From positions 602 through 64,601 of the forward strand of contig CAAGAU010000040.1 in NCBI GenBank assembly GCA_900767885.1: DNA of 64,000 nt, given 5' to 3'. The translations under genes were made by a program, and so were the position numbers. Numbering within the stretch: the stretch's first letter is position 1; each line of letters starts with the position of its first letter. The notes under the pieces are model-generated. The model worked only from the letters and a program-made list of their open reading frames with translations. It searched no databases and was not told the DNA's origin. The DNA comes from Clostridia bacterium. GTDB lineage: Bacteria; Bacillota; Clostridia; Christensenellales; Borkfalkiaceae. Shown here piece by piece: positions 1 to 64,000 of the stretch.

Positions 1-51
1 CAAAAACAGACAATTAAATATTTTTCCGCAAGTTATATTGCGGAGCCTTTC

Positions 52-86
52 AGGTCGGTGATAAAGAAAATCAGCGACCTTTTTTA
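52..86 (+). terminator. Rho-independent terminator of a + strand gene lying upstream of the window
   Basis: AGGTCGGTGA (52-61) pairs with TCAGCGACCT (71-80), one mismatch, followed by a T-run. Confidence 0.6.
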
Positions 87-287
87 CGTTAAAAATCAGG
101 AGGAACGTATGCAAAATTATCATCGGTATCGCCCGCCGTAAGCGGTAAAAATCACAAACAAAAAAATATATTCACAAGGAGAAAATCATTATAGAAAACT
201 TATTAGAAAGCAGAAAGTTTCGTCCGTGTTTTTATCAGGCGCGTTTGTTAAAAAATTCTTTCGTTCCGTAAGGATTACGTCGTTGTA

Positions 288-354
288 AAATATAAAAAAT
301 GCAATCACGGAATATAAAAGTGCAATCGACATTTTGCGTTTTATAGTGTATAAT
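288..354 (+). promoter_or_regulatory. Promoter P1 with tandem direct-repeat operator (putative AraC-type activator site)
   Basis: AAATATAAAAAATGCAATC at 288-306 and TATAAAAGTGCAATC at 313-327. TGCAAT cores start at 300 and 321 (21 bp apart). -35-like TCGACA at 326-331, 17-bp spacer, TATAAT at 349-354. Confidence 0.6.
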
Positions 355-454
355 AATTAACAAAGAAAGATTTTTCGGTCTATGTAATGAAATTGCCGTT
401 TATAAAGTAGTTTTACGCGCATTGCCGATAGTTCTTTTTAAGGAGATAAAACAT

Positions 455-2062
455 ATGATTTCGATACTAAGACAACCGGATATAGTATACGGAGCAACCG
501 AAAAAACGCCTTTCCGATTTGAGGAAAAGCAAATAAACGACGTAAAATATTCCTATAGTGTATCGGGGGAATCGGCAAAAATAACGATATATCCGAGCGG
601 CGCGCCGATAAAATATCTTAAACTCAGGTTTAACGGCGATTTAAGCAACGTCGATCGTGTTTACGGAGATCAGTGGGAGCGCGCGGGATTAAAGGCTTAT
701 CTCGAATGGCGTTCGGTCATGGCATCGCGCGTTCTGCCATGGTTTTGCTACGTAATGGCGGGCGACGAAATGTCTTGCTACGGCGTTAAGACGGGCGCGG
801 ATTGCTTTGCTTTTTTTCAGGTAGACACGGGCGGAATTACGCTTTTTCTTAATCTTTGCAGCGGCAATAGCGGGACGGAAATAACCGAGCCGCTTTTTGC
901 CTGCGAAGTTGTCGAGTTGCACGCCGAAAGGGGCGCGGACGTATATAAAACGGCGGCGACGTTTGCAAAAATGACGTGCGACAATCCCGTTTTGCCAAAA
1001 ACGCCGATATTTGGCGTAAACAACTGGTATTGGGCGTACGGCGATATTTCATACGAGAGCGTTTTAAAAGAAACCGACTATCTTATGCAAATGACGAGCG
1101 GTTGCAAAAATGCGCCGTATATGATAATCGACGACGGCTGGCAGAAAAACAGAATCCCCGGAGCGGGAAATTATATAGGCGGAGAGTGGGAGCCAAACGA
1201 TAAATTCGGCGACATGCGTAAAACGGCGGAGGCTATTCATGCAAAAGGCGCAAAAGCGGGAGTATGGTTCCGTCCGCTTTTAACGCGGGGGGACGTCCCC
1301 GCAGAGGCGGTTTTATGCGAAGAGTGCGGCGGTAAGATACTCGATCCGTCGCATCCGTTCACGCTTGAAAAGGCGTATAACGACGCGAAAAAACTTTCGG
1401 ATTGGGGTTTTGACCTTATAAAGCACGATTTTACGACGGGCGACGCCCTTACCGGACAAAAAACGCTTACAAGCGAGCAGCACGATTATATTCTCGTTGC
1501 CGAAAACAGAAAGTATTACGACGAGAAAAAGACGACCGCCTCCATTCTGAAAAATTTATACAAAGCCATACAGAAAGGCGCGGGAAGCAGCGAAGTTATC
1601 GCGTGCAACGCGGTGGGGCATTTGTCTGCGGGTATACATTCGGTTTACCGTATCGGCAACGACACGAGCGGCAGATCGTTTGAGTGGACAAGGCGCGACG
1701 GAATAAATTCGGTTATGCGGTTACCGCTTAACAATGCGTTTTATAACGCCGACCCGGACTGCGCGGCGTTTACCGACAGGGTAAGGGCGGATATAAACCT
1801 CGACTTTCTGGAAATGTGCGCGCTTACGGGAATGACAACGCTGGCTTCGGTTACGCCCGGCATACTTAAACCCGACGAAATGCGGCGCATAAACGAGATA
1901 TTTAAAACGGCTGACGAAGGAAAGGGCGGTTACGGCATAAAAGATTACGAAAAGAATGCAAATCCCGAAGTTTTCGTTTCTTCCGACGGCAAAACCGTAA
2001 AAAAGTACGACTGGAATAAAGTGTACAACGGCTCGCGTGTAGTTCTTTCGTGGATGGAATAA
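455..2062 (+). CDS. Clan GH-D (GH27/GH36-like) alpha-galactosidase-type glycoside hydrolase, cytoplasmic
   Basis: ATG 455 follows AAGGAG (440-445); the track ORF starts at an upstream TTG at 422. Motifs YMIIDDGWQ, GVWFRPL, LIKHDFT and YRIGNDTS are typical of melibiase-type TIM barrels. No signal peptide. Confidence 0.6.
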   Translation: MISILRQPDIVYGATEKTPFRFEEKQINDVKYSYSVSGESAKITIYPSGAPIKYLKLRFNGDLSNVDRVYGDQWERAGLKAYLEWRSVMASRVLPWFCYVMAGDEMSCYGVKTGADCFAFFQVDTGGITLFLNLCSGNSGTEITEPLFACEVVELHAERGADVYKTAATFAKMTCDNPVLPKTPIFGVNNWYWAYGDISYESVLKETDYLMQMTSGCKNAPYMIIDDGWQKNRIPGAGNYIGGEWEPNDKFGDMRKTAEAIHAKGAKAGVWFRPLLTRGDVPAEAVLCEECGGKILDPSHPFTLEKAYNDAKKLSDWGFDLIKHDFTTGDALTGQKTLTSEQHDYILVAENRKYYDEKKTTASILKNLYKAIQKGAGSSEVIACNAVGHLSAGIHSVYRIGNDTSGRSFEWTRRDGINSVMRLPLNNAFYNADPDCAAFTDRVRADINLDFLEMCALTGMTTLASVTPGILKPDEMRRINEIFKTADEGKGGYGIKDYEKNANPEVFVSSDGKTVKKYDWNKVYNGSRVVLSWME

Positions 2063-2180
2063 AAATCACGTTGCAAAACCGCGATCATTTGTTCCGTTCT
2101 GCCGATAGGGATATGAATATTGCAAAAATTATTAAAAATACATCAATTTTTGACTGCGTTATAGTGAAAAGCGCGAAAAT

Positions 2181-2247
2181 AAATATAAAAAATGCAATCT
2201 TCTTTATAAAAGTTGCAATTGAATACGGCGTTAAGTTATGTTATAAT
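2181..2247 (+). promoter_or_regulatory. Promoter P2 with the same tandem direct-repeat operator as P1
   Basis: The 19-mer AAATATAAAAAATGCAATC at 2181-2199 is identical to P1; a second TGCAAT core starts at 2214 (21 bp from the first at 2193). TTGAAT at 2219-2224, 17-bp spacer, TATAAT at 2242-2247. Proximal core to -10 is 28 bp, as in P1. Confidence 0.6.
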
Positions 2248-2401
2248 GTAGCCGCAATGGTTATAAATTGTCGGGTTTTATTCATCTGACAGCGGTTAAA
2301 CTTTAACAAATAATCGCGGAATCATTTAAATAAAACAGCAAAAGGGCTATAGCCCTTTTGCGCGACTTTGTCGCGCAAAACACCCTTAACGGAGGAAAAA
2401 G

Positions 2402-2629
2402 ATGCAAAAAATCAGACTCATACTTTTGGTTTTTGTAACGATCGTTTTCACCGCGTTTTGTCTGGTCGGATGCTCGGGTGGCTCAAAAGGACCGCCCGAC
2501 GGCGGACAATCAAACACGGAACAGTCGGGTACGGAAACCGAAAAAACCGATTCGGAAGGATCGTCGTCAGACAGTAGCGAGAATGAAAAGAACGGCGGCA
2601 GTTGGACGTCGGTCTTACCGTTTAATTAA
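2402..2629 (+). CDS. Small lipoprotein (75 aa) with a Ser/Glu/Gly-rich tail
   Basis: GGAGGA RBS before the ATG; signal peptide with lipobox LVGC; low-complexity mature part ending GGSWTSVLPFN. Confidence 0.55.
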   Translation: MQKIRLILLVFVTIVFTAFCLVGCSGGSKGPPDGGQSNTEQSGTETEKTDSEGSSSDSSENEKNGGSWTSVLPFN

Positions 2630-2657
2630 AAGCGAAATAAAATAAAGAGGTGGAAAT

Positions 2658-2858
2658 ATGATACAGCAAAGCAACCAAAACGGCAAACGTCGCATGAGTG
2701 ACGCTGTAAGTCCCGAAAGCGGACGAAAGGCATATTCGGCGGCAAAAATCGAGGCGATTTCTTTTAATCGCGACGTTATTACAACGAGTGTCGAGGGTGG
2801 AGAAAACGGCTACGGAGTTCGATGGAACTGGGATACGAAAAATATTTGGGGAGAATAA
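2658..2858 (+). CDS. Hypothetical small soluble protein (66 aa)
   Basis: Strong RBS AGAGGTGG 4 nt before the ATG; fills the gap between two operon genes; no recognisable domain. Confidence 0.4.
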   Translation: MIQQSNQNGKRRMSDAVSPESGRKAYSAAKIEAISFNRDVITTSVEGGENGYGVRWNWDTKNIWGE

Positions 2859-2863
2859 TTATT

Positions 2864-5557
2864 ATGAAGATTGCAAAATTGAAACAGACAATTATAATTG
2901 TTATGACGGCGATGGTTATGTGTTTATGTTTAACCGTCGCAGGCACGTCTTTCGCCAAGGCGAGTGCGGCGGACGGCTCTGCGGCGATAACCGCCGAACA
3001 ATTTAAACTTAAAGGCACTTCTGTCCGCTATGTTGACGAAACTTACGGCGCGGGCGTTAAATTTCATGTATTACTTGATAAAACCGTATATAACGGACTT
3101 AGCGACAGCGCGGTAACCGGCGTTAAACTTTGCCCCGTATCTATACTTAACGGCGAAAGCGTTAAAAATTCGTCAAACGCGGCTGTAATAGATAAGCAGG
3201 TGAATAAAAATGGCTGGTTCGAGAGTAAAACCGATTCGGGCATGATGGAACTTGTCGTTTACGTTTACGACGTTACCGCTAAAGATTACGGTACCGATCT
3301 GGCTGTGGCAGGGTATATTACCGATAACGGAACAACCACTTATACTACGGAAGAATCGACTTCGCTCGCAATTGTGGCAAAAACAGCCGCCGCAACCGAA
3401 ACCGACGAAGCCAAAAAAGCGCAACTCGGCGGTTATTATACTTTTGAAGTAAAGTTGTATAATGCGGATAAAACGCTTAAAGAAAGCAAAACCGCAGAAT
3501 ACGGTACTATTTTAAGCAAACCCGAGGAAGAGGTTTGCGGCTGGTATAATAAAGATTTAACCTCGCAATGGAATTTTGAGACCGATAAGGTTAAAAGCAA
3601 CGTTGCTCTTTATGCAAAAGCGCACGGCGAAGTTGTTTATACTTCCAACGGCAACGGTACGCATAATAAAACGTATAAGTGTTGCGGCGCGGTAGTTGCG
3701 GCAAACGAAAAATGCACCTACGCCGACGGAATCGATACTTCCGATGAAGTTTACGATTACAAGAAGTGTGTTTGCGGTCAACTCGACACCGGACACGGAT
3801 TTAAAAAGACGGTCGATTTGCAAGATCAGCAACTTGTAATGACCAATGAAGCGATCGCTCTCGATCTTACGGGCGTTTCCGCTTACGATACGGTTAAGTC
3901 GATAACGCTCGGCGGGGCAAATCTCGGAACAAACCTCGGTTCGCTCGAACTCGGCGCGATAAAGACCGACGAAAAGCAGCACGGCTCAAAACAGATAACC
4001 GTAGTCGTTACCGACGCCGACGGGGCAGACCACGAAGTAGTAGTAAACGCGACTTTGGTAACCAAGGTTATAACTACCGACGCCGAATTAAAAGACGTTC
4101 TTTATGAACAAAGCGTTGCGCCTACTACTAATGGCGAAACCGAGCGTTTCGGATATTACGTCCTCGGCAACGATATCACATATACCGGTTCGAGAAACTA
4201 TGTGGCATTTTGCGGTACGTTCGACGGTAACGGACACACGATAACTACCGCAAATATGAATAACGGTTTGTTCGCGTATATTTACGGCGGCGCGGTTATC
4301 AGGGATTTAACTATAAAGGCGACGATAACTCAGAACTTGGATAACGCATATAAATGTGTTCTTGCCGCTTCGATATACAAAGCCCAAAGCGGCAACGCCG
4401 TTTCAACAATAGAGAATCTTACTGTAATTTATGAAGCCGGCATTGATTCGGCGGATATTTTCGGCGGTGGGTTTATTGTACGCGGCGATTGTCAGAATGT
4501 GTTGTTTAAGAATCTTACCGTTTGTGCAAACGGTAAAAAAATAGGCTCGCTTCTCGGTCAGACTCTTTCCAACGTTACTTTTGAAAATTGCAGCATTTTT
4601 GCCGACGAAGTAAGCTGTGTTGTGTCTAAAGCGGACGGAACGGGTAAGGTCGGATTTGCCGACGTTGAGGGCATAGAGCATAAACAAATACAGGCGAAAG
4701 AAATAGCGTTGTGGCAGCAAAACCCGTCGCTCGATTACGGCGATACGTTCGCAGGTAAGACCGTTGCGGAAATCACCTGCGGCAACTATTCTTTCGGTAA
4801 CGATCTAGCAAATCTTATTGTTCCCGAAGCGTTTATAGCCGATAAATCACTTCATGGAAGCACTATGTTCTGTGTTGAAACATCTGACGGCGCAAAGGTA
4901 TACGTTCCTGTTGTGCTGGTAACCGGAGAAATAAGCACTGAAGCAGAGTTTAAGGCCGCCACGTTTATTTCAGACGAAAAAACCACTAAATACGGTTGGT
5001 ATAGACTTGTAAATAATATTATCTTTACGAGTGATGTATCAGGTGTTCAATCTTATGGTGCCGAAATGAGCAAAGACATTGGTTTTCGCGGAGGTATTGA
5101 CGGGCAAGGGAAATATACCATAAGTACGGCGGCAGGCAAATATGTTACTGGTGGAGGAATTTTCGGTCTCGTGGGTTCAGGTGCTGTTATTAAAGACGTT
5201 AAATTCAATGTTGCCGTTTGGAAATCGGCTTTGGGTATGTTTGGTTCTCAAGGACATAATGCAACCATACAAAATGTAGAAATTACTTTCACCGCGGCAC
5301 CTACGGTTGAGAAAGCAGGACATAATGGTGCGTTCTTTGCAAGATTTAGCGGCACTATGAATTACAAGAACGTTACGTTGAACGCAGCAGGTTTTGAGTT
5401 GGCAACCATATTTGGAGTAAACCTTGAGAAAAACATGACAAAATGCGAAAAAGTAGTTGTTAACGCCAAGTCAATAGTCGTTATTGGTTATGGCACTTGG
5501 GGGGAAGAGCCAATCACCTCGCTTACAGGCTTTACTTTTAACAAAACAGAGGCTTAA
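2864..5557 (+). CDS. Secreted multidomain surface protein: Listeria-Bacteroides (Flg_new) repeat, Cys/His-rich segment, two Ig-like plus GLUG/beta-helix-like modules
   Basis: ATG 2864 starts a classic signal peptide (MKIAKLKQTIIIVMTAMVMCLCLTVAGTSFAKA). GWYNKDLTSQWNFETDKVKSNVALYAK is a Flg_new signature. FCGTFDGNGHTITT...NGLFAYIYGGAVIRDL recurs as FRGGIDGQGKYTIS...GIFGLVGSGAVIKDV. Confidence 0.65.
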   Translation: MKIAKLKQTIIIVMTAMVMCLCLTVAGTSFAKASAADGSAAITAEQFKLKGTSVRYVDETYGAGVKFHVLLDKTVYNGLSDSAVTGVKLCPVSILNGESVKNSSNAAVIDKQVNKNGWFESKTDSGMMELVVYVYDVTAKDYGTDLAVAGYITDNGTTTYTTEESTSLAIVAKTAAATETDEAKKAQLGGYYTFEVKLYNADKTLKESKTAEYGTILSKPEEEVCGWYNKDLTSQWNFETDKVKSNVALYAKAHGEVVYTSNGNGTHNKTYKCCGAVVAANEKCTYADGIDTSDEVYDYKKCVCGQLDTGHGFKKTVDLQDQQLVMTNEAIALDLTGVSAYDTVKSITLGGANLGTNLGSLELGAIKTDEKQHGSKQITVVVTDADGADHEVVVNATLVTKVITTDAELKDVLYEQSVAPTTNGETERFGYYVLGNDITYTGSRNYVAFCGTFDGNGHTITTANMNNGLFAYIYGGAVIRDLTIKATITQNLDNAYKCVLAASIYKAQSGNAVSTIENLTVIYEAGIDSADIFGGGFIVRGDCQNVLFKNLTVCANGKKIGSLLGQTLSNVTFENCSIFADEVSCVVSKADGTGKVGFADVEGIEHKQIQAKEIALWQQNPSLDYGDTFAGKTVAEITCGNYSFGNDLANLIVPEAFIADKSLHGSTMFCVETSDGAKVYVPVVLVTGEISTEAEFKAATFISDEKTTKYGWYRLVNNIIFTSDVSGVQSYGAEMSKDIGFRGGIDGQGKYTISTAAGKYVTGGGIFGLVGSGAVIKDVKFNVAVWKSALGMFGSQGHNATIQNVEITFTAAPTVEKAGHNGAFFARFSGTMNYKNVTLNAAGFELATIFGVNLEKNMTKCEKVVVNAKSIVVIGYGTWGEEPITSLTGFTFNKTEA

Positions 5558-5606
5558 AATCCGGACAAAACGACTAAAAAAATAATACGACAAAAGGATT
5601 AAACAC

Positions 5607-7307
5607 ATGAAACATAATAACAAATTTAAAAAAATATGTACGGGCGCGTTGTCGCTTACTCTTGCTTTATCTTGCTTTACGGCATGCGGCGGCGGTTCCG
5701 GCGCTGCGGGCGGCGGCGGAAGTAAATCCATTACGGAAATTCAGTTTTTAAACTATCAGGGTTGCTCTGGTAACGAATGGATAGAGGCCGCGGCAAAGCG
5801 TTTTTCCGACCTTAAAGCCGACGAAAGTTATGAGGCAAACAAAAAAGGCGTAAGAATTTCCGTAAGCGAAACAAAAGCCATGCCTTATACCACGCTTAAT
5901 TCCGACGGTTACGATATTTATATCGGCGAAAACAAAGCCAATATTTACGAAATGGCGTCGCAGGGGTATCTGCTCGAACTCGGCGACGTTGTAAAGGGTA
6001 TCGAAAACAAGATAGATCAGGACGCTATCAAGAGATTAAAGGGCGCGGACGGCAAATATTACGGTCTGCCTTCTTACGAATGGTACTCCGGCGTAAGTTA
6101 CGATTACGATTATTTTGAAGAGACAAATCTCTTCCTTGCCGCGCCGGAAGTTACCGGCAGAATGATAAACAATAAATTCGGTTCGCTTAAACTTGTCAAT
6201 TCCAAAAACGATAAAAAATCCTGCGGACCGGACGGCGTTTATAATACCGAGGACGACGGTATGCCTTCCTCCATACAGGAATTGCTTACGCTGTTTGCCG
6301 AAATCAAAAACGGCGGTCGTTCGCCGATAATTCTTTCGGGTAACTCCATCGACTACGCGTTCTTCCTTACGGACGGACTCTGGGCGGCTCTTGCCGGCAA
6401 AGATCAGTTCAAAACCGTGTACAGCATAAATTCCCAAGGCATAAAGAACGTAGAAGTCGTTACCGGCTATACTAACGAAGATTTGTTCTATAACGGTTCG
6501 GGCATCAAGCATCCCACGACCGAAATGATTGCTATCGACGAAGAAAACGGTTATAAGATTTACGACATGGCGTCGAGATATTACGCTCTCGCAACGCTCC
6601 AGCTTATCTATAACGAAAAATGGTTTTTGGAGTCGTTCCTTAACAACGCTCAGAAGACCAACGTTCAGGCACAGTACAACTTTGTCAACGACGGCGACGC
6701 CGCTGTCCTTTACGACGCGTCGTTCTGGTGCGGAGAATCCGTCCGCAGCGGCGATTTCGAAGCGTTTAAAGCGCTTAACCCCGACAAGGGCAATCGCGAC
6801 GTCCGTTACATGCCTTTGCCCGTAACGCTTGAAACGTCCGTAACCGAAAACAACGGTAAACGCCAGGTACTCGTAGACGGCGGCGCGGCTCAACTTTTCG
6901 TAAACAGGCGCGTGGCGAATAACGAGGGTAAAAAACGTGCGGTAATCGAATTTTTACAGTTCCTTTACAGCGACGCGGAACTTGCCGCCTTTACCGAAAG
7001 AACGGGCTTAAAAGTCCCCATAAAGTATGATTACGACGGTTCTAAACTCAACAGTTATTTCGAACATCTTACCAGATACGTCGAACAATCCGACGTCGTA
7101 TACTTCGCGTCGGACAGCACGATAGTACAAAAGAACCTCGAAGCGTTTTCGCTCACGTGGTCGTCTTCTATACACAGACCCGTTCTCGGCGGTATCGAAG
7201 TAGGAAAGGGCTACATCGAGGCAATGAAGAACAAGGGCGCAGACGCTAAAACTATTTTTGAAGCAACTAAAAAGAATGCGGAGAGTTGGAATAATCTCCA
7301 GAGATAA
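5607..7307 (+). CDS. ABC transporter extracellular sugar-binding lipoprotein (large LplA-like family 1 SBP)
   Basis: Lipobox FTAC followed by a Gly-rich linker; ~560 aa; sits immediately upstream of two MalFG-type permeases. Confidence 0.8.
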   Translation: MKHNNKFKKICTGALSLTLALSCFTACGGGSGAAGGGGSKSITEIQFLNYQGCSGNEWIEAAAKRFSDLKADESYEANKKGVRISVSETKAMPYTTLNSDGYDIYIGENKANIYEMASQGYLLELGDVVKGIENKIDQDAIKRLKGADGKYYGLPSYEWYSGVSYDYDYFEETNLFLAAPEVTGRMINNKFGSLKLVNSKNDKKSCGPDGVYNTEDDGMPSSIQELLTLFAEIKNGGRSPIILSGNSIDYAFFLTDGLWAALAGKDQFKTVYSINSQGIKNVEVVTGYTNEDLFYNGSGIKHPTTEMIAIDEENGYKIYDMASRYYALATLQLIYNEKWFLESFLNNAQKTNVQAQYNFVNDGDAAVLYDASFWCGESVRSGDFEAFKALNPDKGNRDVRYMPLPVTLETSVTENNGKRQVLVDGGAAQLFVNRRVANNEGKKRAVIEFLQFLYSDAELAAFTERTGLKVPIKYDYDGSKLNSYFEHLTRYVEQSDVVYFASDSTIVQKNLEAFSLTWSSSIHRPVLGGIEVGKGYIEAMKNKGADAKTIFEATKKNAESWNNLQR

Positions 7308-7313
7308 GGTCAT

Positions 7314-8261
7314 ATGAATTCGACTACGATCAAAACAAACCAGAGGTTGAGCAAAACAAAGACCAACAGGCTTATCTTTTACTCGATAATGGTAGCCGTA
7401 CCCGTAATACACTTTCTTGTGTTTTATGTGTACATAAACTTTAACTCGATATTGTTATCTTTAAAAGATTATGCGCTTGCCGATATGGGCGGTTATACCT
7501 GGAAATTTGCGGGATTTAAGAATTTTAAAACGGCGTGGAATATTTTTACTTCCCGCGGGTATCTTATCAGAAGCTCGCTTATATTCCTTGCGTCGGACTG
7601 TCTTATAATCACGCCGCTTGCAGTGCTGTTTTCATTTTATCTCTATAAAAAAGCGCCGCTTTCGGGTTTCTTTAAAGTAATACTGTTTCTGCCTCAACTT
7701 TTGTCGGGCGTAATTCTCGGTTTGCTTTACAAGTACATCGCTTCCGACGTCTATCTGTGGTTTGCCGATAAAATGCACATGACGGTAAACGGCGGCTTGC
7801 TCGATTCGGCGGAAACCGTTCTCGCTTCAACGCTCGCGTTTAATATTTTTATGGGCTTCGGCGTAAACGTATTATTGTTTGTCGGCGCGATGAGCGGCGT
7901 AAACTCGTCGGTTGTGGAATCTGCCAAAATCGACGGGGCGTCGTCCTTGCAGGAACTTTGGTATATCATTCTTCCGCTGATAAGTCCGACGGTAATTACC
8001 GTGCTTATAATCTACATATCGCACGTTTTTACCAATCAGTACAATATGTATACGTTGTTCGGGTCGGGCGCGTTGGATATTCAGACGGTAGGATATTTTC
8101 TGTATTGCCAGACGCTCGAATCAAAACTTGCCGGCACACGCGAAAACATCTTTACTTATCCGGTACTTTCTGCCATGGGTATCATTCTTACGGCAATAAT
8201 TTTGCCGATAACCATGTTGTTCAGGTGGTTTATGAACAAGTACGCTCCGAGTGCGGACTGA
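7314..8261 (+). CDS. ABC sugar transporter permease (LplB/MalF-like)
   Basis: Multi-TM protein with EAA loop ESAKIDGASSLQELWYIILPL. Confidence 0.85.
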   Translation: MNSTTIKTNQRLSKTKTNRLIFYSIMVAVPVIHFLVFYVYINFNSILLSLKDYALADMGGYTWKFAGFKNFKTAWNIFTSRGYLIRSSLIFLASDCLIITPLAVLFSFYLYKKAPLSGFFKVILFLPQLLSGVILGLLYKYIASDVYLWFADKMHMTVNGGLLDSAETVLASTLAFNIFMGFGVNVLLFVGAMSGVNSSVVESAKIDGASSLQELWYIILPLISPTVITVLIIYISHVFTNQYNMYTLFGSGALDIQTVGYFLYCQTLESKLAGTRENIFTYPVLSAMGIILTAIILPITMLFRWFMNKYAPSAD

Positions 8262-8267
8262 TCGGGG

Positions 8268-9245
8268 GTGAATACTATGAAAAAACTAATCCGATCGGAC
8301 AAAAAGGAAATCGCGACAAAGGTCATTTTCGTTTTGCTTTTTGCGGTGCTTGTGATCTATTCGCTCATAATGATATTGTCGCTGTTGTGGGGATTTATAA
8401 CCTCGCTTAAATCGACGGGCGACTTTGAAAAACTCAACAATATTATGGGTCTGCCGAATCTCGACGCCGGCAATTACTTCAACAGTCGCGACGCGTTTTT
8501 CAAATTGGGCAACTATAAGACGGTTATCGATAACTTCGTAGTTAAACAAACGAGCGCGTATTACGGGCTGGGCGCGGAACAAATTGTTCACAGATGCGAG
8601 GCGAATTTCGGAGAAATGCTCGTAAATACATTGCTCTACACCGTGGGCGGCGCGCTTATTTACGCCGTTATGCCCGCAATAACCGCGTATCTTTGCGCCA
8701 AATACAGTTACAAACTCAGCGCAATATTGGTTACGGTCTACACGCTTATGATGTGTATGCCTATAGTCGGCAGCGCACCTTTTGAACTGACTTTCTTGCG
8801 TAACGTAGGTTTGTACGACAGTATTTTAGGTAACTACGTGCAAAAAATGACCGGCGGCGGTATGTATTTCTTCGTGTATCTCGCATACTTTAAGGGCACG
8901 AGCGAAACCTACCGCGAAGCGGCGCAGTTAGACGGGGCGTCGCAGTTAAGAATTATGGCGACTATTTATTTTCCGCTTGCCGTAAAAATTATCGCCACGG
9001 TCTTTTTAATTCAGTTCGTCGCGCTGTGGAACGATTATCAGACTCCGCTTTTGTACCTGCCTACGCATCCTACGCTGGCTTACGGAGTGTATTACGTTTC
9101 TTTCGCGTCGTACGCGCGGGCTTTGCATCATACGCCTTTGCGTATAGCGGGACTTATGCTGCTTGCAATACCCATAATCATACTTTTTGCAGTGTTTAAA
9201 GACAAACTTATGGGAGATATATCTCTCGGAGGAATTAAGGAATAA
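8268..9245 (+). CDS. ABC sugar transporter permease (LplC/MalG-like)
   Basis: Multi-TM protein with EAA loop EAAQLDGASQLRIMATIYFPL. Confidence 0.85.
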   Translation: MNTMKKLIRSDKKEIATKVIFVLLFAVLVIYSLIMILSLLWGFITSLKSTGDFEKLNNIMGLPNLDAGNYFNSRDAFFKLGNYKTVIDNFVVKQTSAYYGLGAEQIVHRCEANFGEMLVNTLLYTVGGALIYAVMPAITAYLCAKYSYKLSAILVTVYTLMMCMPIVGSAPFELTFLRNVGLYDSILGNYVQKMTGGGMYFFVYLAYFKGTSETYREAAQLDGASQLRIMATIYFPLAVKIIATVFLIQFVALWNDYQTPLLYLPTHPTLAYGVYYVSFASYARALHHTPLRIAGLMLLAIPIIILFAVFKDKLMGDISLGGIKE

Positions 9246-9249
9246 AAAA

Positions 9250-12200
9250 ATGAAATCCAGATCAATAAATTATAAAATACTGACGCTATTGTTATGCTTT
9301 TTAGCGGCAACGACGTGCTTTATTTTTTCGGCGTTAAAGCCCGATTCCGCCACCGCAGCGGCGGCGGAGTTCGAGGAAAATCCGTTTGAAGAGATTTACG
9401 AATACGGCTATACGCTGGAAATGCCGACCTCTCTCAAGATAGTTTCGGGAGAAAAAACATATACCGCAAACAAGAGATACGTTCGTTTTCCCGACGGCAC
9501 GATCTATGCCGGAGGGAAATACGTTCTCGATAACTTCGGGGAATATTCTTTGATTTACGAGGCGGAGGCAGACGGTAAGAAAATTACCGCGACGCACTCG
9601 TTCTGTGTAAAAACGTCGACTTATTCGGCAGGCAAATCCTCATATTACAAAATAGCGACTCTTAACGCGGACTTCGATAAAAATGCCGAAGTCAAGGGGT
9701 TGTCGCTTAATCTTGCGGCCGGCGAAACGTTTACCTATAACAAACCGGTTAACGTTTATGAAAATGCAACGCTCGAACTGATTAAGTTCAACGTTATGCA
9801 TTTCGATCCTATAGGTAAAGAAATAGTTATAAAACTTACCGATTGTTACGATCCCTCGCGTTATATCGAGTTGGTCTACAAAAAAGAATTATATAACGAA
9901 ACTTATATGGGCGTCGGCGCAAACGGAAAAGCCGCGCGCGGACTTACGCAGTATATGAACATCGGCGGATCGACGATTTATATCGACGGCCAAGGGTATA
10001 AGGTAAACGCCAATGGCGCGTTGATTCCGAGTAACCGTAAATGGGAAAGACACGTAGACGCTGGATTAAAGCAAGACAGATATAACAATATGACGGTGTC
10101 TTTGGATACGACCGATAAGGACAGACCTCGCGTTTATGTAAAAACCGCCCCCGAAAACATAAAGAACGAGTTAATCGCAGAATTGAACAATTCCGACGTT
10201 TACGGCTATTCGTTCGGAGGATTCACGACGGGCGACGTGATCGTTTCGATTACGGCAAAAACGGTTATCGGCGCGGAAACGATCGAAGTTCAGATCGCTT
10301 CGTTATGCGGTGTATCCGGCGAAGATCTTGCGGGCGGTACGCTTGTCGACGAAAACGGTCCCGAAATAGTCATAAATTCGGAAAGAACGTCGCTTAACGT
10401 TATGGCGGGCGTTCCCATTACCGTTCCCTCGGCAACCGCTTTCGATTCGAGCGGTATAGCGGGTAAAGTCGATTATTGCGTTTACTACGGTTACGGAACG
10501 ACTTTCCGTAAAAACGTAAACGTGAAAAACGGAAGTTTCACACCGCTCGATCTCGGTACGTATACCGTCGTTTATACGGCTAAAGACGTTTTCGGCAATA
10601 AATCCGAAAAGACCTTTGTTCTCAACGCTATAAAAGAAGGAAAAGAAGGTATAGACTTTACCTGTGAAAAAATAAGCGACGCCGACGCCGGCAGTTTCGT
10701 ATCTCTGGCGGGATACAGGGCAAAATCGCTTAATACCACGGCAAACGTGTCGGTTTCGGTTACGGGTCCCGACGGCAAACAGGTTGCGATCTCCGCCGAT
10801 ATGTCCGCGTTCTGCGAAGGCGTAGGAGAATACACCGTAAAATACGATTATTACGACGATCTTTATTCGGGGTCGTACACCTATAAATTTACCGCAAAAG
10901 ACGGAGGAATAAGTCGTTTTGAAAAGAACGGCGTAATTTTGCCGGATTATATGATCAAAGGCGCGACTTATTCGGTAGATAAAATCAACGCTTATAAATA
11001 TTCTTCGGTAACCCCGTCGCTCGAAAAAGTAAACTATACCGTAAGTTACGACGGAAAAGCGTTTACCGATTTTAACCCCGACGAATTTACCGTAACGGGT
11101 AACGACACGCTGAAAATCCGTTATACTCTCGCGTCGGACAGCACGGTATTCATTGAAAGCAAGGATATAAAAATCGTCGACGCGGGTTACGGTGCAACGA
11201 TTGACGGCTCTAAGTATTTTGCGGGAAGTTTTGCCGGCAGAATAGACGAGAACACTCCCGATTACGCGTCGTATGCGTTAAGCGTAACCGACGAGGGGTC
11301 GCTCGACTTTATCAATCCGTTGCTTATGTCTACGTTCTCGTTCCGTTATTCGTTGTCGGGTACAATCGGCTTTTACACTATGTCGTTTACCGATTATTAC
11401 GACAGGGCAAATAAGGTTACGGCGGAATTTGTCGATGGCGGTATAAAGATAAACGGCGTGTTCAAAGCCGTTACGTATAACGCCGGAGAACCTCTGACCG
11501 TTTCTTATGCAAACGGAAATCTTGTCGTGGGCGAGGCAAGTATACCTTTTGCCCCGGACTTTAAAGCCGAAAAGATACTGTTCGGTCTTAAATTTAACGA
11601 AATTACCGAGGCGGGAGAACTTAAAGTTTACTCGGTATGCAATCAGACTTTCGGATATTACGTTACCTCGGACAACGTTAAACCGATTATTTCGGTCGAA
11701 CATGCCGACAGAGTTGCAGACATAGGCGACGTTATAACTCTTTACGTCCCCGAAATTGCAGACGTGCTTTCGCCGTCGGCAAAATCGAACTGCGTAGTCA
11801 GCGTTTATAAAGACGGAAAACCGGTTACCGGTACAAACGGCGTTCTTCTTTCAAATGCCGACGCTTTTGCGGGCTATTCGTTCAGAATCGACGCTTTCGG
11901 GTCTTATCTCGTATTGTACAGATATACCGACGGATCGGGCAAGGTCGGCGATGATCGTCATGCGATAACGGTAACCGACACGGAGATTCCTTCCGTTACG
12001 CTTGATAATTACGACGGCAAGCCCGTTCATGCGAGCGTCAACGCCGAAATATCTCCTGCTGCGCACACCGTAAAGGACAACATCACCGCAAGCGACAAAA
12101 TTAACGTTACTATCGTAGTTTATAACGATAAGGGCGTTGCGGTATGCGTAACCGACGATAAATTCACTCTTACCAAAGCCGGTAAATATACGGTTTATAT

Positions 12201-12261
12201 TTACTGCACGGACGAAGCGGGCAATACCGCATACGTTTCCTACGAACTTATCGCGAAATAA
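9250..12261 (+). CDS. Large exported protein (1003 aa) with repeated Ig-like (DUF5011/HYR-like) domains; function unknown
   Basis: ATG 9250 starts an N-terminal hydrophobic anchor or signal (ILTLLLCFLAATTCFIFSAL). Repeated D..GP.I / D..KP.I / D.EIP.V domain starts followed by G.Y.V.Y.A.D..GN patterns. Confidence 0.55.
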   Translation: MKSRSINYKILTLLLCFLAATTCFIFSALKPDSATAAAAEFEENPFEEIYEYGYTLEMPTSLKIVSGEKTYTANKRYVRFPDGTIYAGGKYVLDNFGEYSLIYEAEADGKKITATHSFCVKTSTYSAGKSSYYKIATLNADFDKNAEVKGLSLNLAAGETFTYNKPVNVYENATLELIKFNVMHFDPIGKEIVIKLTDCYDPSRYIELVYKKELYNETYMGVGANGKAARGLTQYMNIGGSTIYIDGQGYKVNANGALIPSNRKWERHVDAGLKQDRYNNMTVSLDTTDKDRPRVYVKTAPENIKNELIAELNNSDVYGYSFGGFTTGDVIVSITAKTVIGAETIEVQIASLCGVSGEDLAGGTLVDENGPEIVINSERTSLNVMAGVPITVPSATAFDSSGIAGKVDYCVYYGYGTTFRKNVNVKNGSFTPLDLGTYTVVYTAKDVFGNKSEKTFVLNAIKEGKEGIDFTCEKISDADAGSFVSLAGYRAKSLNTTANVSVSVTGPDGKQVAISADMSAFCEGVGEYTVKYDYYDDLYSGSYTYKFTAKDGGISRFEKNGVILPDYMIKGATYSVDKINAYKYSSVTPSLEKVNYTVSYDGKAFTDFNPDEFTVTGNDTLKIRYTLASDSTVFIESKDIKIVDAGYGATIDGSKYFAGSFAGRIDENTPDYASYALSVTDEGSLDFINPLLMSTFSFRYSLSGTIGFYTMSFTDYYDRANKVTAEFVDGGIKINGVFKAVTYNAGEPLTVSYANGNLVVGEASIPFAPDFKAEKILFGLKFNEITEAGELKVYSVCNQTFGYYVTSDNVKPIISVEHADRVADIGDVITLYVPEIADVLSPSAKSNCVVSVYKDGKPVTGTNGVLLSNADAFAGYSFRIDAFGSYLVLYRYTDGSGKVGDDRHAITVTDTEIPSVTLDNYDGKPVHASVNAEISPAAHTVKDNITASDKINVTIVVYNDKGVAVCVTDDKFTLTKAGKYTVYIYCTDEAGNTAYVSYELIAK

Positions 12262-12271
12262 CGAGGTTAAA

Positions 12272-14305
12272 ATGAAAAATCTATTTCAGAAAATTTTATG
12301 CGTAATGCTTTCGGCGATCTTCTGCACGGTTGCTTTTTCGGCGTGTAAACCTTCCGCCGATTCGGGTACGGACAACAAACCCGGTACCGACTCGCCGAAA
12401 GAAAATAAAAACCACATTTTCAATTATACCGAAACCGATAAATTCATTCTCGAAAACGGCGCGACGGAGTATAAAATCGTTATGCCCGAAAAAATTACAA
12501 CCGAAATCGAGTATGCAAGAAAGGAACTGGTAAATATTTTCAAAGAGGCTACCGGAGTAACGCTCGAAAGTACTTCGGGCGGAAATCTCACTCATACTCA
12601 GTCGGGCAAATATTTTTCGCTGGGTAAAACCAAATTGTACGAAACCAGCGGCTTAAACGTCGATTTGTCGTCGCTTAAAGAAGACGCGGCAAGGATTATT
12701 ACCAAGGATAACACCGTTTATTTTCTCGGCGGTACGGATTCCGGCGTTTTGTATGCGGTTTATGATTTTCTTAATATCAACTTCAACTTCGAAACGTATG
12801 CCAAAAATTGCTATACGCTCGATAAAAACGTAAAGAATATAAAACTTATGGACTACGACGTTACCGATATCCCCGATATCGATTATCGTTGCAGGGGTGC
12901 AAGCGGAACTCTGTACGCAACCACCGCCGAGTATAACGACGAAATGTATTCGTATCGTCTGCGCACGGTAGACGCATACTGGAAACGCAGTCTGCCCATT
13001 CACGAAGGTTGGGATAAATCAAGCAAGAGCGGTGCGGATCACAACTGCTTCATGTATTTGCCCACCGCGGAATATCTTTCCGAGCATCCCAAGTTCTATT
13101 CTACGAAAAACCCCGAAGGTCAACTTTGTTATACCGCCCGCGGCGACGAATACGAATACGATCTTATGACGACGTATTGCGCGGAAAAAATCGAGCAGTC
13201 GCTTATGTTCTACCCGCGCGAACAGTATCCGCGTTACATGTCCGCTCAACTCGGAATGGCGGATAACTACGATATGTGCGCCTGCGACGAGTGCAAAAGG
13301 GTAATGAACAAACATAACGGCGCAATAGTCGCAACGATAATTCCGTTTTTGAAAGACGTCGCGAGAAAAGTTACGGTATGGATGGATCTTCCCGAAAACG
13401 CGGACTATAAGCGTGAAAATTTCCAGTACACGTTCTTTGCGTATCAGGACACGCTGGAAGCTCCCTTTACCTATGACGAAAGCACGGGCAAATACGTGGC
13501 GGCGGATGACAGCGTTCTTCCCGAAGAAGTCAATATCGTCCCTTATTTCGCGCTGAATAAAGTAGACCACGCGCTCAGCATTTACGACGAGAAAAATACC
13601 AACATGCGTGAAACTCTTAATGCGTGGCTGACGTTCTATAAGAATACGTGGGGTTGGATTTACGGCTGTTTCTACGAGGATTATTTTGCGTTCTACGATT
13701 GTTATAACTACTATGCGGACGCTTGCAGATATTACTACGAACACGATTTCAAAATGCTTAACCCGCAACTTCACAGTTCTCAGCGCGGCGCGGATACGGG
13801 TTTCTTTACAATGGCGGCTTATATCTTTGCAAAACTTTCGTGGAACTCTTCGCTCGAAATGAACGAACTTATAAACGATTATATGAACGTAATGTTCAAA
13901 GAGGCGGCAGAACCCATGAACAAGATTTTTGTGGAAGGCAGACTGTGGCATGCCCGTTCGAGATATGAGGGTAACTGGACGTGGTCGGCATGGCAGAAAA
14001 CCCCCACGAGATCGGCAGGTTATTTCAAATTCGGTTACGTAAACAAGTTGTTCGGTCTGTTTGACGAGGCGTATGCGAAAATTGAAAAATACAAGGGCGA
14101 CCCCGAGGTTTACAAAGAACTTAAAAACCGTATAGACATCGAATGGCTGTACCCCGCGATGATAGTTATCAGCAACTTCCAGAAAGAAGTAAGCGTAAGC
14201 GAATATAAAGAAATCTGCGCTAAATTCAAACAGGTTTGTCTGGATAACAATATTACTCACGTTGCCGAACGCGGGCTTATAAACGGACTTTTGCAAAGTC
14301 TTTAA
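12272..14305 (+). CDS. Lipoprotein, DUF4838-like putative glycoside hydrolase (tentative)
   Basis: Lipobox AFSAC. The N-terminal GATEYKIVMPEK...EYARKELVNIFKEATGV segment resembles the GH20b/GH67N-like domain at the start of DUF4838 proteins. The family assignment is from memory, not from a search. Confidence 0.45.
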   Translation: MKNLFQKILCVMLSAIFCTVAFSACKPSADSGTDNKPGTDSPKENKNHIFNYTETDKFILENGATEYKIVMPEKITTEIEYARKELVNIFKEATGVTLESTSGGNLTHTQSGKYFSLGKTKLYETSGLNVDLSSLKEDAARIITKDNTVYFLGGTDSGVLYAVYDFLNINFNFETYAKNCYTLDKNVKNIKLMDYDVTDIPDIDYRCRGASGTLYATTAEYNDEMYSYRLRTVDAYWKRSLPIHEGWDKSSKSGADHNCFMYLPTAEYLSEHPKFYSTKNPEGQLCYTARGDEYEYDLMTTYCAEKIEQSLMFYPREQYPRYMSAQLGMADNYDMCACDECKRVMNKHNGAIVATIIPFLKDVARKVTVWMDLPENADYKRENFQYTFFAYQDTLEAPFTYDESTGKYVAADDSVLPEEVNIVPYFALNKVDHALSIYDEKNTNMRETLNAWLTFYKNTWGWIYGCFYEDYFAFYDCYNYYADACRYYYEHDFKMLNPQLHSSQRGADTGFFTMAAYIFAKLSWNSSLEMNELINDYMNVMFKEAAEPMNKIFVEGRLWHARSRYEGNWTWSAWQKTPTRSAGYFKFGYVNKLFGLFDEAYAKIEKYKGDPEVYKELKNRIDIEWLYPAMIVISNFQKEVSVSEYKEICAKFKQVCLDNNITHVAERGLINGLLQSL

Positions 14306-14315
14306 GAGGTGAATC

Positions 14316-16403
14316 ATGAATGCGAAAAAAATCTTAACAAGCATATTTTTGTTTGTGTTGGCAATCTCGACCGCAATCCTCGCAATATCGTGCAAAAAAG
14401 GTAACAACTCAGATTCTTCTGCGGGTACCGATTCGGGCGAACAACCCGAAATAACGCTTACGTTAAGCGATAAGTCGGTTAACGTGCTTTTCGGTGAAAC
14501 TTATCTTATTACCGCCGCTTATACCGAAACCGAAAATAACGTTCTTACATGGACTACCGCAAACGACAAAGTCGCCGCGGTAGAGGACGGACTTGTAACG
14601 GCTGTGGGTAAAGGCAGTACCAAAATTACGGCGACGTACGGCGACAAAAAGGCGGAATGCGAAGTTACCGTAAGTTTCGGCGATTATATCCCCGAACTTA
14701 AAATCCGCCACGTTACGGAAGAGGGCGTTCGCGTAAGCCTTAATTCCGCTTTCGATATCGACGCGTACGTTCTTTTTAACGGAAAGGAGTATGCGTGCGA
14801 TATTTCGGCTGCGGTCGGCGACGGAAACGTCGTATCGTATGAAAGCGGAAAAATCACCGCAACCGGTATAGGCTCGACGTCGGTTACGGTAAAAACCGAC
14901 TGGAATTCTTTCGATAACGCGTTTACCGAAAAAACGTTTGAGGTCGAGGTGTTTAACGACGTAAGCATAAATACCGTCGTTACCGTAAACGGCGAAGCCT
15001 CGGCGGCAGACAAACTCGAACTCAGCGTTACGCCGAGTTTTGCGGGACGCGACTATGCAAATACCGCGACCGTCGAGTTTATAGTAAAAGAAAACGGAGC
15101 GAAGAGTACCGTTACAGGTACGATTACTTCCGGAAACGACGCGGTTACGTTAGAAAAAGGCGTAATTACCGCCAACGCCGTAGGCACGGCGACTATTTCC
15201 GCAAATTATACGGATAAACTCGGTAATTCGTATTCCGCCGGACTGGAAGTCAACGTGATCGTTCCCGTTGCGGATTATGACGACGAGGTTGAAATCTGTA
15301 CCGAAAACCCGTTCCCCGTAGAACGTTATTTCGGACAGGGCGCGACGCTTATTTCGGCGGAATCCGAAGGGTCCTCCCTCGATATAGACGAAAGCGGAGC
15401 GATTTCGATTACCGCAAAAGGTAAAAACACCGCGGCAATCGTCGTATTGACCGACAAAGGCGGTTATCGGTTCAATAAAGTGTTCGCGTATACCAGAATG
15501 GTTAATTCCGCAAACTTTGCCGATACGTTCGCTCTTAAATATAACGTTTCTCAGGACGGATATTACGTACTTGAAGGGGATATCGACGGCATAAACGCTT
15601 CGTATCAGACTATGGGCGGAGGCAAGACCACTTATTTTAAAGGCGTGCTTGACGGACGCGGTTATAAGATTACCGCAACTGTCGGCAAAAACGGATTATT
15701 CGGCGCGCTTGCGGGCGGAGCGGTAATAAAGAACGTCAGATTCGTTCTGACTTTCCCCGAGGGCGAGGCGTGCGGTTTTGCCGTAAATAACGGTACGTTC
15801 AACCAGAGCAACGCCGATAAGTTGAGTTCGGTTACGATAGAAAACGTTTATATCGAAACCACGAATTATTACGCAAAATCTACCGTTATGATGTCCCAGA
15901 AACCGGATAAACTGCATATGACCGACGTTTACGTTAAGATTAAAGGTAACGCCGCTCTGGGCAAATATACCGAGGCTTCGTCGCTTCGTCGCGCGTTGTT
16001 TGCGCACGATCAGTCTGTAAACGACGGCGCATACGATTGCTTTAACGGCGAGGTAAGAAGGGTTTACGTCGTAACCGAAACGTTTATACCTATTGCGAAC
16101 GGTCTTAACTGGGCAAGTAAAAATTTCGTTACCTATGCCAAAAACGATGAAGGCAAACTCGGTTCTTTCGTTCGTGAAAATCAGAACAAAGGGGCGTTTA
16201 ACTACTTCAAAATACGTAGTGCGAACGAAACCGGTTCTGCCGAAAGCAAACTCTTCGGCTACGATAACGGTCAGAGCGAATGTTATACCTACGTTTACGG
16301 TTCGCATTTCAATTACAAAGACGGCGGAATAGAAAGATACGACACGGTCGATGAATTGAAGGCGACGGGCGTTACGACCGTCGGCGACTGGACAGTAGCT
16401 TAA
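14316..16403 (+). CDS. Lipoprotein with several Big_2 Ig-like domains and one GLUG/beta-helix-like module
   Basis: Lipobox LAISC. Big_2 signature LTWTTANDKVAAVEDGLVTAVGKGSTKITATYGDKKAECEVTV. Module YFKGVLDGRGYKITATVGKNGLFGALAGGAVIKNVRF is shared with the 2864 ORF. Confidence 0.7.
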   Translation: MNAKKILTSIFLFVLAISTAILAISCKKGNNSDSSAGTDSGEQPEITLTLSDKSVNVLFGETYLITAAYTETENNVLTWTTANDKVAAVEDGLVTAVGKGSTKITATYGDKKAECEVTVSFGDYIPELKIRHVTEEGVRVSLNSAFDIDAYVLFNGKEYACDISAAVGDGNVVSYESGKITATGIGSTSVTVKTDWNSFDNAFTEKTFEVEVFNDVSINTVVTVNGEASAADKLELSVTPSFAGRDYANTATVEFIVKENGAKSTVTGTITSGNDAVTLEKGVITANAVGTATISANYTDKLGNSYSAGLEVNVIVPVADYDDEVEICTENPFPVERYFGQGATLISAESEGSSLDIDESGAISITAKGKNTAAIVVLTDKGGYRFNKVFAYTRMVNSANFADTFALKYNVSQDGYYVLEGDIDGINASYQTMGGGKTTYFKGVLDGRGYKITATVGKNGLFGALAGGAVIKNVRFVLTFPEGEACGFAVNNGTFNQSNADKLSSVTIENVYIETTNYYAKSTVMMSQKPDKLHMTDVYVKIKGNAALGKYTEASSLRRALFAHDQSVNDGAYDCFNGEVRRVYVVTETFIPIANGLNWASKNFVTYAKNDEGKLGSFVRENQNKGAFNYFKIRSANETGSAESKLFGYDNGQSECYTYVYGSHFNYKDGGIERYDTVDELKATGVTTVGDWTVA

Positions 16404-16412
16404 GTAAATTTA

Positions 16413-16445
16413 CCGGCATTCCGCCGCACAGCGGCGGAATGCCGG
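16413..16445 (+). terminator. Strong hairpin at the operon end (weak T-run)
   Basis: Perfect 15-bp stem CCGGCATTCCGCCGC / GCGGCGGAATGCCGG with loop ACA. Confidence 0.6.
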
Positions 16446-16474
16446 TATAAAGTATTTTAATTTTAAAAGATGAA

Positions 16475-17980
16475 ATGAAACTTAACAGAGAAACATACAA
16501 GGATAAAGTAAAAGCGTGCTGGATAGGCAAAAATATCGGCGGAACTATAGGCGGACCTTACGAAGGGAAAAGAGAGATTCTTGACGTAAAAGGCTTTTTG
16601 ACCGAAGCGGGCGAACCTATGCCCAACGACGATCTCGATTTGCAACTCGTGTGGCTTCATGCCGTAGAAAAAGAGGGCGCGAATAATATTACCGCCGAAA
16701 AACTCGGAGAATACTGGTTGTCGTTTATTCCCGTGGCGTTTTCGGAATACGGAATAGCCATGAGCAATATGAGAAACGGACTTATGCCGCCGCTTTGCGG
16801 CGACGCCGACAACAACGTGTGGAAACACAGTAACGGCGCGTGGATAAGAACGGAAATATGGGCGACTCTCGCCCCCGCAATGCCTGACGTGGCCGTTCGT
16901 TACGCCATAGAAGATTCCAAAGTCGATCACGGCATGGGCGAAGGAACTTACGCCGCAATGTTCGTTGCGGCTATAGAAAGTGCGGCGTTCGTTATAACCG
17001 ATTTAAGAAAACTTATAAAAATAGGACTGGCAAAAATTCCGTCCTGTTGCAGATTGTATAAGACGATAGAACTGCTTTGTTCGCTTTACGACGAGGGTAA
17101 AAGTTGGATCGACGCGAGAAACGCAATCCGTAATTTCAACGCGGATTTGGCCGACGGCTGGTTTCAGGCCCCGTCCAACGTCGCTTTTGCCGTACTCGGA
17201 CTGTTATACGGCGAAAACGACTTTAAAAAATCGATGCTTCTTGCGGTAAACTGCGGCGACGATACCGATTGTACCGCGGCGACCGTCGGTTCGATTTTCG
17301 GTATCATGCACGGAACGAAAGGTATTCCGAAAGACTGGGCGGCCCATATCGGCGACCGTATAATAACCTGTTGTATAAATCTCGGCGTATGTTTCAGAAG
17401 ACCTCAGACCTGTACGGAACTTACCGAAAGAGTGGTTCGTCTTGCGCCCGTGGTAACGGAACAAAACAGGGCCGAAAGGCAGGCGACGTTTACCGAATTT
17501 ACGGACGGCAAAGACGAAATCGATAATGACGCATACGAAAAATTCGCGCTGCCATACGGGCAGAGCGAGGAATCGGACGAAATGCGCAGATCGGTCGCCG
17601 CGCTTAAACCCGAAACGTTTACCGCTAAGTGCGGCGCGTTTACGGCGGTTGTTTCTTATGATAAATCGCCCGAGGCGTCAGGCGGAGAAACGCGCGTTTT
17701 AACGCTTAAACTTATCAACAACGTAAAGGCTTTCGGCAATCAGCCGCTTTTTGTAAACGTCGAAGTACTTTTGCCGGATGGCGCTTTTTGCGATAAGCCC
17801 GCTTTTAAAGTTTACGTTCCTCACTGGACCGCGCTTACCCCCGACTGCCGGACCGACGATATATCCGTAAAAATTACCATGCCCGAAGTCCTCGGTGCGG
17901 TTACGACGTTCTATCTGCGGCTTAAGGCGGAGGGCAGATATTCGGTTTATACCGTTCCCGTAGTGTTTTTAACTAAATAA
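16475..17980 (+). CDS. ADP-ribosylglycohydrolase (ARH/DraG) family protein with a ~170-aa C-terminal beta-rich extension
   Basis: ARH-type metal-binding motifs MPNDDLDLQLVWLH and NCGDDTDCTAATVGSIFG; no signal peptide. Confidence 0.75.
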   Translation: MKLNRETYKDKVKACWIGKNIGGTIGGPYEGKREILDVKGFLTEAGEPMPNDDLDLQLVWLHAVEKEGANNITAEKLGEYWLSFIPVAFSEYGIAMSNMRNGLMPPLCGDADNNVWKHSNGAWIRTEIWATLAPAMPDVAVRYAIEDSKVDHGMGEGTYAAMFVAAIESAAFVITDLRKLIKIGLAKIPSCCRLYKTIELLCSLYDEGKSWIDARNAIRNFNADLADGWFQAPSNVAFAVLGLLYGENDFKKSMLLAVNCGDDTDCTAATVGSIFGIMHGTKGIPKDWAAHIGDRIITCCINLGVCFRRPQTCTELTERVVRLAPVVTEQNRAERQATFTEFTDGKDEIDNDAYEKFALPYGQSEESDEMRRSVAALKPETFTAKCGAFTAVVSYDKSPEASGGETRVLTLKLINNVKAFGNQPLFVNVEVLLPDGAFCDKPAFKVYVPHWTALTPDCRTDDISVKITMPEVLGAVTTFYLRLKAEGRYSVYTVPVVFLTK

Positions 17981-18000
17981 AATTAAAAGGTTTTAATCGA

Positions 18001-20448
18001 ATGATTACCGAAAGAAACAGCGTTATTAAAATTAAAACGAATTTAAGCGGCAGCGGCGTTGTTTATATAGAATGCGAAAAAAAGATATTCGGCGCGGTAT
18101 TTGCGGTATCGCAACCGTCGGGGGAGGTTTTTAACGTCGGTTTGTCGACGGAAAACAACAAAGCCGTCGGCGAGTTTACCGTAAAAAATCCCGAACCGTG
18201 GAATATCGAATTCCCCGTTTTATACTCTTTTTCGGCTATGATAACGACCGAAGACGGAATCGAAAAAGCGGAGGGTAAATTCGCTTTCAGAACGATTACC
18301 TCAAACGGGAAAAATATCTGTATAAACGGAACGCCCGTGTTTATACGCGGATATATACGCGGCGCGACGGCGCACGAGCATCAGAACGACGCAAATCTTA
18401 CCGAAGAGGAGTTTTATCGGAAAAATATTACTCAGGCGAAGAAATTCGGCTTTAATACGGTAAGATTTCACTCGGTCGTACCGAACGAAACTTTTCTCGG
18501 GTTGGCGGACGAACTCGGAATGCTGGTACATATAGAACTCCGGCCTCCGCACGATATTTACAACAATCTTGAAGAAATGGTTACCACCGGCAACGCAATC
18601 GTGCCGGATGATTTTCTCGCGGAGGTCGTAAACAAAGGGTATAATCACCCGTCTTTGGCCGTTTACTGCATCGGCAACGAAATAAAAAACGCCCCCGCAG
18701 GAACGATAAGGGCGATAAAGAAAAAAATAGACGTTCTCGACGGCACGCGTCTGTTTCTCGATACCTGCGCATGGGGCGAGAACGGACGACCCGATATAGA
18801 TATTGACGTTCAGCATTTAAGTTATTATTTTCCGTTCGGTAAGCACGCGAAAATGTACGACGACACCGATAATCTGCTTGTCGTGGACAATTCCGAGACA
18901 AAACCGATGAAAACTTGCGGCAAAAACGCCCAAATAACGCGAACACCGCATTTTTCGGTGCCTTTGATCGCGCACGAGGTCTGTCATTATACGGCATTAA
19001 GAGATTTCGGCGGGCTTAAAAAGAAATTTTCGGAATACGGAACGCCCGTTCCGTGGTGGATAGACGAAGAGTTAAAAATCATTAAAGAAAAAGGCTATTC
19101 CGGGCGTTACGCCGAAATGTACAAGGCGAGCAAGCGCTTTCAATCGGAATGCTGGAAAACGGCGTTCGAGGCGATGCGCTCGAGTAAACTGCTCGGAGGA
19201 TTTCATTTTCTGCAGTTTGCCGATACCGACGTTTACGAAAACTCCAACGGAGTTGTTGATTGTTTTGACGACGAAAGCTACGTTACGCCGGAGTTTTTCT
19301 TGAAATTCAACGGCGACAGGGTTTTGCTTACGGATCTCGGTTACAGGCTTTTTTATGCGGGCGACGAAATCACTTTACCCGTAAACTTATCCAATTGCGG
19401 CGACACCGCGGAAAAAACGGTCCTTTTCAGGTTTATGCTTATCCGTGAAAACGGCGAGATTTGCGCCCTTGGCGAAATGCCCGAGGTTGACGTAAAGGAA
19501 AAAGGCGTATACGAAATATGTAAGATAAAGATACGTCTTCCCGAAGTGAAAAAATCCGAGAAACTTACGTTAAAGGTAAAACTTTTTGCAAAAGATAAAA
19601 TTTATTCCGAAAACGAGTGGGAACTTTGGGTGTACGAAAAAGAAAAGCCGATTTCGTATAAAGAATTCGTTACTTACGAAAGCGGAGACGCGGTAATTAC
19701 CGACGACGTTGAAAAAGCCTTCGAGAGCATTGAAAAAGGCAAAAACGTATGTCTTGTTTACCGCAGCGAATGGACCAGGCACGTTGCCGATAAGGCGCAG
19801 AAAAATCCGAAGTATGCATTTAAGGCGACGTGGAATCGTTTCAAACCCGTCATCTGGGACAGGGGAACGAATTACGGCGGACTTTGCAACGCGGAACTTC
19901 TCGGCAAATACGGCTTTGCAAGCGATAAATACTATGGTTTCAATTACTCGGTAATTTCGGAGGATTGCGATAAAATAATTCTCGACGATTTCCCCGTGGC
20001 GACGGAAACTGTCGTTTCGGGTATCGACAAAAGTTGCAGAGATCGTTTCGACGCTTATAAAGGCAGTTTTAATCTTCCCGAGATTATGCCGGACAGAACT
20101 CTGAGGGATTTCGGTTATCTGTTTTCTTTCGGCGTCGGCAACGGAAAACTGCTCGTGTGCGGGTTTAATCTTACGGGGCTGGATAAAAACGAGCCGTCGA
20201 GCGCGGCCATGGCAAAATTCATAAAGGAGTATATCCGAAGTGAAGATTTTGCTCCGAAGAATAAACTTACGTTGACCGAACTTAAACGGTATATGGAAAA
20301 ATGCGTTTCGTCGCCCGTAAAAGAGCGGATGATGACGCAATTCTGGGAACTTGACGACGCTCCCGTGGAAAGCCCCTCGTTCTGGAAAGAGTCGAGAGAG
20401 TATCTGATAAACAATAATGCTTATGAAAATAATTCATCTGATTTGTAA
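18001..20448 (+). CDS. Glycoside hydrolase family 2-like protein (beta-galactosidase/beta-mannosidase type)
   Basis: N-terminal sugar-binding-like beta domains, then a TIM barrel with FNTVRFHS and CIGNEIK (NE acid/base-like); cytoplasmic. Confidence 0.6.
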   Translation: MITERNSVIKIKTNLSGSGVVYIECEKKIFGAVFAVSQPSGEVFNVGLSTENNKAVGEFTVKNPEPWNIEFPVLYSFSAMITTEDGIEKAEGKFAFRTITSNGKNICINGTPVFIRGYIRGATAHEHQNDANLTEEEFYRKNITQAKKFGFNTVRFHSVVPNETFLGLADELGMLVHIELRPPHDIYNNLEEMVTTGNAIVPDDFLAEVVNKGYNHPSLAVYCIGNEIKNAPAGTIRAIKKKIDVLDGTRLFLDTCAWGENGRPDIDIDVQHLSYYFPFGKHAKMYDDTDNLLVVDNSETKPMKTCGKNAQITRTPHFSVPLIAHEVCHYTALRDFGGLKKKFSEYGTPVPWWIDEELKIIKEKGYSGRYAEMYKASKRFQSECWKTAFEAMRSSKLLGGFHFLQFADTDVYENSNGVVDCFDDESYVTPEFFLKFNGDRVLLTDLGYRLFYAGDEITLPVNLSNCGDTAEKTVLFRFMLIRENGEICALGEMPEVDVKEKGVYEICKIKIRLPEVKKSEKLTLKVKLFAKDKIYSENEWELWVYEKEKPISYKEFVTYESGDAVITDDVEKAFESIEKGKNVCLVYRSEWTRHVADKAQKNPKYAFKATWNRFKPVIWDRGTNYGGLCNAELLGKYGFASDKYYGFNYSVISEDCDKIILDDFPVATETVVSGIDKSCRDRFDAYKGSFNLPEIMPDRTLRDFGYLFSFGVGNGKLLVCGFNLTGLDKNEPSSAAMAKFIKEYIRSEDFAPKNKLTLTELKRYMEKCVSSPVKERMMTQFWELDDAPVESPSFWKESREYLINNNAYENNSSDL

Positions 20449-22807
20449 CGCCCACCTCGATCCTATATGGCAGTGGACGTGGGACGAGGGTATTTCTTCG
20501 GCTTTGTCTACGTTCAAGAGTGCGGCGGACCTTGCCGACGAGTTCGATTATATATTTTGTCATAACGAATCGCTTTTATACGAGCAGATAGAGCGGATCG
20601 ATCCCGAATTATTCGGCAGAATAAAAAAACTCGTAAAACAAGGCAAATGGGTGGTTGCGGGCGGATGGTATCTGCAACCCGATTGTCTTATGCCGTCCGG
20701 CGAAAGCATCGTAAGGCAGATAAAAGTAGGACAGAAGTATTTTTACGAAAAATTCGGCATAAAAAGCGAAGTGGCGGTAAATTACGACTCGTTCGGGCAT
20801 AGTATCGGTCTTGTTCAGATATTGCGCAAATGCGGTTATAAGGGATATATCGTATGCAGACCCAACCGCGTTCAGTGTCCCGTGCCGTCGAGATTTTTCA
20901 GATGGGTTGCGCCGGACGGCAGCAGTTTGATCGTTTCGGTCGCCTCTTCGTATAATTCGAGGCTCGGTAATGCGGTAAACAAGATAGACGAATACCTTGA
21001 CTGGAGAGAAACGAACATGCTCGGTTCCGAAGAGGGTGGCGGCAAAACGAGAGAGAATTACGAAACGGATTACGTCTTGTGGGGAGTGGGCAATCACGGC
21101 GGCGGTCCGTCCCGAAAAGATTTACGCGACATCGCAAATTACAAAAGAGACGGCGTAACTCTCATACATTCTTCGCCCGATAAACTGTTTAACGATAAAA
21201 TAGAAGTTAAAGGCGAAATGAGGAGTTCGCTTATAACCTGTATGCCGGGGTGTTATTCGTCTATGGCAAGGGTTAAACGCGCCCATCGCGAAACGGAAAG
21301 TCTTTATTATTCGGTTGAAAAAATGCTTTCTTACGCTTCGCTCTGCGGGTTCGATTATAATACCGACGACTTGCAGACCGCGCTTAAAAATCTGTTGCTC
21401 GGCGAGTTCCACGATATTCTGCCCGGCACCGTCGTTAAAGACGGCGAACAAAACGCGTCGGAGCTTTTCGAATCGGCAAAAAAAATACTTAACGATTACA
21501 GGACGAAAATCTTCTTGCGCCTTGCAATGAACAACCCCGTTGCCGAAAACGGCGAGTATCCGATATTCGTGTTCAATTATGCCGCGCACAAACTTAATAC
21601 GCCCGTGGAATTCGAGTTTTCGCTTGCCGACCAGAACTGGAGCGAGGAATTCGAATATAAGCCGCACGTTTATTATAACGGCGAAGAGATTGCCTGTCAG
21701 CAGATAAAAGAAAGGTCTACGCTTAACCTCGACTGGCGTAAACGCGTTATAATCGACGCCCCGCTTGCTCCCCTCGGAATAACCCGGTTTTCGGTAAAGA
21801 CCGAACGGGTGCCGAAAAAATCGGAACGTTATTCCGTTGACAATGCGAAAAAAGCGTTTAACGAAGATTTTCCCCGCGAGATTACGCTTATCCGTTACGA
21901 GGACAGCGCGGATCCATGGGCTATGAGTCCTGCCGAGCGCGAATTTTTAGGTAAGAATCCGCAGGAATTTTCCGTTATGACCGCCGGTCAGGCAGAAGAA
22001 TTCTGTAAAGCGAAAGGCATTTTGCCGTTCCATATAACTGAAGACGGAAAAATCGTAAGAGTTTACGAAAAGTTATTTAAATACGGCGAGGATAACGCCG
22101 TTATAGAATACAGAAAATATAAAAATCAACCGTTTACCGACGTGAAAATCACTGTTGAGTTTGTCGGTAAAAACGAACTTATACGGGCGAGGATCCCTAT
22201 GCCCGAAGGTGAGGTTATAGGCGACGGACCGTATATCGTGGAGAAAAAACCCGTAAAAGGCGAAATGACTTTTCAGAAGTGGGTAGGCATAAAAACTCCC
22301 GACGGAAAAGTACATGCTGTTATAAACGATTGCGTATACGGCGGAACGGCGGGCGACGGATATATAGAATTGACGTTGCTGCGCGGTGCGGGATATTGTT
22401 TCCACCCCATCAGGGAAAGACAGCTTTACCCTGAGGACAGATACCTGCCGAGAATAGACTGCGGAAGGTACGAGTTTAATCTTCGTCTGCTTATCGGCAG
22501 CGTGGAAGAGGTCTGCGAAGAAGCGGAGTCGTTTGCCTGCAGACCTTATGCCGTAAACGTATTCCCGACGGGCGGAAGTATGCCGACGATCGACGTAAAA
22601 GTAGATAAAGGCGTAGTGGTTTCGTCATTCGCCAAATCCGAAAACGGCGGATATTATATGAGATTATGGAATCCGTCCGAAAACGGTAAGGACGTAAACG
22701 TACAAACCGGAAACCTGAAAAAAACGATAGCAGTCAAGCCGTACGAAATAGTTTCGCTTAAAATAGACAAAGAAATAACCGCCGTCGGCGACGAAATCGT
22801 CGTATAA
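20417..22807 (+). CDS. GH38 alpha-mannosidase (cytoplasmic type)
   Basis: CNAHLDPIWQW (HxD..W.W), NYDSFGHS (nucleophile motif) and GVGNHGGGPS. Overlaps the GH2 stop; ATG 20423 is an alternative start. Confidence 0.8.
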   Translation: MLMKIIHLICNAHLDPIWQWTWDEGISSALSTFKSAADLADEFDYIFCHNESLLYEQIERIDPELFGRIKKLVKQGKWVVAGGWYLQPDCLMPSGESIVRQIKVGQKYFYEKFGIKSEVAVNYDSFGHSIGLVQILRKCGYKGYIVCRPNRVQCPVPSRFFRWVAPDGSSLIVSVASSYNSRLGNAVNKIDEYLDWRETNMLGSEEGGGKTRENYETDYVLWGVGNHGGGPSRKDLRDIANYKRDGVTLIHSSPDKLFNDKIEVKGEMRSSLITCMPGCYSSMARVKRAHRETESLYYSVEKMLSYASLCGFDYNTDDLQTALKNLLLGEFHDILPGTVVKDGEQNASELFESAKKILNDYRTKIFLRLAMNNPVAENGEYPIFVFNYAAHKLNTPVEFEFSLADQNWSEEFEYKPHVYYNGEEIACQQIKERSTLNLDWRKRVIIDAPLAPLGITRFSVKTERVPKKSERYSVDNAKKAFNEDFPREITLIRYEDSADPWAMSPAEREFLGKNPQEFSVMTAGQAEEFCKAKGILPFHITEDGKIVRVYEKLFKYGEDNAVIEYRKYKNQPFTDVKITVEFVGKNELIRARIPMPEGEVIGDGPYIVEKKPVKGEMTFQKWVGIKTPDGKVHAVINDCVYGGTAGDGYIELTLLRGAGYCFHPIRERQLYPEDRYLPRIDCGRYEFNLRLLIGSVEEVCEEAESFACRPYAVNVFPTGGSMPTIDVKVDKGVVVSSFAKSENGGYYMRLWNPSENGKDVNVQTGNLKKTIAVKPYEIVSLKIDKEITAVGDEIVV

Positions 22808-22837
22808 CGGCGGATGATAAGCGACGGAACTCCGCGT

Positions 22838-23686
22838 TTACGGCCGCGATTTTTGCGAAACGGCGTAAATTTCTTTATCGTAAGCGGGTTCGTGGTGCAA
22901 AAAGGTTAAATATTGTCTGTAAAACGTCGAATAATTGTCGTAATTACACATTTCGGCTACCGCTTTAATGGGTGCGCCGTCTAATATTTTCGATTGCGCA
23001 AACAATATTTTTTTTTGGTTTATATAGTGTTTAAGGCTGATGTGCATCTGTGTTTTAAAGGATTTATTCAACCATGCCTCGCCTACGAAAAAGTGGCGTG
23101 CTATGACTTTTGCGTTAAGGTTTTCGCACGGGTTTTCGTTGATATAATCTATTATTTCCGTAAGGGGATTGGTTTTCCCGTTCGTGCTGCCTTCGATTGT
23201 CGCGGAGCCGCTTTCGTCGTATTTAAGCACGGTAAGAATAGTCGATAAAGCCGAGGATTTAAGGTTTTGAAATTCGGTTTCGTCAAACGTTTGTTCAAGT
23301 TCTTTAAGTAACATAAACACGTTATAAACCGGCGAGTTTTTGGATGTGTGATAATAAGACCCGAGATTGTTTACGATTTTTTTCTGTTCGGCGTTTAAAA
23401 TTTGTTCCGAAAAGTTAAGAACGGCGCGCTCATATGGGACGTCCGATAAAACGTGCAAACCGTGATATTCCATCGGTCTGATAAAAAGCAGAGTGTTTTT
23501 CTTTAAGGGGTAGGTTACGTTTTCAATCGAATATTCGGCGTCGCCGTTGAAGAAAAAGAGAATCTCGTAATCGATATGCATGTGCAGAAAATATTTGATT
23601 CGTCTTTCGCACGAGGTGGGATTTTTATCGAGAAGATAGTCGTAGTTTAACGGGGATGAGTGGTATGTGATTTTTTTCATACTCAT
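22838..23686 (-). CDS. AraC/XylS family transcriptional regulator (cupin sensor plus C-terminal double HTH)
   Basis: N-terminal cupin-like FFFNGDAEYSIENVTYPLKKNTLLFIRPMEYHG; C-terminal AraC-type HTH region (IARHFFVGEAWLNKSFK...AEMCNYDNYSTFYRQY). Confidence 0.85.
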   Translation of the reverse strand: MSMKKITYHSSPLNYDYLLDKNPTSCERRIKYFLHMHIDYEILFFFNGDAEYSIENVTYPLKKNTLLFIRPMEYHGLHVLSDVPYERAVLNFSEQILNAEQKKIVNNLGSYYHTSKNSPVYNVFMLLKELEQTFDETEFQNLKSSALSTILTVLKYDESGSATIEGSTNGKTNPLTEIIDYINENPCENLNAKVIARHFFVGEAWLNKSFKTQMHISLKHYINQKKILFAQSKILDGAPIKAVAEMCNYDNYSTFYRQYLTFLHHEPAYDKEIYAVSQKSRP

Positions 23687-23767
23687 ATTTTATCAAAACG
23701 AAGTAAAAATTGCAATATATTTGCAAAAAAAATGAAAATGTTATTTTTTTAGGAAAGTCGGAGGAAT

Positions 23768-24799
23768 ATGGACGATTTGTATAAAAGATTTGCCGCGTGT
23801 AAAAGCGTTGCGGATTTTGAGGTTTTGAAAAAAGAAGTCAAAGACGTTTTTCAGCGCGAAGAATACGGATTTTTCCCCGAAAAACCCGTTTCGGTCAGCG
23901 GTAAGGTTATTTCGGAAGAGGAAACGATGGCGGGCAAGGCGATTCTCGAAAAAATCGAACTTACCATAGAATTGCGCGAAGGCGTTTATGTTTTTCCGTT
24001 TTGGTATTGTTACCCTATGCGGAAGAAAAACAAAACGATTTTGCTGCTTAATTTCAGAGATTGTTTTCCGGATAAATATCTGCCTGCCGAAGAGGTTATA
24101 GACGACGGATGGGCAGTGGCTGATATGTGTTATAACGACGTTACGCGCGACGATAACGATTTTACAAACGGATTTGCCGCATTGTTTGACCGTCAAAAAG
24201 AGGGTTCGGCGGGAAAAATCGTCATGTGGGCGTACGCAGCCATGCGTATAGCGGATTACCTGGAAACGAGAGAAGAAACGGATATGGAAAATCTTGCTGT
24301 CGTAGGACACTCGCGGCTCGGAAAAACCGCAATAGTAACGGCGGCGTTCGACGAAAGATTTAAGTTTTGTCATTCCAACTGCTCGGGAACGTGCGGCGCC
24401 GCGGCGTTTTTTATGAGAACGAAAGAAAGCGAGCCTGTAAGCGTTATTTCTTCCGTGTTCCCGCATTGGTTCCGCAACGGATTTTCCGATTATTCCGACA
24501 AAGAAAAGACAATGCCGTTCGAGCAGTATATGCTTATGTCTTTAATTGCTCCGAGGATGCTGAGCGTGGGGTCTGCCGTCGAAGATTTATGGGCTAATCC
24601 TCCCGCGGAACTGTATTCCGCCGCCAAGGCATCGGAAATATGGGAGTTGTACGGAGAAAAACCGCTTAAAGCGGAAACCGACCCCGAAATCGGTAAAATT
24701 TACGGCGATAAGGTAACGTATTACGTCCGCGAGAGAAAACATTATCTTTCGCGCGACGACTGGCACAGAATACTTGAAGTTTTTGACAGGCGGCTATAA
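23768..24799 (+). CDS. Alpha/beta hydrolase, CE15 glucuronoyl-esterase-like
   Basis: VVGHSRLGKTA resembles the G-x-S-R-x-G nucleophile motif of CE15; no signal peptide. Confidence 0.5.
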   Translation: MDDLYKRFAACKSVADFEVLKKEVKDVFQREEYGFFPEKPVSVSGKVISEEETMAGKAILEKIELTIELREGVYVFPFWYCYPMRKKNKTILLLNFRDCFPDKYLPAEEVIDDGWAVADMCYNDVTRDDNDFTNGFAALFDRQKEGSAGKIVMWAYAAMRIADYLETREETDMENLAVVGHSRLGKTAIVTAAFDERFKFCHSNCSGTCGAAAFFMRTKESEPVSVISSVFPHWFRNGFSDYSDKEKTMPFEQYMLMSLIAPRMLSVGSAVEDLWANPPAELYSAAKASEIWELYGEKPLKAETDPEIGKIYGDKVTYYVRERKHYLSRDDWHRILEVFDRRL

Positions 24800-24802
24800 T
24801 TT

Positions 24803-25462
24803 ATGAAAATCAATTTTTTAGGCGACAGTATAACGGCAGGGGCGTGGCTTACCTCGCCGGACGATAAGTTTACGGTTTTACTCTGCAAAAAACTCGGCGC
24901 AACCGAAAACAATTACGGCATAAGCGCAACGAGAATAGCGCGTCAGACAAAACCGTCGGAAAACAGGAGTTTCGATCAGGATTTTTTATCACGTCTGGAC
25001 AGTCTTGATGCGTCCGCCGATTTTACGTTTGTATTCGGCGGGACAAACGATTACGGACACGGCGACGCTCCTTTGGGTAACGTCGAAGATAAAACCCCTT
25101 ACACTTTTTACGGCGCAATGAATATAATGACCGAATACCTCGTCGGCAAATTCGGAAAAGACAGGCTTTGTTATATTCTGCCGCTGCCGAGGTACAACGA
25201 GGACGATCCTCACGGCGATAAAGGCTGTAAGACGGAGGGAGGAAAGCCGCTTGAAGAATACAGAAAAGCGATAAGGCAAATTGCCGGAAAGTACGGCGTT
25301 GATTTGCTTGATTTAAACGATATGTTTCCCGTACCCGAGGCACAGGCCGCCGACGAACTTACCGCCGACGGACTTCATCCGAACGCAAAGGGACACATGT
25401 TGATTGCGGACAGATTATACGAATATCTGACGAAAAAGCCGAATCTGACTGTAAACGGCTGA
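24803..25462 (+). CDS. SGNH/GDSL hydrolase (esterase)
   Basis: Block I FLGDSITAG, block III GGTNDY, block V DGLHPN. Confidence 0.85.
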   Translation: MKINFLGDSITAGAWLTSPDDKFTVLLCKKLGATENNYGISATRIARQTKPSENRSFDQDFLSRLDSLDASADFTFVFGGTNDYGHGDAPLGNVEDKTPYTFYGAMNIMTEYLVGKFGKDRLCYILPLPRYNEDDPHGDKGCKTEGGKPLEEYRKAIRQIAGKYGVDLLDLNDMFPVPEAQAADELTADGLHPNAKGHMLIADRLYEYLTKKPNLTVNG

Positions 25463-25477
25463 GTTGTATCGTTAAAA

Positions 25478-26347
25478 ATGAAAATCAGTATAAAAAAAGA
25501 AATAACAAGCGTTATTGCAACGCTGATTGCGTCGGCGGTTTCCGCGGCGGGACTGCATATTTTCGTTTTCGGTAATTCGTTTGCTCCGAGCGGTATAGAC
25601 GGTATCGCGACTATGCTTCAGGAAGTAACTAAAATCAATGCGGGCGTGTTCACTTTTCTTCTGAATCTTCCGTTACTTATAACGGCCTGGTTTATTTTAA
25701 AGCGAAGATACGTTATATATACGATTTTATTCACGGTTCTGGCGTCATTGTGGGTTTTAGTGCTTGGCGAGGTGCATTTTTATCAGTATATCGTCCAAAC
25801 GGATAAGGTCATCGTTGCGATATTTTCGGGGCTTATATTAGGCGTGAGAACGGGAATAATGCTCAGAATAGGCGCGTCGTCGGGAGGTATAGATATTATT
25901 GCCTGCGTCGTGCAGAACAAGTTCAACAGGGACGTTGAAAAGGTAATAAGTTTCGTTTGTTACATAATAATAGGCGCGTCGTATTTCGTATATAAAGATC
26001 TTACCTGTATTTTGTTGTCGATCGTGCAGATGTTTGTCTTTGAAAAAACAGTATCTTTCGTATTGAAAGACAGCAGAAACGCAGTCAAATTCGAAATAAT
26101 CACCAAAGAGCCGGAAAAACTCAAAGACGAAATTATCTACGAGTTGAAACACGGTGCGACCGTCGTTCGGAGCAAAGGTATGTTTACCGATGAGGAATCG
26201 ACGATAGTCGTAACGATTGTAAATACTCGTCAGGTCCCGGAATTTCTGAAATTTTTAAAAACTCGTCCGGATATTTTCGTTTATTATACGGACGTAACGG
26301 GCGTAAACGGAAATTTCCGTTGGCGAAAAGACGAAAAAGCAAAATAA
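25478..26347 (+). CDS. YitT family membrane protein (DUF2179 C-terminal domain)
   Basis: Five or more TM helices, then a soluble C-terminal domain; overall YitT-like layout. Confidence 0.65.
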   Translation: MKISIKKEITSVIATLIASAVSAAGLHIFVFGNSFAPSGIDGIATMLQEVTKINAGVFTFLLNLPLLITAWFILKRRYVIYTILFTVLASLWVLVLGEVHFYQYIVQTDKVIVAIFSGLILGVRTGIMLRIGASSGGIDIIACVVQNKFNRDVEKVISFVCYIIIGASYFVYKDLTCILLSIVQMFVFEKTVSFVLKDSRNAVKFEIITKEPEKLKDEIIYELKHGATVVRSKGMFTDEESTIVVTIVNTRQVPEFLKFLKTRPDIFVYYTDVTGVNGNFRWRKDEKAK

Positions 26348-26373
26348 AAATATAAATAAGGAGTCGCATAATT

Positions 26374-28116
26374 ATGAGATTAAAAAAAACAGCGATTATT
26401 CTGGCGGTATTGATGTTCTGCTTAACCTGCTTTGCGTGTAAGGGCGGATCAGGCGGCGTAAGCGGCGGGAGTACAGGCAGCGACAGTATAAGCGGCAGCG
26501 AGGAAATATCAGACGGATTGAAGGAACTCGATTCCGCAGATCACGAGCATGAATACATGTATGTAAAAACAGTTGTCGCCACGTGCGACAAAGAGGGCGT
26601 AAAAGCGCATTATAAGTGTAAAATATGCGGAATAGACGTTGTTAACGTAAAGGGGAAATTTTATGCGGCGTCCGCAAAGTCGCTGGCGACCCCAAAAAAA
26701 CAACATAGTTTTACAATGGAGGTCGCGGACGAGAAATATCTTGTTTCCGACGCTACCTACGATATGCCGAGAGTATATAAAAAGTCATGCGTGTGCGGAA
26801 TGGCCCCGGGCGACGGCGAATACGAAACGTTCACCGCGGGAAAGGCTCTTAAAGAATATGATAATGCCGATAAATCGCTTTATACGCCGACTTCTTTGAC
26901 TATGACGCTTTACGACGCCGCGAACTGCGTTTACGGTTTTACCTGGAATACGAACGATTATCCCGCAATGCCCGTCGTAACGTACAGCGAGAGCGAGTCG
27001 TTGAAAAGCGACGCGACGGAGGTTATGGCAAGAACGGAGGAGGCAAAATCGTTTGCATATTCCTCAAGCGGAGACGTGGCGATAACGTATTACGTTTCTA
27101 AAGCGGAAGTAAAATTAAAACCGAATACGGTATACACGTATAAGGTAGAGGATAAATATTTAGGTACGGCAACCAAAGCCGTAACGATAAAAACGCTTGA
27201 CGCGACCGCAAACAAAGTTAAATTTTCGCACGTAAGCGATTCTCAGGCGGGAGACGTTCCGAACGGTACGGGTAAGTATTTCAAAAGCGTGTTAGGCGCG
27301 ATAGAAAAGGGCGGAAGCGATTTTATTATCCATACGGGCGACGTGGTCGAGTATTCCAAGTACGAAAGTTTCTGGAAGGAAATGCTGGACGGTAATTTCG
27401 ATTATTTGTCGAAGATTCCCGTAATGGCAATATCGGGAAACCACGAAACAACTTATAAAAACGGTAACAACGAAACATATAAGCATTTTAACTATAAAAT
27501 TCCCGAACAACAGACGGACAAAGGATTTTATTATTCTTTTTCCTATGCCGACATCAGATTCGTAATGCTTAATACAAATCTTTTAACGGGCGGATGTCTT
27601 ACGGACGCACAGTATAAATGGTTGCGGAACGAGCTTTCCGAAAAGACGGAAAAGTGGACTATAGTAACGCTTCATAACCCCATATACTCGGTAGGAAAGT
27701 GGGGTGCGGACGAAAGCCGTAACGGTATCGCGCTGTCGCTCAGAAGTCAACTCGGCGATTTGTTTGCCGAAAGCGGCGTAGACGTGGTGTTGCAAGGACA
27801 CGATCATTGCGTTTCGAGAACGTTCCCGATAGGCAAAAACGGAGTGCCTGCGACCGAAAAGACAGTTGATATAGGCGGAATTTCGTATATCGAAAATCCC
27901 GAAGGCGTTTTATACGTTATGAACGGACCTGCGGGAAATCAGACGAGGACCGTATTTAAAAACGACGAAACTTTGTACGCGTACGCGATGGGTTCGTCGG
28001 TAAGTTCCTGGGCGGATTTTGAAATTGTCGGGGATAATCTTACCGTTACGGTAAAAACCGCTTATTCGGGCGTTGTAAAAGATATCGTTTCCTGGGGAAT
28101 AAAAAAATCGGCGTAA
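26374..28116 (+). CDS. Lipoprotein metallophosphoesterase (purple acid phosphatase-like)
   Basis: Lipobox CFAC. Calcineurin-like motifs GDVVEY, GNHE, LHNPIYS and GHDH. Cys/His-rich N-terminal segment. Confidence 0.8.
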   Translation: MRLKKTAIILAVLMFCLTCFACKGGSGGVSGGSTGSDSISGSEEISDGLKELDSADHEHEYMYVKTVVATCDKEGVKAHYKCKICGIDVVNVKGKFYAASAKSLATPKKQHSFTMEVADEKYLVSDATYDMPRVYKKSCVCGMAPGDGEYETFTAGKALKEYDNADKSLYTPTSLTMTLYDAANCVYGFTWNTNDYPAMPVVTYSESESLKSDATEVMARTEEAKSFAYSSSGDVAITYYVSKAEVKLKPNTVYTYKVEDKYLGTATKAVTIKTLDATANKVKFSHVSDSQAGDVPNGTGKYFKSVLGAIEKGGSDFIIHTGDVVEYSKYESFWKEMLDGNFDYLSKIPVMAISGNHETTYKNGNNETYKHFNYKIPEQQTDKGFYYSFSYADIRFVMLNTNLLTGGCLTDAQYKWLRNELSEKTEKWTIVTLHNPIYSVGKWGADESRNGIALSLRSQLGDLFAESGVDVVLQGHDHCVSRTFPIGKNGVPATEKTVDIGGISYIENPEGVLYVMNGPAGNQTRTVFKNDETLYAYAMGSSVSSWADFEIVGDNLTVTVKTAYSGVVKDIVSWGIKKSA

Positions 28117-28216
28117 CGCTTACGAGAACTTTCGGTCGGCAGACAAAACGCACGATATATCTTATTCAACCGAGAAATCAAGTGCTGTTGATAGAATAAC
28201 TTCATATTATGAGTTA

Positions 28217-28248
28217 AGGCGATAGAACGTTGTTTCTACCGCCTTTTT
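28217..28248 (+). terminator. Rho-independent terminator after the phosphoesterase gene
   Basis: AGGCGATAGAA / TTCTACCGCCT stem (one mismatch) followed by TTTTT. Confidence 0.6.
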
Positions 28249-28343
28249 ACGACAGGCAAACAGGAATTTCTGTTTGAAATATTCCTGACAAAATTTTAAG
28301 CTTGCAGCATATTTAATTTTTTTGAAAAAAGGGTGAAAATAAG

Positions 28344-28372
28344 TTGACATAAGTTCGGCAGTGTGCTATGAT
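28344..28372 (+). promoter_or_regulatory. Sigma-A promoter of the permease leader
   Basis: TTGACA (28344-28349), 17-bp spacer, TATGAT (28367-28372). Confidence 0.7.
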
Positions 28373-28450
28373 ATTCGCGATAAAATCTTTAAGGCGATAC
28401 AGAGATGTCGGCAAGAACGGTTATTTTATTACTATGCGTAAGTATGATAA

Positions 28451-28482
28451 CGCCTTGTCGCTCTGCGGCAAGGCGTTTTTTT
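28451..28482 (+). terminator. Leader terminator (attenuator) upstream of the nucleobase permease
   Basis: 11-bp stem CGCCUUGUCGC / GCGGCAAGGCG (one G-U pair), loop UCU, then 7 U. Lies ~75 nt after the predicted TSS and 56 nt before ATG 28539. Confidence 0.7.
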
Positions 28483-28538
28483 CACGATAGTCTTAACGTC
28501 CGTAAGATTTTTCAAAAAAAATTTTTAAGGAGAGAGTT

Positions 28539-29987
28539 ATGCAACTCACTTACGGTATCAAAGACAGACCTAAGTTTGGTAAAAACCTCGTTTTTGCCTT
28601 CCAGCAAATGATCGCCATCATGGCGGCAACCTTACTCGTTCCCATCCTCGTATCGTCGGTCGGACTTAAATGCGATCCCGCCGCGGCGTTGTTCGGCGCG
28701 GGCGCAGGTTCGATAGTTTATCTCTTGTTCACGAGATTCAAAAGCCCCGTGTTCCTCGGTTCGTCCTTCACGTTCCTCGGCGCGCTTCAGGCGGCTGCCA
28801 CTCAGAACTACGGCTACTGGGGTCTTATAATCGGCGTAACCTTTGCGGGCCTCGTATACGTCGTAATCGCGCTCGTTATCAGATTCGTCGGTGCGGGCTG
28901 GATAAAGAAACTTCTTCCTCACGTTATAATAGGACCCGTTCTTGCGATAATAGGTCTTTCGCTTTCGGGTACGGCGGGCAGTTGGATGATGACCAACGGC
29001 GGCGCAAACTACAGCCTCTGGTACATTCTCGTAGGTTTGGTTACCTTCATAGCGATAGTAATCGCCTCGGTAAAAGGCAAGGGAATGGTTAAACTCATTC
29101 CGTTCATAGTCGGCATAGGCGCGGGTCTTGTTTTTGCGATAATAATAACGCTCTTCGGCTATATAAACGACAGCGCGTTCTGCATGAACATGAGAATAGT
29201 CGATTTCACTCCCATCAAAGAGTGCTTCAGCCCCATAAGATTCCAGAGTTTCTTCGATTATCCTAAATTTACCTTCCTCGAGGCTATCCGTACCAACGGT
29301 CAGTACACGCTCGACGGAGCGGCGGTCGGCAACCTTGCGGTACTCTTCGTACCTATCGCGGTTGTAGAACTTGCTCAACACATATCCGACCACGAAAACC
29401 TTTCCAACATAGTCGAAAAAGACCTTCTCGAAGATCCCGGTCTTCATAACACCCTCCTCGGCGACGGCGTAGGTTCTATCGTCGGCTCGTTATTCGGCGG
29501 TTGCGCAAACACGACTTACGGCGAATCGATAAGTTGCGTCGCGCTCTCCAAAGACGCTTCGACCTCGACCATACTCCTTACGGGCGTTATGTGTATGGTA
29601 GTATCCTTCATCTCGCCCTTCGTAGCGATAATCAACATGCTCCCCAAATGCGTAATGGGCGGCGCGTGCATAGCGATGTACGGTTTCATCTCGGTAAGCG
29701 GACTTCAGATGCTTAAAGACGTAGACCTTTCCGACAACAGAAACCTCTACCCCGTTGCGGCGATACTCGTTATAGGTATAGGCGGCGTAGTGCTTAACTT
29801 CGGTAAAAACGCGCTTACGGGCGGCGCGCTCATACAGGTAACCTCGCTTGCTCTTGCGATGTTCGTAGGTATAATCGTAAACGCGATAACCCACAGCGGC
29901 AAGGACAAAGTAGACAACGGTGCGATTCAGGAACAAGTTCCCGATATGGCGTTTGAAGGCGAAAACGACCAAAAGGCAGCCGAATAA
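28539..29987 (+). CDS. NCS2 family nucleobase:cation symporter (uracil/xanthine permease type)
   Basis: ~13 TM segments; N-terminal AFQQMIAIMAATLLVPIL resembles the UraA/PyrP GLQHLFAMFGATVLVP motif; followed by upp. Confidence 0.8.
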   Translation: MQLTYGIKDRPKFGKNLVFAFQQMIAIMAATLLVPILVSSVGLKCDPAAALFGAGAGSIVYLLFTRFKSPVFLGSSFTFLGALQAAATQNYGYWGLIIGVTFAGLVYVVIALVIRFVGAGWIKKLLPHVIIGPVLAIIGLSLSGTAGSWMMTNGGANYSLWYILVGLVTFIAIVIASVKGKGMVKLIPFIVGIGAGLVFAIIITLFGYINDSAFCMNMRIVDFTPIKECFSPIRFQSFFDYPKFTFLEAIRTNGQYTLDGAAVGNLAVLFVPIAVVELAQHISDHENLSNIVEKDLLEDPGLHNTLLGDGVGSIVGSLFGGCANTTYGESISCVALSKDASTSTILLTGVMCMVVSFISPFVAIINMLPKCVMGGACIAMYGFISVSGLQMLKDVDLSDNRNLYPVAAILVIGIGGVVLNFGKNALTGGALIQVTSLALAMFVGIIVNAITHSGKDKVDNGAIQEQVPDMAFEGENDQKAAE

Positions 29988-29998
29988 CAAGTAAATTG

Positions 29999-30028
29999 AC
30001 CGCCGCAAAAATTGCGGCGGTTTTTTTT
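29999..30028 (+). terminator. Rho-independent terminator after the permease
   Basis: ACCGCCGCAA / TTGCGGCGGT stem followed by 8 T. Confidence 0.8.
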
Positions 30029-30038
30029 GCATAAATTA

Positions 30039-30067
30039 TTGAAAATAAAATTTAAAAGTGGTATAAT
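30039..30067 (+). promoter_or_regulatory. Sigma-A promoter of upp copy 1
   Basis: TTGAAA (30039-30044), 17-bp spacer, TATAAT (30062-30067). Confidence 0.7.
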
Positions 30068-30116
30068 ACGATACGGTAAGCCTTGCGAGCCGCATTAAAA
30101 AAGAGAGGCATATATT

Positions 30117-30758
30117 ATGGAAGATTATATGAAGAACGTAACTATTTTAAATCACCCGCTTATAGCGCATAAGATAACTCACCTTTGCGACGTAACGACC
30201 AACACGAAAGAATTTCGCGAGATAGTTTCCGAAATCGCAATGCTTATGGGTTACGAGGCGTTCAGAGATTTACCGACGGAGGACGTCGAAATTCAGGCAC
30301 CGCTTTCAAAATTCAAATCTCCCGTAGTGGTAGAGCCTATCGCGATAGTTCCCATTTTAAGGGCAGGACTCGGTATGGTAGACGGACTTACCGCGCTTTT
30401 CCCCACGGCTAAAATAGGGCATATAGGTCTGTATCGCGACGAGGAAACCCTCGAGCCGCACGAATATTATTGTAAACTGCCCAAAGACTGCATAGACGGC
30501 ACCTGCATTGTCGTAGACCCCGCGCTCGCAACCGGCGGCTCGGCAAAGGCGGCAATCGACTTTATAAAGGAAAGAGGATATAAAAAGATTAAACTTCTTT
30601 CGCTCATTGCCGCGCCCGAAGGCGTTAAAAGAGTTGCCACCGCGCACCCCGACGTGCAGATTTACGTGGCGCATTACGCAAACGCTCCGCTTAACGAACA
30701 CGGCTATATAGTAACGGCGTTCGGCGACGCGGGCGACCGTATATTCGGTACGAAATAA
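30117..30758 (+). CDS. upp: Uracil phosphoribosyltransferase paralogue with an atypical base-binding loop
   Basis: ILRAGLGM and PRPP loop [11 protein letters not shown] match UPRTase, but the C-terminal loop reads [18 protein letters not shown] instead of the canonical GYI(V/L)PGLGDAGDR. Confidence 0.8.
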
Positions 30759-30761
30759 TAA

Positions 30762-30802
30762 AAAAACTGCCCTTGCGCGGCACTCAATGCCGCGCAAGGG
30801 CA
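30762..30802. terminator. Bidirectional terminator between the convergent upp copy 1 and DUF523 gene
   Basis: 15-bp perfect stem TGCCCTTGCGCGGCA / TGCCGCGCAAGGGCA, preceded by an A-run. Confidence 0.75.
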
Positions 30803-30817
30803 ATCGTTAAATAAATA

Positions 30818-31237
30818 TTAAAGTTCGTTCTCGGTCAACACGGTAAAGCCTGCCGCCAAAAGTTTTTCGGTTGTCAAGCCGTTGCCTTTGACCTTACCGC
30901 CCGTAAAAGTACCGTCGTAAATAACGCCTTTCCCGCAGGAAGGACTGTTTGCTTTAAGTACGCAATAGTCCACCGTGTTGGCTTTGGCTATCTCCACGGC
31001 GAAATCCGCGCCGCGGGTATATTCTTCGGTTACGTCGACGCCCGCGCTCGATATAATTTTATCGCCCACGCGTTCGGCGGGGTTGCGGGGAGTGGAAAGT
31101 CCGCCGAGTTGCTCGGGACAAACGGGAATGAGTACGGCGTTTTTACCGAGTTCGGCTAATTTTTCGTTGAAACAGTCGTCGCCTTTATAGCGGCATTTGT
31201 TGCCGTAAAGGCACGCGCTTACCAAAATTTTTTTCAT
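30818..31237 (-). CDS. tudS: DUF523 / TudS-like [4Fe-4S] protein (thiouracil desulfidase family)
   Basis: 139 aa. Three spaced Cys in the DUF523 pattern: SACLYG, IPVCPEQLGG and NSPSCGKG. Confidence 0.7.
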   Translation of the reverse strand: MKKILVSACLYGNKCRYKGDDCFNEKLAELGKNAVLIPVCPEQLGGLSTPRNPAERVGDKIISSAGVDVTEEYTRGADFAVEIAKANTVDYCVLKANSPSCGKGVIYDGTFTGGKVKGNGLTTEKLLAAGFTVLTENEL

Positions 31238-31255
31238 AGTAAAATCTCCGTTGTT

Positions 31256-31284
31256 ATTTTAACATAACGCGGCAAAAAAATCAA
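31256..31284 (-). promoter_or_regulatory. Sigma-A promoter of the DUF523 gene
   Basis: Minus strand: TTGATT, 17-bp spacer, TAAAAT with an upstream TG (extended -10); a GGAGA RBS follows. Confidence 0.6.
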
Positions 31285-31300
31285 TTAAAAGGAGAGAAAA

Positions 31301-31939
31301 ATGAATAACTATCCTAACGTGCATATCCTCGATCACCCCCTTATAAGACATAAGGTTGCCATAATCAGGGATAAGGAAACTACTACCAAACAATTCCGCG
31401 AGGTAATAAGCGAAATAGCCACGCTTATGGCTTTCGAGGCGTTCAAGGACGTACCCACTCAAAAAATCGTCGTGGAAACGCCGCTCGAAACCGTAGAGCA
31501 AACCGTGGTAAAGGAAAATTCCATAGCCATAGTACCCATTTTAAGAGCGGGTCTCGGTATGGTGGACGGTATACTTTCGCTTTTCCCCGCCGCAAAGGTA
31601 GGGCATATAGGTATGTACCGTAACGAAGAAACCCTCGAACCGCAGGAATATTATTGCAAACTTCCCGTGGGGATAGATAATAAAGTCGTTATGCTGGTAG
31701 ACCCCATGCTTGCCACGGGCGGCAGCGCGTGCGACGCGATTACTCTTTTGAAAAAGCGCGGCTGCAAACATATAAAATTCCTTGCCATAATCGGCGCGCC
31801 CGAGGGCGTAGAGAAAGTTCACGCCGAACACCCCGACGTAGAAGTTTACGTTTCCACGCTCGACAGATGTCTTAACGAGAACGGATATATCCTTCCCGGA
31901 CTCGGCGACGCGGGCGATCGTATATTCGGTACTAAATAA
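31301..31939 (+). CDS. upp: Uracil phosphoribosyltransferase (canonical)
   Basis: [37 protein letters not shown]. Confidence 0.9.
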   Translation: MNNYPNVHILDHPLIRHKVAIIRDKETTTKQFREVISEIATLMAFEAFKDVPTQKIVVETPLETVEQTVVKENSIAIVPILRAGLGMVDGILSLFPAAKVGHIGMYRNEETLEPQEYYCKLPVGIDNKVVMLVDPMLATGGSACDAITLLKKRGCKHIKFLAIIGAPEGVEKVHAEHPDVEVYVSTLDRCLNENGYILPGLGDAGDRIFGTK

Positions 31940-31954
31940 AACAATAAAAAGAAA

Positions 31955-31996
31955 AGCGTCCGCAGAAGGCAAAATGCCGTCCGCGGACGCTTTTTA
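31955..31996 (+). terminator. Rho-independent terminator after upp copy 2
   Basis: AGCGTCCGC ... GCGGACGCT stem followed by TTTTT. Confidence 0.7.
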
Positions 31997-32090
31997 TATA
32001 CTTATCCGGCAGTTCGGGCGCGTTTACAAGCCTATTTTTGCCTTTTCAACCTATGGTTGAGCAAATCAACTTATCGTTTAGGGTATACGC

Positions 32091-32119
32091 TTGCTCCCGA
32101 AACGGAACGGCGTTATAAT
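32091..32119 (+). promoter_or_regulatory. Sigma-A promoter of the repeat lipoprotein gene
   Basis: TTGCTC, 17-bp spacer, TATAAT (32114-32119). Confidence 0.5.
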
Positions 32120-32160
32120 TGAAAAAGAAAAAGCCCCTTCGTCGGGGAAAGGAGAATAAT

Positions 32161-34935
32161 ATGAAAAAATTATCGATAATGGTTTTGGCTGCGGTTTTCG
32201 CAATCTCTATGACCGCGTTCGTTTCGTGTTCGGGCGGAGGCGGCGGTTCTGCCGATACGGGCGCAAGTTCGTCCGATGCCGGCGTGAGTTCGGGTCTGAC
32301 GTCGGACACGACGCCCGATACGGGCGTGAGTTCCGGTTCGGGTTCGGCTTCCGGTTCGGCGGAAACCGCGGAAGAATCGAAAGATAAGGCGGCGGGCGAG
32401 ATCGCTTCGCTTTATGGCGGAGTGCAAACGCAAAGTTTAAGTGCGGAAGAAAGATATACGCTCGATTTTGCATGCAAAATGATTTCGCTTAAAGTAGCCG
32501 CGCTCGATGGCGATTACGATACCGTAAAGGAAGGCGCGGACGCGTACGTTGAGGAATTTAAACGTATTTTAAGCGCGGTAACGCTAAAAGCAACCACCGT
32601 CGCGGCAACGACTGAAAAAGTCAAAGCGGAGTTGGATTCGCTTTATAACTGTGCGGTTTACTTTTTCGATAATACGCCAGACATGCAAAAATATAAGGCG
32701 GAGGCAACCCGAATTTACGACGAACTTAAAGTCCGATTATCTTCGGCGACTATAACCGTGGGCGAGGCAAAGGCCGTTATTTCGGAATTTGTCGCGGGGA
32801 CTTATAGTTATTTAAAGGTTGCGGTTTCCGCCGCTGTCGAAGACGTAAAAGCGATAGCGGTAAACGAGGTCGAGTCGCTGATTGCAAAAGCGATTGCTTA
32901 CGTGCCTTACGAAGAAGTGCAGACCCGCCTGACCGGGTATTTAAACGAGATAAAGAAAGCGATAAATTCCGCTCCGACTAAAGATGAGGCGGAGGAGCTT
33001 TTAACAAACGTCAAAGCCCGCGCAGAAGAAAAAATCACACAGATTTATCGCGAGAAAGTCGAAGAGTTAAGGACTGCCGTCGGGCAAAAACTCAATGCGC
33101 TTAAAAACGAGGCTCTCGGATACGTAAAAGACGAGCAACTTAAAAACGATCTGGACGAATATTTAAGCGGCGCGATTGAAAAAACGTTAAAAATCGAGGA
33201 TATAAAAACCGCGGAAAGCGCGCTTGACGAAATAGTCGTCGATACGCAAAAGTTTATACGGGAGCAGTATGCCAAACAGGTGGAAAAATTAAAGGCGGCG
33301 GCTAAAAATAAACTCGACGCGGCTTTTAATTCCGCAGTCGGCAAGGTCGAAAGCGAAGATATAAGAAAGAGGCTTACCGAGGCTTATGATACGGCAACGG
33401 GCGAGTTGCTTAAAATAAGCGACGTAAAAACCGCTCAGAGCGCGCTTAATGCGATTTTAGACGAGTTTGAAAAGGCCTCCGTCGATATTTTAAAAACCGT
33501 CGTTAAGGAGATCGCTCAAAAATATCAGGCTAAAATAACCGCCGTATACGAAAACGCCGTAAAACCGCTTTCGCAGGTTTCTAAAAACGCGCTGAAAAGC
33601 CTTTACGACGAAACGACGGCCGAATTGGCAAAAGCCGAAACCGTTGACGACGTCGTTGCGGCGGCGGATAGTTTTAAAGAGAGAGCGAAGGGATACGTTA
33701 TTGAGGCGATAGACGCGGTTGTCGCAAAGCTCGGCGAAGTTCCTCAGCCGTGGTCGTTTTTGCCGAAGAGTTTCGAGCCGAAGAATTTCGTTGTAAAAGC
33801 GGAAAATATACCTGCTTACGCCGACTTTACCCCGGTGAAAGAGATACCGCAAAATTACGTGGGTAAACAACTTAACGTGGTTTACGGACTGCTGAATAAA
33901 ACCTCGGTCGCTCTCTCGTACGTCAACAAGGTTTACGCTGCGCTAGGCACGGCTGGGACGGTCTATAACACGATTTTCGATAATTCCGACGGGCAGAATT
34001 TAACGCTTGAGGCGGGCGGTTTTACGTTGAGTATCAAACTCGATAATACCTGTTATGAAGTTTCGGCTCGGATTGCGACCGTTAAAATACTCGTGTTTGC
34101 GGATTTGAACAACAGCAGTTACGGCGCGAAAATCGATCTTACGGAAGACCTTGCCGTAAAATACGACGTAACCGCAAGCAAATTCACCGTGGCGATGAAT
34201 ATGCTTAACGTTATGGCTACGCAAATTGTTTTTGAAAAAGACAACGGCGTTACTACGGGTTATGTTTACAATACCGTTGTTGCAAAAGAGAAGGAATTGA
34301 CTTCTACGAGCGCGCTTATAACCGTAAAGGACGGCTATACGACGATAGTCGGCAATAAGGGCGATTTTATTCCGACGAGCGGAGGGATAAATTGCGAAGT
34401 GTACGAAAATTCCACGGGAAAATTCGTCGGCAGCGAAGTTTACGAAAATATGAGCAAAGATGACGAAAAACCTAAATTTTACGATACGCTCTGGTATAAT
34501 TTAAGGGATATAGCGGGTATAAATTCCGTAAAAAAGACGGATAAGCAAAACGGGCTTAACCCAGATACGATTTATATCAATTCGTCCGAAGATACCATTC
34601 ATACCAAAATCGTTTCCATAACCGATTTGTCGCGCAGATTCGATATAGAATTCAAGAGTGTTTACGCTTATACTTATAACGAGCAGACCGCAGAATACGA
34701 ACAAGTCGTGTTTGAAGTTCCGATGTTGTTTATACAGGAAAAATACGCCGCGGATTTTGCAAAAGATTTTGAAAAAGCAAACGGCAAGTCGGTAAGCGAC
34801 GGCAGCATAAGCATAAGCGTTTCCGCCGAGGCGAAAGAGGCTGTAAATTACGGATACAAAACGCTCGTCGAAAGTTATAAGGCGATTAAAGACAAAGTAA
34901 CCTATCAGAGCATAATCGATTATTGCAAACGGTAG
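32161..34935 (+). CDS. Large lipoprotein (924 aa): Ser/Gly/Thr/Asp linker, about six ~74-aa alpha-helical repeats, ~400-aa C-terminal domain of unknown function
   Basis: ATG 32161 follows AAGGAGA. Lipobox FVSC. Repeats align by eye (see finding). Confidence 0.6.
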   Translation: MKKLSIMVLAAVFAISMTAFVSCSGGGGGSADTGASSSDAGVSSGLTSDTTPDTGVSSGSGSASGSAETAEESKDKAAGEIASLYGGVQTQSLSAEERYTLDFACKMISLKVAALDGDYDTVKEGADAYVEEFKRILSAVTLKATTVAATTEKVKAELDSLYNCAVYFFDNTPDMQKYKAEATRIYDELKVRLSSATITVGEAKAVISEFVAGTYSYLKVAVSAAVEDVKAIAVNEVESLIAKAIAYVPYEEVQTRLTGYLNEIKKAINSAPTKDEAEELLTNVKARAEEKITQIYREKVEELRTAVGQKLNALKNEALGYVKDEQLKNDLDEYLSGAIEKTLKIEDIKTAESALDEIVVDTQKFIREQYAKQVEKLKAAAKNKLDAAFNSAVGKVESEDIRKRLTEAYDTATGELLKISDVKTAQSALNAILDEFEKASVDILKTVVKEIAQKYQAKITAVYENAVKPLSQVSKNALKSLYDETTAELAKAETVDDVVAAADSFKERAKGYVIEAIDAVVAKLGEVPQPWSFLPKSFEPKNFVVKAENIPAYADFTPVKEIPQNYVGKQLNVVYGLLNKTSVALSYVNKVYAALGTAGTVYNTIFDNSDGQNLTLEAGGFTLSIKLDNTCYEVSARIATVKILVFADLNNSSYGAKIDLTEDLAVKYDVTASKFTVAMNMLNVMATQIVFEKDNGVTTGYVYNTVVAKEKELTSTSALITVKDGYTTIVGNKGDFIPTSGGINCEVYENSTGKFVGSEVYENMSKDDEKPKFYDTLWYNLRDIAGINSVKKTDKQNGLNPDTIYINSSEDTIHTKIVSITDLSRRFDIEFKSVYAYTYNEQTAEYEQVVFEVPMLFIQEKYAADFAKDFEKANGKSVSDGSISISVSAEAKEAVNYGYKTLVESYKAIKDKVTYQSIIDYCKR

Positions 34936-34951
34936 AAACTCTTTGATGGTT

Positions 34952-34990
34952 TTACCCCCTATCGTCGGCGTTGCCGACGATAGGGGGTAA
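34952..34990. terminator. Bidirectional terminator between the lipoprotein gene and murG
   Basis: TTACCCCCTATCGTCGG / CCGACGATAGGGGGTAA perfect stem (34952-34968 / 34974-34990) around a 5-nt loop CGTTG. Confidence 0.75.
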
Positions 34991-35000
34991 AAGCGCGTGG

Positions 35001-36074
35001 TTAAGTGCCGCGGGTGAGTTTGTCTATTTCGTCGGCGATTTTCCGCACGGGGTTTTTTATCGCGCATTTGCCGCAGGCAATGCGCAACGTCCCGGAATAT
35101 TTATCCGTGTTTTTTATCGCGCTTAAAAACGATTGCTCGGTTAAATTCTCCTCGTATAGCACGTTTATCGCGCTTCTTTTAAGATAATAATTCGCGTTGT
35201 CGATCTGATCGCCGCGCGAATTTTTTTTGGGCAGAGGTATGCAGAGCGCGGGCTTTTTAAGCGCGACTATCTCCGATAAAGCGTTTGCGCCGCCGCGCGT
35301 TACGCATATATCCGCCAACGCGTATGCCTTAGCCATATCCGTAATATAGTCGGTTTCAAAGTAGCCGTCTTTTTTAATTCCGCTATTTTTTCCATTCCCC
35401 GAGGCGTGTAGCACGAAATAGTTTTTTAACAGTTCGTCAAGCGTTTTGCGCGTAATATCGTTTATCGCGCCCGCGCCCTGACTGCCGCCTGTTATAAGCA
35501 AGACTTTTTTGTCGCCGTTAAAACCGTATTCCTGTTTCGCCTGCGCAACGTTTACGCGCGCAAACAACTCTTTTCTCAGCGGACTGCCGGTAAAAACCGC
35601 GCGCGGATAATTTTCCGCGGTGGTTTTAAAGCCCGTTAAAAGCACGCTTGCTTTTTTAAGCGCGATTTTGTTGGCAAGCCCCGGCGTTAAGTCGGATTCG
35701 TGCAAAGCGACGGGAATTTTAAGTTCGGCGGCGGCTAAAACCGTCGGCAGAGATACGTAGCCGCCCTTTGAAAACACCACGGCGGGTTTTATTTCTTCAA
35801 GAGCCTTGCGCGCAGCCGAAATTCCGCGTAAAAGCGTAAACGGTACGCCGAGATTTTTAAGCGTAAGCCTGCGTTCGAGTTTGGCGCACGGTACGCCGTG
35901 GTAGGTTAAGCCTTTTTCTTGCGCCAACCTTTTTTCCATGCCGTTTTCGCTGCCGATATACTCGCAGTTGTATCCGCGCCTTTTAAGTTCTTCGGCAACC
36001 GCCAGCGCAGGTATACAGTGTCCTGCCGTTCCGCCGCCGGTCAATACCGCCGTTTTGGTAAATTTTTCGCTCAT
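35001..36074 (-). CDS. murG: UDP-N-acetylglucosamine--N-acetylmuramyl-(pentapeptide) pyrophosphoryl-undecaprenol GlcNAc transferase
   Basis: LTGGGTAGHCIPALAVAEEL N-terminal G-loop; ~357 aa GT28 layout. Confidence 0.9.
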   Translation of the reverse strand: MSEKFTKTAVLTGGGTAGHCIPALAVAEELKRRGYNCEYIGSENGMEKRLAQEKGLTYHGVPCAKLERRLTLKNLGVPFTLLRGISAARKALEEIKPAVVFSKGGYVSLPTVLAAAELKIPVALHESDLTPGLANKIALKKASVLLTGFKTTAENYPRAVFTGSPLRKELFARVNVAQAKQEYGFNGDKKVLLITGGSQGAGAINDITRKTLDELLKNYFVLHASGNGKNSGIKKDGYFETDYITDMAKAYALADICVTRGGANALSEIVALKKPALCIPLPKKNSRGDQIDNANYYLKRSAINVLYEENLTEQSFLSAIKNTDKYSGTLRIACGKCAIKNPVRKIADEIDKLTRGT

Positions 36075-36128
36075 AGTATATATTATGACTTAAAATCGTA
36101 AAATTTAACGGAAAATTCGCTTTATCGC

Positions 36129-36157
36129 TTGAAAATATCGCGATTTTATAGTAAAAT
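36129..36157 (+). promoter_or_regulatory. Sigma-A promoter of glpK
   Basis: TTGAAA, 17-bp spacer, TAAAAT. Confidence 0.55.
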
Positions 36158-36176
36158 AAATCCGAGGGTGAAGTAA

Positions 36177-37640
36177 ATGCGTTATATTGCGGCTTTGGAC
36201 GAGGGAACGACGGCTACGCGCGCCGTGCTTTTCGATTTGCAGTCCGAAAAAATTGTAAAGAGCGTAAGTGCGGAAATAAAGCAGTATTATCCGCAGCCTT
36301 CTTTTGTGGAAGAAGACGCGGAAGAGATTTATTTTAAAACGCGCGAAGTTTTAGACGAAATTTTAGACTACGCCGACGGCGACGTCGCGGGCGTGGGCGT
36401 TACCAACCAGCGCGAAACGGTGGTGGCGTGGGACGCAAAAAGCGGAAGACCGCTCTGTAACGCCATAGTTTGGCAGTGCAGGCGCACGGCGGATTTTATG
36501 GCTTCGCTCGATAAAAATACGGTTGAAACCATAAGAAAAAAGACGGGACTTTTACCCGACGCGTATTTTTCGGCGAGTAAAATCAAATGGCTTATAGATA
36601 ACGTGCCGCAGATTAAAACCAAACTCGAAAAAGGCGAGGTTTGTTTCGGCACTATAGACAGTTACCTTATTTACAGGTTTACCGACGGAAAGTCGTTCGT
36701 AACCGACGCTACGAACGCCTCCCGAACGATGTTGTTTAATATCAACACGCTTAAGTGGGACGAAGAATTGCTTGAAATTTTCGGCGTGCCGAAAAGCGCG
36801 TTGCCGACCGTAGTGCCGAGCGATTGCGTTGCGGGCGAAACAGAGTATAAAGGCAAAAAAATTCCGATTTGCGGAATAGCGGGCGATCAGCAAGCCGCCG
36901 TGGTGGGGCAATGCTGTTTTAATAAGGGCGAATGTAAAGCGACTTACGGCACGGGGTTGTTTATGCTGTGCAATACCGGCGAAAAGCCCGTTTTTTCGCA
37001 AAAAGGTTTACTTACCACAATCGCGTACAAGTTAGGCGATAGAACGGTTTACGCATTAGAAGGCAGCGTTTTCAACGCGGGCAGCACTGTTCAGTGGCTG
37101 CGCGACGGGCTTGAATTTTTCCGTCGCAGCGAGGAATGCGAAAGCCTTGCCGTTTCGGTAAAAGACAACGGCGGAGTATATCTCGTCCCCGCGTTTACGG
37201 GACTTGGCGCGCCGCACTGGTCGTCGGACGCGCGCGGAATGATTTGCGGACTTACGCGCGGCGCGGGCAAGGCTCATATAACCAGAGCCGCGCTCGAATC
37301 CATCGCTTATTCCGCCAAAGATTTAGCCGAGGTTATGCGCGGCGAAAACGGAGAAATTTCGGTTTTGCGCGTGGACGGCGGCGCGTCGGCGAATAATTTT
37401 CTGATGCAGTTTCAGGCAGACGTTCTCGGCGAAAAAGTGGATAAACCCTGTGAAAAAGAAAGTACCGCCCTCGGCGCGGTTTACCTTTGCGCGCTGGGAT
37501 TGAAAATTCTTTCTTTCGATAAAGTAGCAAAGATGAGAAAGACCGAAAAAATTTATTTTCCGCAAAAAGACGGAGAAGTATATAAAAAATATTACGACGA
37601 ATGGCTTAAAGCCGTAGAGAGGTGCGTTTATGGAAAATAA
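36177..37640 (+). CDS. glpK: Glycerol kinase
   Basis: ALDEGTTATRAVLFD, VTNQRETVVAWD, FGTIDSYLIYRFT. Confidence 0.9.
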   Translation: MRYIAALDEGTTATRAVLFDLQSEKIVKSVSAEIKQYYPQPSFVEEDAEEIYFKTREVLDEILDYADGDVAGVGVTNQRETVVAWDAKSGRPLCNAIVWQCRRTADFMASLDKNTVETIRKKTGLLPDAYFSASKIKWLIDNVPQIKTKLEKGEVCFGTIDSYLIYRFTDGKSFVTDATNASRTMLFNINTLKWDEELLEIFGVPKSALPTVVPSDCVAGETEYKGKKIPICGIAGDQQAAVVGQCCFNKGECKATYGTGLFMLCNTGEKPVFSQKGLLTTIAYKLGDRTVYALEGSVFNAGSTVQWLRDGLEFFRRSEECESLAVSVKDNGGVYLVPAFTGLGAPHWSSDARGMICGLTRGAGKAHITRAALESIAYSAKDLAEVMRGENGEISVLRVDGGASANNFLMQFQADVLGEKVDKPCEKESTALGAVYLCALGLKILSFDKVAKMRKTEKIYFPQKDGEVYKKYYDEWLKAVERCVYGK

Positions 37641-38541
37641 CAAGAAAACTTTTGAGGCGTTTGACGGCAAGGTTATATGTTACCGCGACTGGGTGCCGGA
37701 AAAACCCAAGGCGATAATTCAGGTTGTGCACGGCATGGCGGAATCGAGCGACAGATACGAAATTTTCGGCGAGTATATGAAGGAACGCGGATTTATCGTC
37801 GTTGCGGACGATCACCGCGGACACGGCGAAACCGATCCCGATCGCCGCGGCTATTGCGACGGCGATATGTTCAACGACACTATAAAGGACGTAGCCTCGC
37901 TGCAACTTGCCTATCGCGACAAATACCCCGAGTTGCCTTACTTTATATTCGGGCATAGTTACGGTTCGTTTTTAACGCAGGCGTATATCGAGCGTTACGG
38001 CGATTCTTTAAGCGGCGTTATTATAGGCGGCAGTGCATATTTAAACGACGCGTCGGTATTTTTCGGGCGCATAGTGGCAAAAATTAACTGTTTGCTCGGC
38101 AGGGCGGACAGACCCGCAAACTTTATAAAAAAACTTTCGTTCGACGCGTTTAATAAAAAATATTCCGACGGGACGACCTTTATTTCGCAGCTAAAGGACG
38201 AGTGCGATCGTTACGCCGTTTCGCCCGACTGTAATTTTACGCTGTCTTACGGGTTTTATAAGAGTTTCTTTACCGCGCTGCCCAAGATTTATAAGGCTAA
38301 AAATTATTCCGCTATACCCAAGGATTTGCCGATAATGCTCGTTGCTGGCGACGGCGATCCCGTCGGCGGTTACGGCAAACTCGTTGAAAAACTCTACGAT
38401 TTTTATCTTAACAAAGTCGGCCTTAAAAGCGTAAAAAAGGTTGTTTACGAAAAAGTACGCCACGAGTATTTAAACGATACTTCGCGTGAGAGCGTTTTAG
38501 CCGAAATGGCCGATTTTTGCGAAGGTTTATGCAAAAACTGA
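37630..38541 (+). CDS. Alpha/beta hydrolase, lysophospholipase / monoacylglycerol lipase-like
   Basis: HGMAESSDRY and nucleophile elbow GHSYGS; overlaps the glpK stop by 11 nt. Confidence 0.7.
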   Translation: MENNKKTFEAFDGKVICYRDWVPEKPKAIIQVVHGMAESSDRYEIFGEYMKERGFIVVADDHRGHGETDPDRRGYCDGDMFNDTIKDVASLQLAYRDKYPELPYFIFGHSYGSFLTQAYIERYGDSLSGVIIGGSAYLNDASVFFGRIVAKINCLLGRADRPANFIKKLSFDAFNKKYSDGTTFISQLKDECDRYAVSPDCNFTLSYGFYKSFFTALPKIYKAKNYSAIPKDLPIMLVAGDGDPVGGYGKLVEKLYDFYLNKVGLKSVKKVVYEKVRHEYLNDTSRESVLAEMADFCEGLCKN

Positions 38542-39857
38542 AACTTTCCCGAGGGGCGGAATTTATAATAAACCGTCTTACGGAAAACGGGTTTAAGGCT
38601 TATGCCGTAGGCGGTTGCGTGCGCGATTTGCTGCGCGGCAAAAACCCCGACGACTACGATATAACTTCGTCCGCCCGCCCTGAGCAAACGCTTGCCGTTT
38701 TTAAAGATTTACCCGTTTTTACCACGGGTTTAAAACACGGCACGGTTACGGTGGTGTACGAAAAAGAAAACTTTGAGGTAACCACCTTTCGTCGCGACGG
38801 AGATTATTCGGACGGCAGGCGACCCGACGAGGTCAGTTTTTCGTGCGATATTAAGGAAGATTTATCCCGCCGCGATTTTACCGTGAACGCGGCGGCGTAT
38901 AATTATACGGACGGGCTTATTGACCCGTTCGGCGCGCAATCCGATATAAAAAACGGTATTTTGCGGTGCGTCGGCGACCCGACAAAGAGGTTTGCGGAAG
39001 ATTCGCTGCGTATTTTAAGATTGGTTCGTTTTTGTTCGACGCTCGGCTTTGCCGCGGCGGCGGAAACCGCCGCCGCGGCTGAAAAACTTCGCGGCGGACT
39101 TAAAAGGGTTTCGGGCGAACGGATATTTACCGAACTTACCAAAACTATAAACGGCGCAAACGCGACCTGCGCCTTAATGCAGTTTAAGGATATAATTTTC
39201 GAGGTTCTGCCAGAACTTACCCCTTGCGATAATTTCGGTCAGAAATCGCCTTGGCACGCGTATACCGTCTACGAGCATATAGCGCGCTCGGTCGGCGCGG
39301 CCGACGGAGACGAGGCGATAAAATGGTGTATGCTTTTGCACGATTGCGGTAAACCCGAGTGTTTTACCCAAAAAGACGGAGTGGGGCATTTTTACGGACA
39401 CGCGGCTGTTTCGGCAAAAAAAGCGCAAGCCGTGTTTGCAAGATTGAAATTTTCTTCCGCGCTTAAAAAACGCGCGTTGTTTTTAATCGAAAACCACGAT
39501 TACAGGATAAACCCCGACGAAAAATCGGTTAAAAAAGTTTTGTCAAAGTGGGGTTATAGCGCGTTTTACGATATATTAAAGGTGAGGTATGCCGATAATT
39601 TCGCGCAAGGAACGTCTTTTTCGGAGCGCGAACGGAGCGTAACGGACGAACTTAAACTGATAGCCGACTGCGTGAAGGCGCGCGGCGACTGCGTAACCCT
39701 TAAAGACCTTGCTGTAAACGGCTCGGACGTAATCGCCATGGGTGCAAAGCCCGAAGAAGTCGGCAAAATTTTAAATAATGCTTTATCACAAGTGATAAGC
39801 GGCTCTATCGAAAACGACAAACAAAAACTGTCGGAATATATTAAAAGGCTTATATGA
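38529..39857 (+). CDS. cca: CCA-adding tRNA nucleotidyltransferase with HD domain
   Basis: YAVGGCVRDLLRGKNPDDYDITS. ATG 38529 preferred over the upstream TTG 38517. Confidence 0.85.
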   Translation: MQKLKLSRGAEFIINRLTENGFKAYAVGGCVRDLLRGKNPDDYDITSSARPEQTLAVFKDLPVFTTGLKHGTVTVVYEKENFEVTTFRRDGDYSDGRRPDEVSFSCDIKEDLSRRDFTVNAAAYNYTDGLIDPFGAQSDIKNGILRCVGDPTKRFAEDSLRILRLVRFCSTLGFAAAAETAAAAEKLRGGLKRVSGERIFTELTKTINGANATCALMQFKDIIFEVLPELTPCDNFGQKSPWHAYTVYEHIARSVGAADGDEAIKWCMLLHDCGKPECFTQKDGVGHFYGHAAVSAKKAQAVFARLKFSSALKKRALFLIENHDYRINPDEKSVKKVLSKWGYSAFYDILKVRYADNFAQGTSFSERERSVTDELKLIADCVKARGDCVTLKDLAVNGSDVIAMGAKPEEVGKILNNALSQVISGSIENDKQKLSEYIKRLI

Positions 39858-41677
39858 ACGAAAATCTTGCGCTTAAAATATCGATGTTGCCCGAAAACCC
39901 CGGGGTATACGTAATGCTGGATAAATTCGGCACGGTTATTTACGTCGGTAAGGCAAAAGTATTGAAAAACAGGGTAAAACAGTATTTTTACTCTAATAAA
40001 AAGCCCGAAAAAGTAGCGGCGATGGTCGCTAACATAGCCGATTTTTATTATATAATAACCACTTCCGAAATAGACGCGCTTTCGCTCGAAAACAACCTTA
40101 TAAAAAAGTACAAGCCGCACTACAACATACTTTTAAAGGACGATAAAACTTATCCGTATATAAAAGTAAATTTAAAAGAACCTTTCCCCGCGTTTTCGGT
40201 TACGCGCAAAATTAAAAGGGACAAGGCTAAATATTTCGGCCCGTTTATGGGCGGCGTGAGCGCTAAAGATACGCTCGAAATAATAAATCTCGCGTTTACC
40301 GTGCGCACCTGCTCGGTAAAAATCGACCCCGAAAAGCCGCATAAGGAATGTCTTAACTATCACCTTAAAAAGTGCCTTGCGCCGTGCGCGGGCAAAGTGA
40401 GCGAAAAAGAGTACGACGAGCGCGTTAAAGATGCGATAGACTTTTTGTCGGGCAGCGACGAGAGCGTGGAGAAAATTCTTACCGAAAAAATGCGTAAGTT
40501 TTCCGAATTAGAGGAGTTCGAACTGGCTATGTCCTATCGCGACAAACTCAAAATGCTCGAAAAAATCAAGTTGAAACGCATAACCGCTTTGAACAGATTT
40601 GTCGATATGGATATAATCGGTACTGCCACAAACGGTATTTACAGCAGCGCGAACGTGTTGTTTATTCGCGGCGGAAGAATGCAGGGCGGCAAAAATTTCG
40701 CCCTCGAGGATGCTTCCGAAAGCGGCGGCGAACGCATACGCGGATTTATTTCGGGGTATTATTCCACGGGTGCGGAGATGCCCGACGAAATTCTGATAAG
40801 CGAGGAATTCGACGATATAAAGGCGACGGAAGATTACCTTTTGGCCGCTTACGGCAAGTCGGTTAAAATTTATGCGCCGCAAAAAGGCGTAAAAAAACAA
40901 CTCACCGATATGGCTAAAAAGAACGCCGAAGATTACCTTGAAAAAGAGATTGACAAGATAAAACACAAGGACGATATGACCGTGGTCGCGTGCAAACGGC
41001 TTAAACAGATTTTGTCGCTTAAACGCTACCCCAGGCGTATGGAATGTTACGATATTTCGCATATAAGCGGCGTTGATAAGGTCGGCTCGATGGTGGTGTT
41101 TATCGACGGCGAACCCGATAAATCGTCTTATAGGCGGTTTAAAATAAAAACCGTAGAGGGCAACAACGACTTTGCCTGTTTAAAAGAAGTGTTAAAACGC
41201 CGCCTTGAAAAACTCGGCGGCGACGAAGAAGAAAAATTCCCTCGCCCGGATCTTATCATAATCGACGGCGGTAAAGGGCAGCTTTCGAGCGTAAAGGCGG
41301 TTTTCGACGAAATGGGTTGCGATATAGACCTTATTTCGCTTGCCAAACGCGAAGAGGAGATATATACTGTATACGATAACGAGCCGATTGTTTTGTCGCA
41401 CAGGGATTATTGCCTTAAAACTTTGCAGCGGATCCGCGACGAGGCGCACAGATTTGCCATAACCTATCACAGAGCCACGCATTTAAAACATAACCTTTTA
41501 TCGGAGTTATCCCGTATAGAGGGAGTGGGCGCGGTTAAGCGCAAGGCGTTAATGGATAAATTCGGCACTGTCGAAAACATAAAAAGAGCGAGCGAAGAGG
41601 AACTTTCCGAAGTTGCCGGTATAGGCCCGACGCTTGCGCGAACAATAAAGGAGCAAATGAATAAAGATGAAGAATAA
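39854..41677 (+). CDS. uvrC: Excinuclease ABC subunit C
   Basis: GIY-YIG motif GVYVMLDKFGTVIYVGKAKVLKNRVKQYF; C-terminal HhH; ATGA overlap with cca. Confidence 0.9.
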   Translation: MNENLALKISMLPENPGVYVMLDKFGTVIYVGKAKVLKNRVKQYFYSNKKPEKVAAMVANIADFYYIITTSEIDALSLENNLIKKYKPHYNILLKDDKTYPYIKVNLKEPFPAFSVTRKIKRDKAKYFGPFMGGVSAKDTLEIINLAFTVRTCSVKIDPEKPHKECLNYHLKKCLAPCAGKVSEKEYDERVKDAIDFLSGSDESVEKILTEKMRKFSELEEFELAMSYRDKLKMLEKIKLKRITALNRFVDMDIIGTATNGIYSSANVLFIRGGRMQGGKNFALEDASESGGERIRGFISGYYSTGAEMPDEILISEEFDDIKATEDYLLAAYGKSVKIYAPQKGVKKQLTDMAKKNAEDYLEKEIDKIKHKDDMTVVACKRLKQILSLKRYPRRMECYDISHISGVDKVGSMVVFIDGEPDKSSYRRFKIKTVEGNNDFACLKEVLKRRLEKLGGDEEEKFPRPDLIIIDGGKGQLSSVKAVFDEMGCDIDLISLAKREEEIYTVYDNEPIVLSHRDYCLKTLQRIRDEAHRFAITYHRATHLKHNLLSELSRIEGVGAVKRKALMDKFGTVENIKRASEEELSEVAGIGPTLARTIKEQMNKDEE

Positions 41678-42614
41678 GACGGTTACCGCACCTTACGAAA
41701 CGGTAGGAGTAAAAAGTTTTGCCAAGGACCTCGGCCTTGAAATAGTGTACGAGGGCAGGGGCGATATGAAGTTGTCGTCGATAAGCGTGTCCCGCCCGGG
41801 GTTGTTGCTTTCGGGATATTACGAGCATTTCGACAATACGCGTATCGAGGTAATGGGTCATGCCGAAAACGAATACGTCGCCGCGCTTAAAACCGAACGC
41901 AGAATGCAGGTTTTGGAGGAACTTTTCAAACGGGACATTCCCTGCCTTATAATTTCGCGTAACCTTAGTTTTCCCGAAGAAACTTTTGCTATGGCGCAAA
42001 AATATAAGTGTCCGCTTTTCCGTTCGCCCAAAATCACCACGGTGCTTATCAACGATCTCACCGCTTATCAGAGCGAACTGCTCGCGCCTACCGAGGTCGT
42101 GCACGGCGTTTTGATGGACGTTTCGGGTATAGGCATTTTAATTACGGGTAAGTCGGGCGTAGGTAAAAGCGAAATCGCGCTGGAACTTATCAGCCGCGGA
42201 CACCGGCTCGTTGCCGACGACAGCGTTATCATCAAGAACATAAACGACCAACTTATAGGCAAGTCGCCCGAAAAGATACGGTACTTTATGGAGATCCGCG
42301 GTATAGGCATAATAAACATTCAGCAGATGTTCGGTCCGGGGTCTATCCGCCCGTCGGAAGCGATAGATATTATCGCCGAACTCTCCCCGTGGGAAGAAGG
42401 AAAGAATTACGACCGTATAGGTACGGAGGAAACTTACGAAAACGTACTCGGTATAGACAGATTGAAAGTGGTTATACCCGTTACTCCGGGAAGAAATATA
42501 CCCGTAGTTCTCGAAACCGCCGCGAGGAAGTACCGCTTAAAGCAGGCCGGTTACGACCCTGCGAAGGCTCTTATCGAAAGCGTTTTCGGCGCTGCCGACG
42601 ACGAAGAAAAATAA
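41667..42614 (+). CDS. hprK: HPr kinase/phosphorylase
   Basis: Walker A GKSGVGKSEIALELISRGHRLVADD. Confidence 0.9.
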   Translation: MKNKTVTAPYETVGVKSFAKDLGLEIVYEGRGDMKLSSISVSRPGLLLSGYYEHFDNTRIEVMGHAENEYVAALKTERRMQVLEELFKRDIPCLIISRNLSFPEETFAMAQKYKCPLFRSPKITTVLINDLTAYQSELLAPTEVVHGVLMDVSGIGILITGKSGVGKSEIALELISRGHRLVADDSVIIKNINDQLIGKSPEKIRYFMEIRGIGIINIQQMFGPGSIRPSEAIDIIAELSPWEEGKNYDRIGTEETYENVLGIDRLKVVIPVTPGRNIPVVLETAARKYRLKQAGYDPAKALIESVFGAADDEEK

Positions 42615-42624
42615 TTTTAAAAAT

Positions 42625-42663
42625 AACGCGGCGGGCGCACCTTTCGGGTGCGTCCGCCGCGTT
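42625..42663. terminator. Bidirectional terminator between hprK and the HIT gene
   Basis: AACGCGGCGGGCGCACC / GGTGCGTCCGCCGCGTT stem (one G-U pair). Confidence 0.75.
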
Positions 42664-42668
42664 TTAAA

Positions 42669-43010
42669 TTATGCGGGTTGCCAGCCCATTTTTTGACCGG
42701 ACAAGATATGTATATGCAGGTGCGGCACGGTCTGTCCCGCGTCGTCGCCCTGGTTTATTACCAGTCTGTAGCCGCCGCCGAGTTCCAACTCGTCTTTAAG
42801 CGACGATATTTTTTTCATTATTCTGCCCAGCGTTATTTCGTCCTCTTCGCTCATTTCGGCAAGATATTTAAAATGCTTTTTGGGTATGCCCAAAAAATGA
42901 TTTCTGGCTTGCGGATTTATATCTCTTATTATAATAAAATCCTCGTCCTCGTAAACTTTGTTTACGGGGATTTCGCCTTTTACGAATTTACAAAACAAAC
43001 AATCTTCCAT
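42669..43010 (-). CDS. HIT family (histidine triad) nucleotide hydrolase/transferase
   Basis: HLHIHIL histidine triad; 113 aa. Confidence 0.85.
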   Translation of the reverse strand: MEDCLFCKFVKGEIPVNKVYEDEDFIIIRDINPQARNHFLGIPKKHFKYLAEMSEEDEITLGRIMKKISSLKDELELGGGYRLVINQGDDAGQTVPHLHIHILSGQKMGWQPA

Positions 43011-43012
43011 AA

Positions 43013-43471
43013 CTAAAACTCCAGAATTTTATCGTCCGCGCCGCTCCAGGAATAAACCTTTGCGCTTACGCCGCCGTTATTTAAAAATTTAAGCACTTTT
43101 TCCGCAGATTCGCTATTGCCGCCCGCGTACCACAGCGCAAAATTTTCCTTATTGCTTATATCCGTAGTCGGCTTTTCTCTCGAACCGCCCATTACGGGTT
43201 TTCCGCCGTAAAAAATTTCCACGGCTACCAGTTTACCGTTCAGAAACTTTTCAGCGTGAATTGCCGCCGCCTCGTAATCGTCGTAAGAAAACCTCGCGGT
43301 CTGGTAGGTAAATTCCATAGTGAACACTTCGTCGTAAAAAGCGAACGCCATATCGTTTAAAGAATACGGGTTTTTAACACCTATGAATTTGTCCCCGTTA
43401 AAGTCGAGTATTTTCGCGCCGTAGCCGCTTAATTTTTTCGCTAAATAATTTATAACTTCTTGCTTTTCCAT
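43013..43471 (-). CDS. Hypothetical protein (152 aa), probably translated from a leaderless mRNA
   Basis: ATG 43471 lies 7 nt after a consensus promoter. The track's upstream GTG 43534 has no RBS. No recognisable domain. Confidence 0.5.
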   Translation of the reverse strand: MEKQEVINYLAKKLSGYGAKILDFNGDKFIGVKNPYSLNDMAFAFYDEVFTMEFTYQTARFSYDDYEAAAIHAEKFLNGKLVAVEIFYGGKPVMGGSREKPTTDISNKENFALWYAGGNSESAEKVLKFLNNGGVSAKVYSWSGADDKILEF

Positions 43472-43478
43472 CGTAATT

Positions 43479-43507
43479 ATTTTACCATTGCCGTCGGTCG
43501 TTGTCAA
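43479..43507 (-). promoter_or_regulatory. Sigma-A promoter placing the TSS at the ATG (leaderless)
   Basis: Minus strand: TTGACA (43507-43502), 17-bp spacer, TAAAAT (43484-43479), 7 nt, ATG (43471). Confidence 0.55.
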
Positions 43508-43669
43508 GCGGAAACAAGAATTTAATAAATTCACAAAAATTTTTTAAAAAATGTTGCTTTTGCAATAGATAAATTTTATTTATTATGTTATACTGTATTC
43601 ACTCATTTATTTTTGTGGGCGAAAAAGTCGGCGCAAAAATACTGATTTTATAAACGGGAGGTTTATTAA

Positions 43670-45892
43670 ATGGACGCTTGGAGAGGATTTAAAAACGGAA
43701 TTTATCAGACGCAGATAGACGTAAGAAACTTTATACAAACGAACTATACGCCTTACGAGGGCGATTCCTCGTTTCTGGCGGGAGCGACGGAAAGAACCAA
43801 AGCCTTGATGAAAAAGGTAAACGCTCTGCTTAAAGAGGAGCAGGATAAGGGCGGGGTTTTATCGATCGATACCGAGCGCGTATCCACGCTCACCGCGTAC
43901 CCCGCGGGTTATATAGACAAGGATAACGAAATTATAGTCGGCGTACAGACGGACGAGCCGCTTAAACGCGGAGTAAATCCGTTTGGCGGTATGCGTATGG
44001 CGCGCAGCGCGTGCGAGCAGTACGGCTATAAACTTTCGGATAAAATCGAGGACGAATTCAAATATAAAACCACTCATAACGACGGCGTGTTCGCGGTTTA
44101 TACCGACGATATGCGCGCGGCTCGCCACGTGGGACTTTTAACCGGTTTGCCCGACGCTTACGGCAGGGGCAGGATTATAGGCGATTACAGAAGAGTCGCG
44201 CTCTACGGCGTGGATTTTCTTATAGCGCAAAAGCAGGAATCGCGTAAGGCGATGGGTAAACTCGACATGACCGAGGATAATATCCGCGCTCTCGAAGAAA
44301 TTCACGATCAGATAGTCGCTTTGGGCGAACTCAAAAAAATGGCGGAAATCTACGGCTACGATATATCTTTGCCCGCGACCAACGCTCGCGAGGCGGTGCA
44401 GTGGACTTATTTCGGTTATCTTGCCGCTATTAAGGAGCAGAACGGCGCGGCGATGAGCCTCGGCAGAGTGTCTACTTTCCTCGATATTTACTTTGAACGC
44501 GATTTGCGCGAGGGTACTCTTACCGAAAGTCAGGCGCAGGAGATTATGGATGATTTCGTTATAAAACTCCGTATAACCCGCCAACTTCGCACGCCCGAAT
44601 ACAACGATCTTTTCGGCGGCGACCCGACATGGACTACCGAGTCCGTCGGCGGTATGGGCGAGGACGGCAGAACGCTCGTAACCAAAAACTCCTACCGTAT
44701 GCTCAACACGCTTTACAATCTCGGAGCCGCGCCGGAACCAAACCTTACGGTACTCTGGTCGCAAAATCTGCCCGAGGCGTTTAAAAAGTTCTGTGCGAGA
44801 GTTTCGGTGGATACCGACTCCATTCAATACGAAAACGACGACGTTATGCGCCCCGTTTACGGCGACGATTATTCTATCGCGTGCTGCGTTTCGGCAATGA
44901 AAACGGGCAAGCAAATGCAGTTTTTCGGCGCGAGATGTAACCTTGCAAAACTCCTGCTGTTCACGCTTAACGGCGGTAAGGACGAGCGTTACGCCATGCA
45001 GGTCGCGCCCGAAGGCAAGGTGTTTACGGGCAAACTCGATTATGCGGAAGTTATGGCTGCGTTCAGACAGTACCGCAAATGGCTTTGCAAACTTTACGTA
45101 AACACGCTTAACGTTATACATTATATGCACGATAAGTACGCTTACGAGAAAATTCAGATGGCTTTGCACGACGACGAAGTAGAGCGTTTTCTCGCGTGCG
45201 GCGTTGCGGGACTTTCGGTTATAACCGACTCTTTATCCGCCATAAAATACGCCGAAGTTACACCCGTAATAGGCGATAACGGTCTTATAACCGACTTTAT
45301 CGTAAAAGGCGACTTCCCAAAATACGGCAACGACGACGACCGCGCGGATAAAATCGCGGTGGAAATTTTAAAGGGCTTTGAAGAGGACCTTAAAGAAACC
45401 CCCGCTTATCGCGGCGCAAAACATACGCTTTCGGTGCTTACCATTACTTCCAACGTGGTATACGGCAAAAAGACGGGTTCTACGCCCGACGGAAGAAAAG
45501 CGGGCGAACCGTTTGCTCCAGGCGCGAATCCGATGCACGGCAGAGATATGAGCGGCGCGCTTGCATCGCTTAACTCGGTTGCGAAAATTCCTTACGAAAT
45601 TTGCCGCGACGGTATATCCAACACCTTCTCGATAGTTCCATCCGCGCTCGGCGGAACGGACGACGAACGCGCCGAAAACCTCGTGGACATGCTCGACGGT
45701 TATTTCGCGCAGAACGCGCATCACTTAAACGTGAACGTTATAGACAGAAAGAAACTCGAACTTGCTATGGAACACCCCGAACTTTACCCGAATATAACCA
45801 TAAGGGTTTCGGGCTACGCGGTAAACTTCCATAAGCTTAGCAGAGCGCACCAACTCGAAGTGCTTAAACGGACTTATCATGACCGTGTGTAA
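43670..45892 (+). CDS. pflB: Formate C-acetyltransferase (pyruvate formate-lyase)
   Basis: Glycyl-radical motif RVSGYAVNF; active-site ACCVSAMK; 740 aa. Confidence 0.9.
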
Positions 45893-46547
45893 CGGGTTTA
45901 TAGACTCGGTTTATTGCGGTTCCGGGGTGGACGGCAAAGGCTTGCGCGTAGTCGTGTTTTTATGCGGTTGCAACCTGCGCTGCAAGTTTTGCCATAACCC
46001 CGAAACGCTCTATAAAAAGGGTAACGAGGTTACCGCGGAAGAGGTATACGAAAAGTGCTTAAAGTATAAAGCCTATATCCGCCGCGGCGGAGTTACGCTT
46101 TCGGGCGGCGAACCGTTTTTGCAGAAAGAATTTTGTCTGGAACTTATAAAGTTGCTGCATAGCGCGGATATCCACGTTTTAACCGAAACCAACGGTCAGA
46201 TCGCCGACGAGGAACTTATCATCGCGAACGACGGGTTTATTGTAGACGTAAAAAATCAGGAAACGGACGATCTTGCCGCATACGATAAATTTTTGAGTTT
46301 ATGCGATAAGTTTAAAAAGCCCGTTACTCTGACCAACGTGCTTATACCCGAAGTGAACGGAGATAAGCAAAAAATACGCGCTTTAAGCGGGTTGAAAGAT
46401 CGCCACGAATGCGTGGAGAAAATAAAGTTTTTGCCTTTTCATAAAATGTGCGCGGAGAAATACGAGCGGCTCGGGGAGGAGTTTTTATATTCCGACAAGC
46501 GTGAGCCTGCGGACGAAGACATTTCCGCCGCTTACGAAAATTTATAA
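45879..46547 (+). CDS. pflA: Pyruvate formate-lyase activating enzyme (radical SAM)
   Basis: [12 protein letters not shown] CxxxCxxC motif; overlaps the pflB 3' end. Confidence 0.85.
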
Positions 46548-46559
46548 CGATTTAAAAAA

Positions 46560-46598
46560 GAGCGGGTCGCGTTTTTTTACGCGTCCGCTCGTTTTTTT
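46560..46598 (+). terminator. Rho-independent terminator after pflA
   Basis: GAGCGG...CCGCTC stem followed by 7 T. Confidence 0.65.
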
Positions 46599-46681
46599 CG
46601 GCGGCGCGGCGGTGCTTTACGGCTTTTTCGGCAAAAATTTTAAAAATCTTTGTAAATATCGGGTTATTGCCTTAAAAAAGG

Positions 46682-46710
46682 TTGACGGAAAATATAAAAT
46701 TTGCTAAAAT
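46682..46710 (+). promoter_or_regulatory. Sigma-A promoter of the str operon
   Basis: TTGACG, 17-bp spacer, TAAAAT; ~125-nt leader before rpsL. Confidence 0.6.
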
Positions 46711-46840
46711 TATCTTATGGTATTCCCGATCGTAGGGCGAAGTATGCCCTCTCGCATTGAGGAACGCTTTATTTTGCTTTCTTTAAACGAAATAGGGTTT
46801 TCGTTTTTAAGAATATTCCACTACTATAAGGAGGTAAAAA

Positions 46841-47212
46841 ATGCCAACTATCAACCAACTCATCAAGAGCGGAAGAGTAACGGCTAAGGAAAAGAGCAAG
46901 GCTCCCATCATGGGCAACTGCCCTCAGAAAAGAGGCGTCTGCCTTTCGGTTACCACTACTTCTCCCAAAAAGCCTAACTCCGCACTCCGCAAAATCGCAA
47001 GAGTTCGTCTGACCAACAAGCAGGAAGGTACGGTTTACATTCCCGGCGAAGGACACAACCTTCAGGAACACAGTTCCGTGCTTATTCGCGGCGGCAGGGT
47101 CAGAGATTTGCCCGGCGTAAGATACCACATTATTCGCGGTACTCTCGATACGGCAGGCGTTGCCAAGAGAAAACAGGCAAGAAGCAAATACGGCGCGAAA
47201 CGCCCCAAATAA
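46841..47212 (+). CDS. rpsL: 30S ribosomal protein S12
   Basis: MPTINQLIK...[10 protein letters not shown]. Confidence 0.97.
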
Positions 47213-47432
47213 TCGTTTTTAAACGGTTAAAACCATTTTCCTACTTATAGCGGAATATTCATTATATATTATACCCGCAATGGTAGGCAGTACGACGAGG
47301 TTTCGTCGGAAGATTCGCTCCCGAAGTTAAAGCCAAAGCAAAGCAGTCTGCAAGGCGGCGGCAAAGTAGGTTTAAGAGCGATAGCAGACACGGGGTTTAA
47401 ACCCTATCTAAAATTTAAAGGAGGACATTATT

Positions 47433-47903
47433 ATGCCAAGAAGAGGTAACGTTCCTAAAAGGGACGTACTGCCCGATCCTATATACGGCAACAAGGTACT
47501 TACCAAACTTATCAATCAGGTAATGCTTGACGGCAAAAAGGGAACGGCGCAAACCATCGTTTACGACGCGCTTGCCAAAGCACAGGAAAAGTTGGGCGCA
47601 GAACCGATGGATATATTCAATCAAGCAATGAACAACGTTATGCCCCTTCTCGAAGTTAAAGCGAGGAGAGTAGGCGGTTCTAACTACCAGGTTCCTATCG
47701 AAATCAGACCCGAAAGAAGGCAAACTCTCGCTATCCGTTGGATAGTAGCGTCGGCAAGAAAGAGAAGCGACCGCGACATGAGCAACAAGCTCGCGTCGGA
47801 AATTATGGACGCTTACAACAACACCGGCGGCGCGGTCAAGAAGAAGGAAGACACGCATAGAATGGCGGAAGCGAACAAGGCGTTCGCGCATTACCGCTGG
47901 TAA
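47433..47903 (+). CDS. rpsG: 30S ribosomal protein S7
   Basis: [19 protein letters not shown]. Confidence 0.97.
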
Positions 47904-47921
47904 GTCGCATAGGAGATAATT

Positions 47922-50009
47922 ATGCCAAGACAATACGACTTATATCATACCAGAAACATAGGTATAATGGCTCACATCGACGCGGGCAAAACCACCACTA
48001 CCGAGCGTATACTTTTCTACACGGGAAAGACGCACAAAATAGGCGAAACTCACGACGGCGCGGCTACCATGGACTTCATGGTGCAGGAACAGGAAAGAGG
48101 TATAACCATTTGTTCCGCAGCCACCACCTGTTTCTGGAAAGGCAACAGAATAAACATTATCGACACCCCGGGACACGTTGACTTTACCGTAGAGGTTGAA
48201 AGATCTCTCCGCGTACTCGACGGCGCGGTAGCAACTTTCTGCGCGAAGGGCGGCGTTGAGCCGCAGTCCGAAACCGTATGGCGTCAGGCGGACAAGTATC
48301 ACGTTCCCCGTATCGCTTACGTAAACAAGATGGACATCAACGGCGCGAACTTCGAAAACGCCGTAAACATGATGCGCGAAAGGCTTAAAGCCAACGCTAT
48401 TCCCATCTGCCTTCCTATCGGTAAGGAAGATACTTTCTGCGGTATTATCGACCTCGTTCAGAACGACAGTATAATCTATCACGACGATCTGGGCGTTAAA
48501 TTCACCGTAGGTCCTATCCCCGACGAGTATAAGGAAAAGGCAGCCGAAGCAAGACAAACCCTTATGGAGGCTTGCGCGGAACAGGACGACGCTTTAATGG
48601 AAAAATTCTTCGAAACGGGCGAACTTACCCCCGAAGAAATGAAGGGCGCGATAAGAAAAGCAACCCTTGCCATGAAGATGAACCCCGTTCTTTGCGGTTC
48701 GAGTTATAAAAACAGGGGCGTTCAGCACTTGCTCGACGCTATCATAGATTATCTTCCCAGTCCTATCGACGTAGACCACGTTAAGGGTATCAACCCCGAC
48801 ACCGACGAGGAAGAAGTGAGAAAAACCGACGACGAAGAGCCGTTTGCGGGTCTTGCGTTCAAGATGGTTGCCGATCCGTTCGTAGGTAAACTCGCTTATT
48901 TCAGAGTTTACTCGGGTACGCTCGAATCGGGTTCTTACGTTTACAACTCCACCAAGGGCAAGAAGGAAAGAGTCGGCAGACTCGTTCTGATGCACGCTAA
49001 CCACCGTGAGGAAATCGACAAGGTTTACTCGGGCGACATCTGCGCCATAGTAGGTCTTAAAGAAACCACCACCGGCGATACGCTTTGCGACGAAAATCAC
49101 CCGATTATCCTTGAAAAAATGGAATTCCCCGACCCGGTTATTCAGGTTGCTATCGAACCCAAGACCAAGGCCGGTCAGGAAAAGATGACCCTCGCGCTTT
49201 TAAAACTCGCGGAAGAAGACCCCACTTTCAAATTCTATACGGATAAGGAAACAGGGCAAACTATTATCGCGGGTATGGGCGAGTTGCACCTTGAAATTAT
49301 CGTAGACAGACTTCTGAGAGAATTCAAAGTCGAGGCTACGGTAGGTAAGCCGCAAGTTTCTTATAAGGAAACGTTCAGAAAGGCGGTCGAAGCCGAAGGT
49401 ATGTATAAACGTCAGTCCGGCGGTAAAGGTCAGTACGGTCATTGTAAAGTCAAGTTCGAGCCTTTGGAACCGGGCAGCGGTTTCGTCTTCGAAGACGCTA
49501 CCGTCGGCGGATCTATTCCCAAGGAATATATCGAGCCTGTCAGAAAGGGTATCGAAGAGGCTTCCAAGAACGGTTATCTTGCAGGATACGAAATGGTTGA
49601 CTTCAAAGCAACCGTTTACGACGGTAGTTATCACGAAGTCGACTCGTCCGAAATGGCGTTCAAGATTGCGGGTTCGCTCGCTTTCAAGGACGGTATGAAG
49701 AAAGCCAACCCCGTACTTTTAGAGCCTATAATGAAGGTAGAAATAGTTACCCCCGAAGATTACTTCGGCGACCTTATGGGCAACGTATCTTCCCGCCGCG
49801 GTACTATACTCGGTACGGAAGACAGAAACGGCTCCAAGGTTATCGACTCGTTTATCCCGCTTTCCGAAATGTTCGGTTACGCTACAGAACTTCGTTCGAG
49901 AACGCAGGGCAGAGGTCAGTTCACCATGCAGTTCGACCACTTCTCCGAATGTCCCAAGTCCATTTCGGAAAAGATTATCGGCGAAAGAGCGGTTAAGCAC
50001 GAGGACTGA
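47922..50009 (+). CDS. fusA: Elongation factor G
   Basis: [28 protein letters not shown]. Confidence 0.97.
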
Positions 50010-50135
50010 TTATAAATTAAGGCGGGCGGCACCTTATAAAAGCCGCGAATTAAAACGATTGCCGCGCCGCGGCGCACACGCCGCGGCGGTAATACAAAAT
50101 TATAAATAAATTCAATTTTTTTGGAGGAAACATCA

Positions 50136-51356
50136 ATGGCAAAAGCAAAATTTGACAGAAGCAAACCGCACGTAAACATCGGTACTATCGGCCACGTTGA
50201 CCACGGCAAGACCACGTTGACTGCCGCTATAACCATGGTTATGGCTGCTAAGGGCGACGCCGAAGCGATGAGATATGATCAGATCGATAAGGCACCCGAA
50301 GAAAAGGCGAGAGGTATTACGATTAACACTTCTCACGTTGAGTATCAGACCGACAAGAGACACTACGCTCACGTTGACTGCCCTGGACACGCGGACTACG
50401 TTAAGAACATGATCACCGGTGCCGCTCAGATGGACGGCGCGATCCTCGTTGTTGCCGCTACCGACGGTCCGATGCCCCAGACCAGAGAGCACATTCTTCT
50501 TGCTCGTCAGGTTGGCGTTCCCTATATCATCGTATTCCTTAACAAGTGCGATCAGGTAGACGACCCCGAACTTCTCGAACTCGTAGAAATGGAAGTCAGA
50601 GGACTTCTCGACGAGTACGGATTCCCCGGCGACGATACCCCCATCATCAAGGGTTCGGCTCTTAAAGCGTTGGAAAAGGCTTCCAGCGGTTGCTCGAAGG
50701 AAGAAATCCTTAACGCTCCCGAGTGCCAATGCATCATCGAACTCATGGACGCTATCGACAACTATATCCCCACTCCCGAAAGAGACGACGCTAAGCCGTT
50801 TGCTCTTCCCGTAGAAGACGTATTCACGATCAGCGGTCGTGGTACCGTTGCTACCGGCAGAGTTGAAAGAGGCGTAGGCCACGTTGGCGATCCCGTTGAA
50901 ATCGTTGGTTTGCAAGAGAAACCCACTACCTCGGTTATTACCGGTCTTGAAATGTTCAGAAAGACCCTTGACGAGGCTCAGGCGGGCGATAACGTAGGCG
51001 CACTTCTTCGTGGTATCGACAGAAGCGGTATCGAAAGAGGTCAGGTTATAGCGAAACCCGGCACTATCACTGCTCACACCGAGTTCAGCGGTCAGGTTTA
51101 CGTTTTGACTAAGGAAGAAGGCGGACGTCATACTCCTTTCTTCAACAACTATCGTCCTCAATTCTATTTCAGAACTACCGACGTTACGGGAACTATTAAA
51201 CTTCCCGACGGAGTAGAAATGGTTATGCCCGGCGACCACATCACCATCGACGTAACCCTTATCACTCCTATCGCTTGCGAAGAGGGACTTCGTTTCGCTA
51301 TTCGTGAAGGCGGCAGAACCGTTGGTTCGGGCGTTGTTGCTAAGGTTATTAAATAA
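50136..51356 (+). CDS. tuf: Elongation factor Tu
   Basis: ATG 50136 follows GGAGGA; [28 protein letters not shown]. Confidence 0.97.
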
Positions 51357-51376
51357 TCTTTACTTTAAAAAACTTT

Positions 51377-51415
51377 ACAGCCGTGCAAGGTTATCCTTGC
51401 ACGGCTGTTTGTTTA
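51377..51415 (+). terminator. Rho-independent terminator after tuf
   Basis: ACAGCCGTGCAAGG / CCTTGCACGGCTGT perfect stem followed by a T-rich tail. Confidence 0.8.
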
Positions 51416-51431
51416 TTTTACCCGCAAAGGA

Positions 51432-51460
51432 TTGACATAATCGGTTAAAGAGCGTATAAT
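51432..51460 (+). promoter_or_regulatory. Consensus sigma-A promoter 9 nt upstream of the AEC transporter ATG
   Basis: TTGACA, 17-bp spacer, TATAAT (51455-51460); ATG at 51470; no SD possible. Confidence 0.65.
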
Positions 51461-51469
51461 AATGCCCGT

Positions 51470-52423
51470 ATGTATTTTACCGTTACGCTTTACGCCGTTT
51501 TAATAATGTTTATCGTCGGTGCGATAGGCTTTGCTTTAAAAAAGACTAATCTTATATCCGAACACGCGTCCAAAGACTTGTCTAAAATACTCGTCTACGT
51601 TTGTCAACCCGCCCTTATCTGGTATTCGTTCGATAAGTGTCGCTTTACCTCATCGTCGCTCATGAATGTAGGCATTACTTTTATTTCGGTTGCCGTTATA
51701 ATGTGTCTTGTTATGTTCGTATTTTATTGTATATTCAAAAAAAAATACGAAAACGACGATTACAGAATTTATACCGTTTGCTCGGCTATGTCCAACTACG
51801 CGTTTTTCGGTATTCCCATTTTAACGGCGGTTTTTCCCGATAAAATTTCCGACCTTATGGTGCTGTCGGCGACCGCGGCGGTCGTTCTTAACCTGATAGG
51901 CTGGTCGCTTGCGTGTTTTATAATTACGGGCGAAAAGAAATACGTCAGTCCCAAAAAAATCCTTATCAATCCGTCGTTACTCATTTTAATCGTCGTATTG
52001 CCCCTCTTTTTTTGCAACGTGCATTTGTCGGGGAGCGAAAACGAGTTCCTTTCTCTGTTCGGCGATATGATAGAACTTGTGGGAAGAACGGCAACGCTCG
52101 TATTTATGCTCGTACTCGGCATGCGCCTTGCGTCGTCCGACTTAAAAGAAATATTCTGCAATTACCGCCTGTACCTGATTTGTTTTTTCAAACAAGTGGT
52201 ATTGCCGCTTATCGTTTTTGCGATTTTTTATTTTATTCCCGTCGACGTCGAACTTAAACAAACGCTTTTCGTACTGTTTTGTTGTCCGATAGCGAGCGTC
52301 GCGCTAAACTACGCCGAAATGGTCGGCAGAGGACAGAATACGGCGGCTAACACGGTTTTGTTGTCCGTTGCCTCGTCTGTCGTTACCATCCCCGTAATGA
52401 CGCTGTTATTAAACGTTTTTTAG
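51470..52423 (+). CDS. AEC (auxin efflux carrier) family transporter
   Basis: ~10 TM helices, 317 aa, two-repeat membrane topology typical of AEC permeases. Confidence 0.65.
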   Translation: MYFTVTLYAVLIMFIVGAIGFALKKTNLISEHASKDLSKILVYVCQPALIWYSFDKCRFTSSSLMNVGITFISVAVIMCLVMFVFYCIFKKKYENDDYRIYTVCSAMSNYAFFGIPILTAVFPDKISDLMVLSATAAVVLNLIGWSLACFIITGEKKYVSPKKILINPSLLILIVVLPLFFCNVHLSGSENEFLSLFGDMIELVGRTATLVFMLVLGMRLASSDLKEIFCNYRLYLICFFKQVVLPLIVFAIFYFIPVDVELKQTLFVLFCCPIASVALNYAEMVGRGQNTAANTVLLSVASSVVTIPVMTLLLNVF

Positions 52424-52453
52424 ATCTACCGATAGCCAAAATTTGAAAATGTC

Positions 52454-52482
52454 TTGACTTTTTATTGTAATAATAGTATAAT
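52454..52482 (+). promoter_or_regulatory. Sigma-A promoter
   Basis: TTGACT, 17-bp spacer, TATAAT. Confidence 0.6.
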
Positions 52483-52537
52483 GTTATCAGTTGGCAAGCC
52501 GTTTATATAAGTGCTTGCAACGATAAGGAGAAAAGTT

Positions 52538-52852
52538 ATGTATTGCAAAAACTGTGGGCAAGAGATAGACGATAAAGCCGTCATATGTCCCAAATGCGGA
52601 GTTCAGGTAGCCGAGTGTAAAACATCAACCGATTCGTCGAGTTTCGGTTACGCCCTGTTGGGCTTTTTTATACCGATAGTCGGGCTGATTTTGTTTCTCA
52701 TCTGGAAAGACGAGTATCCGTTAAGGGCGAAGTCGGCGGGCAAAGGCGCGCTCGTTTCGGTAATCGTGTCTGTCGTATTGGGCATAATTTACGGCGTAAT
52801 CATCGGCGTGGCTATTGCGACGAGTCCGATATTGTATTGTAAGATACTTTAA
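52538..52852 (+). CDS. Zinc-ribbon membrane protein (104 aa)
   Basis: ATG 52538 follows AAGGAG; MYCKNCGQEIDDKAVICPKCG zinc ribbon, then two TM helices. Confidence 0.65.
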   Translation: MYCKNCGQEIDDKAVICPKCGVQVAECKTSTDSSSFGYALLGFFIPIVGLILFLIWKDEYPLRAKSAGKGALVSVIVSVVLGIIYGVIIGVAIATSPILYCKIL

Positions 52853-52883
52853 AAAAGCCGATATTATAGGTTGTATAACAAAA

Positions 52884-52915
52884 GCTGCCGTCGGGTTTAC
52901 CGTCCGGCAGTTTTT
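52884..52915 (+). terminator. Rho-independent terminator
   Basis: GCTGCCG...CGGCAG stem followed by TTTTT. Confidence 0.65.
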
Positions 52916-53139
52916 AATATTAAACCGAAAAAACAGCGCAAAGTCTGTATTCGGGTTAATTTTAATAATTTTTCATAAATTTTATTATTTTGGCGCAAAA
53001 ACAGTTTACAAAAATAAAAATATGATATATAATACGCGTACATTGGCGTTTGGCTCGTGTATGCGTATTTTTTGTGTAAATACGGGCAAGCGTTACATAT
53101 TATATAATACGGAGAAGAAAGAATCGTCTGGAGGTAAAA

Positions 53140-53673
53140 ATGAAGTACGTCAAGTGTCCGAGATGCGATACGAATTATATGTTGGAGGGTGAGCCGTATT
53201 GCGACGTCTGTAAGGCGGAACTGAAAATCGGACCGCAAATAAAATTTGCCGCGCTTGACGGCGAAGACGAGCAGGAACAAATCCTTTGTCCCGTTTGTAA
53301 GCGCAATTTTATAGACGAAGGCGAGGATATGTGCGAAGAATGTCGCGAGGCGGCGAGCGAAAAGGTTCGCGATGAGAAAGAAGAGGTCGATCCCGACAAC
53401 GACGAAGAATGGAGAAACTATCTCGACGAGGACGAAAAAGAGGCTATAAGCAACCAGGGCGACGATACCGAAGAAATGCTCTCGCTTTCGCAACTCGAAG
53501 AGGAAGAGGCAAAGAAGTTGTTTGACGACGAGGAAGAACCCGAAGACGACTTTTATGACAACGAAGTTCACGACGACGAAGACGATTTCGAGTATCCCAC
53601 CGATATAGGCGAGTACAGCGAAGAAGACGAAGAGGAAGACGAGGACGAAAAAGACTTTGACGACGAGGAATAA
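53140..53673 (+). CDS. Double zinc-ribbon protein with an extremely acidic C-terminal half; function unknown
   Basis: GGAGG RBS. CPRC-x11-CDVC and CPVC-x11-CEEC. By hand count, 73 of 177 residues are Asp/Glu versus 17 Lys/Arg. Confidence 0.6.
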   Translation: MKYVKCPRCDTNYMLEGEPYCDVCKAELKIGPQIKFAALDGEDEQEQILCPVCKRNFIDEGEDMCEECREAASEKVRDEKEEVDPDNDEEWRNYLDEDEKEAISNQGDDTEEMLSLSQLEEEEAKKLFDDEEEPEDDFYDNEVHDDEDDFEYPTDIGEYSEEDEEEDEDEKDFDDEE

Positions 53674-53703
53674 GTTTGCGGATATCCGTCAATAATCATA
53701 TAT

Positions 53704-53940
53704 ATGATTAAAAGCGGCGAAGATATCAGTAAAGTTAAACTTGCGGTTGCGGCTTGCCTTAATAAAGAGGTAAGCGTAAAAGTCAACCTTGGCAGAAACA
53801 AATTCGTAACGTACAGCGGCAGACTTACAAGCGTTTATCCCGCGTTGTTTACCGTTTCGCCTACGGATAATTTTAACGGAAAAACGAGTTTTTCGTATTC
53901 CGAGGTAATGTGCGGAAGCGTCAGCATAGTACGAAAATAG
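53704..53940 (+). CDS. veg: Veg family protein
   Basis: 78 aa; LGRNKFVTYSGRLTSVYPALFTV...SFSYSEVMCGSV parallels B. subtilis Veg ([23 protein letters not shown]...SYSYADILT). Confidence 0.75.
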   Translation: MIKSGEDISKVKLAVAACLNKEVSVKVNLGRNKFVTYSGRLTSVYPALFTVSPTDNFNGKTSFSYSEVMCGSVSIVRK

Positions 53941-53960
53941 ATATTTAATTTACTGCGATT

Positions 53961-53999
53961 TACGGCGCAGCCGCCCGAAGGCGGCTGCGCCGTATTTTT
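53961..53999 (+). terminator. Rho-independent terminator after veg
   Basis: TACGGCGCAGCCGCC / GGCGGCTGCGCCGTA perfect stem, loop CGAA, then TTTTT. Confidence 0.8.
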
Positions 54000-54027
54000 G
54001 TGTGGCATAAAACTAAAATTTTCTTAT

Positions 54028-55431
54028 TTATATAAACTGTAAAACGTCTACCAGAATGGCAAAACCCAGCAGCAGGAGCAAGCCTATGGCATGTATCGCG
54101 CCTTCCACTTTGCGATTGACGGGTTTTTTGAATATCCATTCTATAAGGCAGAACACTATGCGCGCGCCGTCGAGCGCGGGGATCGGCAGCAGGTTGAATA
54201 CCGCCAGGTTTACGCCTATCAGCGCGGTAATCTGCAGTGCGAAAAACCAACCGTAACTGATTAACTGGCTTGCCGTTTTTATGGTCGTTATAGTGCCGCC
54301 TACGGCCCTTATACCTATTTTACCGGTTATAAGTTGACCTAAACTTGTAAACACCGTGCCGGCTATTTTAAACGAGTATACGAACGAATGCCCCAGAGTT
54401 TTGAAAAAACCGAACTTGGCGTAAGCCGCGTTTACGTAATATTCTTTTTCGCCGAAAGTTACGCCGAAATATGCGGCAATCGCTTCCGCCGAGGACTTAT
54501 CCGCGTTTTGCCACTCTTCGCCGAGCGCGACGGGGATAGCCGTAGGCGAGTTTTCGCCCGCAATGAAAAAGTATACGCTTGTGTTGGCGGCCTTATCTTT
54601 AAGCGCGTTGAAAAAGTCGGTTTCGTCGTCTATAAAAGTCGCCGAATCGCGGTCGTCGGTATCGCCTATTCTTAAAAGTATATCGCCGTTTTTAAAAGGT
54701 GAGGTAACGCCGTTTTCGACTTTCATCGTAAGCGCGGAACCAAAACCGAGCGCGTCGTAGACCTTATTTACTTCGGTCATGTTGGCAAGTTTTAAATCCT
54801 CGCGCAAAACGACTTTTCTTACTTCGCTCGTCTCGCGCGCGTATTTACCGTCCTTTCTTAAAACGCCTATTTCCACCGTCTGCCCCGCCTTTACGTCTTT
54901 CAACGCCTGCGTTAAATCGGTGGTTATATATACGCTCGTTTTTTTGCCGTTTACCTTTACCCACTCTATATAATCGCCGTCCGACAACGACTGTTCGGTT
55001 TTAACGCCGTCGTTCACGTGCGAAACGCCTATTACCTGTTGCCCGTAAACGCCGAAAGTTATGGCTATAACGACAAGCGCGAGCAGGTAGTTCATGGTTG
55101 CGCCGGCAAGCAAAACGAGTATTCTTTGCCACGGTTTTTTGCGGTTGAAGGAGTTTTCGTCCTCTTTATCGTCGTCCTCGCCGTCAAAAGCGCAGAATCC
55201 GCCGAGCGGTAACGATCTTACGGAGAAAACCTCGCCGCTTTTAAGTTTGCGTTTAAACAGCGCGGGACCCATACCTATGGCGAATTCGTTTATTTTAAAC
55301 TTGAAAAGTTTGCCTACGAAATAATGTCCCGCCTCGTGAACGGTTATCATTATAAGCAGTATAAGCACCGCTATCGCCACGTAGCCTATATTTTTAAGTA
55401 CCGCCGAGGCGGCAAGCAGGTTATTTAACAA
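54028..55431 (-). CDS. rseP: RIP site-2 metalloprotease (M50, RseP/RasP)
   Basis: HEAGHYFVGK (HExxH) and NLLPIPALDG motifs; central PDZ-like region. Confidence 0.85.
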   Translation of the reverse strand: MLNNLLAASAVLKNIGYVAIAVLILLIMITVHEAGHYFVGKLFKFKINEFAIGMGPALFKRKLKSGEVFSVRSLPLGGFCAFDGEDDDKEDENSFNRKKPWQRILVLLAGATMNYLLALVVIAITFGVYGQQVIGVSHVNDGVKTEQSLSDGDYIEWVKVNGKKTSVYITTDLTQALKDVKAGQTVEIGVLRKDGKYARETSEVRKVVLREDLKLANMTEVNKVYDALGFGSALTMKVENGVTSPFKNGDILLRIGDTDDRDSATFIDDETDFFNALKDKAANTSVYFFIAGENSPTAIPVALGEEWQNADKSSAEAIAAYFGVTFGEKEYYVNAAYAKFGFFKTLGHSFVYSFKIAGTVFTSLGQLITGKIGIRAVGGTITTIKTASQLISYGWFFALQITALIGVNLAVFNLLPIPALDGARIVFCLIEWIFKKPVNRKVEGAIHAIGLLLLLGFAILVDVLQFI

Positions 55432-56563
55432 TTTTTACCTCCGATAAAGCCGTTTTACGCGCGAACGCGTCGGTTAAAACGAGATTGTCGTAAGTCGACT
55501 CCGTTCGCGGAGTTTTTTCGACTACTTTTGAAATTATATCCGATATATCGTAAAACCCTATTTCGCCCTTTAAATACGCCGCTACGGCTATCTCGTTAGC
55601 CGCATTCATGGCGCAAGGGTAGTTGTCGCCCTTTTTGAATGAGTCGAGCGCAATTGAAAAACACGGAAACCTGTCGCTATCTATCTCGCCGAAAGTAAGC
55701 GATTTGCCCGCAAGGTCGAGGGGCGGTACGCCCGTATTCAGTCTTTCGGGGTAGGTCAGCGCGAGTTGAATGGGGATTTCCATAGAAGGGTAGCCGAGTT
55801 GAGCCATAACCGCGCCGTCGGCAAACCGCACCATTGAATGAATAATGCTTTCGGGGTGAATAATCGCCTCGACTTTTTCAAGCGGCGCGCTATAAAGCCT
55901 GCACGCTTCTATTATCTCCAACCCTTTGTTTAAGAGAGTCGCGCAGTCGATAGTGATTTTTTTGCCCATCTGCCAGTTGGGGTGTTTAAGCGCGTCTGCG
56001 GCGACCGCTTTTTCTATTTCCGACTTTTTAAGGTTGCGGAACGCCCCGCCCGAAGCGGTGATTATAAGTTTTTCGAACTCGGCGTTTAAGTTGAAGTTAA
56101 GGCATTGAAATATCGCCGAATGTTCGCTGTCCACAGGGATAATTTTAACGCCTTTTTCCTTTGCGCGGCGCATAACGATTTCTCCGCCGGCAACGAGCGT
56201 TTCCTTATTGGCGAGCGCGATATTCTTGCCTGCCTCTATCGCCTCGAGCGTGGGTCTTAACCCCGCAAAGCCCGATATCGCCACAAAAACTATATCGCAA
56301 TCCTGCGTTATAGCGTGAATAACGGCATTTTCGCCCGTATAAAGGCAAGTGTTTTGCGGCAGGGATTTTATAGCCTGCGCTTTTGAAGAATCGGCAAGCG
56401 CAACTACTTCGGGTTTTAAAAGTCGTATTTGTTCGTTTAAAATTTCTGCCGAGGAATTTGCCGCAAGCGAAACTATTTTGAATTTATCGCTATGCCTGAG
56501 CGCGGTGTTTACCACTTGTTTCCCGATAGATCCGGTCGAACCGAGCAACGCTATTTTCAACAT
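55421..56563 (-). CDS. dxr: 1-deoxy-D-xylulose 5-phosphate reductoisomerase
   Basis: LLGSTGSIGKQ NADPH loop; VDSEHSAIFQC. Confidence 0.9.
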   Translation of the reverse strand: MLKIALLGSTGSIGKQVVNTALRHSDKFKIVSLAANSSAEILNEQIRLLKPEVVALADSSKAQAIKSLPQNTCLYTGENAVIHAITQDCDIVFVAISGFAGLRPTLEAIEAGKNIALANKETLVAGGEIVMRRAKEKGVKIIPVDSEHSAIFQCLNFNLNAEFEKLIITASGGAFRNLKKSEIEKAVAADALKHPNWQMGKKITIDCATLLNKGLEIIEACRLYSAPLEKVEAIIHPESIIHSMVRFADGAVMAQLGYPSMEIPIQLALTYPERLNTGVPPLDLAGKSLTFGEIDSDRFPCFSIALDSFKKGDNYPCAMNAANEIAVAAYLKGEIGFYDISDIISKVVEKTPRTESTYDNLVLTDAFARKTALSEVKIVK

Positions 56564-56628
56564 TTTTATAACGAGCCGCCGTGATTTACGCGGCGGCTCA
56601 TCTCCTGTTTAGTATATTGTTATTTTAA

Positions 56629-57498
56629 TCAGATTATGAGTGCGGGCAGTAAAACGCAGAATATTACCGCCGCGACGGGCGCAACGAATAACAGACCGTC
56701 TATCCTGTCCATAATTCCGCCGTGTCCGGGCAAAATATCGCCCATATCCTTTATGCCGAGTTTGCGTTTTACCGTACTTTCCGCCAGATCGCCGAGTTCG
56801 GTCAGCGCGGCGAATACCGCTCCTACAAGAGCAAAAGTAAGCGCGTCCGCCCAGACGGGACCGAAACAGACGGGAGTATAATAAAACCACTTCATGCCGA
56901 AATACACGGCAACGCCGCCTATAATTCCGCCTATAATTCCGCCTATTGCACCGCTTATCGTCTTATTGGGCGATATTTCGGGGCAAAGTTTTTTACCTTT
57001 TAGCGCGCTGCCGACGAAGAACGCCGCCACGTCGCAAAAGGGTGCGGTTACAAAAACGAGCAGTAACGCCTCGAAAGGCGCAACCGTATTTACCGCAACC
57101 AGCGTAAGTAAAAATACCGACGGGTAAAAAATACATACCAGCGTTAATCCCACGCTTTCTATCGTGGAATTTTTAAAGGCGAAAACCAGAAGTCCCATAG
57201 TCAGCAACACGAAGATTACGAGAACGGTAAAAATAAACGCCATTCTGCCGAAAGAGGCTATTGTAAACGAAACCGCGGGAAAGGTAAGGGCGACCGTTTT
57301 TTCTTTTTTATTCATTCTTTCGTCCAGGGCGCGCACCATTTCGACAGTGCCGAGTTCCGCCATAACGAACAGTGCGAAGTTAAACAGCAACACGCCGCCT
57401 GCCACGCCGAATATGGGCGCGGTCCAAAAAATTTTGGCAAGGAACAATCCGACGAGCAAAATCACTATACCCGTGCCGGTTAAAATTCTTTTCTTCAT
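56629..57498 (-). CDS. cdsA: Phosphatidate cytidylyltransferase
   Basis: ATG 57498 overlaps the uppS TAA by 1 nt; signature STVKRKLGIKDMGDILPGHGGIMDRIDG. Confidence 0.9.
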   Translation of the reverse strand: MKKRILTGTGIVILLVGLFLAKIFWTAPIFGVAGGVLLFNFALFVMAELGTVEMVRALDERMNKKEKTVALTFPAVSFTIASFGRMAFIFTVLVIFVLLTMGLLVFAFKNSTIESVGLTLVCIFYPSVFLLTLVAVNTVAPFEALLLVFVTAPFCDVAAFFVGSALKGKKLCPEISPNKTISGAIGGIIGGIIGGVAVYFGMKWFYYTPVCFGPVWADALTFALVGAVFAALTELGDLAESTVKRKLGIKDMGDILPGHGGIMDRIDGLLFVAPVAAVIFCVLLPALII

Positions 57499-58187
57499 TA
57501 TATGCCACCGTACCTGCGCTTTCTGCCCGAAAACCATTCGAGCGCGCGTTCGAGTTCCTTCTTTTTAAAATCAGGCCATAAAACGTCGGTAAAATAAAAT
57601 TCCGCGTAAGCGCATTGCCATAAAAAAAAGTTGCTTAAACGCATTTCGCCGCTCGTTCGTACCACCAGGTCTATATCGGGCAGGTCGGCCGTATAAAGGT
57701 TAGCCGAAATGCTCTCCTCGGTGATTTCGCCGTTTTTTGCGGCAAGATTCGCCGCGCGGACTATCTCCGAGCGCGAACCGTAGTTTATTGCAATATTAAG
57801 CGTTTTACCCGTAAAAGCCGAGGTTTTTGCAATTACCTCCTCGGTGCGCGCGCGCAAATTTTCGCTTACGCGCGACATATCGCCCGATATTACGAGTTTT
57901 ATTCTTTCCTTTACCAGTTTGCCCGAATATCTTTTCAAAAATTTATCCAGAAGATCGAAAATAGTATCCGTTTCTTCTTTGGGGCGCGACCAGTTTTCGG
58001 TGGAAAAAGCGTATAAACTTACCGCTTCCACGCCGTGGTCGAAAGAGGCGTCCACCACCTCTTCTATAACATCCGCGCCTTTTTTATGACCGTAACTTCT
58101 CGGTCGGTTTTTGGCTTTCGCCCAACGACCGTTGCCGTCCATTATAAAGCCGATGTGCCTCGGAACGGCATTTTTTTCTTCCGCCAT
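57498..58187 (-). CDS. uppS: Isoprenyl transferase (undecaprenyl diphosphate synthase)
   Basis: HIGFIMDGNGRWA. Confidence 0.9.
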   Translation of the reverse strand: MAEEKNAVPRHIGFIMDGNGRWAKAKNRPRSYGHKKGADVIEEVVDASFDHGVEAVSLYAFSTENWSRPKEETDTIFDLLDKFLKRYSGKLVKERIKLVISGDMSRVSENLRARTEEVIAKTSAFTGKTLNIAINYGSRSEIVRAANLAAKNGEITEESISANLYTADLPDIDLVVRTSGEMRLSNFFLWQCAYAEFYFTDVLWPDFKKKELERALEWFSGRKRRYGGI

Positions 58188-58762
58188 TATACGGTCATCA
58201 ATTCCTTTTCTTTTTCGGCAGTGGCTTTTTCCACCGCCTCCATAGTGCGGGTAACGGTCTTTTCAATCGTCTGTTCGTAAGAAGAATATTCGTCGTCGGT
58301 CATCTCTTTGTTCTTATTCATTTTTTTGAATATATCAAGATAGTCCCTGCGGATATTTCTTACGGCGACTTTGGCGTCTTCGGACATTTTCTTTACCTGC
58401 TTTACTATGTCCTTTCTGCGTTCCTCGGTAAGCACGGGGAAAACGAGCCTTATAACAGTACCGTCGTTAGTGGGGTTGATGCCTATATCCGATACCTGTA
58501 TAGCCTTTTCTATTTCCTTTAAAAGCGACTTATCCCACGGGGATATAACGAGGCATTGACCGTCCTGTACGGCGATATTGCCGACCTGAGCGATAGGCGA
58601 GGGAGTGCCGTAGTAATCGACTTTGATTTTATCGAGAACGTGCGGATTTGCTCTGCCCGCTCTTACCTGAGTTAAGTCGGATTTAAACATTTCGGCGGTC
58701 TTTTCAAATTTCTCGTCCGCCTCTAAAACGAGGGTTTCGACTTTCTCTATATCGAGTGCCAT
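58187..58762 (-). CDS. frr: Ribosome recycling factor
   Basis: 191 aa; LTEERRKDIVKQVKK motif region. Confidence 0.9.
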   Translation of the reverse strand: MALDIEKVETLVLEADEKFEKTAEMFKSDLTQVRAGRANPHVLDKIKVDYYGTPSPIAQVGNIAVQDGQCLVISPWDKSLLKEIEKAIQVSDIGINPTNDGTVIRLVFPVLTEERRKDIVKQVKKMSEDAKVAVRNIRRDYLDIFKKMNKNKEMTDDEYSSYEQTIEKTVTRTMEAVEKATAEKEKELMTV

Positions 58763-58878
58763 ATTTTCTCCTTACGGCGCGCCGGGCGAGCTGTTGCCGG
58801 TCGCCTGATATTATTTTATTTAAGTATAACCCGTAAAAGCCGTTTTTGCAAGGGTTTTACGAAAAATTTTCACGAAAT

Positions 58879-59583
58879 TTAATATACTACCGTTCCTGCG
58901 GCGTCGGCGAACACTGCGTTTACTATGGATTGGTCGTCGAGATTGCCGAAAGCGTGAATTTTTATGCCGTTTTCTTTGCACATTACCACGGCGGAAGTAT
59001 CGAGAGCGCGAAGCCCCAGTCTTACGTATTCGTCGTAGGTGAGTTTGTCGAATTTTTTAGCGGCGGGGTTGGTTTTGGGGTCGCTGTCGTAAATGCCGTC
59101 TATATTTTTGGCAAGCAACAATACGTCCGCGCCTATTTCCGCGGCGCGTAAGGACGCACCCGTATCGGTAGAGAAAAACGGATTGCCCGTTCCGCCGCCG
59201 AACACTACTACTTTGCCTTCGGTAAGGTATCTTTTAGCCGTTTTTACGTTGTAGGGTTCGCCTATTTTATCTATCGCAAGGGCAGTCATAACGCGTGATT
59301 CCACGCCTTGGCGTTCGAGTGCGTCCGAAACGGCAAGGGCGTTGATAACCGTGGCGAGCATGCCCATATAGTCGGCGGTGGTTCTGTCCATCTCGTCGCC
59401 TTCTCTGCCGCGCCAGAAGTTTCCGCCGCCGACTACTACGCCTACCTCAACGCCGTTTTTGGCGAGGGTGGCTATTTGTTTTGCGGTAGAAGCAAGTGCG
59501 TCCGAAGAAAATCCGTGGCGTTTTTCCGCCGCAAGACTCTCTCCGCTTATCTTTAACAATATTCTCTTATATTTAGAATTCAT
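58879..59583 (-). CDS. pyrH: UMP kinase
   Basis: KRILLKISGESL, VVGGGNFWRG. Confidence 0.9.
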   Translation of the reverse strand: MNSKYKRILLKISGESLAAEKRHGFSSDALASTAKQIATLAKNGVEVGVVVGGGNFWRGREGDEMDRTTADYMGMLATVINALAVSDALERQGVESRVMTALAIDKIGEPYNVKTAKRYLTEGKVVVFGGGTGNPFFSTDTGASLRAAEIGADVLLLAKNIDGIYDSDPKTNPAAKKFDKLTYDEYVRLGLRALDTSAVVMCKENGIKIHAFGNLDDQSIVNAVFADAAGTVVY

Positions 59584-59713
59584 AACTTTTTATTCGTTCC
59601 TTCGTTATATCGGGCGTATGCACAAAGAATGACGTATAAAAAAGTACGTCATATTGAGCGTCAGCGAAATATCCCACCACTTAAGTGATAAAGCATATCC
59701 CTTATAGGTATAA

Positions 59714-59747
59714 AAACAGGGCTGCGCCGTCGGCACAGCCCTGTTTG
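59714..59747 (-). terminator. Rho-independent terminator after tsf
   Basis: AAACAGGGCTG.GCC / GGC.CAGCCCTGTTT stem with a T-run on the minus strand. Confidence 0.75.
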
Positions 59748-59749
59748 TT

Positions 59750-60409
59750 TTATTTACGCATTGCGTCAACCTGGGCCTGTACTTCGTCGGCAAGATTTTC
59801 TTCTTTCTTCTGAAGTCCCTCGCCCATCTCGTAACGAACGAATCTCCTTACGGAAATCTTTTCGCCTATCTGAGCGGTCGCCTCTACGACTACCTGTTCG
59901 ATAGTTTTGCTCGGGTCCTTAACGTATTTCTGGTTAAGTAAGCAGTTATCTTCATAATAAGATTTAATTCTGCCTTCTACCATTTTATCGACGATCTTCT
60001 CGGGCTTGCCTTCTTCGAGGGCTTGCGCGCGAAGAATAGCCTTCTCCTTTTCAAGCACTTCTGCGGGTACGTCTTCCGGCTTGACGTAAAGGGGATTCGA
60101 CGCCGCTATCTGAAGGGCGATATCGTGTACGAGCGTTCTGAACTGATCGCTGTTCGCAACGAAGTCGGTTTCGCAGTTTACTTCGAGCAGAACGCCTACG
60201 CGTCCGCCCATGTGAATATAACTGTCTACTATACCTTCGGCGGCAATTCTGCCTGCCTTCTTCGCAGCCTTGGCAATGCCTTTTTCTCTCAGATAGTCAA
60301 CGGCTTTTTCCATATTGCCGTCGCACTCTACGAGAGCGTTTTTGCAATCCATCATACCTGCGCCCGTTCTTTCTCTCAAAGTCTTGACGTCGTTAGCAGT
60401 GTAATTCAT
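59750..60409 (-). CDS. tsf: Elongation factor Ts (short form, 219 aa)
   Basis: [19 protein letters not shown]-like N-terminus. Confidence 0.9.
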
Positions 60410-60442
60410 TTTCGTTCTCCTTAAATTATAGGTAATTTATCC

Positions 60443-61270
60443 TTACGCCTCTACGGGAGTTTCAACGGCAACCGCGTCGGCGGGGTTCTCGGTAGCGTTT
60501 TCTTTCGCGTCGGCTTCTTCGGCAGCCTCGGCCATTTCAATGGCGGGCGACTCTTCTTCGTCTACTACGTTACGACGAACGGCGTCCTCGCCTTGTTTAG
60601 CCTCGATAACCGCGTCCGCTATTATGGAAGCGATAAGTTTTACCGCACGGATAGCGTCATCGTTACCCGAGATTACGTAATCCACAAGGTCGGGATCGCA
60701 GTTGGTATCGGTGATGGCTACTACGGGGATGTTAAGCTTCTTTGCTTCTTTAACCGCGTTGATTTCGCAGTTAGGATCTACTACGAACATAACGCCCGGC
60801 AAAGTTTTCATTTCTCTTATACCGCCGAGGTTGTATAAAAGTTTATCTCTTTCGGCTTTAAGACCAAGAACTTCCTTTTTGGGAAGAAGGTCGAATTCGC
60901 CCGACTTTTCCATGTTGTCGAGTTTGTTAAGCCTGTCGATTCTCGTTCTGATAGTCTTGAAGTTGGTAAGCGTACCGCCGAGCCAACGCGAATTTACGTA
61001 GAACATACCGCATCTTTCGGCTTCTTGCTGAATAGCCTCCTGCGCTTGTTTCTTCGTGCCTACGAAAAGTACGTTTTTACCGCTCTTTACTGCGTCTACC
61101 ACGAATTTGTACGCCTCTTCGACAAGGTCTACGGTAATCTGTAAGTCGATTATATGAATACCGTTTCTTTCGCCGTAGATGTACTTTTTCATCTTGGGGT
61201 TCCATCTTCTCGTCTGGTGTCCGAAGTGAACGCCCGCTTCGAGAAGTTGCTTCATAGAAGTTACTGCCAT
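60443..61270 (-). CDS. rpsB: 30S ribosomal protein S2
   Basis: ATG 61270 follows GGAGGA; [19 protein letters not shown]; acidic C-terminal tail. Confidence 0.95.
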
Positions 61271-61534
61271 AATGTTTCCTCCGTTATTCCTCCCCGCGCC
61301 CTTTTTATGCAACCCTTTAATCCGCACGAGTCATGTTTATTTTGCGGACACGAACAGGGCAAAGCGCGAGTGTGAATTTTATAGCCTTATCATTTTATCA
61401 TAAATACGCGGTTTTGGCAAATATTTAACGGCACTTTATGCCCGAATTATTAAAATTATTACGTTTCCGCTTTACTTGCGGGCGTTTTTATGGTACAATT
61501 TACCCGATTTCAAATAAGTTTTAACGGAGAAATT

Positions 61535-62749
61535 ATGGATTTACGCAATTATTACGGCGATACCGCCGACGAGAAAGTCCTGCTTGCCCGCATAGAAAAA
61601 GTAAAAGACGCGTTTTATTCGCACGAAAAAGTTAAACCCGAAAGGATTTTTTCCTCGTCGGGGCGCGCCGAAATTCTCGGCAACCATACCGACCATAACC
61701 ACGGTAAAGTTTTGGTGGCGGCTATATCGTGCGACATTCTGGCGGCGGTTAAAAAGACCGACGACGGCGTTATTAAAATTTGTTCCGAGGGGTATCTTCC
61801 GTTTACCGTGAACGTGAACGATTCAGCCGTTCGCGAGAACGAAAAAGGCACTTCCGTCGCGCTTACGCGCGGCGTTGCGGCTGCGATAAAAAACCGCGGC
61901 GAAAATATAGGCGGTTTTACCGCGTATTTAACCAGCAACGTTTTCGGCGGAGCGGGCGTTTCCTCTTCGGCGGCGTATGAGGTTTTAATTGCGGAAATAC
62001 TTAACGTACTGTACCTCGACGGAAAACTTTCGGCGGTAGATAAGGCGATTATCGCGCAGTACAGCGAAAACGTTTACTTCGGCAAGCCCTGCGGACTTCT
62101 GGATCAGAGCGGTATTGCGATAGGTTCGCTTTCCGCGCTCGACTTTGCCGTTCCATCCGCGCCCACGGTCAAAAAAACAGATATGATTAAGGGTTACACC
62201 CTCGTTATAACCAACACGGGCGGCAGCCACGCCGCGCTTACCGAACATTATGCGGCTATCCGCTCCGAAATGGAGCAGGTCGCGGCGTATTTCGGCGAAA
62301 AGGTTTTACGCGACGTACCCAAGGAAAAATTTTACGCCGATATCAAGGGTGTTGCCAAGAAAATTTCGGGCAGGGCGGCACTTCGCGCAATGCACTTTTA
62401 CGACGAAAACGAACGCGTCGACGAGGCGGTAGCCGCACTTGAAAAGGGCGACGAAAAAGCATTTTTAAGCGCGGTGAACGGTTCGGGACTTTCCTCGCTT
62501 ATACGCCTGCAAAACTGCGCCGTTCCGGGCGAAACCGAACAGCGCGTGGTACTCGGCATAGAACTTTCGCGCGAAATAATAAAACGCGGCGCGGTACGCG
62601 TACACGGCGGCGGCTTTGCGGGGTCGATACTCGCCGTAATCGCCGACGAAGAAGTTGAAAATTACCGTGCGGAAATGGGCAAAGTTTTCGGCAAAGACAA
62701 CGTATTTACCGCAAGCGTCCGTCCGCTCGGCACTGCGGAAATAAAATAA
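61535..62749 (+). CDS. GHMP sugar kinase, galactokinase-like with an atypical sugar-binding signature
   Basis: GRAEILGNHTDHNHG (canonical GalK is GRVNLIGEHTDYNGG); GHMP loop GGAGVSSSAA. ATG 61535 preferred over the track start 61490. Confidence 0.7.
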   Translation: MDLRNYYGDTADEKVLLARIEKVKDAFYSHEKVKPERIFSSSGRAEILGNHTDHNHGKVLVAAISCDILAAVKKTDDGVIKICSEGYLPFTVNVNDSAVRENEKGTSVALTRGVAAAIKNRGENIGGFTAYLTSNVFGGAGVSSSAAYEVLIAEILNVLYLDGKLSAVDKAIIAQYSENVYFGKPCGLLDQSGIAIGSLSALDFAVPSAPTVKKTDMIKGYTLVITNTGGSHAALTEHYAAIRSEMEQVAAYFGEKVLRDVPKEKFYADIKGVAKKISGRAALRAMHFYDENERVDEAVAALEKGDEKAFLSAVNGSGLSSLIRLQNCAVPGETEQRVVLGIELSREIIKRGAVRVHGGGFAGSILAVIADEEVENYRAEMGKVFGKDNVFTASVRPLGTAEIK

Positions 62750-62762
62750 ATAAGTTAAATGC

Positions 62763-62799
62763 GAACGCGGGGTTGCCGATTTTCGGCAACCCCGCGTTC
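62763..62799 (+). terminator. Hairpin terminator after the kinase gene
   Basis: GAACGCGGGGTTGCCG / CGGCAACCCCGCGTTC perfect stem, loop ATTTT. Confidence 0.65.
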
Positions 62800-62970
62800 T
62801 ATATGTACGATTCTCCATTGTATGATCTTATTTTATTATTTCGTCAAACTTTCACTCGTTATAATTACATTTTAACAGTTCACCGCTAATTTGTCAACCG
62901 TTTAACGCTATATAATTAACGATAAAATGATATATACTTATAACATTGACAAAGTGAGAGGGAAAGCGTT

Positions 62971-63282
62971 TTGGATATAGTCGGAAAAATTGACGAAATG
63001 CGCAAAGAGAGAGGTTGGTCGGTAAACAGACTCGCCACCGAGGCAATGCTTACGCAAAGCACTGTTGCCAATATGTTTAAAAGCGGCGCGGAGCCGAAGA
63101 TTGTCACGCTCCGGGCGCTGTGCGAGGCGTTAGGCGTAACTTTATCGGAATTCTTCTACGAGGGCGATTCCGTAACCGCCTCGCCGAGGACTATGGAACT
63201 ATTGTTTGCTTACGAGCGGCTTGCCGAAAAGGAAAAAAGAGCCGTTTACGAATTGATAAAAAATCTTGTAAAAAAAGAATAG
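62971..63282 (+). CDS. XRE family helix-turn-helix transcriptional regulator (103 aa)
   Basis: TTG start after GAGAGGGA; RGWSVNRLATEAMLTQSTVANMFK HTH. Confidence 0.7.
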   Translation: MDIVGKIDEMRKERGWSVNRLATEAMLTQSTVANMFKSGAEPKIVTLRALCEALGVTLSEFFYEGDSVTASPRTMELLFAYERLAEKEKRAVYELIKNLVKKE

Positions 63283-63291
63283 AAATTGCAG

Positions 63292-63332
63292 ACCGCCGCG
63301 AGGAGTAAAAACACCCCTCGCGGCGGTTTTTT
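63292..63332 (+). terminator. Rho-independent terminator after the XRE gene
   Basis: ACCGCCGCGAGG / CCTCGCGGCGGT stem followed by TTTTTT. Confidence 0.8.
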
Positions 63333-63420
63333 AAACGGAAATATAATTTATCGTTTTGTCGGTGAACGGCGTAAAAAGTACGTTACGTCGAGCGCAGGCG
63401 AACTATCCAAGTCGAGCGGA

Positions 63421-63460
63421 CAAAAAGCGGGCGGGGTGAAATTTTCACCCCGCCCGCTTT
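63421..63460 (-). terminator. Rho-independent terminator after clpB
   Basis: AAAGCGGGCGGGGTGAAA / TTTCACCCCGCCCGCTTT perfect stem; T-run on the minus strand. Confidence 0.8.
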
Positions 63461-63465
63461 GCGGT

Positions 63466-64000
63466 TTAACTCCGTTTGTATACGGTAAGTCCGTCGCCGT
63501 CGTAATCGACTACGGCGGTATCGCCCGCGGCAAAGAAATTGCCTATTATCTTTTTGGCGATAAGCGTTTCCACGTTATGCTGAATAAACCGTTTTAACGG
63601 TCTTGCGCCGTAAACGGGATCGTAACCGTTGTCTATAATATAATCTTTCGCTGTTTTTGTAACGTCGAGCGAAATCTGTTGTTCTTCGAGTCTTTTTTTA
63701 AGACTTTCGAGCATCAGATCGACTATTTGTCCTATCTCGCTCTTTTGCAGGGGTTTATAGAACACTATCTCGTCGAGTCTGTTTAAAAACTCGGGACGGA
63801 AACTCGATTTTAACAGCCTGCTTACTTCGTCTTTCGCCGATTGTTTTATTTCGCCGTTCTCGTCAATGCCTTCGAGTATTGCCGACGAGCCGAGGTTGGA
63901 AGTAAGTATTATAACCGTGTTTTTAAAGTCGACGGTTCTGCCCTGCGAATCGGTTATACGACCGTCGTCAAGCACTTGTAAAAGTACGTTGAACACGTCC
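63466..64000 (-). CDS. clpB: ClpB-type AAA+ chaperone, C-terminal part (gene continues beyond the window)
   Basis: [34 protein letters not shown] and [10 protein letters not shown]. Confidence 0.75.

Follow-up and report, generated by a model that had tools for sequence, protein, structure and literature searches.

The region described here is a glycan-utilisation locus of Gram-positive type that relies on an ABC importer and comes from a Christensenellales/Borkfalkiaceae-like member of the Clostridia, an uncultured gut bacterium; one of the exported proteins of the locus, a 677-aa lipoprotein with a DUF4838 domain, is a GH163-like candidate extracellular glycoside hydrolase. The explanation that we consider best, with a probability of roughly 0.55, is that this surface enzyme releases oligosaccharides, that the large exported proteins bind or scaffold, and that an ABC importer and a set of cytoplasmic enzymes finish the process. 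The locus lies in a 64-kb stretch of DNA that was analysed as a whole (the window). It is real and does not represent a chance arrangement of genes; it recurs on other contigs and its core gene order is kept in distant relatives. Copies of the locus at 99–100% identity are present on 8 other metagenome contigs, and a ninth contig (L001) is 98–99.4% identical at the DNA level except for one variable segment.

Nine co-oriented ORFs on the forward strand extend from 2402 to 16403 in the ORF listing with a spacing of 4–49 nt; the first-pass annotation of this DNA had described nine such tightly spaced genes. The hairpin at which it ended this gene series is also present, although the stem, given there as 15 bp at 16413, measures 17 bp; it is perfect, has a 3-nt loop (16411–16447), is followed on its 3' side by an A/T-rich run containing short T stretches, and separates the surface and import genes from those for the cytoplasmic enzymes. 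Downstream of it are genes for an ARH-fold protein, a GH2-like enzyme and a GH38 enzyme, and then those for an AraC regulator and two esterases, all of which had been named earlier and are supported by Pfam. The Pfam matches in the locus comprise two BPD_transp_1, DUF4838, Big_2, ADP_ribosyl_GH, a partial GH2, the N, mid and C domains of GH38, the AraC regulator, GCE_fung (CE15-like), and GDSL. Lipoboxes are readable in a 75-aa ORF (LVGC), the substrate-binding protein (SBP) (FTAC), the 677-aa protein (FSAC), and a 695-aa protein (AISC). Export of the 897-aa and 1003-aa proteins is marked by a signal peptide of type I, and no anchoring signal was found in them. A Gram-positive PUL (gpPUL) is defined by a regulator and a carbohydrate transporter encoded together with one or more glycoside hydrolases, and the locus has all three, viz. 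the AraC protein, the SBP with two permeases, and the DUF4838, GH38, and GH2-like enzymes.

The 677-aa lipoprotein (12272..14305, + strand) combines a GH67N/GH20b-like N-domain (weak PF03648 match) with a DUF4838 TIM-barrel (PF16126, 7.3e-20). The PF16126 match is full length, covering profile positions 13–322 of 325 over residues 188–551, and scores 71.8 bits against a cut-off of 26.6; the fold of the protein is also near that of the GH67/GH115 alpha-glucuronidases. DUF4838 is the catalytic domain of both GH163 (BT1035) and GH185 (Sp_0475) (PMC10570127), and GH163 proteins are distinguished by one Cys upstream of alpha3 and a CxCxxC motif downstream of beta4, located on a loop that also bears the putative acid/base (PMC11776370). 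The 677-aa protein displays this pattern, with C286, a CxCxxC motif at 336–341 (C336, C338, and C341), and D331 located five residues before the motif, where the placement relative to alpha3 and beta4 is deduced from spacing. Residues R206, H257, C286, D331, C336, C338, C341, R381, and Y391 are invariant in two alignments, one of 31 close-to-distant homologues and the other of nine distant cassette or fusion sequences; in the latter nine, N258 and Y464 do not vary either. The lipobox cysteine, C25, is the same in all of the 31 homologues, and the eight separate cassette lipoproteins have it too. The residue preceding D331 is Ala in the window protein and Glu in most relatives.

A full-length DUF4838 domain with a GH163-type Cys cluster beside the invariant Asp331, together with the invariant His257 and Tyr, makes a candidate for the releasing enzyme visible. 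The equivalence of residues is drawn from the published pattern and from spacing, and the PDB copy searched contained no GH163 structure. Membership in GH185, which is cytoplasmic and has CxCxxC without an upstream Cys, was rejected, since the 677-aa protein has a lipoprotein signal and an upstream Cys; the GH185 active site consists of Q174/H227/D309/Y436/R633, and the 677-aa protein has invariant His, Asp, and Tyr residues of its own. The first-pass annotation had suggested a DUF4838-like lipoprotein and possible GH163 relative, and the PF16126 match and Cys pattern uphold this suggestion. Its broader statement, that the extracellular machinery has no recognisable catalytic domain, is not supported for the 677-aa protein, which is a candidate for the releasing enzyme that it had left unidentified. 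It had also named the assignment of the exported proteins to known families with known substrates by HMM or structure searches as grounds for its own refutation, and such searches have brought this about in part, with the 677-aa protein placed in a known family and the 897-, 1003-, and 695-aa proteins without a catalytic family. Similarly, its remark that more than 3,000 exported codons encode only binding-type or beta-helix-like modules is supported by sequence searches for the latter three proteins (2595 codons) and not supported for the DUF4838 protein.

The importer consists of a divergent 566-aa sugar-binding lipoprotein (SBP; 5607..7307, + strand), for which there is no Pfam match and weak PDB matches to the sugar-binding lipoproteins 3vxb, 7ehp, and 4r9f, and two CUT1-type permeases on the same strand, one (7314..8261; BPD_transp_1 1.5e-14) similar to GlcT, UgpA, and MalF and the other (8268..9245; BPD_transp_1 4.2e-9) similar to UgpE and MalG. 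Both permeases are MalF/G-like, as is characteristic of CUT1 importers, and the earlier description of an LplABC-type SBP and two permeases lacking an ATPase gene is supported, the SBP and permeases being read here as CUT1-type. No ABC ATPase is encoded within the whole 64-kb window; sharing of an ATPase among importers is common in Firmicutes.

Upstream of the importer is the secreted 897-aa protein (2864..5557, + strand), whose ORF opens at 2822 and whose ATG follows a GGGGAG ribosome-binding site. After the signal peptide come a CBM-like beta-sandwich and a Cys-rich segment, and then two Ig-like domains, each followed by a beta-solenoid module (beta-solenoid 1 and 2, respectively). Pfam, NCBIfam, and PDB sequence searches gave no match to this protein, and no catalytic domain was detected. 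For its AF2 model (pLDDT 84), the best Foldseek match in the PDB is a GH110 beta-helix (E=2e-3) with TM-scores of at most 0.2, and CBM21/CBM56-like matches have high probability at E-values of only 0.04–0.1; other weak matches are to isopullulanase GH49, pectate lyase Pel3, phage pectate-lyase-superfamily proteins, and tailspikes. Membership in the beta-helix glycoside hydrolases and lyases (GH28, GH49, GH110, and PL1/3/9) is not supported, as there is neither a significant structural match nor a conserved acidic catalytic set. The conserved columns of the solenoid modules, which are only about 170–300 aa long, consist solely of Gly, aromatic residues, and an FDG turn.

Both solenoid modules of the 897-aa protein are strain-variable. 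Within the species, homologues that agree at 97–100% over their first 400 aa are 45–100% identical in module 1 (aa 401–600; 4064..4663, + strand). For module 2 (aa 651–897; 4814..5554, + strand), blastn against L001 gives no alignment over 4811–5497, with flanks that are 98–99.4% identical, and divergent alleles share 36–68% identity in strains that are otherwise about 99% identical. In the 897-aa protein, strain-level variation is clearly limited to these two surface modules. The same type of module occurs as 2–14 matched stretches in giant surface proteins, is fused to DUF4838 in 3 of the 31 proteins scanned and at 3654–6221 of L004, and is appended to Y_phosphatase3 and M26_N-like regions.

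The secreted 1003-aa all-beta protein (9250..12261, + strand; ORF opening at 9187) is an array of Ig/cadherin-like and jelly-roll-like sandwiches (AF2 pLDDT 89), and all of the best 50 Foldseek PDB matches listed for its model are non-enzymatic multidomain beta-sandwich proteins (best 1.4e-13), such as adhesins, S-layer proteins, cadherins, and alpha-2-macroglobulins. Its family profile matches SraP cadherin-like domains, it has full-length homologues down to 22% identity, and no catalytic domain was detected by Pfam, NCBIfam, PDB sequence search, or AlphaFold with Foldseek. The 695-aa lipoprotein (14316..16403, + strand) has Big_2 repeats (5e-7), an Ig-like domain, and one beta-solenoid module; its lipobox Cys is invariant among cassette orthologues, and Pfam, NCBIfam, and PDB sequence searches revealed no catalytic domain. 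The motif GYYVL...F.G.(F/L)DG.G...GLFG..IKN is common to the 695-aa protein, the 897-aa protein, and the cassette orthologues. Structure prediction agrees with the reading of the 897- and 1003-aa proteins as binding-type or beta-solenoid proteins, a reading which for the 695-aa protein comes from sequence searches.

The enzymes encoded beyond the hairpin, all on the + strand, begin with a cytoplasmic 501-aa ARH-fold protein (ADP-ribosylglycohydrolase family; 16475..17980) that has an extra C-terminal domain and matches PF03747 over profile positions 1–287 of 287 (146 bits, 1.9e-42). Its PDB matches to ARH proteins are only distant, it scores far under the DraG and Tri1 equivalog cut-offs, and its gene occupies the same position in L004 and L011. 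It is followed by an 815-aa GH2-like clan GH-A enzyme (18001..20448) without an N-terminal sugar-binding domain, which matches Glyco_hydro_2 and Glyco_hydro_2_C partially; its TIM-barrel match covers just profile positions 5–159 of 302, the GNE motif is present, and its C-terminal 450 aa resemble a BT4151-type exo-beta-1,4-galactosidase (1.9e-51, far below the equivalog cut-off). The 796-aa GH38 alpha-mannosidase-family enzyme (20417..22807) is cytoplasmic, with no signal peptide, and matches PF01074 (5.9e-44), PF09261 (1.9e-14), and PF07748 (1.7e-5); its N-terminal metal-binding motif, HxxxxxHxD, reads HLICNAHLD. The AraC-family regulator (AraC_binding and HTH_18) is encoded on the opposite strand (22838..23686, −), and a gene of this family adjoins the cassette in 8 of 10 related loci, none being seen in the stretch of L012 shown. 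A CE15-like (glucuronoyl-esterase family) alpha/beta hydrolase (23768..24799, +; GCE_fung 7.4e-28) and an SGNH/GDSL esterase (24803..25462, +; Lipase_GDSL_2 1.4e-23) form a pair that is also found in L012. On the other side of the locus, a cytoplasmic 546-aa protein (422..2062, +) without a signal peptide is distantly related to the clan GH-D alpha-galactosidases (GH27/GH36), with weak Melibiase matches and a PDB match to the alpha-galactosidase 6lcj at E=1.9e-7, others being weaker; it adjoins the locus in L001 too.

The order SBP, permease, permease, ~1000-aa protein, DUF4838 protein, and Big_2/beta-solenoid lipoprotein is fixed in ten independent loci, including L004, L006, L008, L009 (where the contig end cuts the sixth cassette gene), L010, L011, L012, L013, and L014. 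The SBP always has the same position within the cassette, and the ~1000-aa proteins are 22–35% identical across related cassettes. The accessory glycoside hydrolases differ among sister cassettes (GH28, GH127, GH95, GH36, or GH2), and the cassette of L012 adjoins NagA and NagB genes. Two small ORFs precede the 897-aa gene. The first (2402..2629, +) encodes a 75-aa lipoprotein with a Ser/Gly/Glu-rich tail, for which all family matches are sub-threshold and whose occurrence is limited to close relatives. The second (2658..2858, +) encodes a 66-aa member of a small-peptide family (K.Y..P...[DE][VI][IV].[TA]S...W), its stop overlapping the ribosome-binding site of the 897-aa gene; an NCBIfam search assigned it to no family, and homologues of 32–57 aa are located 2–51 nt upstream of 897-type genes in L004, L006, L008, L012, and L013. 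We found no description of this conserved cassette in the literature, and the cassette order, the beta-solenoid–DUF4838 fusions, the module variability of the 897-aa protein, and the small-ORF family preceding 897-type genes are new here.

Streptococcal and bifidobacterial N-glycan systems consist of a GH18/GH85 endo-enzyme, an ABC importer, and a cytoplasmic GH38. The present locus is organised like these systems and like the gpPULs of Roseburia and Eubacterium rectale (PMC5320581), with a regulator, an ABC importer that depends on an SBP and lacks an ATPase of its own, a single extracellular enzyme, and exo-glycosidases in the cytoplasm. However, the extracellular enzymes of gpPULs and of the streptococcal and bifidobacterial systems are classical multimodular glycoside hydrolases with CBMs and cell-wall anchors, whereas here a DUF4838 lipoprotein and three families of large proteins without a Pfam family form a fixed cassette. 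Only two characterised DUF4838 members are described in the literature that we found. BT1035 of Bacteroides thetaiotaomicron, the founding GH163 member, is a surface endo-beta-N-acetylglucosaminidase that releases LacNAc from complex N-glycans (PMC10570127), and the 677-aa protein can be likened to it, by the published pattern, in its DUF4838 TIM-barrel, its lipid anchor at the surface, and its four-Cys cluster by the putative acid/base loop. BT1035 differs in its C-terminal F5/8 type C domain and in feeding a SusC/D-type outer-membrane importer, whereas the 677-aa protein has a GH67N/GH20b-like N-domain, lacks F5/8, and belongs to a monoderm ABC-importer cassette with three large partners. 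Sp_0475 of Streptococcus pneumoniae, a GH185 exo 6-sulfo-GlcNAcase (PMC10570127), is likewise a Firmicute DUF4838 protein with CxCxxC and a His/Asp/Tyr-type active site, but it is cytoplasmic, with no signal peptide, and has no upstream Cys.

The solenoid modules share the motif F.G.FDG.G..I...GLFG...I.N with the Peptidase_M26_N/GLUG-type beta-helix of IgA1 proteases and giant Firmicute surface proteins. Peptidase_M26_N (PF05342) scored in some homologues of the 897-aa protein, and a phage 'putative IgA1 protease' is among the Foldseek matches. The locus itself does not encode an M26 peptidase domain in any of its genes, and its short modules are paired with Ig-like domains. A functional analogy is proposed with the SusE/F-like surface glycan-binding proteins (SGBPs) of Bacteroidota PULs, which are non-catalytic, beta-sandwich-rich surface proteins encoded beside an importer; the envelope and transporter type differ, and the likeness proposed is one of function only. 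SGBPs are also strain-variable.

In the mechanism that we favour, the AraC regulator would turn on the operon, and the lipid-anchored DUF4838 enzyme, of the GH20/GH163/GH185 lineage, would cleave the target glycan at the cell surface into importable oligosaccharides. The 1003-aa array, the 695-aa lipoprotein, and the secreted 897-aa protein may capture and present the glycan or serve as a scaffold that places the enzyme by the transporter. The SBP and the two CUT1 permeases would then take up the fragments using an ATPase of MsmX/MsmK type supplied from elsewhere, and cytoplasmic breakdown would involve the clan GH-D alpha-galactosidase-like protein, the ARH-fold hydrolase, the truncated GH2-like enzyme, and GH38, in addition to the two esterases. 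The substrate is probably a branched heteroglycan that contains Gal and Man and may also contain HexNAc or uronic acid; it could be a complex N-glycan. The first-pass annotation had proposed a mannose-containing, N-glycan-like substrate, which we regard as possible but less likely than not. The pairing of a GH163-like surface enzyme with GH38 agrees with it, GH163 acting on complex N-glycans, as do the galactosidase-like region of the GH2-like enzyme and the NagA and NagB genes beside the cassette of L012. By Pfam, however, genes for GH18, GH85, GH20, GH29, GH33, and GH125 are all absent from the locus, neither the two esterases (CE15-like and SGNH) nor the clan GH-D enzyme belongs to a known N-glycan pathway, and in sister cassettes this surface module occurs alongside enzymes of pectin or arabinan type (GH28 and GH127). 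In view of the GH28, GH127, GH95, and GH36 genes of sister cassettes, the DUF4838 subfamily may not be restricted to N-glycans, and a single endo-activity that depends on HexNAc would not easily account for such varied enzymes.

Two other explanations concern the releasing step. Since the known GH185 member is exo-acting, the 677-aa enzyme might only trim, and the locus could then contain no endo-enzyme at all and scavenge oligosaccharides freed by other gut microbes, with the DUF4838 protein as an exo-trimming surface hexosaminidase like GH20/GH185 and the large proteins as capture lectins. The binder-like appearance of the remaining three exported proteins and the variation of the accessory enzymes round a constant surface module fit this explanation, which we nevertheless judge unlikely: the founding member of GH163 acts at the cell surface as an endo-enzyme, the Cys residues of the 677-aa protein follow the GH163 pattern and not that of GH185, and four large exported proteins constitute a heavy investment that is more usual for polymer capture. 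Less probable still is that the oligosaccharides are released by the 897- or 695-aa beta-solenoid protein, acting as a beta-helix glycanase or lyase of a new kind, and that the DUF4838 protein only trims them. The modules show no significant match, are short, have no conserved acidic residue outside the FDG turn, and are repeated, with as many as 14 matched stretches in one protein, or appended to other catalytic domains; moreover, those of the 897-aa protein exist as alleles whose identity falls to 36–60% between strains that are 99% identical elsewhere, a pattern typical of recognition surfaces and not of active sites. These points outweigh the right-handed beta-helix-like form of the modules, the beta-helix enzymes and tailspikes among the weak top Foldseek matches, and the conservation of the 695-type lipoprotein in the cassette to the same extent as DUF4838.

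Christensenellales are common in the gut and associated with health, most of them are uncultured, and little is known of how they forage for carbohydrates. The present locus shows that they combine a fixed surface module, arranged around the GH163-like DUF4838 lipoprotein, with interchangeable sets of cytoplasmic glycosidases, and it offers a testable model of monoderm glycan capture organised beside an ABC importer as well as concrete targets for new glycosidase specificities that could be useful for glycan remodelling. More tentatively, and with less than even confidence, we propose that the small peptide, the 897-type protein, the SBP, the two permeases, the beta-sandwich array, the DUF4838 protein, and the Big_2/beta-solenoid lipoprotein form a multiprotein cell-surface glycan-harvesting complex that is specific to uncultured Christensenellales-like Clostridia and corresponds, in a monoderm, to the Sus-like 'utilisome' of Bacteroidota. 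In such a complex the DUF4838 subfamily would have specificities beyond N-glycans and the strain-variable solenoid modules would set ligand or phage/immune recognition.

The 5' leader of the locus contains a promoter-like site, TTGAAT-17-TATAAT with a TG extension (2219..2247, +), and two adjacent hairpins with stems of 10 bp and 7 bp (2338..2378, +) that have no match in Rfam. These hairpins are conserved in L001, where the whole leader (2063–2420) is 99% identical.

The glycan-utilisation locus of the window (2402-25462) exemplifies a conserved system for surface capture and import that is joined to variable cytoplasmic tool-kits, as indicated by the constant order of its cassette genes and the differing accessory enzymes between loci. 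Homologues of its 1003-aa secreted protein at 22-35% identity were invariably found in the same cassette gene order (viz. SBP, permease, permease, ~1000-aa protein, DUF4838 protein, and Big_2 protein) in the ten loci examined (L004/L005, L006/L007, L008, L009, L010, L011, L012, L013, L014). The SBPs of these cassettes (~552-586 aa), for which no firm Pfam match was obtained, are followed by the two permeases, the ~1000-aa protein, a DUF4838 protein of 627-723 aa and a Big_2 or Big-like protein of 650-1100 aa, the gene for which is interrupted by the contig end in L009. In 8 of the 10 loci the cassette has a gene for an AraC-family regulator beside it, and no ATPase gene was seen adjoining any examined cassette. 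Proteins of the 897-aa type, which have an N-terminal beta-sandwich containing '...GIRF...' and, C-terminal to it, a single solenoid module or a pair of them, recur in L004, L006, L008, L012, and L013.

The accessory genes consist of GH95, a second DUF4838 and ARH in L004; GH28 and a pectate-lyase-fold protein in L006 and L013; a full-length GH2 in L008; GH127, an esterase and oxidoreductases in L010; ARH, a GH2-like enzyme and GH36 in L011; and a Melibiase-family enzyme with a further DUF4838 in L014. The L012 cassette has NagA, NagB, and UxuA upstream and, downstream, the same GDSL and CE15-like pair that is found at 23768-25462 of the window, and these neighbours hint that at least some members of the cassette family act on substrates containing HexNAc and uronic acid. 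Its flanks (L012:4449-6361 and 19444-21089) also contain oxidoreductase genes. In three cassettes an ARH-fold gene (window 16475-17980, L004:18146-19642, and L011:17252-18907) is located directly 3' of the gene for the Big_2 lipoprotein; its product is a divergent member of the ADP-ribosylglycohydrolase family that has an extra C-terminal domain of ~200 aa. A literature search found no link of ARH-fold enzymes to glycan loci, CAZy or glycan catabolism, with the possible exception of a preprint on Bacteroides ribose utilisation.

The ORF map, Pfam domains, and export signals agree with the gene-by-gene anatomy given in the first-pass annotation. The UvrC protein of the window shares a cluster, at 90% identity or more, with proteins labelled 'Candidatus Borkfalkiaceae / Christensenellaceae bacterium' and 'Clostridia bacterium', which places the host among uncultured gut Clostridia of Christensenellales-like affiliation. 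Nine + strand ORFs separated by intergenic gaps of 4-49 nt occupy 2402-16403, between a promoter-like site (2219-2247) and a perfect 17-bp hairpin (16411-16447). Between the promoter-like site and the first ORF, the 5' leader contains two adjacent hairpins with 10-bp and 7-bp stems (2338-2378) that are identical in L001, a contig from a human gut sample (Hadza/Nepal study) carrying the locus; an Rfam search of 1-26500 gave no match to any known riboswitch or leader, these hairpins included. The ORFs encode, in order, a 75-aa protein with the lipobox LVGC (2402-2629), a 66-aa member of a small-peptide family (2658-2858), the 897-aa secreted protein (ATG at 2864), the 566-aa SBP lipoprotein (lipobox FTAC), two BPD_transp_1 permeases, the 1003-aa secreted protein, the 677-aa lipoprotein (12272-14305; lipobox FSAC), and the 695-aa lipoprotein (lipobox AISC). 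Pfam domains 3' of the hairpin comprise ADP_ribosyl_GH (1.9e-42), a partial GH2 and the N, mid and C domains of GH38, and further 3' those of a divergent AraC regulator and of two esterases, one CE15-like (GCE_fung) and one GDSL.

A small-peptide ORF of 32-57 aa (66 aa in the window), ending 2-51 nt upstream, precedes each 897-type gene in the distant loci (L004:545-676, L006:17320-17436, L008:18692-18865, L012:17322-17420, and L013:17373-17501). The consensus of the family runs from K.Y..P through a hydrophobic stretch and [DE][VI][IV].[TA]S to a W further on, with the Tyr, Ser, and Trp invariant; it has no signal peptide and no NCBIfam match. In the window, the ribosome-binding site of the 897-aa gene (GGGGAG, 9 nt before the ATG) falls within the final codons of the 66-aa ORF. 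These peptides may serve in translational coupling, as chaperones or as peptide partners.

The extracellular machinery of the locus had been described as lacking a recognisable catalytic domain, a claim that fails because the 677-aa lipoprotein matches DUF4838 over almost the whole profile (71.8 bits vs. a Pfam cut-off of 26.6), with a weak GH67N-type domain N-terminal to it (Pfam). DUF4838 is not a binding module but the catalytic TIM-barrel of the CAZy families GH163 and GH185, which are distant kin of GH20 with structures close to those of GH84 and GH115 (PMC10570127). The founder of GH163, BT1035, is a surface endo-hexosaminidase that cleaves GlcNAc-beta1,2-Man of complex N-glycans, and that of GH185, Sp_0475, is a cytoplasmic exo-6-sulfo-GlcNAcase (PMC10570127). 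Diagnostic of GH163 are one Cys upstream of alpha3, which is absent from GH185, and a CxCxxC downstream of beta4, on the same loop as the putative acid/base (PMC11776370). In the 677-aa family, C286, D331, C336, C338, and C341 are invariant both in an alignment of 31 homologues (lowest identity 32%) and in a separate nine-sequence set drawn from distant cassettes and from fusion proteins, as are R206, H257, R381, and Y391; N258 and Y464 are invariant in 9/9 sequences of the latter set. Residues were matched to the mutated H227, D309, and Y436 of Sp_0475 by pattern and spacing, not by alignment. Every member of the 31-sequence set retains the lipobox Cys, as do 8/8 separate cassette lipoproteins. 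On the strength of the DUF4838 match, the invariant GH163-type Cys/Asp pattern and the lipobox, the 677-aa protein appears to be an active enzyme of the GH163 type, anchored at the cell surface. The cluster of C286, C336, C338, and C341, invariant across this DUF4838 subfamily, probably forms a structural Zn site of the sort proposed for GH20, GH42, and GH163 (PMC11776370). A PDB search with a profile of the family matched nothing beyond two short collinear stretches of the GH67 alpha-glucuronidase AguA.

The view that the exported proteins comprise only binding-type or beta-helix-like modules does not extend to the 677-aa lipoprotein, and it stands for the 897- and 1003-aa proteins (Foldseek on models) and for the 695-aa lipoprotein, in which sequence searches show Big_2 repeats and one solenoid module. 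Single-sequence PDB searches with these four proteins gave nothing useful. Models were compared as whole multidomain structures, which lowers TM-scores by construction, and E-values were used instead. The AlphaFold model of the 1003-aa protein (46-sequence alignment; pLDDT 89) is entirely beta, and all of its top 50 Foldseek matches in the PDB are non-enzymatic Ig-, cadherin- or FN3-like sandwich arrays (best E=1.4e-13), examples being the grappling hook GhpA, the adhesin SraP, the S-layer proteins Sap and SbsB, alpha-2-macroglobulins, and cadherins; a profile of this family matched only the cadherin-like domains of SraP in the PDB. The 897-aa model (37-sequence alignment; pLDDT 84) consists of a signal peptide, a CBM-like beta-sandwich, a Cys-rich segment, and two Ig-like domains, each followed by a short beta-solenoid.

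One rival reading sees in these solenoids a novel beta-helix depolymerase. The best Foldseek match of the 897-aa model in the PDB is indeed a GH110 beta-helix, which at E=2e-3 is not significant; a viral Foldseek library added, at weak E-values, only pectate-lyase-superfamily proteins, a phage 'IgA1 protease' and some proteins without a name, and a profile search of the PDB with the 897-aa family gave no match. The solenoid module, for which the 695- and 897-aa proteins have the motif GYYVL..DI...F.G.(F/L)DG.G..I...GLFG....IKN in common, has Gly, aromatic residues, and an FDG turn as its conserved columns, among which there is no conserved acidic catalytic set. Its matches at E<=1e-3 number just 157 among 1.84 billion representative proteins; about 30 of them are ~700-aa orthologues, and most of the others are giant surface proteins in which 2-14 stretches match. 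DUF4838 and M26_N each occur in 3/31 of the giant proteins and Y_phosphatase3 in 2/31; Exo_endo_phos was also found on such proteins. Natural fusions of the module to DUF4838 are present at L004:3654-6221 (855 aa) and in the solenoid-bearing protein P0281 (2422 aa). From these sequences the module is read as an accessory, non-catalytic unit that would cooperate physically with DUF4838.

The modules of the 897-aa protein also vary among strains. In blastn, L001 is 98-99.4% identical to the window apart from 4811-5497, which gave no alignment at all. Among 18 close homologues, identity is 97-100% over residues 1-400 and falls in divergent alleles to 45-76% in module 1 (aa 401-600; 4064-4663) and to 36-68% in module 2 (aa 651-897; 4814-5554), each module having several alleles that are combined as mosaics. 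Elsewhere in the locus, the 695-aa lipoprotein included, eight other contigs show 99.3-100% identity: the window is 100% identical over 6475-27000 to ENA contig ERZ27229785 k119_107556, and 99.3% identical to seven further metagenome contigs. Variation of the module type is more in keeping with recognition or antigenic surfaces than with active sites. A diversity-generating retroelement was rejected as its source, since 40-60% of residues differ over 200-250 aa and the scanned window ORFs include no reverse-transcriptase domain.

We propose that the AraC regulator would turn the operon on, the beta-sandwich and solenoid proteins would capture glycan at the cell surface, and the lipid-anchored GH163-like enzyme would cut it; the SBP and CUT1 permeases would then take up the fragments with a shared ATPase encoded elsewhere. 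Past about 26.3 kb of the window, the scanned ORFs are mostly housekeeping genes and include no ABC ATPase. Degradation would be completed in the cytoplasm by a clan GH-D protein (PDB alpha-galactosidase match, E=1.9e-7), the ARH-fold protein, the GH2-like enzyme, GH38 and the two esterases. The GH2-like enzyme is N-terminally truncated, and its C-terminal part resembles BT4151-type exo-beta-1,4-galactosidase, with a GNE motif. A rival to the proposed surface cleavage is oligosaccharide scavenging alone, with exo-trimming. A further rival reading, a specifically N-glycan substrate, would suit the GH163, GH38, and beta-galactosidase-like enzymes; it loses weight because GH18, GH85, GH20, GH29, and GH33 genes are absent from the locus and because sister cassettes are linked to GH28 or GH127. 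A xanthan- or pectin-type substrate, considered from GH38 and the esterases, is unsupported because Pfam found no PL8, GH88, GH94, GH5 or GH28 gene in the locus.

The locus follows the same logic as a Gram-positive PUL and, as one of its exported proteins does carry a recognisable catalytic domain, is less unusual than it had seemed. Its novelty lies in the constant combination of a DUF4838 lipoprotein with three large protein families to which Pfam assigns no family, with a small peptide, and with solenoid modules that are hypervariable; a literature search on DUF4838 did not find the cassette described. It remains moderately interesting for the conservation of the cassette, the fused genes, and the variation of the modules between strains.

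Outside the locus, 32161-34935 encodes a ~925-aa lipoprotein (signal peptide end VSCSGG) without a Pfam family, consisting of long low-complexity, apparently helical repeats and a C-terminal domain. Paralogous uracil phosphoribosyltransferase genes (30117-30758 and 31301-31939) adjoin a xanthine/uracil permease gene (28539-29987).

Follow-up and report, generated by a model that had tools for sequence, protein, structure and literature searches.

A conserved permease, divergent Upp and TudS gene unit in gut Clostridia with a possible role in salvage of sulfur-modified uracil

Introduction

Which pyrimidine is served by a locus that combines a nucleobase permease, two uracil phosphoribosyltransferase (upp) genes and a gene for a DUF523 protein? 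We addressed this question for four neighboring genes in a 64-kb stretch of DNA from a Clostridia bacterium, hereafter called the window. A first-pass annotation had read these genes as an island that imports and detoxifies or recycles a modified pyrimidine such as 2- or 4-thiouracil. We compared the genes, their control signals and their surroundings with related loci and with characterized systems.

Results

All four genes predicted by that annotation were found, with the same boundaries and strands. An NCS2 permease gene (28539-29987, + strand, 482 aa; PF00860, E 5e-62, 210 bits) is followed by upp copy 1 (30117-30758, + strand, 213 aa; PF14681; TIGR01091, 247 bits), which encodes a divergent paralog that we refer to as Upp1*. 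Then come tudS, encoding a stand-alone DUF523 desulfidase homolog (30818-31237, − strand, 139 aa; PF04463, E 4.5e-41), and the canonical upp copy 2 (31301-31939, + strand, 212 aa; TIGR01091, 288 bits). As had been described, tudS converges with upp1* and is transcribed away from upp2, from which it is separated by a 63-bp gap (31238-31300). The term island is apt in the sense of a gene cluster and not otherwise: the GC content (0.47) is similar to that of the flanks, and core chromosomal genes lie on both sides.

The DUF523 protein matches PF04463 over residues 4-138 of 139 (140.6 bits, cut-off 34.7) and the crystallized TudS 6z92 with 109 bits (E 2e-30). By alignment, Cys9, Cys40 and Cys101 correspond to the [4Fe-4S] ligands Cys10, Cys43 and Cys104 of TudS_A; Glu42, Ser98 and Ser100 to its catalytic Glu45, Ser101 and Ser103; and Arg16, Tyr17, Pro99 and Tyr107 to its phosphate- and base-binding Arg17, Tyr18, Pro102 and Tyr110. 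These cluster, catalytic and substrate-contact residues are invariant across 13 relatives. Every defining residue of the [4Fe-4S] desulfidase is present, upholding the earlier TudS-like assignment, and the protein is a TudS-type desulfidase homolog with a predicted [4Fe-4S] cluster and activity. It is about 45% identical to the characterized enzymes and belongs to a distinct subclade of shorter proteins (139 aa). PF04463 is its single Pfam match. The absence of a DUF1722 domain and of a light-response gene context excludes RudS as its identity and marks it as a small-molecule TudS rather than a tRNA de-modifying enzyme.

For characterized TudS enzymes, kcat/Km for 4-thio-UMP is 2230- to 2650-fold above that for 4-thiouracil; 4-thio substrates are preferred to 2-thio substrates and nucleotides to bases, and TudS_A desulfurates 2-thiouracil and 2,4-dithiouracil, though poorly (PMC10611767). 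These kinetics favor the 4-thio and not the 2-thio compound among the substrates first suggested. Because TudS prefers 4-thio-UMP over 4-thiouracil, a phosphoribosyltransferase (PRTase) is its logical upstream partner.

The two Upp proteins of the window share 58% identity, and both exceed the TIGR01091 equivalog cut-off (208; 208.35). The distinction drawn earlier between an atypical and a canonical copy is borne out: Upp2 retains both active-site motifs, the PRPP-loop motif DPMLATGG and the uracil-binding loop YILPGLGDAGDR, while in Upp1* DPMLATGG is changed to DPALATGG and YIxPGLGD to YIxTA(F/A)GD. The window Upp1* has DPALATGGS and YIVTAFGD, as well as Cys24 and one extra residue inserted at position 188, and both variant motifs occur in all 50 clade members. 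The Upp1* sequences form one clade in a neighbor-joining tree (57/58 members), and relative to 39 canonical Upp proteins they differ invariantly by M136A, P200T, G201A, L202F/A, R24C, T61A and the 1-aa insertion. Among 150 diverse Upp representatives, DPA was present in just 2 and the combination of Met with PGL in 85, that is, in at least 85 of the 88 that could be scored. The Met of DPMLATGG is a residue that we take, from PRTase structures, to have a contact role. The substituted loop sits between the equivalents of Ile229 and Gly234 of Toxoplasma gondii UPRTase, which hydrogen-bond the base. No variation is seen among Upp1* sequences at the catalytic and PRPP-binding residues Arg82, Arg107 and Asp204 or at the C-terminal Gly211 (reference residues: Arg77, Arg102 and Asp198 in M. 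tuberculosis; Asp200 in B. caldolyticus). By HMM score Upp1* is a member of the Upp family, yet the sequence of its base pocket sets it apart as a divergent subclade, and its substitutions may alter base specificity.

The permease also departs from its relatives at a substrate-contact position. It carries Gln280 where E. coli UraA has Glu241, and a Glu (Glu277) one helical turn, three residues, earlier. In UraA, Glu241 binds uracil N3 directly and O4 through a water, and it is described as functionally essential. Gln occupies this position in 58/58 module permeases, whereas the 16 permeases encoded beside a canonical upp all have Glu, a difference that lends support to the earlier suggestion of a dedicated permease. 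The window protein further has SSFTF instead of SSFAF. The other UraA uracil contacts (Ser72, Phe73, Gly289 and Glu290) are conserved. The protein scores 231 bits on NF007995 (cut-off 477) and 230 bits on TIGR00801 (cut-off 291.8), below both equivalog cut-offs. It is most likely an NCS2 permease of a variant PyrP/UraA-like type, with thio-base import as a putative function.

Upstream of the permease gene lies a sigma-70-type, TG-extended promoter (TTGACA-17-TATGAT; 28344-28372, + strand; 11/12 consensus matches), and then a leader with the features of a PyrR-type transcription attenuator (28372-28484, + strand), called from an RF00515 match at 28382-28484, fold energy and model R1. A binding hairpin at 28386-28416 (UCUUUAA-GGCGAUA-CAGAG-AUGUCGGC-AAGA) precedes a 13-bp intrinsic terminator (28449-28477) followed by a U-run. 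The RF00515 match scores 47.7 bits (E 1.3e-4), under the gathering score of 54, and no match at the gathering threshold was obtained in 13 related loci. The leader folds with −34.4 kcal/mol (z −2.95). Model R1 gives 97.7 bits on the window leader and one match in each of 45 related loci, every time 5′ of the permease gene or of pyrR-permease. Both hairpin and terminator are conserved among the related loci, with compensatory changes at 5 of 15 leader base pairs. The leader thus looks like a PyrR-type attenuator with a putative UMP/UTP-responsive PyrR site. The promoter, the sub-threshold match and the terminator agree with the original description of the permease as attenuated.

Each gene had also been credited with its own promoter and terminator, which is mostly correct. 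An intrinsic terminator lies 3′ of the permease gene (about 29998-30030, also delimited as 29998-30022; + strand; 11-bp stem, 7 GC pairs, T-run), and sequence matches reveal TG-extended promoter-like sites for upp1* (TTGAAA-17-TATAAT; 30039-30067, + strand) and, more weakly, for tudS within the 63-bp gap (TTGATT-17-TAAAAT; 31256-31284, − strand; 9/12 matches). The convergent upp1* and tudS share one bidirectional intrinsic terminator with a 19-bp stem (30765-30805). Canonical upp has a terminator of its own (31951-31995, + strand; −29.7 kcal/mol, z −7.4), and no promoter-like site for it was found in the 63-bp gap. In the window, upp1* and tudS have promoters of their own and no PyrR site, so that any co-regulation with the permease by PyrR is hypothetical there.

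To place the locus in context, we considered 59 species-level genomes encoding a TudS at least 53% identical to that of the window. Upp1* lies beside TudS in 50 of them and all three genes occur together in 47, in at least six gene orders; around more distant TudS proteins, Upp1* is adjacent in only 1 of 21 genomes. A reciprocal metagenome scan found tudS in 9 of 12 loci of the Upp1* type (DPALATG), the other three being truncated contigs, and in 0 of 68 canonical upp loci (Fisher p about 1e-9, with loci treated regardless of phylogeny; common descent among the loci inflates these statistics). The window itself contains no pyrR gene. Elsewhere, pyrR adjoins the module in about 25 loci, including operon-like arrays of pyrR-permease-upp1*-tudS, and the module permease occupies the classical pyrR-pyrP position. 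The linkage of the three variant genes with pyrR and a PyrR-type leader is tight, reciprocal and independent of gene order. Canonical upp is retained alongside the module in 33 of 50 loci and is adjacent solely in closer relatives.

The conserved unit is therefore permease, Upp1* and TudS, often with pyrR, and canonical upp lies outside it. The proposed DUF523-upp linkage is real, and it is specific to the divergent paralog; of the two Upp genes once thought to flank tudS as a module, the divergent one belongs. The first-pass reading withstands the check that it had set itself, conservation in relatives. A single origin for each of Upp1*, the variant permease and the TudS subclade, followed by joint inheritance or transfer, may lie behind the association.

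Discussion

On balance, we favor the reading that the locus is a chromosomal module for pyrimidine salvage, controlled by PyrR and specialized for sulfur-modified uracil, probably 4-thiouracil set free in the gut as bacterial tRNA is degraded. A shortage of pyrimidine nucleotides would cause PyrR to let go of the leader attenuator, and the permease would be made. The variant PyrP/UraA-type permease, with its N3/O4-reading Glu changed to Gln, would import the thio-base, and Upp1*, with catalytic residues intact and a base pocket that appears remodeled, would join it to PRPP to give 4-thio-UMP. The [4Fe-4S] cluster of TudS would then strip the sulfur, yielding UMP and sulfide and keeping thio-nucleotides out of RNA, and ordinary uracil would be left to the adjacent canonical Upp. 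We infer which base is the substrate, that Upp1* acts before TudS and that the substitutions alter specificity. As the permease sits in the pyrR-pyrP position behind a PyrR-type attenuator, the module looks like salvage induced by pyrimidine limitation rather than a stand-alone detoxification island. Import and recycling of a modified pyrimidine, as first proposed, thus gain support from the conserved variant genes, and self-contained detoxification does not.

A considerably less probable account is that the locus serves ordinary uracil salvage and that one Upp paralog is redundant. The permease and both Upp proteins would then act on plain uracil, TudS would lie nearby only to clean up thio-nucleotides formed accidentally or through turnover of cellular tRNA, and the substitutions would be neutral lineage markers. 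Both Upp proteins exceed the equivalog cut-off, and the PyrR-type attenuation matches that of ordinary pyr genes; a permease at the ordinary pyrP position behind pyrR could be the lineage's general uracil permease. Canonical Upp enzymes already accept 4-thiouracil (PMC12210855), so a specialized paralog is not strictly needed, and Pseudomonas TudS functions without a linked Upp (PMC10611767). However, neutrality fits poorly with changes at near-invariant sites (the Met and PGL of Upp, and the essential Glu241 of UraA) that are found only in tudS-linked genes. The linkage has outlasted at least six rearrangements, and the frequent presence of a canonical upp alongside argues against simple redundancy. 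We regard as very improbable the converse idea that Upp1* excludes thiouracil for safe uracil salvage and TudS handles leakage. Discrimination would be advantageous, given that loss-of-function upp mutations confer 4-thiouracil resistance in S. aureus (PMC12210855), and the pocket substitutions fit a selectivity change in either direction. Yet most close relatives keep a thiouracil-accepting canonical upp next door, which would defeat exclusion; M136A would widen the pocket rather than restrict it, and a PRTase that supplies the nucleotide offers the best explanation for why TudS prefers it.

The module might instead serve another modified pyrimidine, such as 2-thiouracil, 2,4-dithiouracil, a 5-substituted 2-thiouracil (from wobble uridine) or a base derived from 2-thiocytosine, with the specificity of TudS shifted; we consider this unlikely, more so than ordinary salvage. 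The residual activity of TudS_A on 2-thiouracil and 2,4-dithiouracil and the distance of the module subclade from the characterized enzymes leave room for such a shift, and the pocket changes of Upp1* and the permease do not alone tell which ring position is modified. Against it, all described TudS_A contacts to 4-thio-UMP are conserved, and the residue of UraA at the position altered in the permease touches the N3/O4 edge, not O2 or C5. Moreover, the thio-nucleoside that abounds in bacterial tRNA is 4-thiouridine, and it is for 4-thiouracil that relevance in the gut has been demonstrated (PMC12210855).

Like TudS_A (PDB 6Z92-6Z96), TudS_P and P. putida TudS_KT (PMC10611767), the window protein is a stand-alone DUF523 protein with the three-Cys [4Fe-4S] site, the catalytic Glu and two Ser, and the Arg/Tyr/Pro/Tyr contacts. 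It is shorter (139 versus 166 aa) and falls in a gut Bacillota subclade whose genes lie next to those for a variant Upp and a variant permease and to pyrR, a linkage not described in the TudS literature examined. RudS, the TudS-DUF1722 fusion that erases s4U from tRNA (PMC11417400), shares the catalytic domain and differs in its fused domain and light-response gene context. Compared with the uracil:H+ symporter UraA (PDB 3QE7, 5XLS), the permease has the NCS2 fold and the Ser72-Phe73 and Gly289-Glu290 contacts; it differs by Gln for Glu241 with the new Glu three residues earlier, by Thr for Ala74, by about 50 additional residues and by its score below the NCBIfam uracil-permease equivalog cut-off.

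The pyrR-pyrP head of the Bacillus subtilis type recurs in the order lspA-rluD-pyrR-permease in two related loci (L023 and L039), and the leader resembles RF00515 in having a binding hairpin that overlaps the antiterminator, followed by a terminator. The loop reads UACAGAGAU here versus UCCAGAGAGG, and the match is below the Rfam gathering threshold. The downstream genes are upp1* and tudS rather than pyrB and other de novo genes, and the permease unit of the window stands apart from pyrR. A functional parallel comes from C. difficile, in which TudS is reported to allow both detoxification and use of 4-thiouracil and Upp to be the route by which the base enters RNA (PMC12210855). The accounts consulted of this work (Munneke et al. 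2025, Cell Host Microbe; PMC12210855 and PMC12334391) mention neither a dedicated Upp paralog nor a Glu241-to-Gln permease for that system. The two systems are alike in a gut Clostridia TudS that turns 4-thiouracil into usable pyrimidine, as would be the case here, and in Upp and PyrR as the entry route of the analog.

Gene layout and chromosomal context

The four-gene nucleobase cluster described by the first-pass annotation is present at 28344-31995. An NCS2 permease gene (28539-29987, + strand; 482 aa; PF00860) is followed by upp copy 1 (30117-30758, +; 213 aa; TIGR01091, 247 bits against a cut-off of 208), a tudS/DUF523 gene (30818-31237, -; 139 aa; PF04463 '2-thiouracil desulfurase', E 4.5e-41) and upp copy 2 (31301-31939, +; 212 aa; TIGR01091, 288 bits, cut-off 208). 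The two uracil phosphoribosyltransferase paralogues, the divergent copy 1 (hereafter Upp1*) and the canonical copy 2 (Upp2), are 58% identical. As had been read from the DNA alone, tudS is convergent with upp copy 1 and divergent from copy 2, with an intergenic gap of exactly 63 bp. The proposal that each gene carries its own promoter and terminator holds for the most part. Promoter-like sites lie 5′ of the permease, upp1 and tudS, but none was seen for upp2 in the 63-bp gap. One terminator lies behind the permease gene (29998-30022) and another behind upp2 (31951-31995; -29.7 kcal/mol, z -7.4), but upp1 and tudS share one 19-bp bidirectional terminator (30765-30805).

The contig derives from a gut metagenome assembly, and the genome record nearest to it belongs to a MAG from the human gut labelled 'Clostridia bacterium'. 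A horizontally acquired island was considered and ruled out by flat GC content and skew, by the absence of tRNAs from the window and by flanks of core chromosomal genes (murG, cca, uvrC, hprK, pflBA, fusA-tuf and rpsB-tsf-pyrH-frr-uppS-cdsA-dxr-rseP). The locus is a cluster and not a mobile island.

Directly 5′ of the module lies a gene for a 580-aa lipoprotein-type calcineurin-like metallophosphoesterase (26374-28116, +) with its own terminator near 28219-28249, which occupies the same place in L001 and L002, the two near-identical contigs compared. Speculatively, it could be an extracellular phosphoesterase supplying nucleobase salvage. On the other side, a 938-aa protein (32119-34935, +) starts with a lipoprotein-like N-terminus and contains a long helical region rich in Ala, Glu and Lys, and a Pfam search with it gave no match at E<=1e-5; in the related loci L001-L003, a 912-918-aa gene without a Pfam match stands at the equivalent position beside the module. 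The region 422-22807 resembles a glycan-utilisation locus, with two ABC permease subunits, DUF4838, GH2, GH38, an ADP-ribosylglycohydrolase and four large proteins (546, 911, 566 and 1024 aa) without a Pfam match.

The DUF523 protein retains the defining residues of TudS

The window TudS aligns end to end with the crystallised TudS 6z92 (E 2e-30). Numbered against TudS_A, the characterised enzyme, the [4Fe-4S] ligands Cys10, Cys43 and Cys104 correspond to Cys9, Cys40 and Cys101, the catalytic Glu45, Ser101 and Ser103 to Glu42, Ser98 and Ser100, and the phosphate and base contacts Arg17, Tyr18, Pro102 and Tyr110 to Arg16, Tyr17, Pro99 and Tyr107. The ligand, catalytic and substrate-binding residues are invariant in 13 relatives (71-85% identity). 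With every defining residue kept, the earlier prediction of a TudS-type desulfidase gains support from the sequence. Unlike the tRNA eraser RudS, which has a DUF1722 domain (PMC11417400), the window protein contains no DUF1722, which indicates a small-molecule TudS.

We also sought a TudS-Upp fusion as Rosetta-stone evidence. This candidate was rejected, as none of the 10 long Upp-containing representatives scanned carries DUF523; apart from mis-calls, they join Upp to RpiB, LMW-PTP, a permease, a radical-SAM protein or a kinase. In the representative library, P0136, P0137, P0150, P0127 and P0169 are Upp fusions or fused gene calls with no TudS domain, in which Upp is combined with an NCS2 permease (630 aa), RpiB or an LMW phosphotyrosine phosphatase.

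tudS, upp1* and the permease are inherited together

Scanning with a TudS alignment, one genome per species, yielded 80 loci, which we divided into a near group of 59 with TudS at least 53% identical and a distant group of 21. The divergent Upp type lies next to tudS in 50/59 near loci, the permease is present in 51/59 and all three genes are found together in 47/59, so that the association of these three genes is kept in relatives; conservation had been left as a check on the original proposal. Canonical upp also occurs in 33 near loci and pyrR in 20. Of the nine exceptions, seven are interrupted by the end of the contig beside tudS or the permease; in the other two (L064 and L065) the flanks are complete and the module genes are truly absent. 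Among the distant loci, which include Paenibacillus, Neofamilia and Bacteroidales, the module occurs in 1/21.

The module genes stay together through at least six gene orders and strand layouts, including the window type, pyrR-permease-upp1-tudS, upp1-permease divergent from tudS, and permease-upp1 divergent from pyrR-tudS. By record title, the hosts come from several groups of Bacillota: Christensenella, Christensenellaceae, Oscillospiraceae, Anaerovoracaceae, Candidatus Fimenecus, Candidatus Limihabitans and Solobacterium (Erysipelotrichaceae). Canonical upp is a neighbour mostly in loci whose TudS shares at least 68% identity with that of the window, and in three loci (L060, L062 and L063) it lies several kb from tudS. 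When all ORFs of ~70 module loci were clustered in a search for further partner genes, the only widespread families were TudS, Upp, the permease and PyrR.

A reciprocal scan of metagenomes, seeded with the divergent-Upp alignment, returned 80 upp loci. Twelve were of the divergent type, and tudS lay in the fetched flank of nine; the remaining three comprise one 1.4-kb contig and two loci ending at the upp gene. Among the 68 loci with canonical upp only, tudS was found in none (Fisher p ~1e-9, a descriptive value that ignores shared ancestry).

Upp1* forms a clade with a probably altered base pocket

A neighbor-joining tree built from 146 Upp sequences places 57 of the 58 members of the divergent type in a single clade. 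We compared 50 Upp1* sequences with 39 canonical ones, including three with crystal structures, and the following differences hold in all or nearly all of the 50. The PRPP-loop motif DPMLATGG becomes DPALATGG (Met to Ala136), the uracil-binding loop YIxPGLGD becomes YIxTA(F/A)GD, Arg at position 24 is replaced by Cys and Thr at position 61 by Ala, and the ALDERLN segment gains a one-residue insertion and exchanges its Arg for Ala. Among 150 diverse Upp representatives, Met and PGL occur together in 85 and DPA in two; this library of 50%-identity clusters served only as motif-frequency background, since Upp1* proteins, at ~58-60% identity to canonical ones, merge into their clusters and the library is thus unfit to delimit the clade.

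In PRTase structures, the residue after D-P packs against one face of the base. In the T. gondii UPRT, Ile229 and Gly234 hydrogen-bond the base and Tyr228 stacks on it; the equivalents of these residues flank three substituted residues in Upp1*. The catalytic Arg82, Arg107 and Asp204 are invariant. Because the catalytic residues are kept and the base-contact region is changed, Upp1* is very probably a working PRTase whose base pocket has been altered.

Cys24 (HLCD), encoded at 30186-30188 in the window, is present in all 50 sequences (TudS-anchored loci and window), versus Arg (IRD) in 39/39 canonical proteins; P0122, a TAA-subtype relative, keeps Arg at this position. Two short or truncated metagenome contigs encode Upp proteins inside the Upp1* clade, one with the mixed motifs DPALATG and PGL (L096, 52-699) and one with DPMLATG and PGL (L107, 2-649). 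These may be evolutionary intermediates.

The module permease differs from UraA at a uracil-binding residue

Aligned with UraA, the E. coli uracil:H+ symporter, the window permease keeps Ser72, Phe73, Gly289 and Glu290. At UraA Glu241 it carries Gln280, with a new Glu three residues earlier (VVELAQH versus VVIAEH), and it has Thr at UraA Ala74. The resulting ELAQH and SSFTF motifs are present in all ~58 module permeases (56-100% identity), whereas xxEH and SSFAF are kept in 16/16 permeases beside canonical upp. UraA Glu241 is functionally essential, hydrogen-bonding uracil N3 and, with Ser72 via water, O4. The changed residue would thus read the ring edge at which 4-thiouracil differs from uracil, and the Glu-to-Gln exchange may adapt the site to sulfur.

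A PyrR-type leader precedes the permease

That the permease is attenuated, as first annotated, is borne out by a PyrR-type leader. A permissive-threshold search gave a full-length match to the Rfam PyrR binding site (28382-28484; E 1.3e-4; 47.7 bits, under the gathering score of 54), closing with a 13-bp terminator and a U-run. At the gathering threshold, Rfam gave no PyrR match in the window or in any of 13 related loci, and we therefore modelled the leader from its own alignment. In related loci, the leaders have in common AUCUUUAA-stem-ACAGAGA-stem-CAAGA, with a terminator CCUUGCC...GGCAAGG ~40 nt after CAAGA. Across 13 diverse sequences, 93.8% of cells pair, compared to ~40% with partners slid, and in 5/15 pairs both partners have changed. 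When we derived a covariance model from this alignment, it matched 45 loci exactly once each, always immediately 5′ of the permease, or of pyrR where pyrR precedes the permease, and had no match in loci with canonical upp and canonical permease. GGCAAG, on the 3′ side of the binding hairpin, could pair with the 5′ arm of the terminator, which would follow the usual PyrR antiterminator logic.

The 64-kb window contains no pyrR; in ~25 related loci the gene lies inside the cluster. In L066-L068 and L077, from Anaerovoracaceae and Oscillospiraceae MAGs, tudS directly follows pyrR after a gap of ~20 nt, and this pair, which looks like an operon, is divergent from upp1*-permease. Among other RNA elements in the related loci, a ZMP/ZTP riboswitch above its gathering score (57.5 bits; L033, 5072-5154, -) adjoins canonical upp, and two oppositely oriented Gut-1 RNA matches (59 and 51 bits; L040, 7854-8356) lie beside a three-tRNA cluster.

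Discussion

The functions of these specific proteins are inferred from sequence and context. In the pathway we propose, pyrimidine limitation would lead PyrR to release the attenuator, and the permease would be made and import 4-thiouracil from the pool that degraded tRNA leaves in the gut. Upp1* would convert 4-thiouracil to 4-thio-UMP, the preferred TudS substrate, and TudS would convert this to UMP and sulfide. Plain uracil would be handled by canonical Upp. For two TudS enzymes, the kcat/Km for 4-thio-UMP exceeds that for 4-thiouracil 2230- to 2650-fold, and 2-thio compounds show no specific binding (PMC10611767). The pathway is consistent with what has been demonstrated in C. difficile and S. 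aureus, where TudS, Upp and PyrR take part in the use and toxicity of 4-thiouracil (PMC12210855).

Three other readings were weighed. That the cluster serves ordinary uracil salvage, with TudS as a clean-up enzyme, we consider unlikely. The substrate could be another modified pyrimidine, which seems more doubtful still. An Upp1* tuned to exclude thiouracil strikes us as very improbable. A bolder reading, somewhat less likely than not, is that transporter, PRTase and desulfidase co-evolved, with a naturally thiouracil-preferring Upp1*, a naturally thiouracil-transporting Gln permease, its carboxylate moved by one helical turn, and TudS acting at the nucleotide level. Together they might form a 4-thiouracil-specific pathway for PyrR-controlled feeding on s4U-derived bases in commensal gut Clostridia.

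If true, this would be the first case in which every step of a salvage pathway has been rebuilt around a product of tRNA-modification breakdown. Should the specificities hold, a dedicated PRTase feeding TudS would explain the nucleotide preference of TudS, and residues that tune UPRTases and NCS2 transporters between oxo- and thio-pyrimidines would be identified. The Upp1* loop motif together with permease ELAQH would then be a sequence signature predicting thiouracil use or resistance in gut taxa, and the enzymes would be candidate ready-made parts for orthogonal 4-thiouracil RNA labelling.

A literature search on DUF523-UPRTase and thiouracil-permease found no account of the trio, and an earlier mention of tudS-upp neighbourhoods in the primary C. 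difficile paper or the 2018 DUF523 paper is possible. TudS, PyrR attenuation, Upp and UraA are already known; what is new is the co-inherited trio, with a transporter and a PRTase that carry clade-specific substrate-contact changes and were found only with this TudS subclade. As described in PMC12210855, which cites Munneke 2025, 4-thiouracil shapes gut competition by poisoning TudS-less bacteria and feeding TudS-bearing C. difficile. A wide range of commensal Clostridia seem to go beyond C. difficile, joining TudS with its own Upp paralogue and permease variant, both of them altered at base-contacting positions. In L023 (2981-6420) and L039, the genes run on one strand in the order lspA-rluD-pyrR-permease-upp1*-tudS-der-plsY. 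Compared to the classical Firmicutes pyr operon, these two loci are its head with upp1 and tudS attached, and the module occupies the place that the de novo pyr genes hold after pyrR-pyrP in Bacillus.
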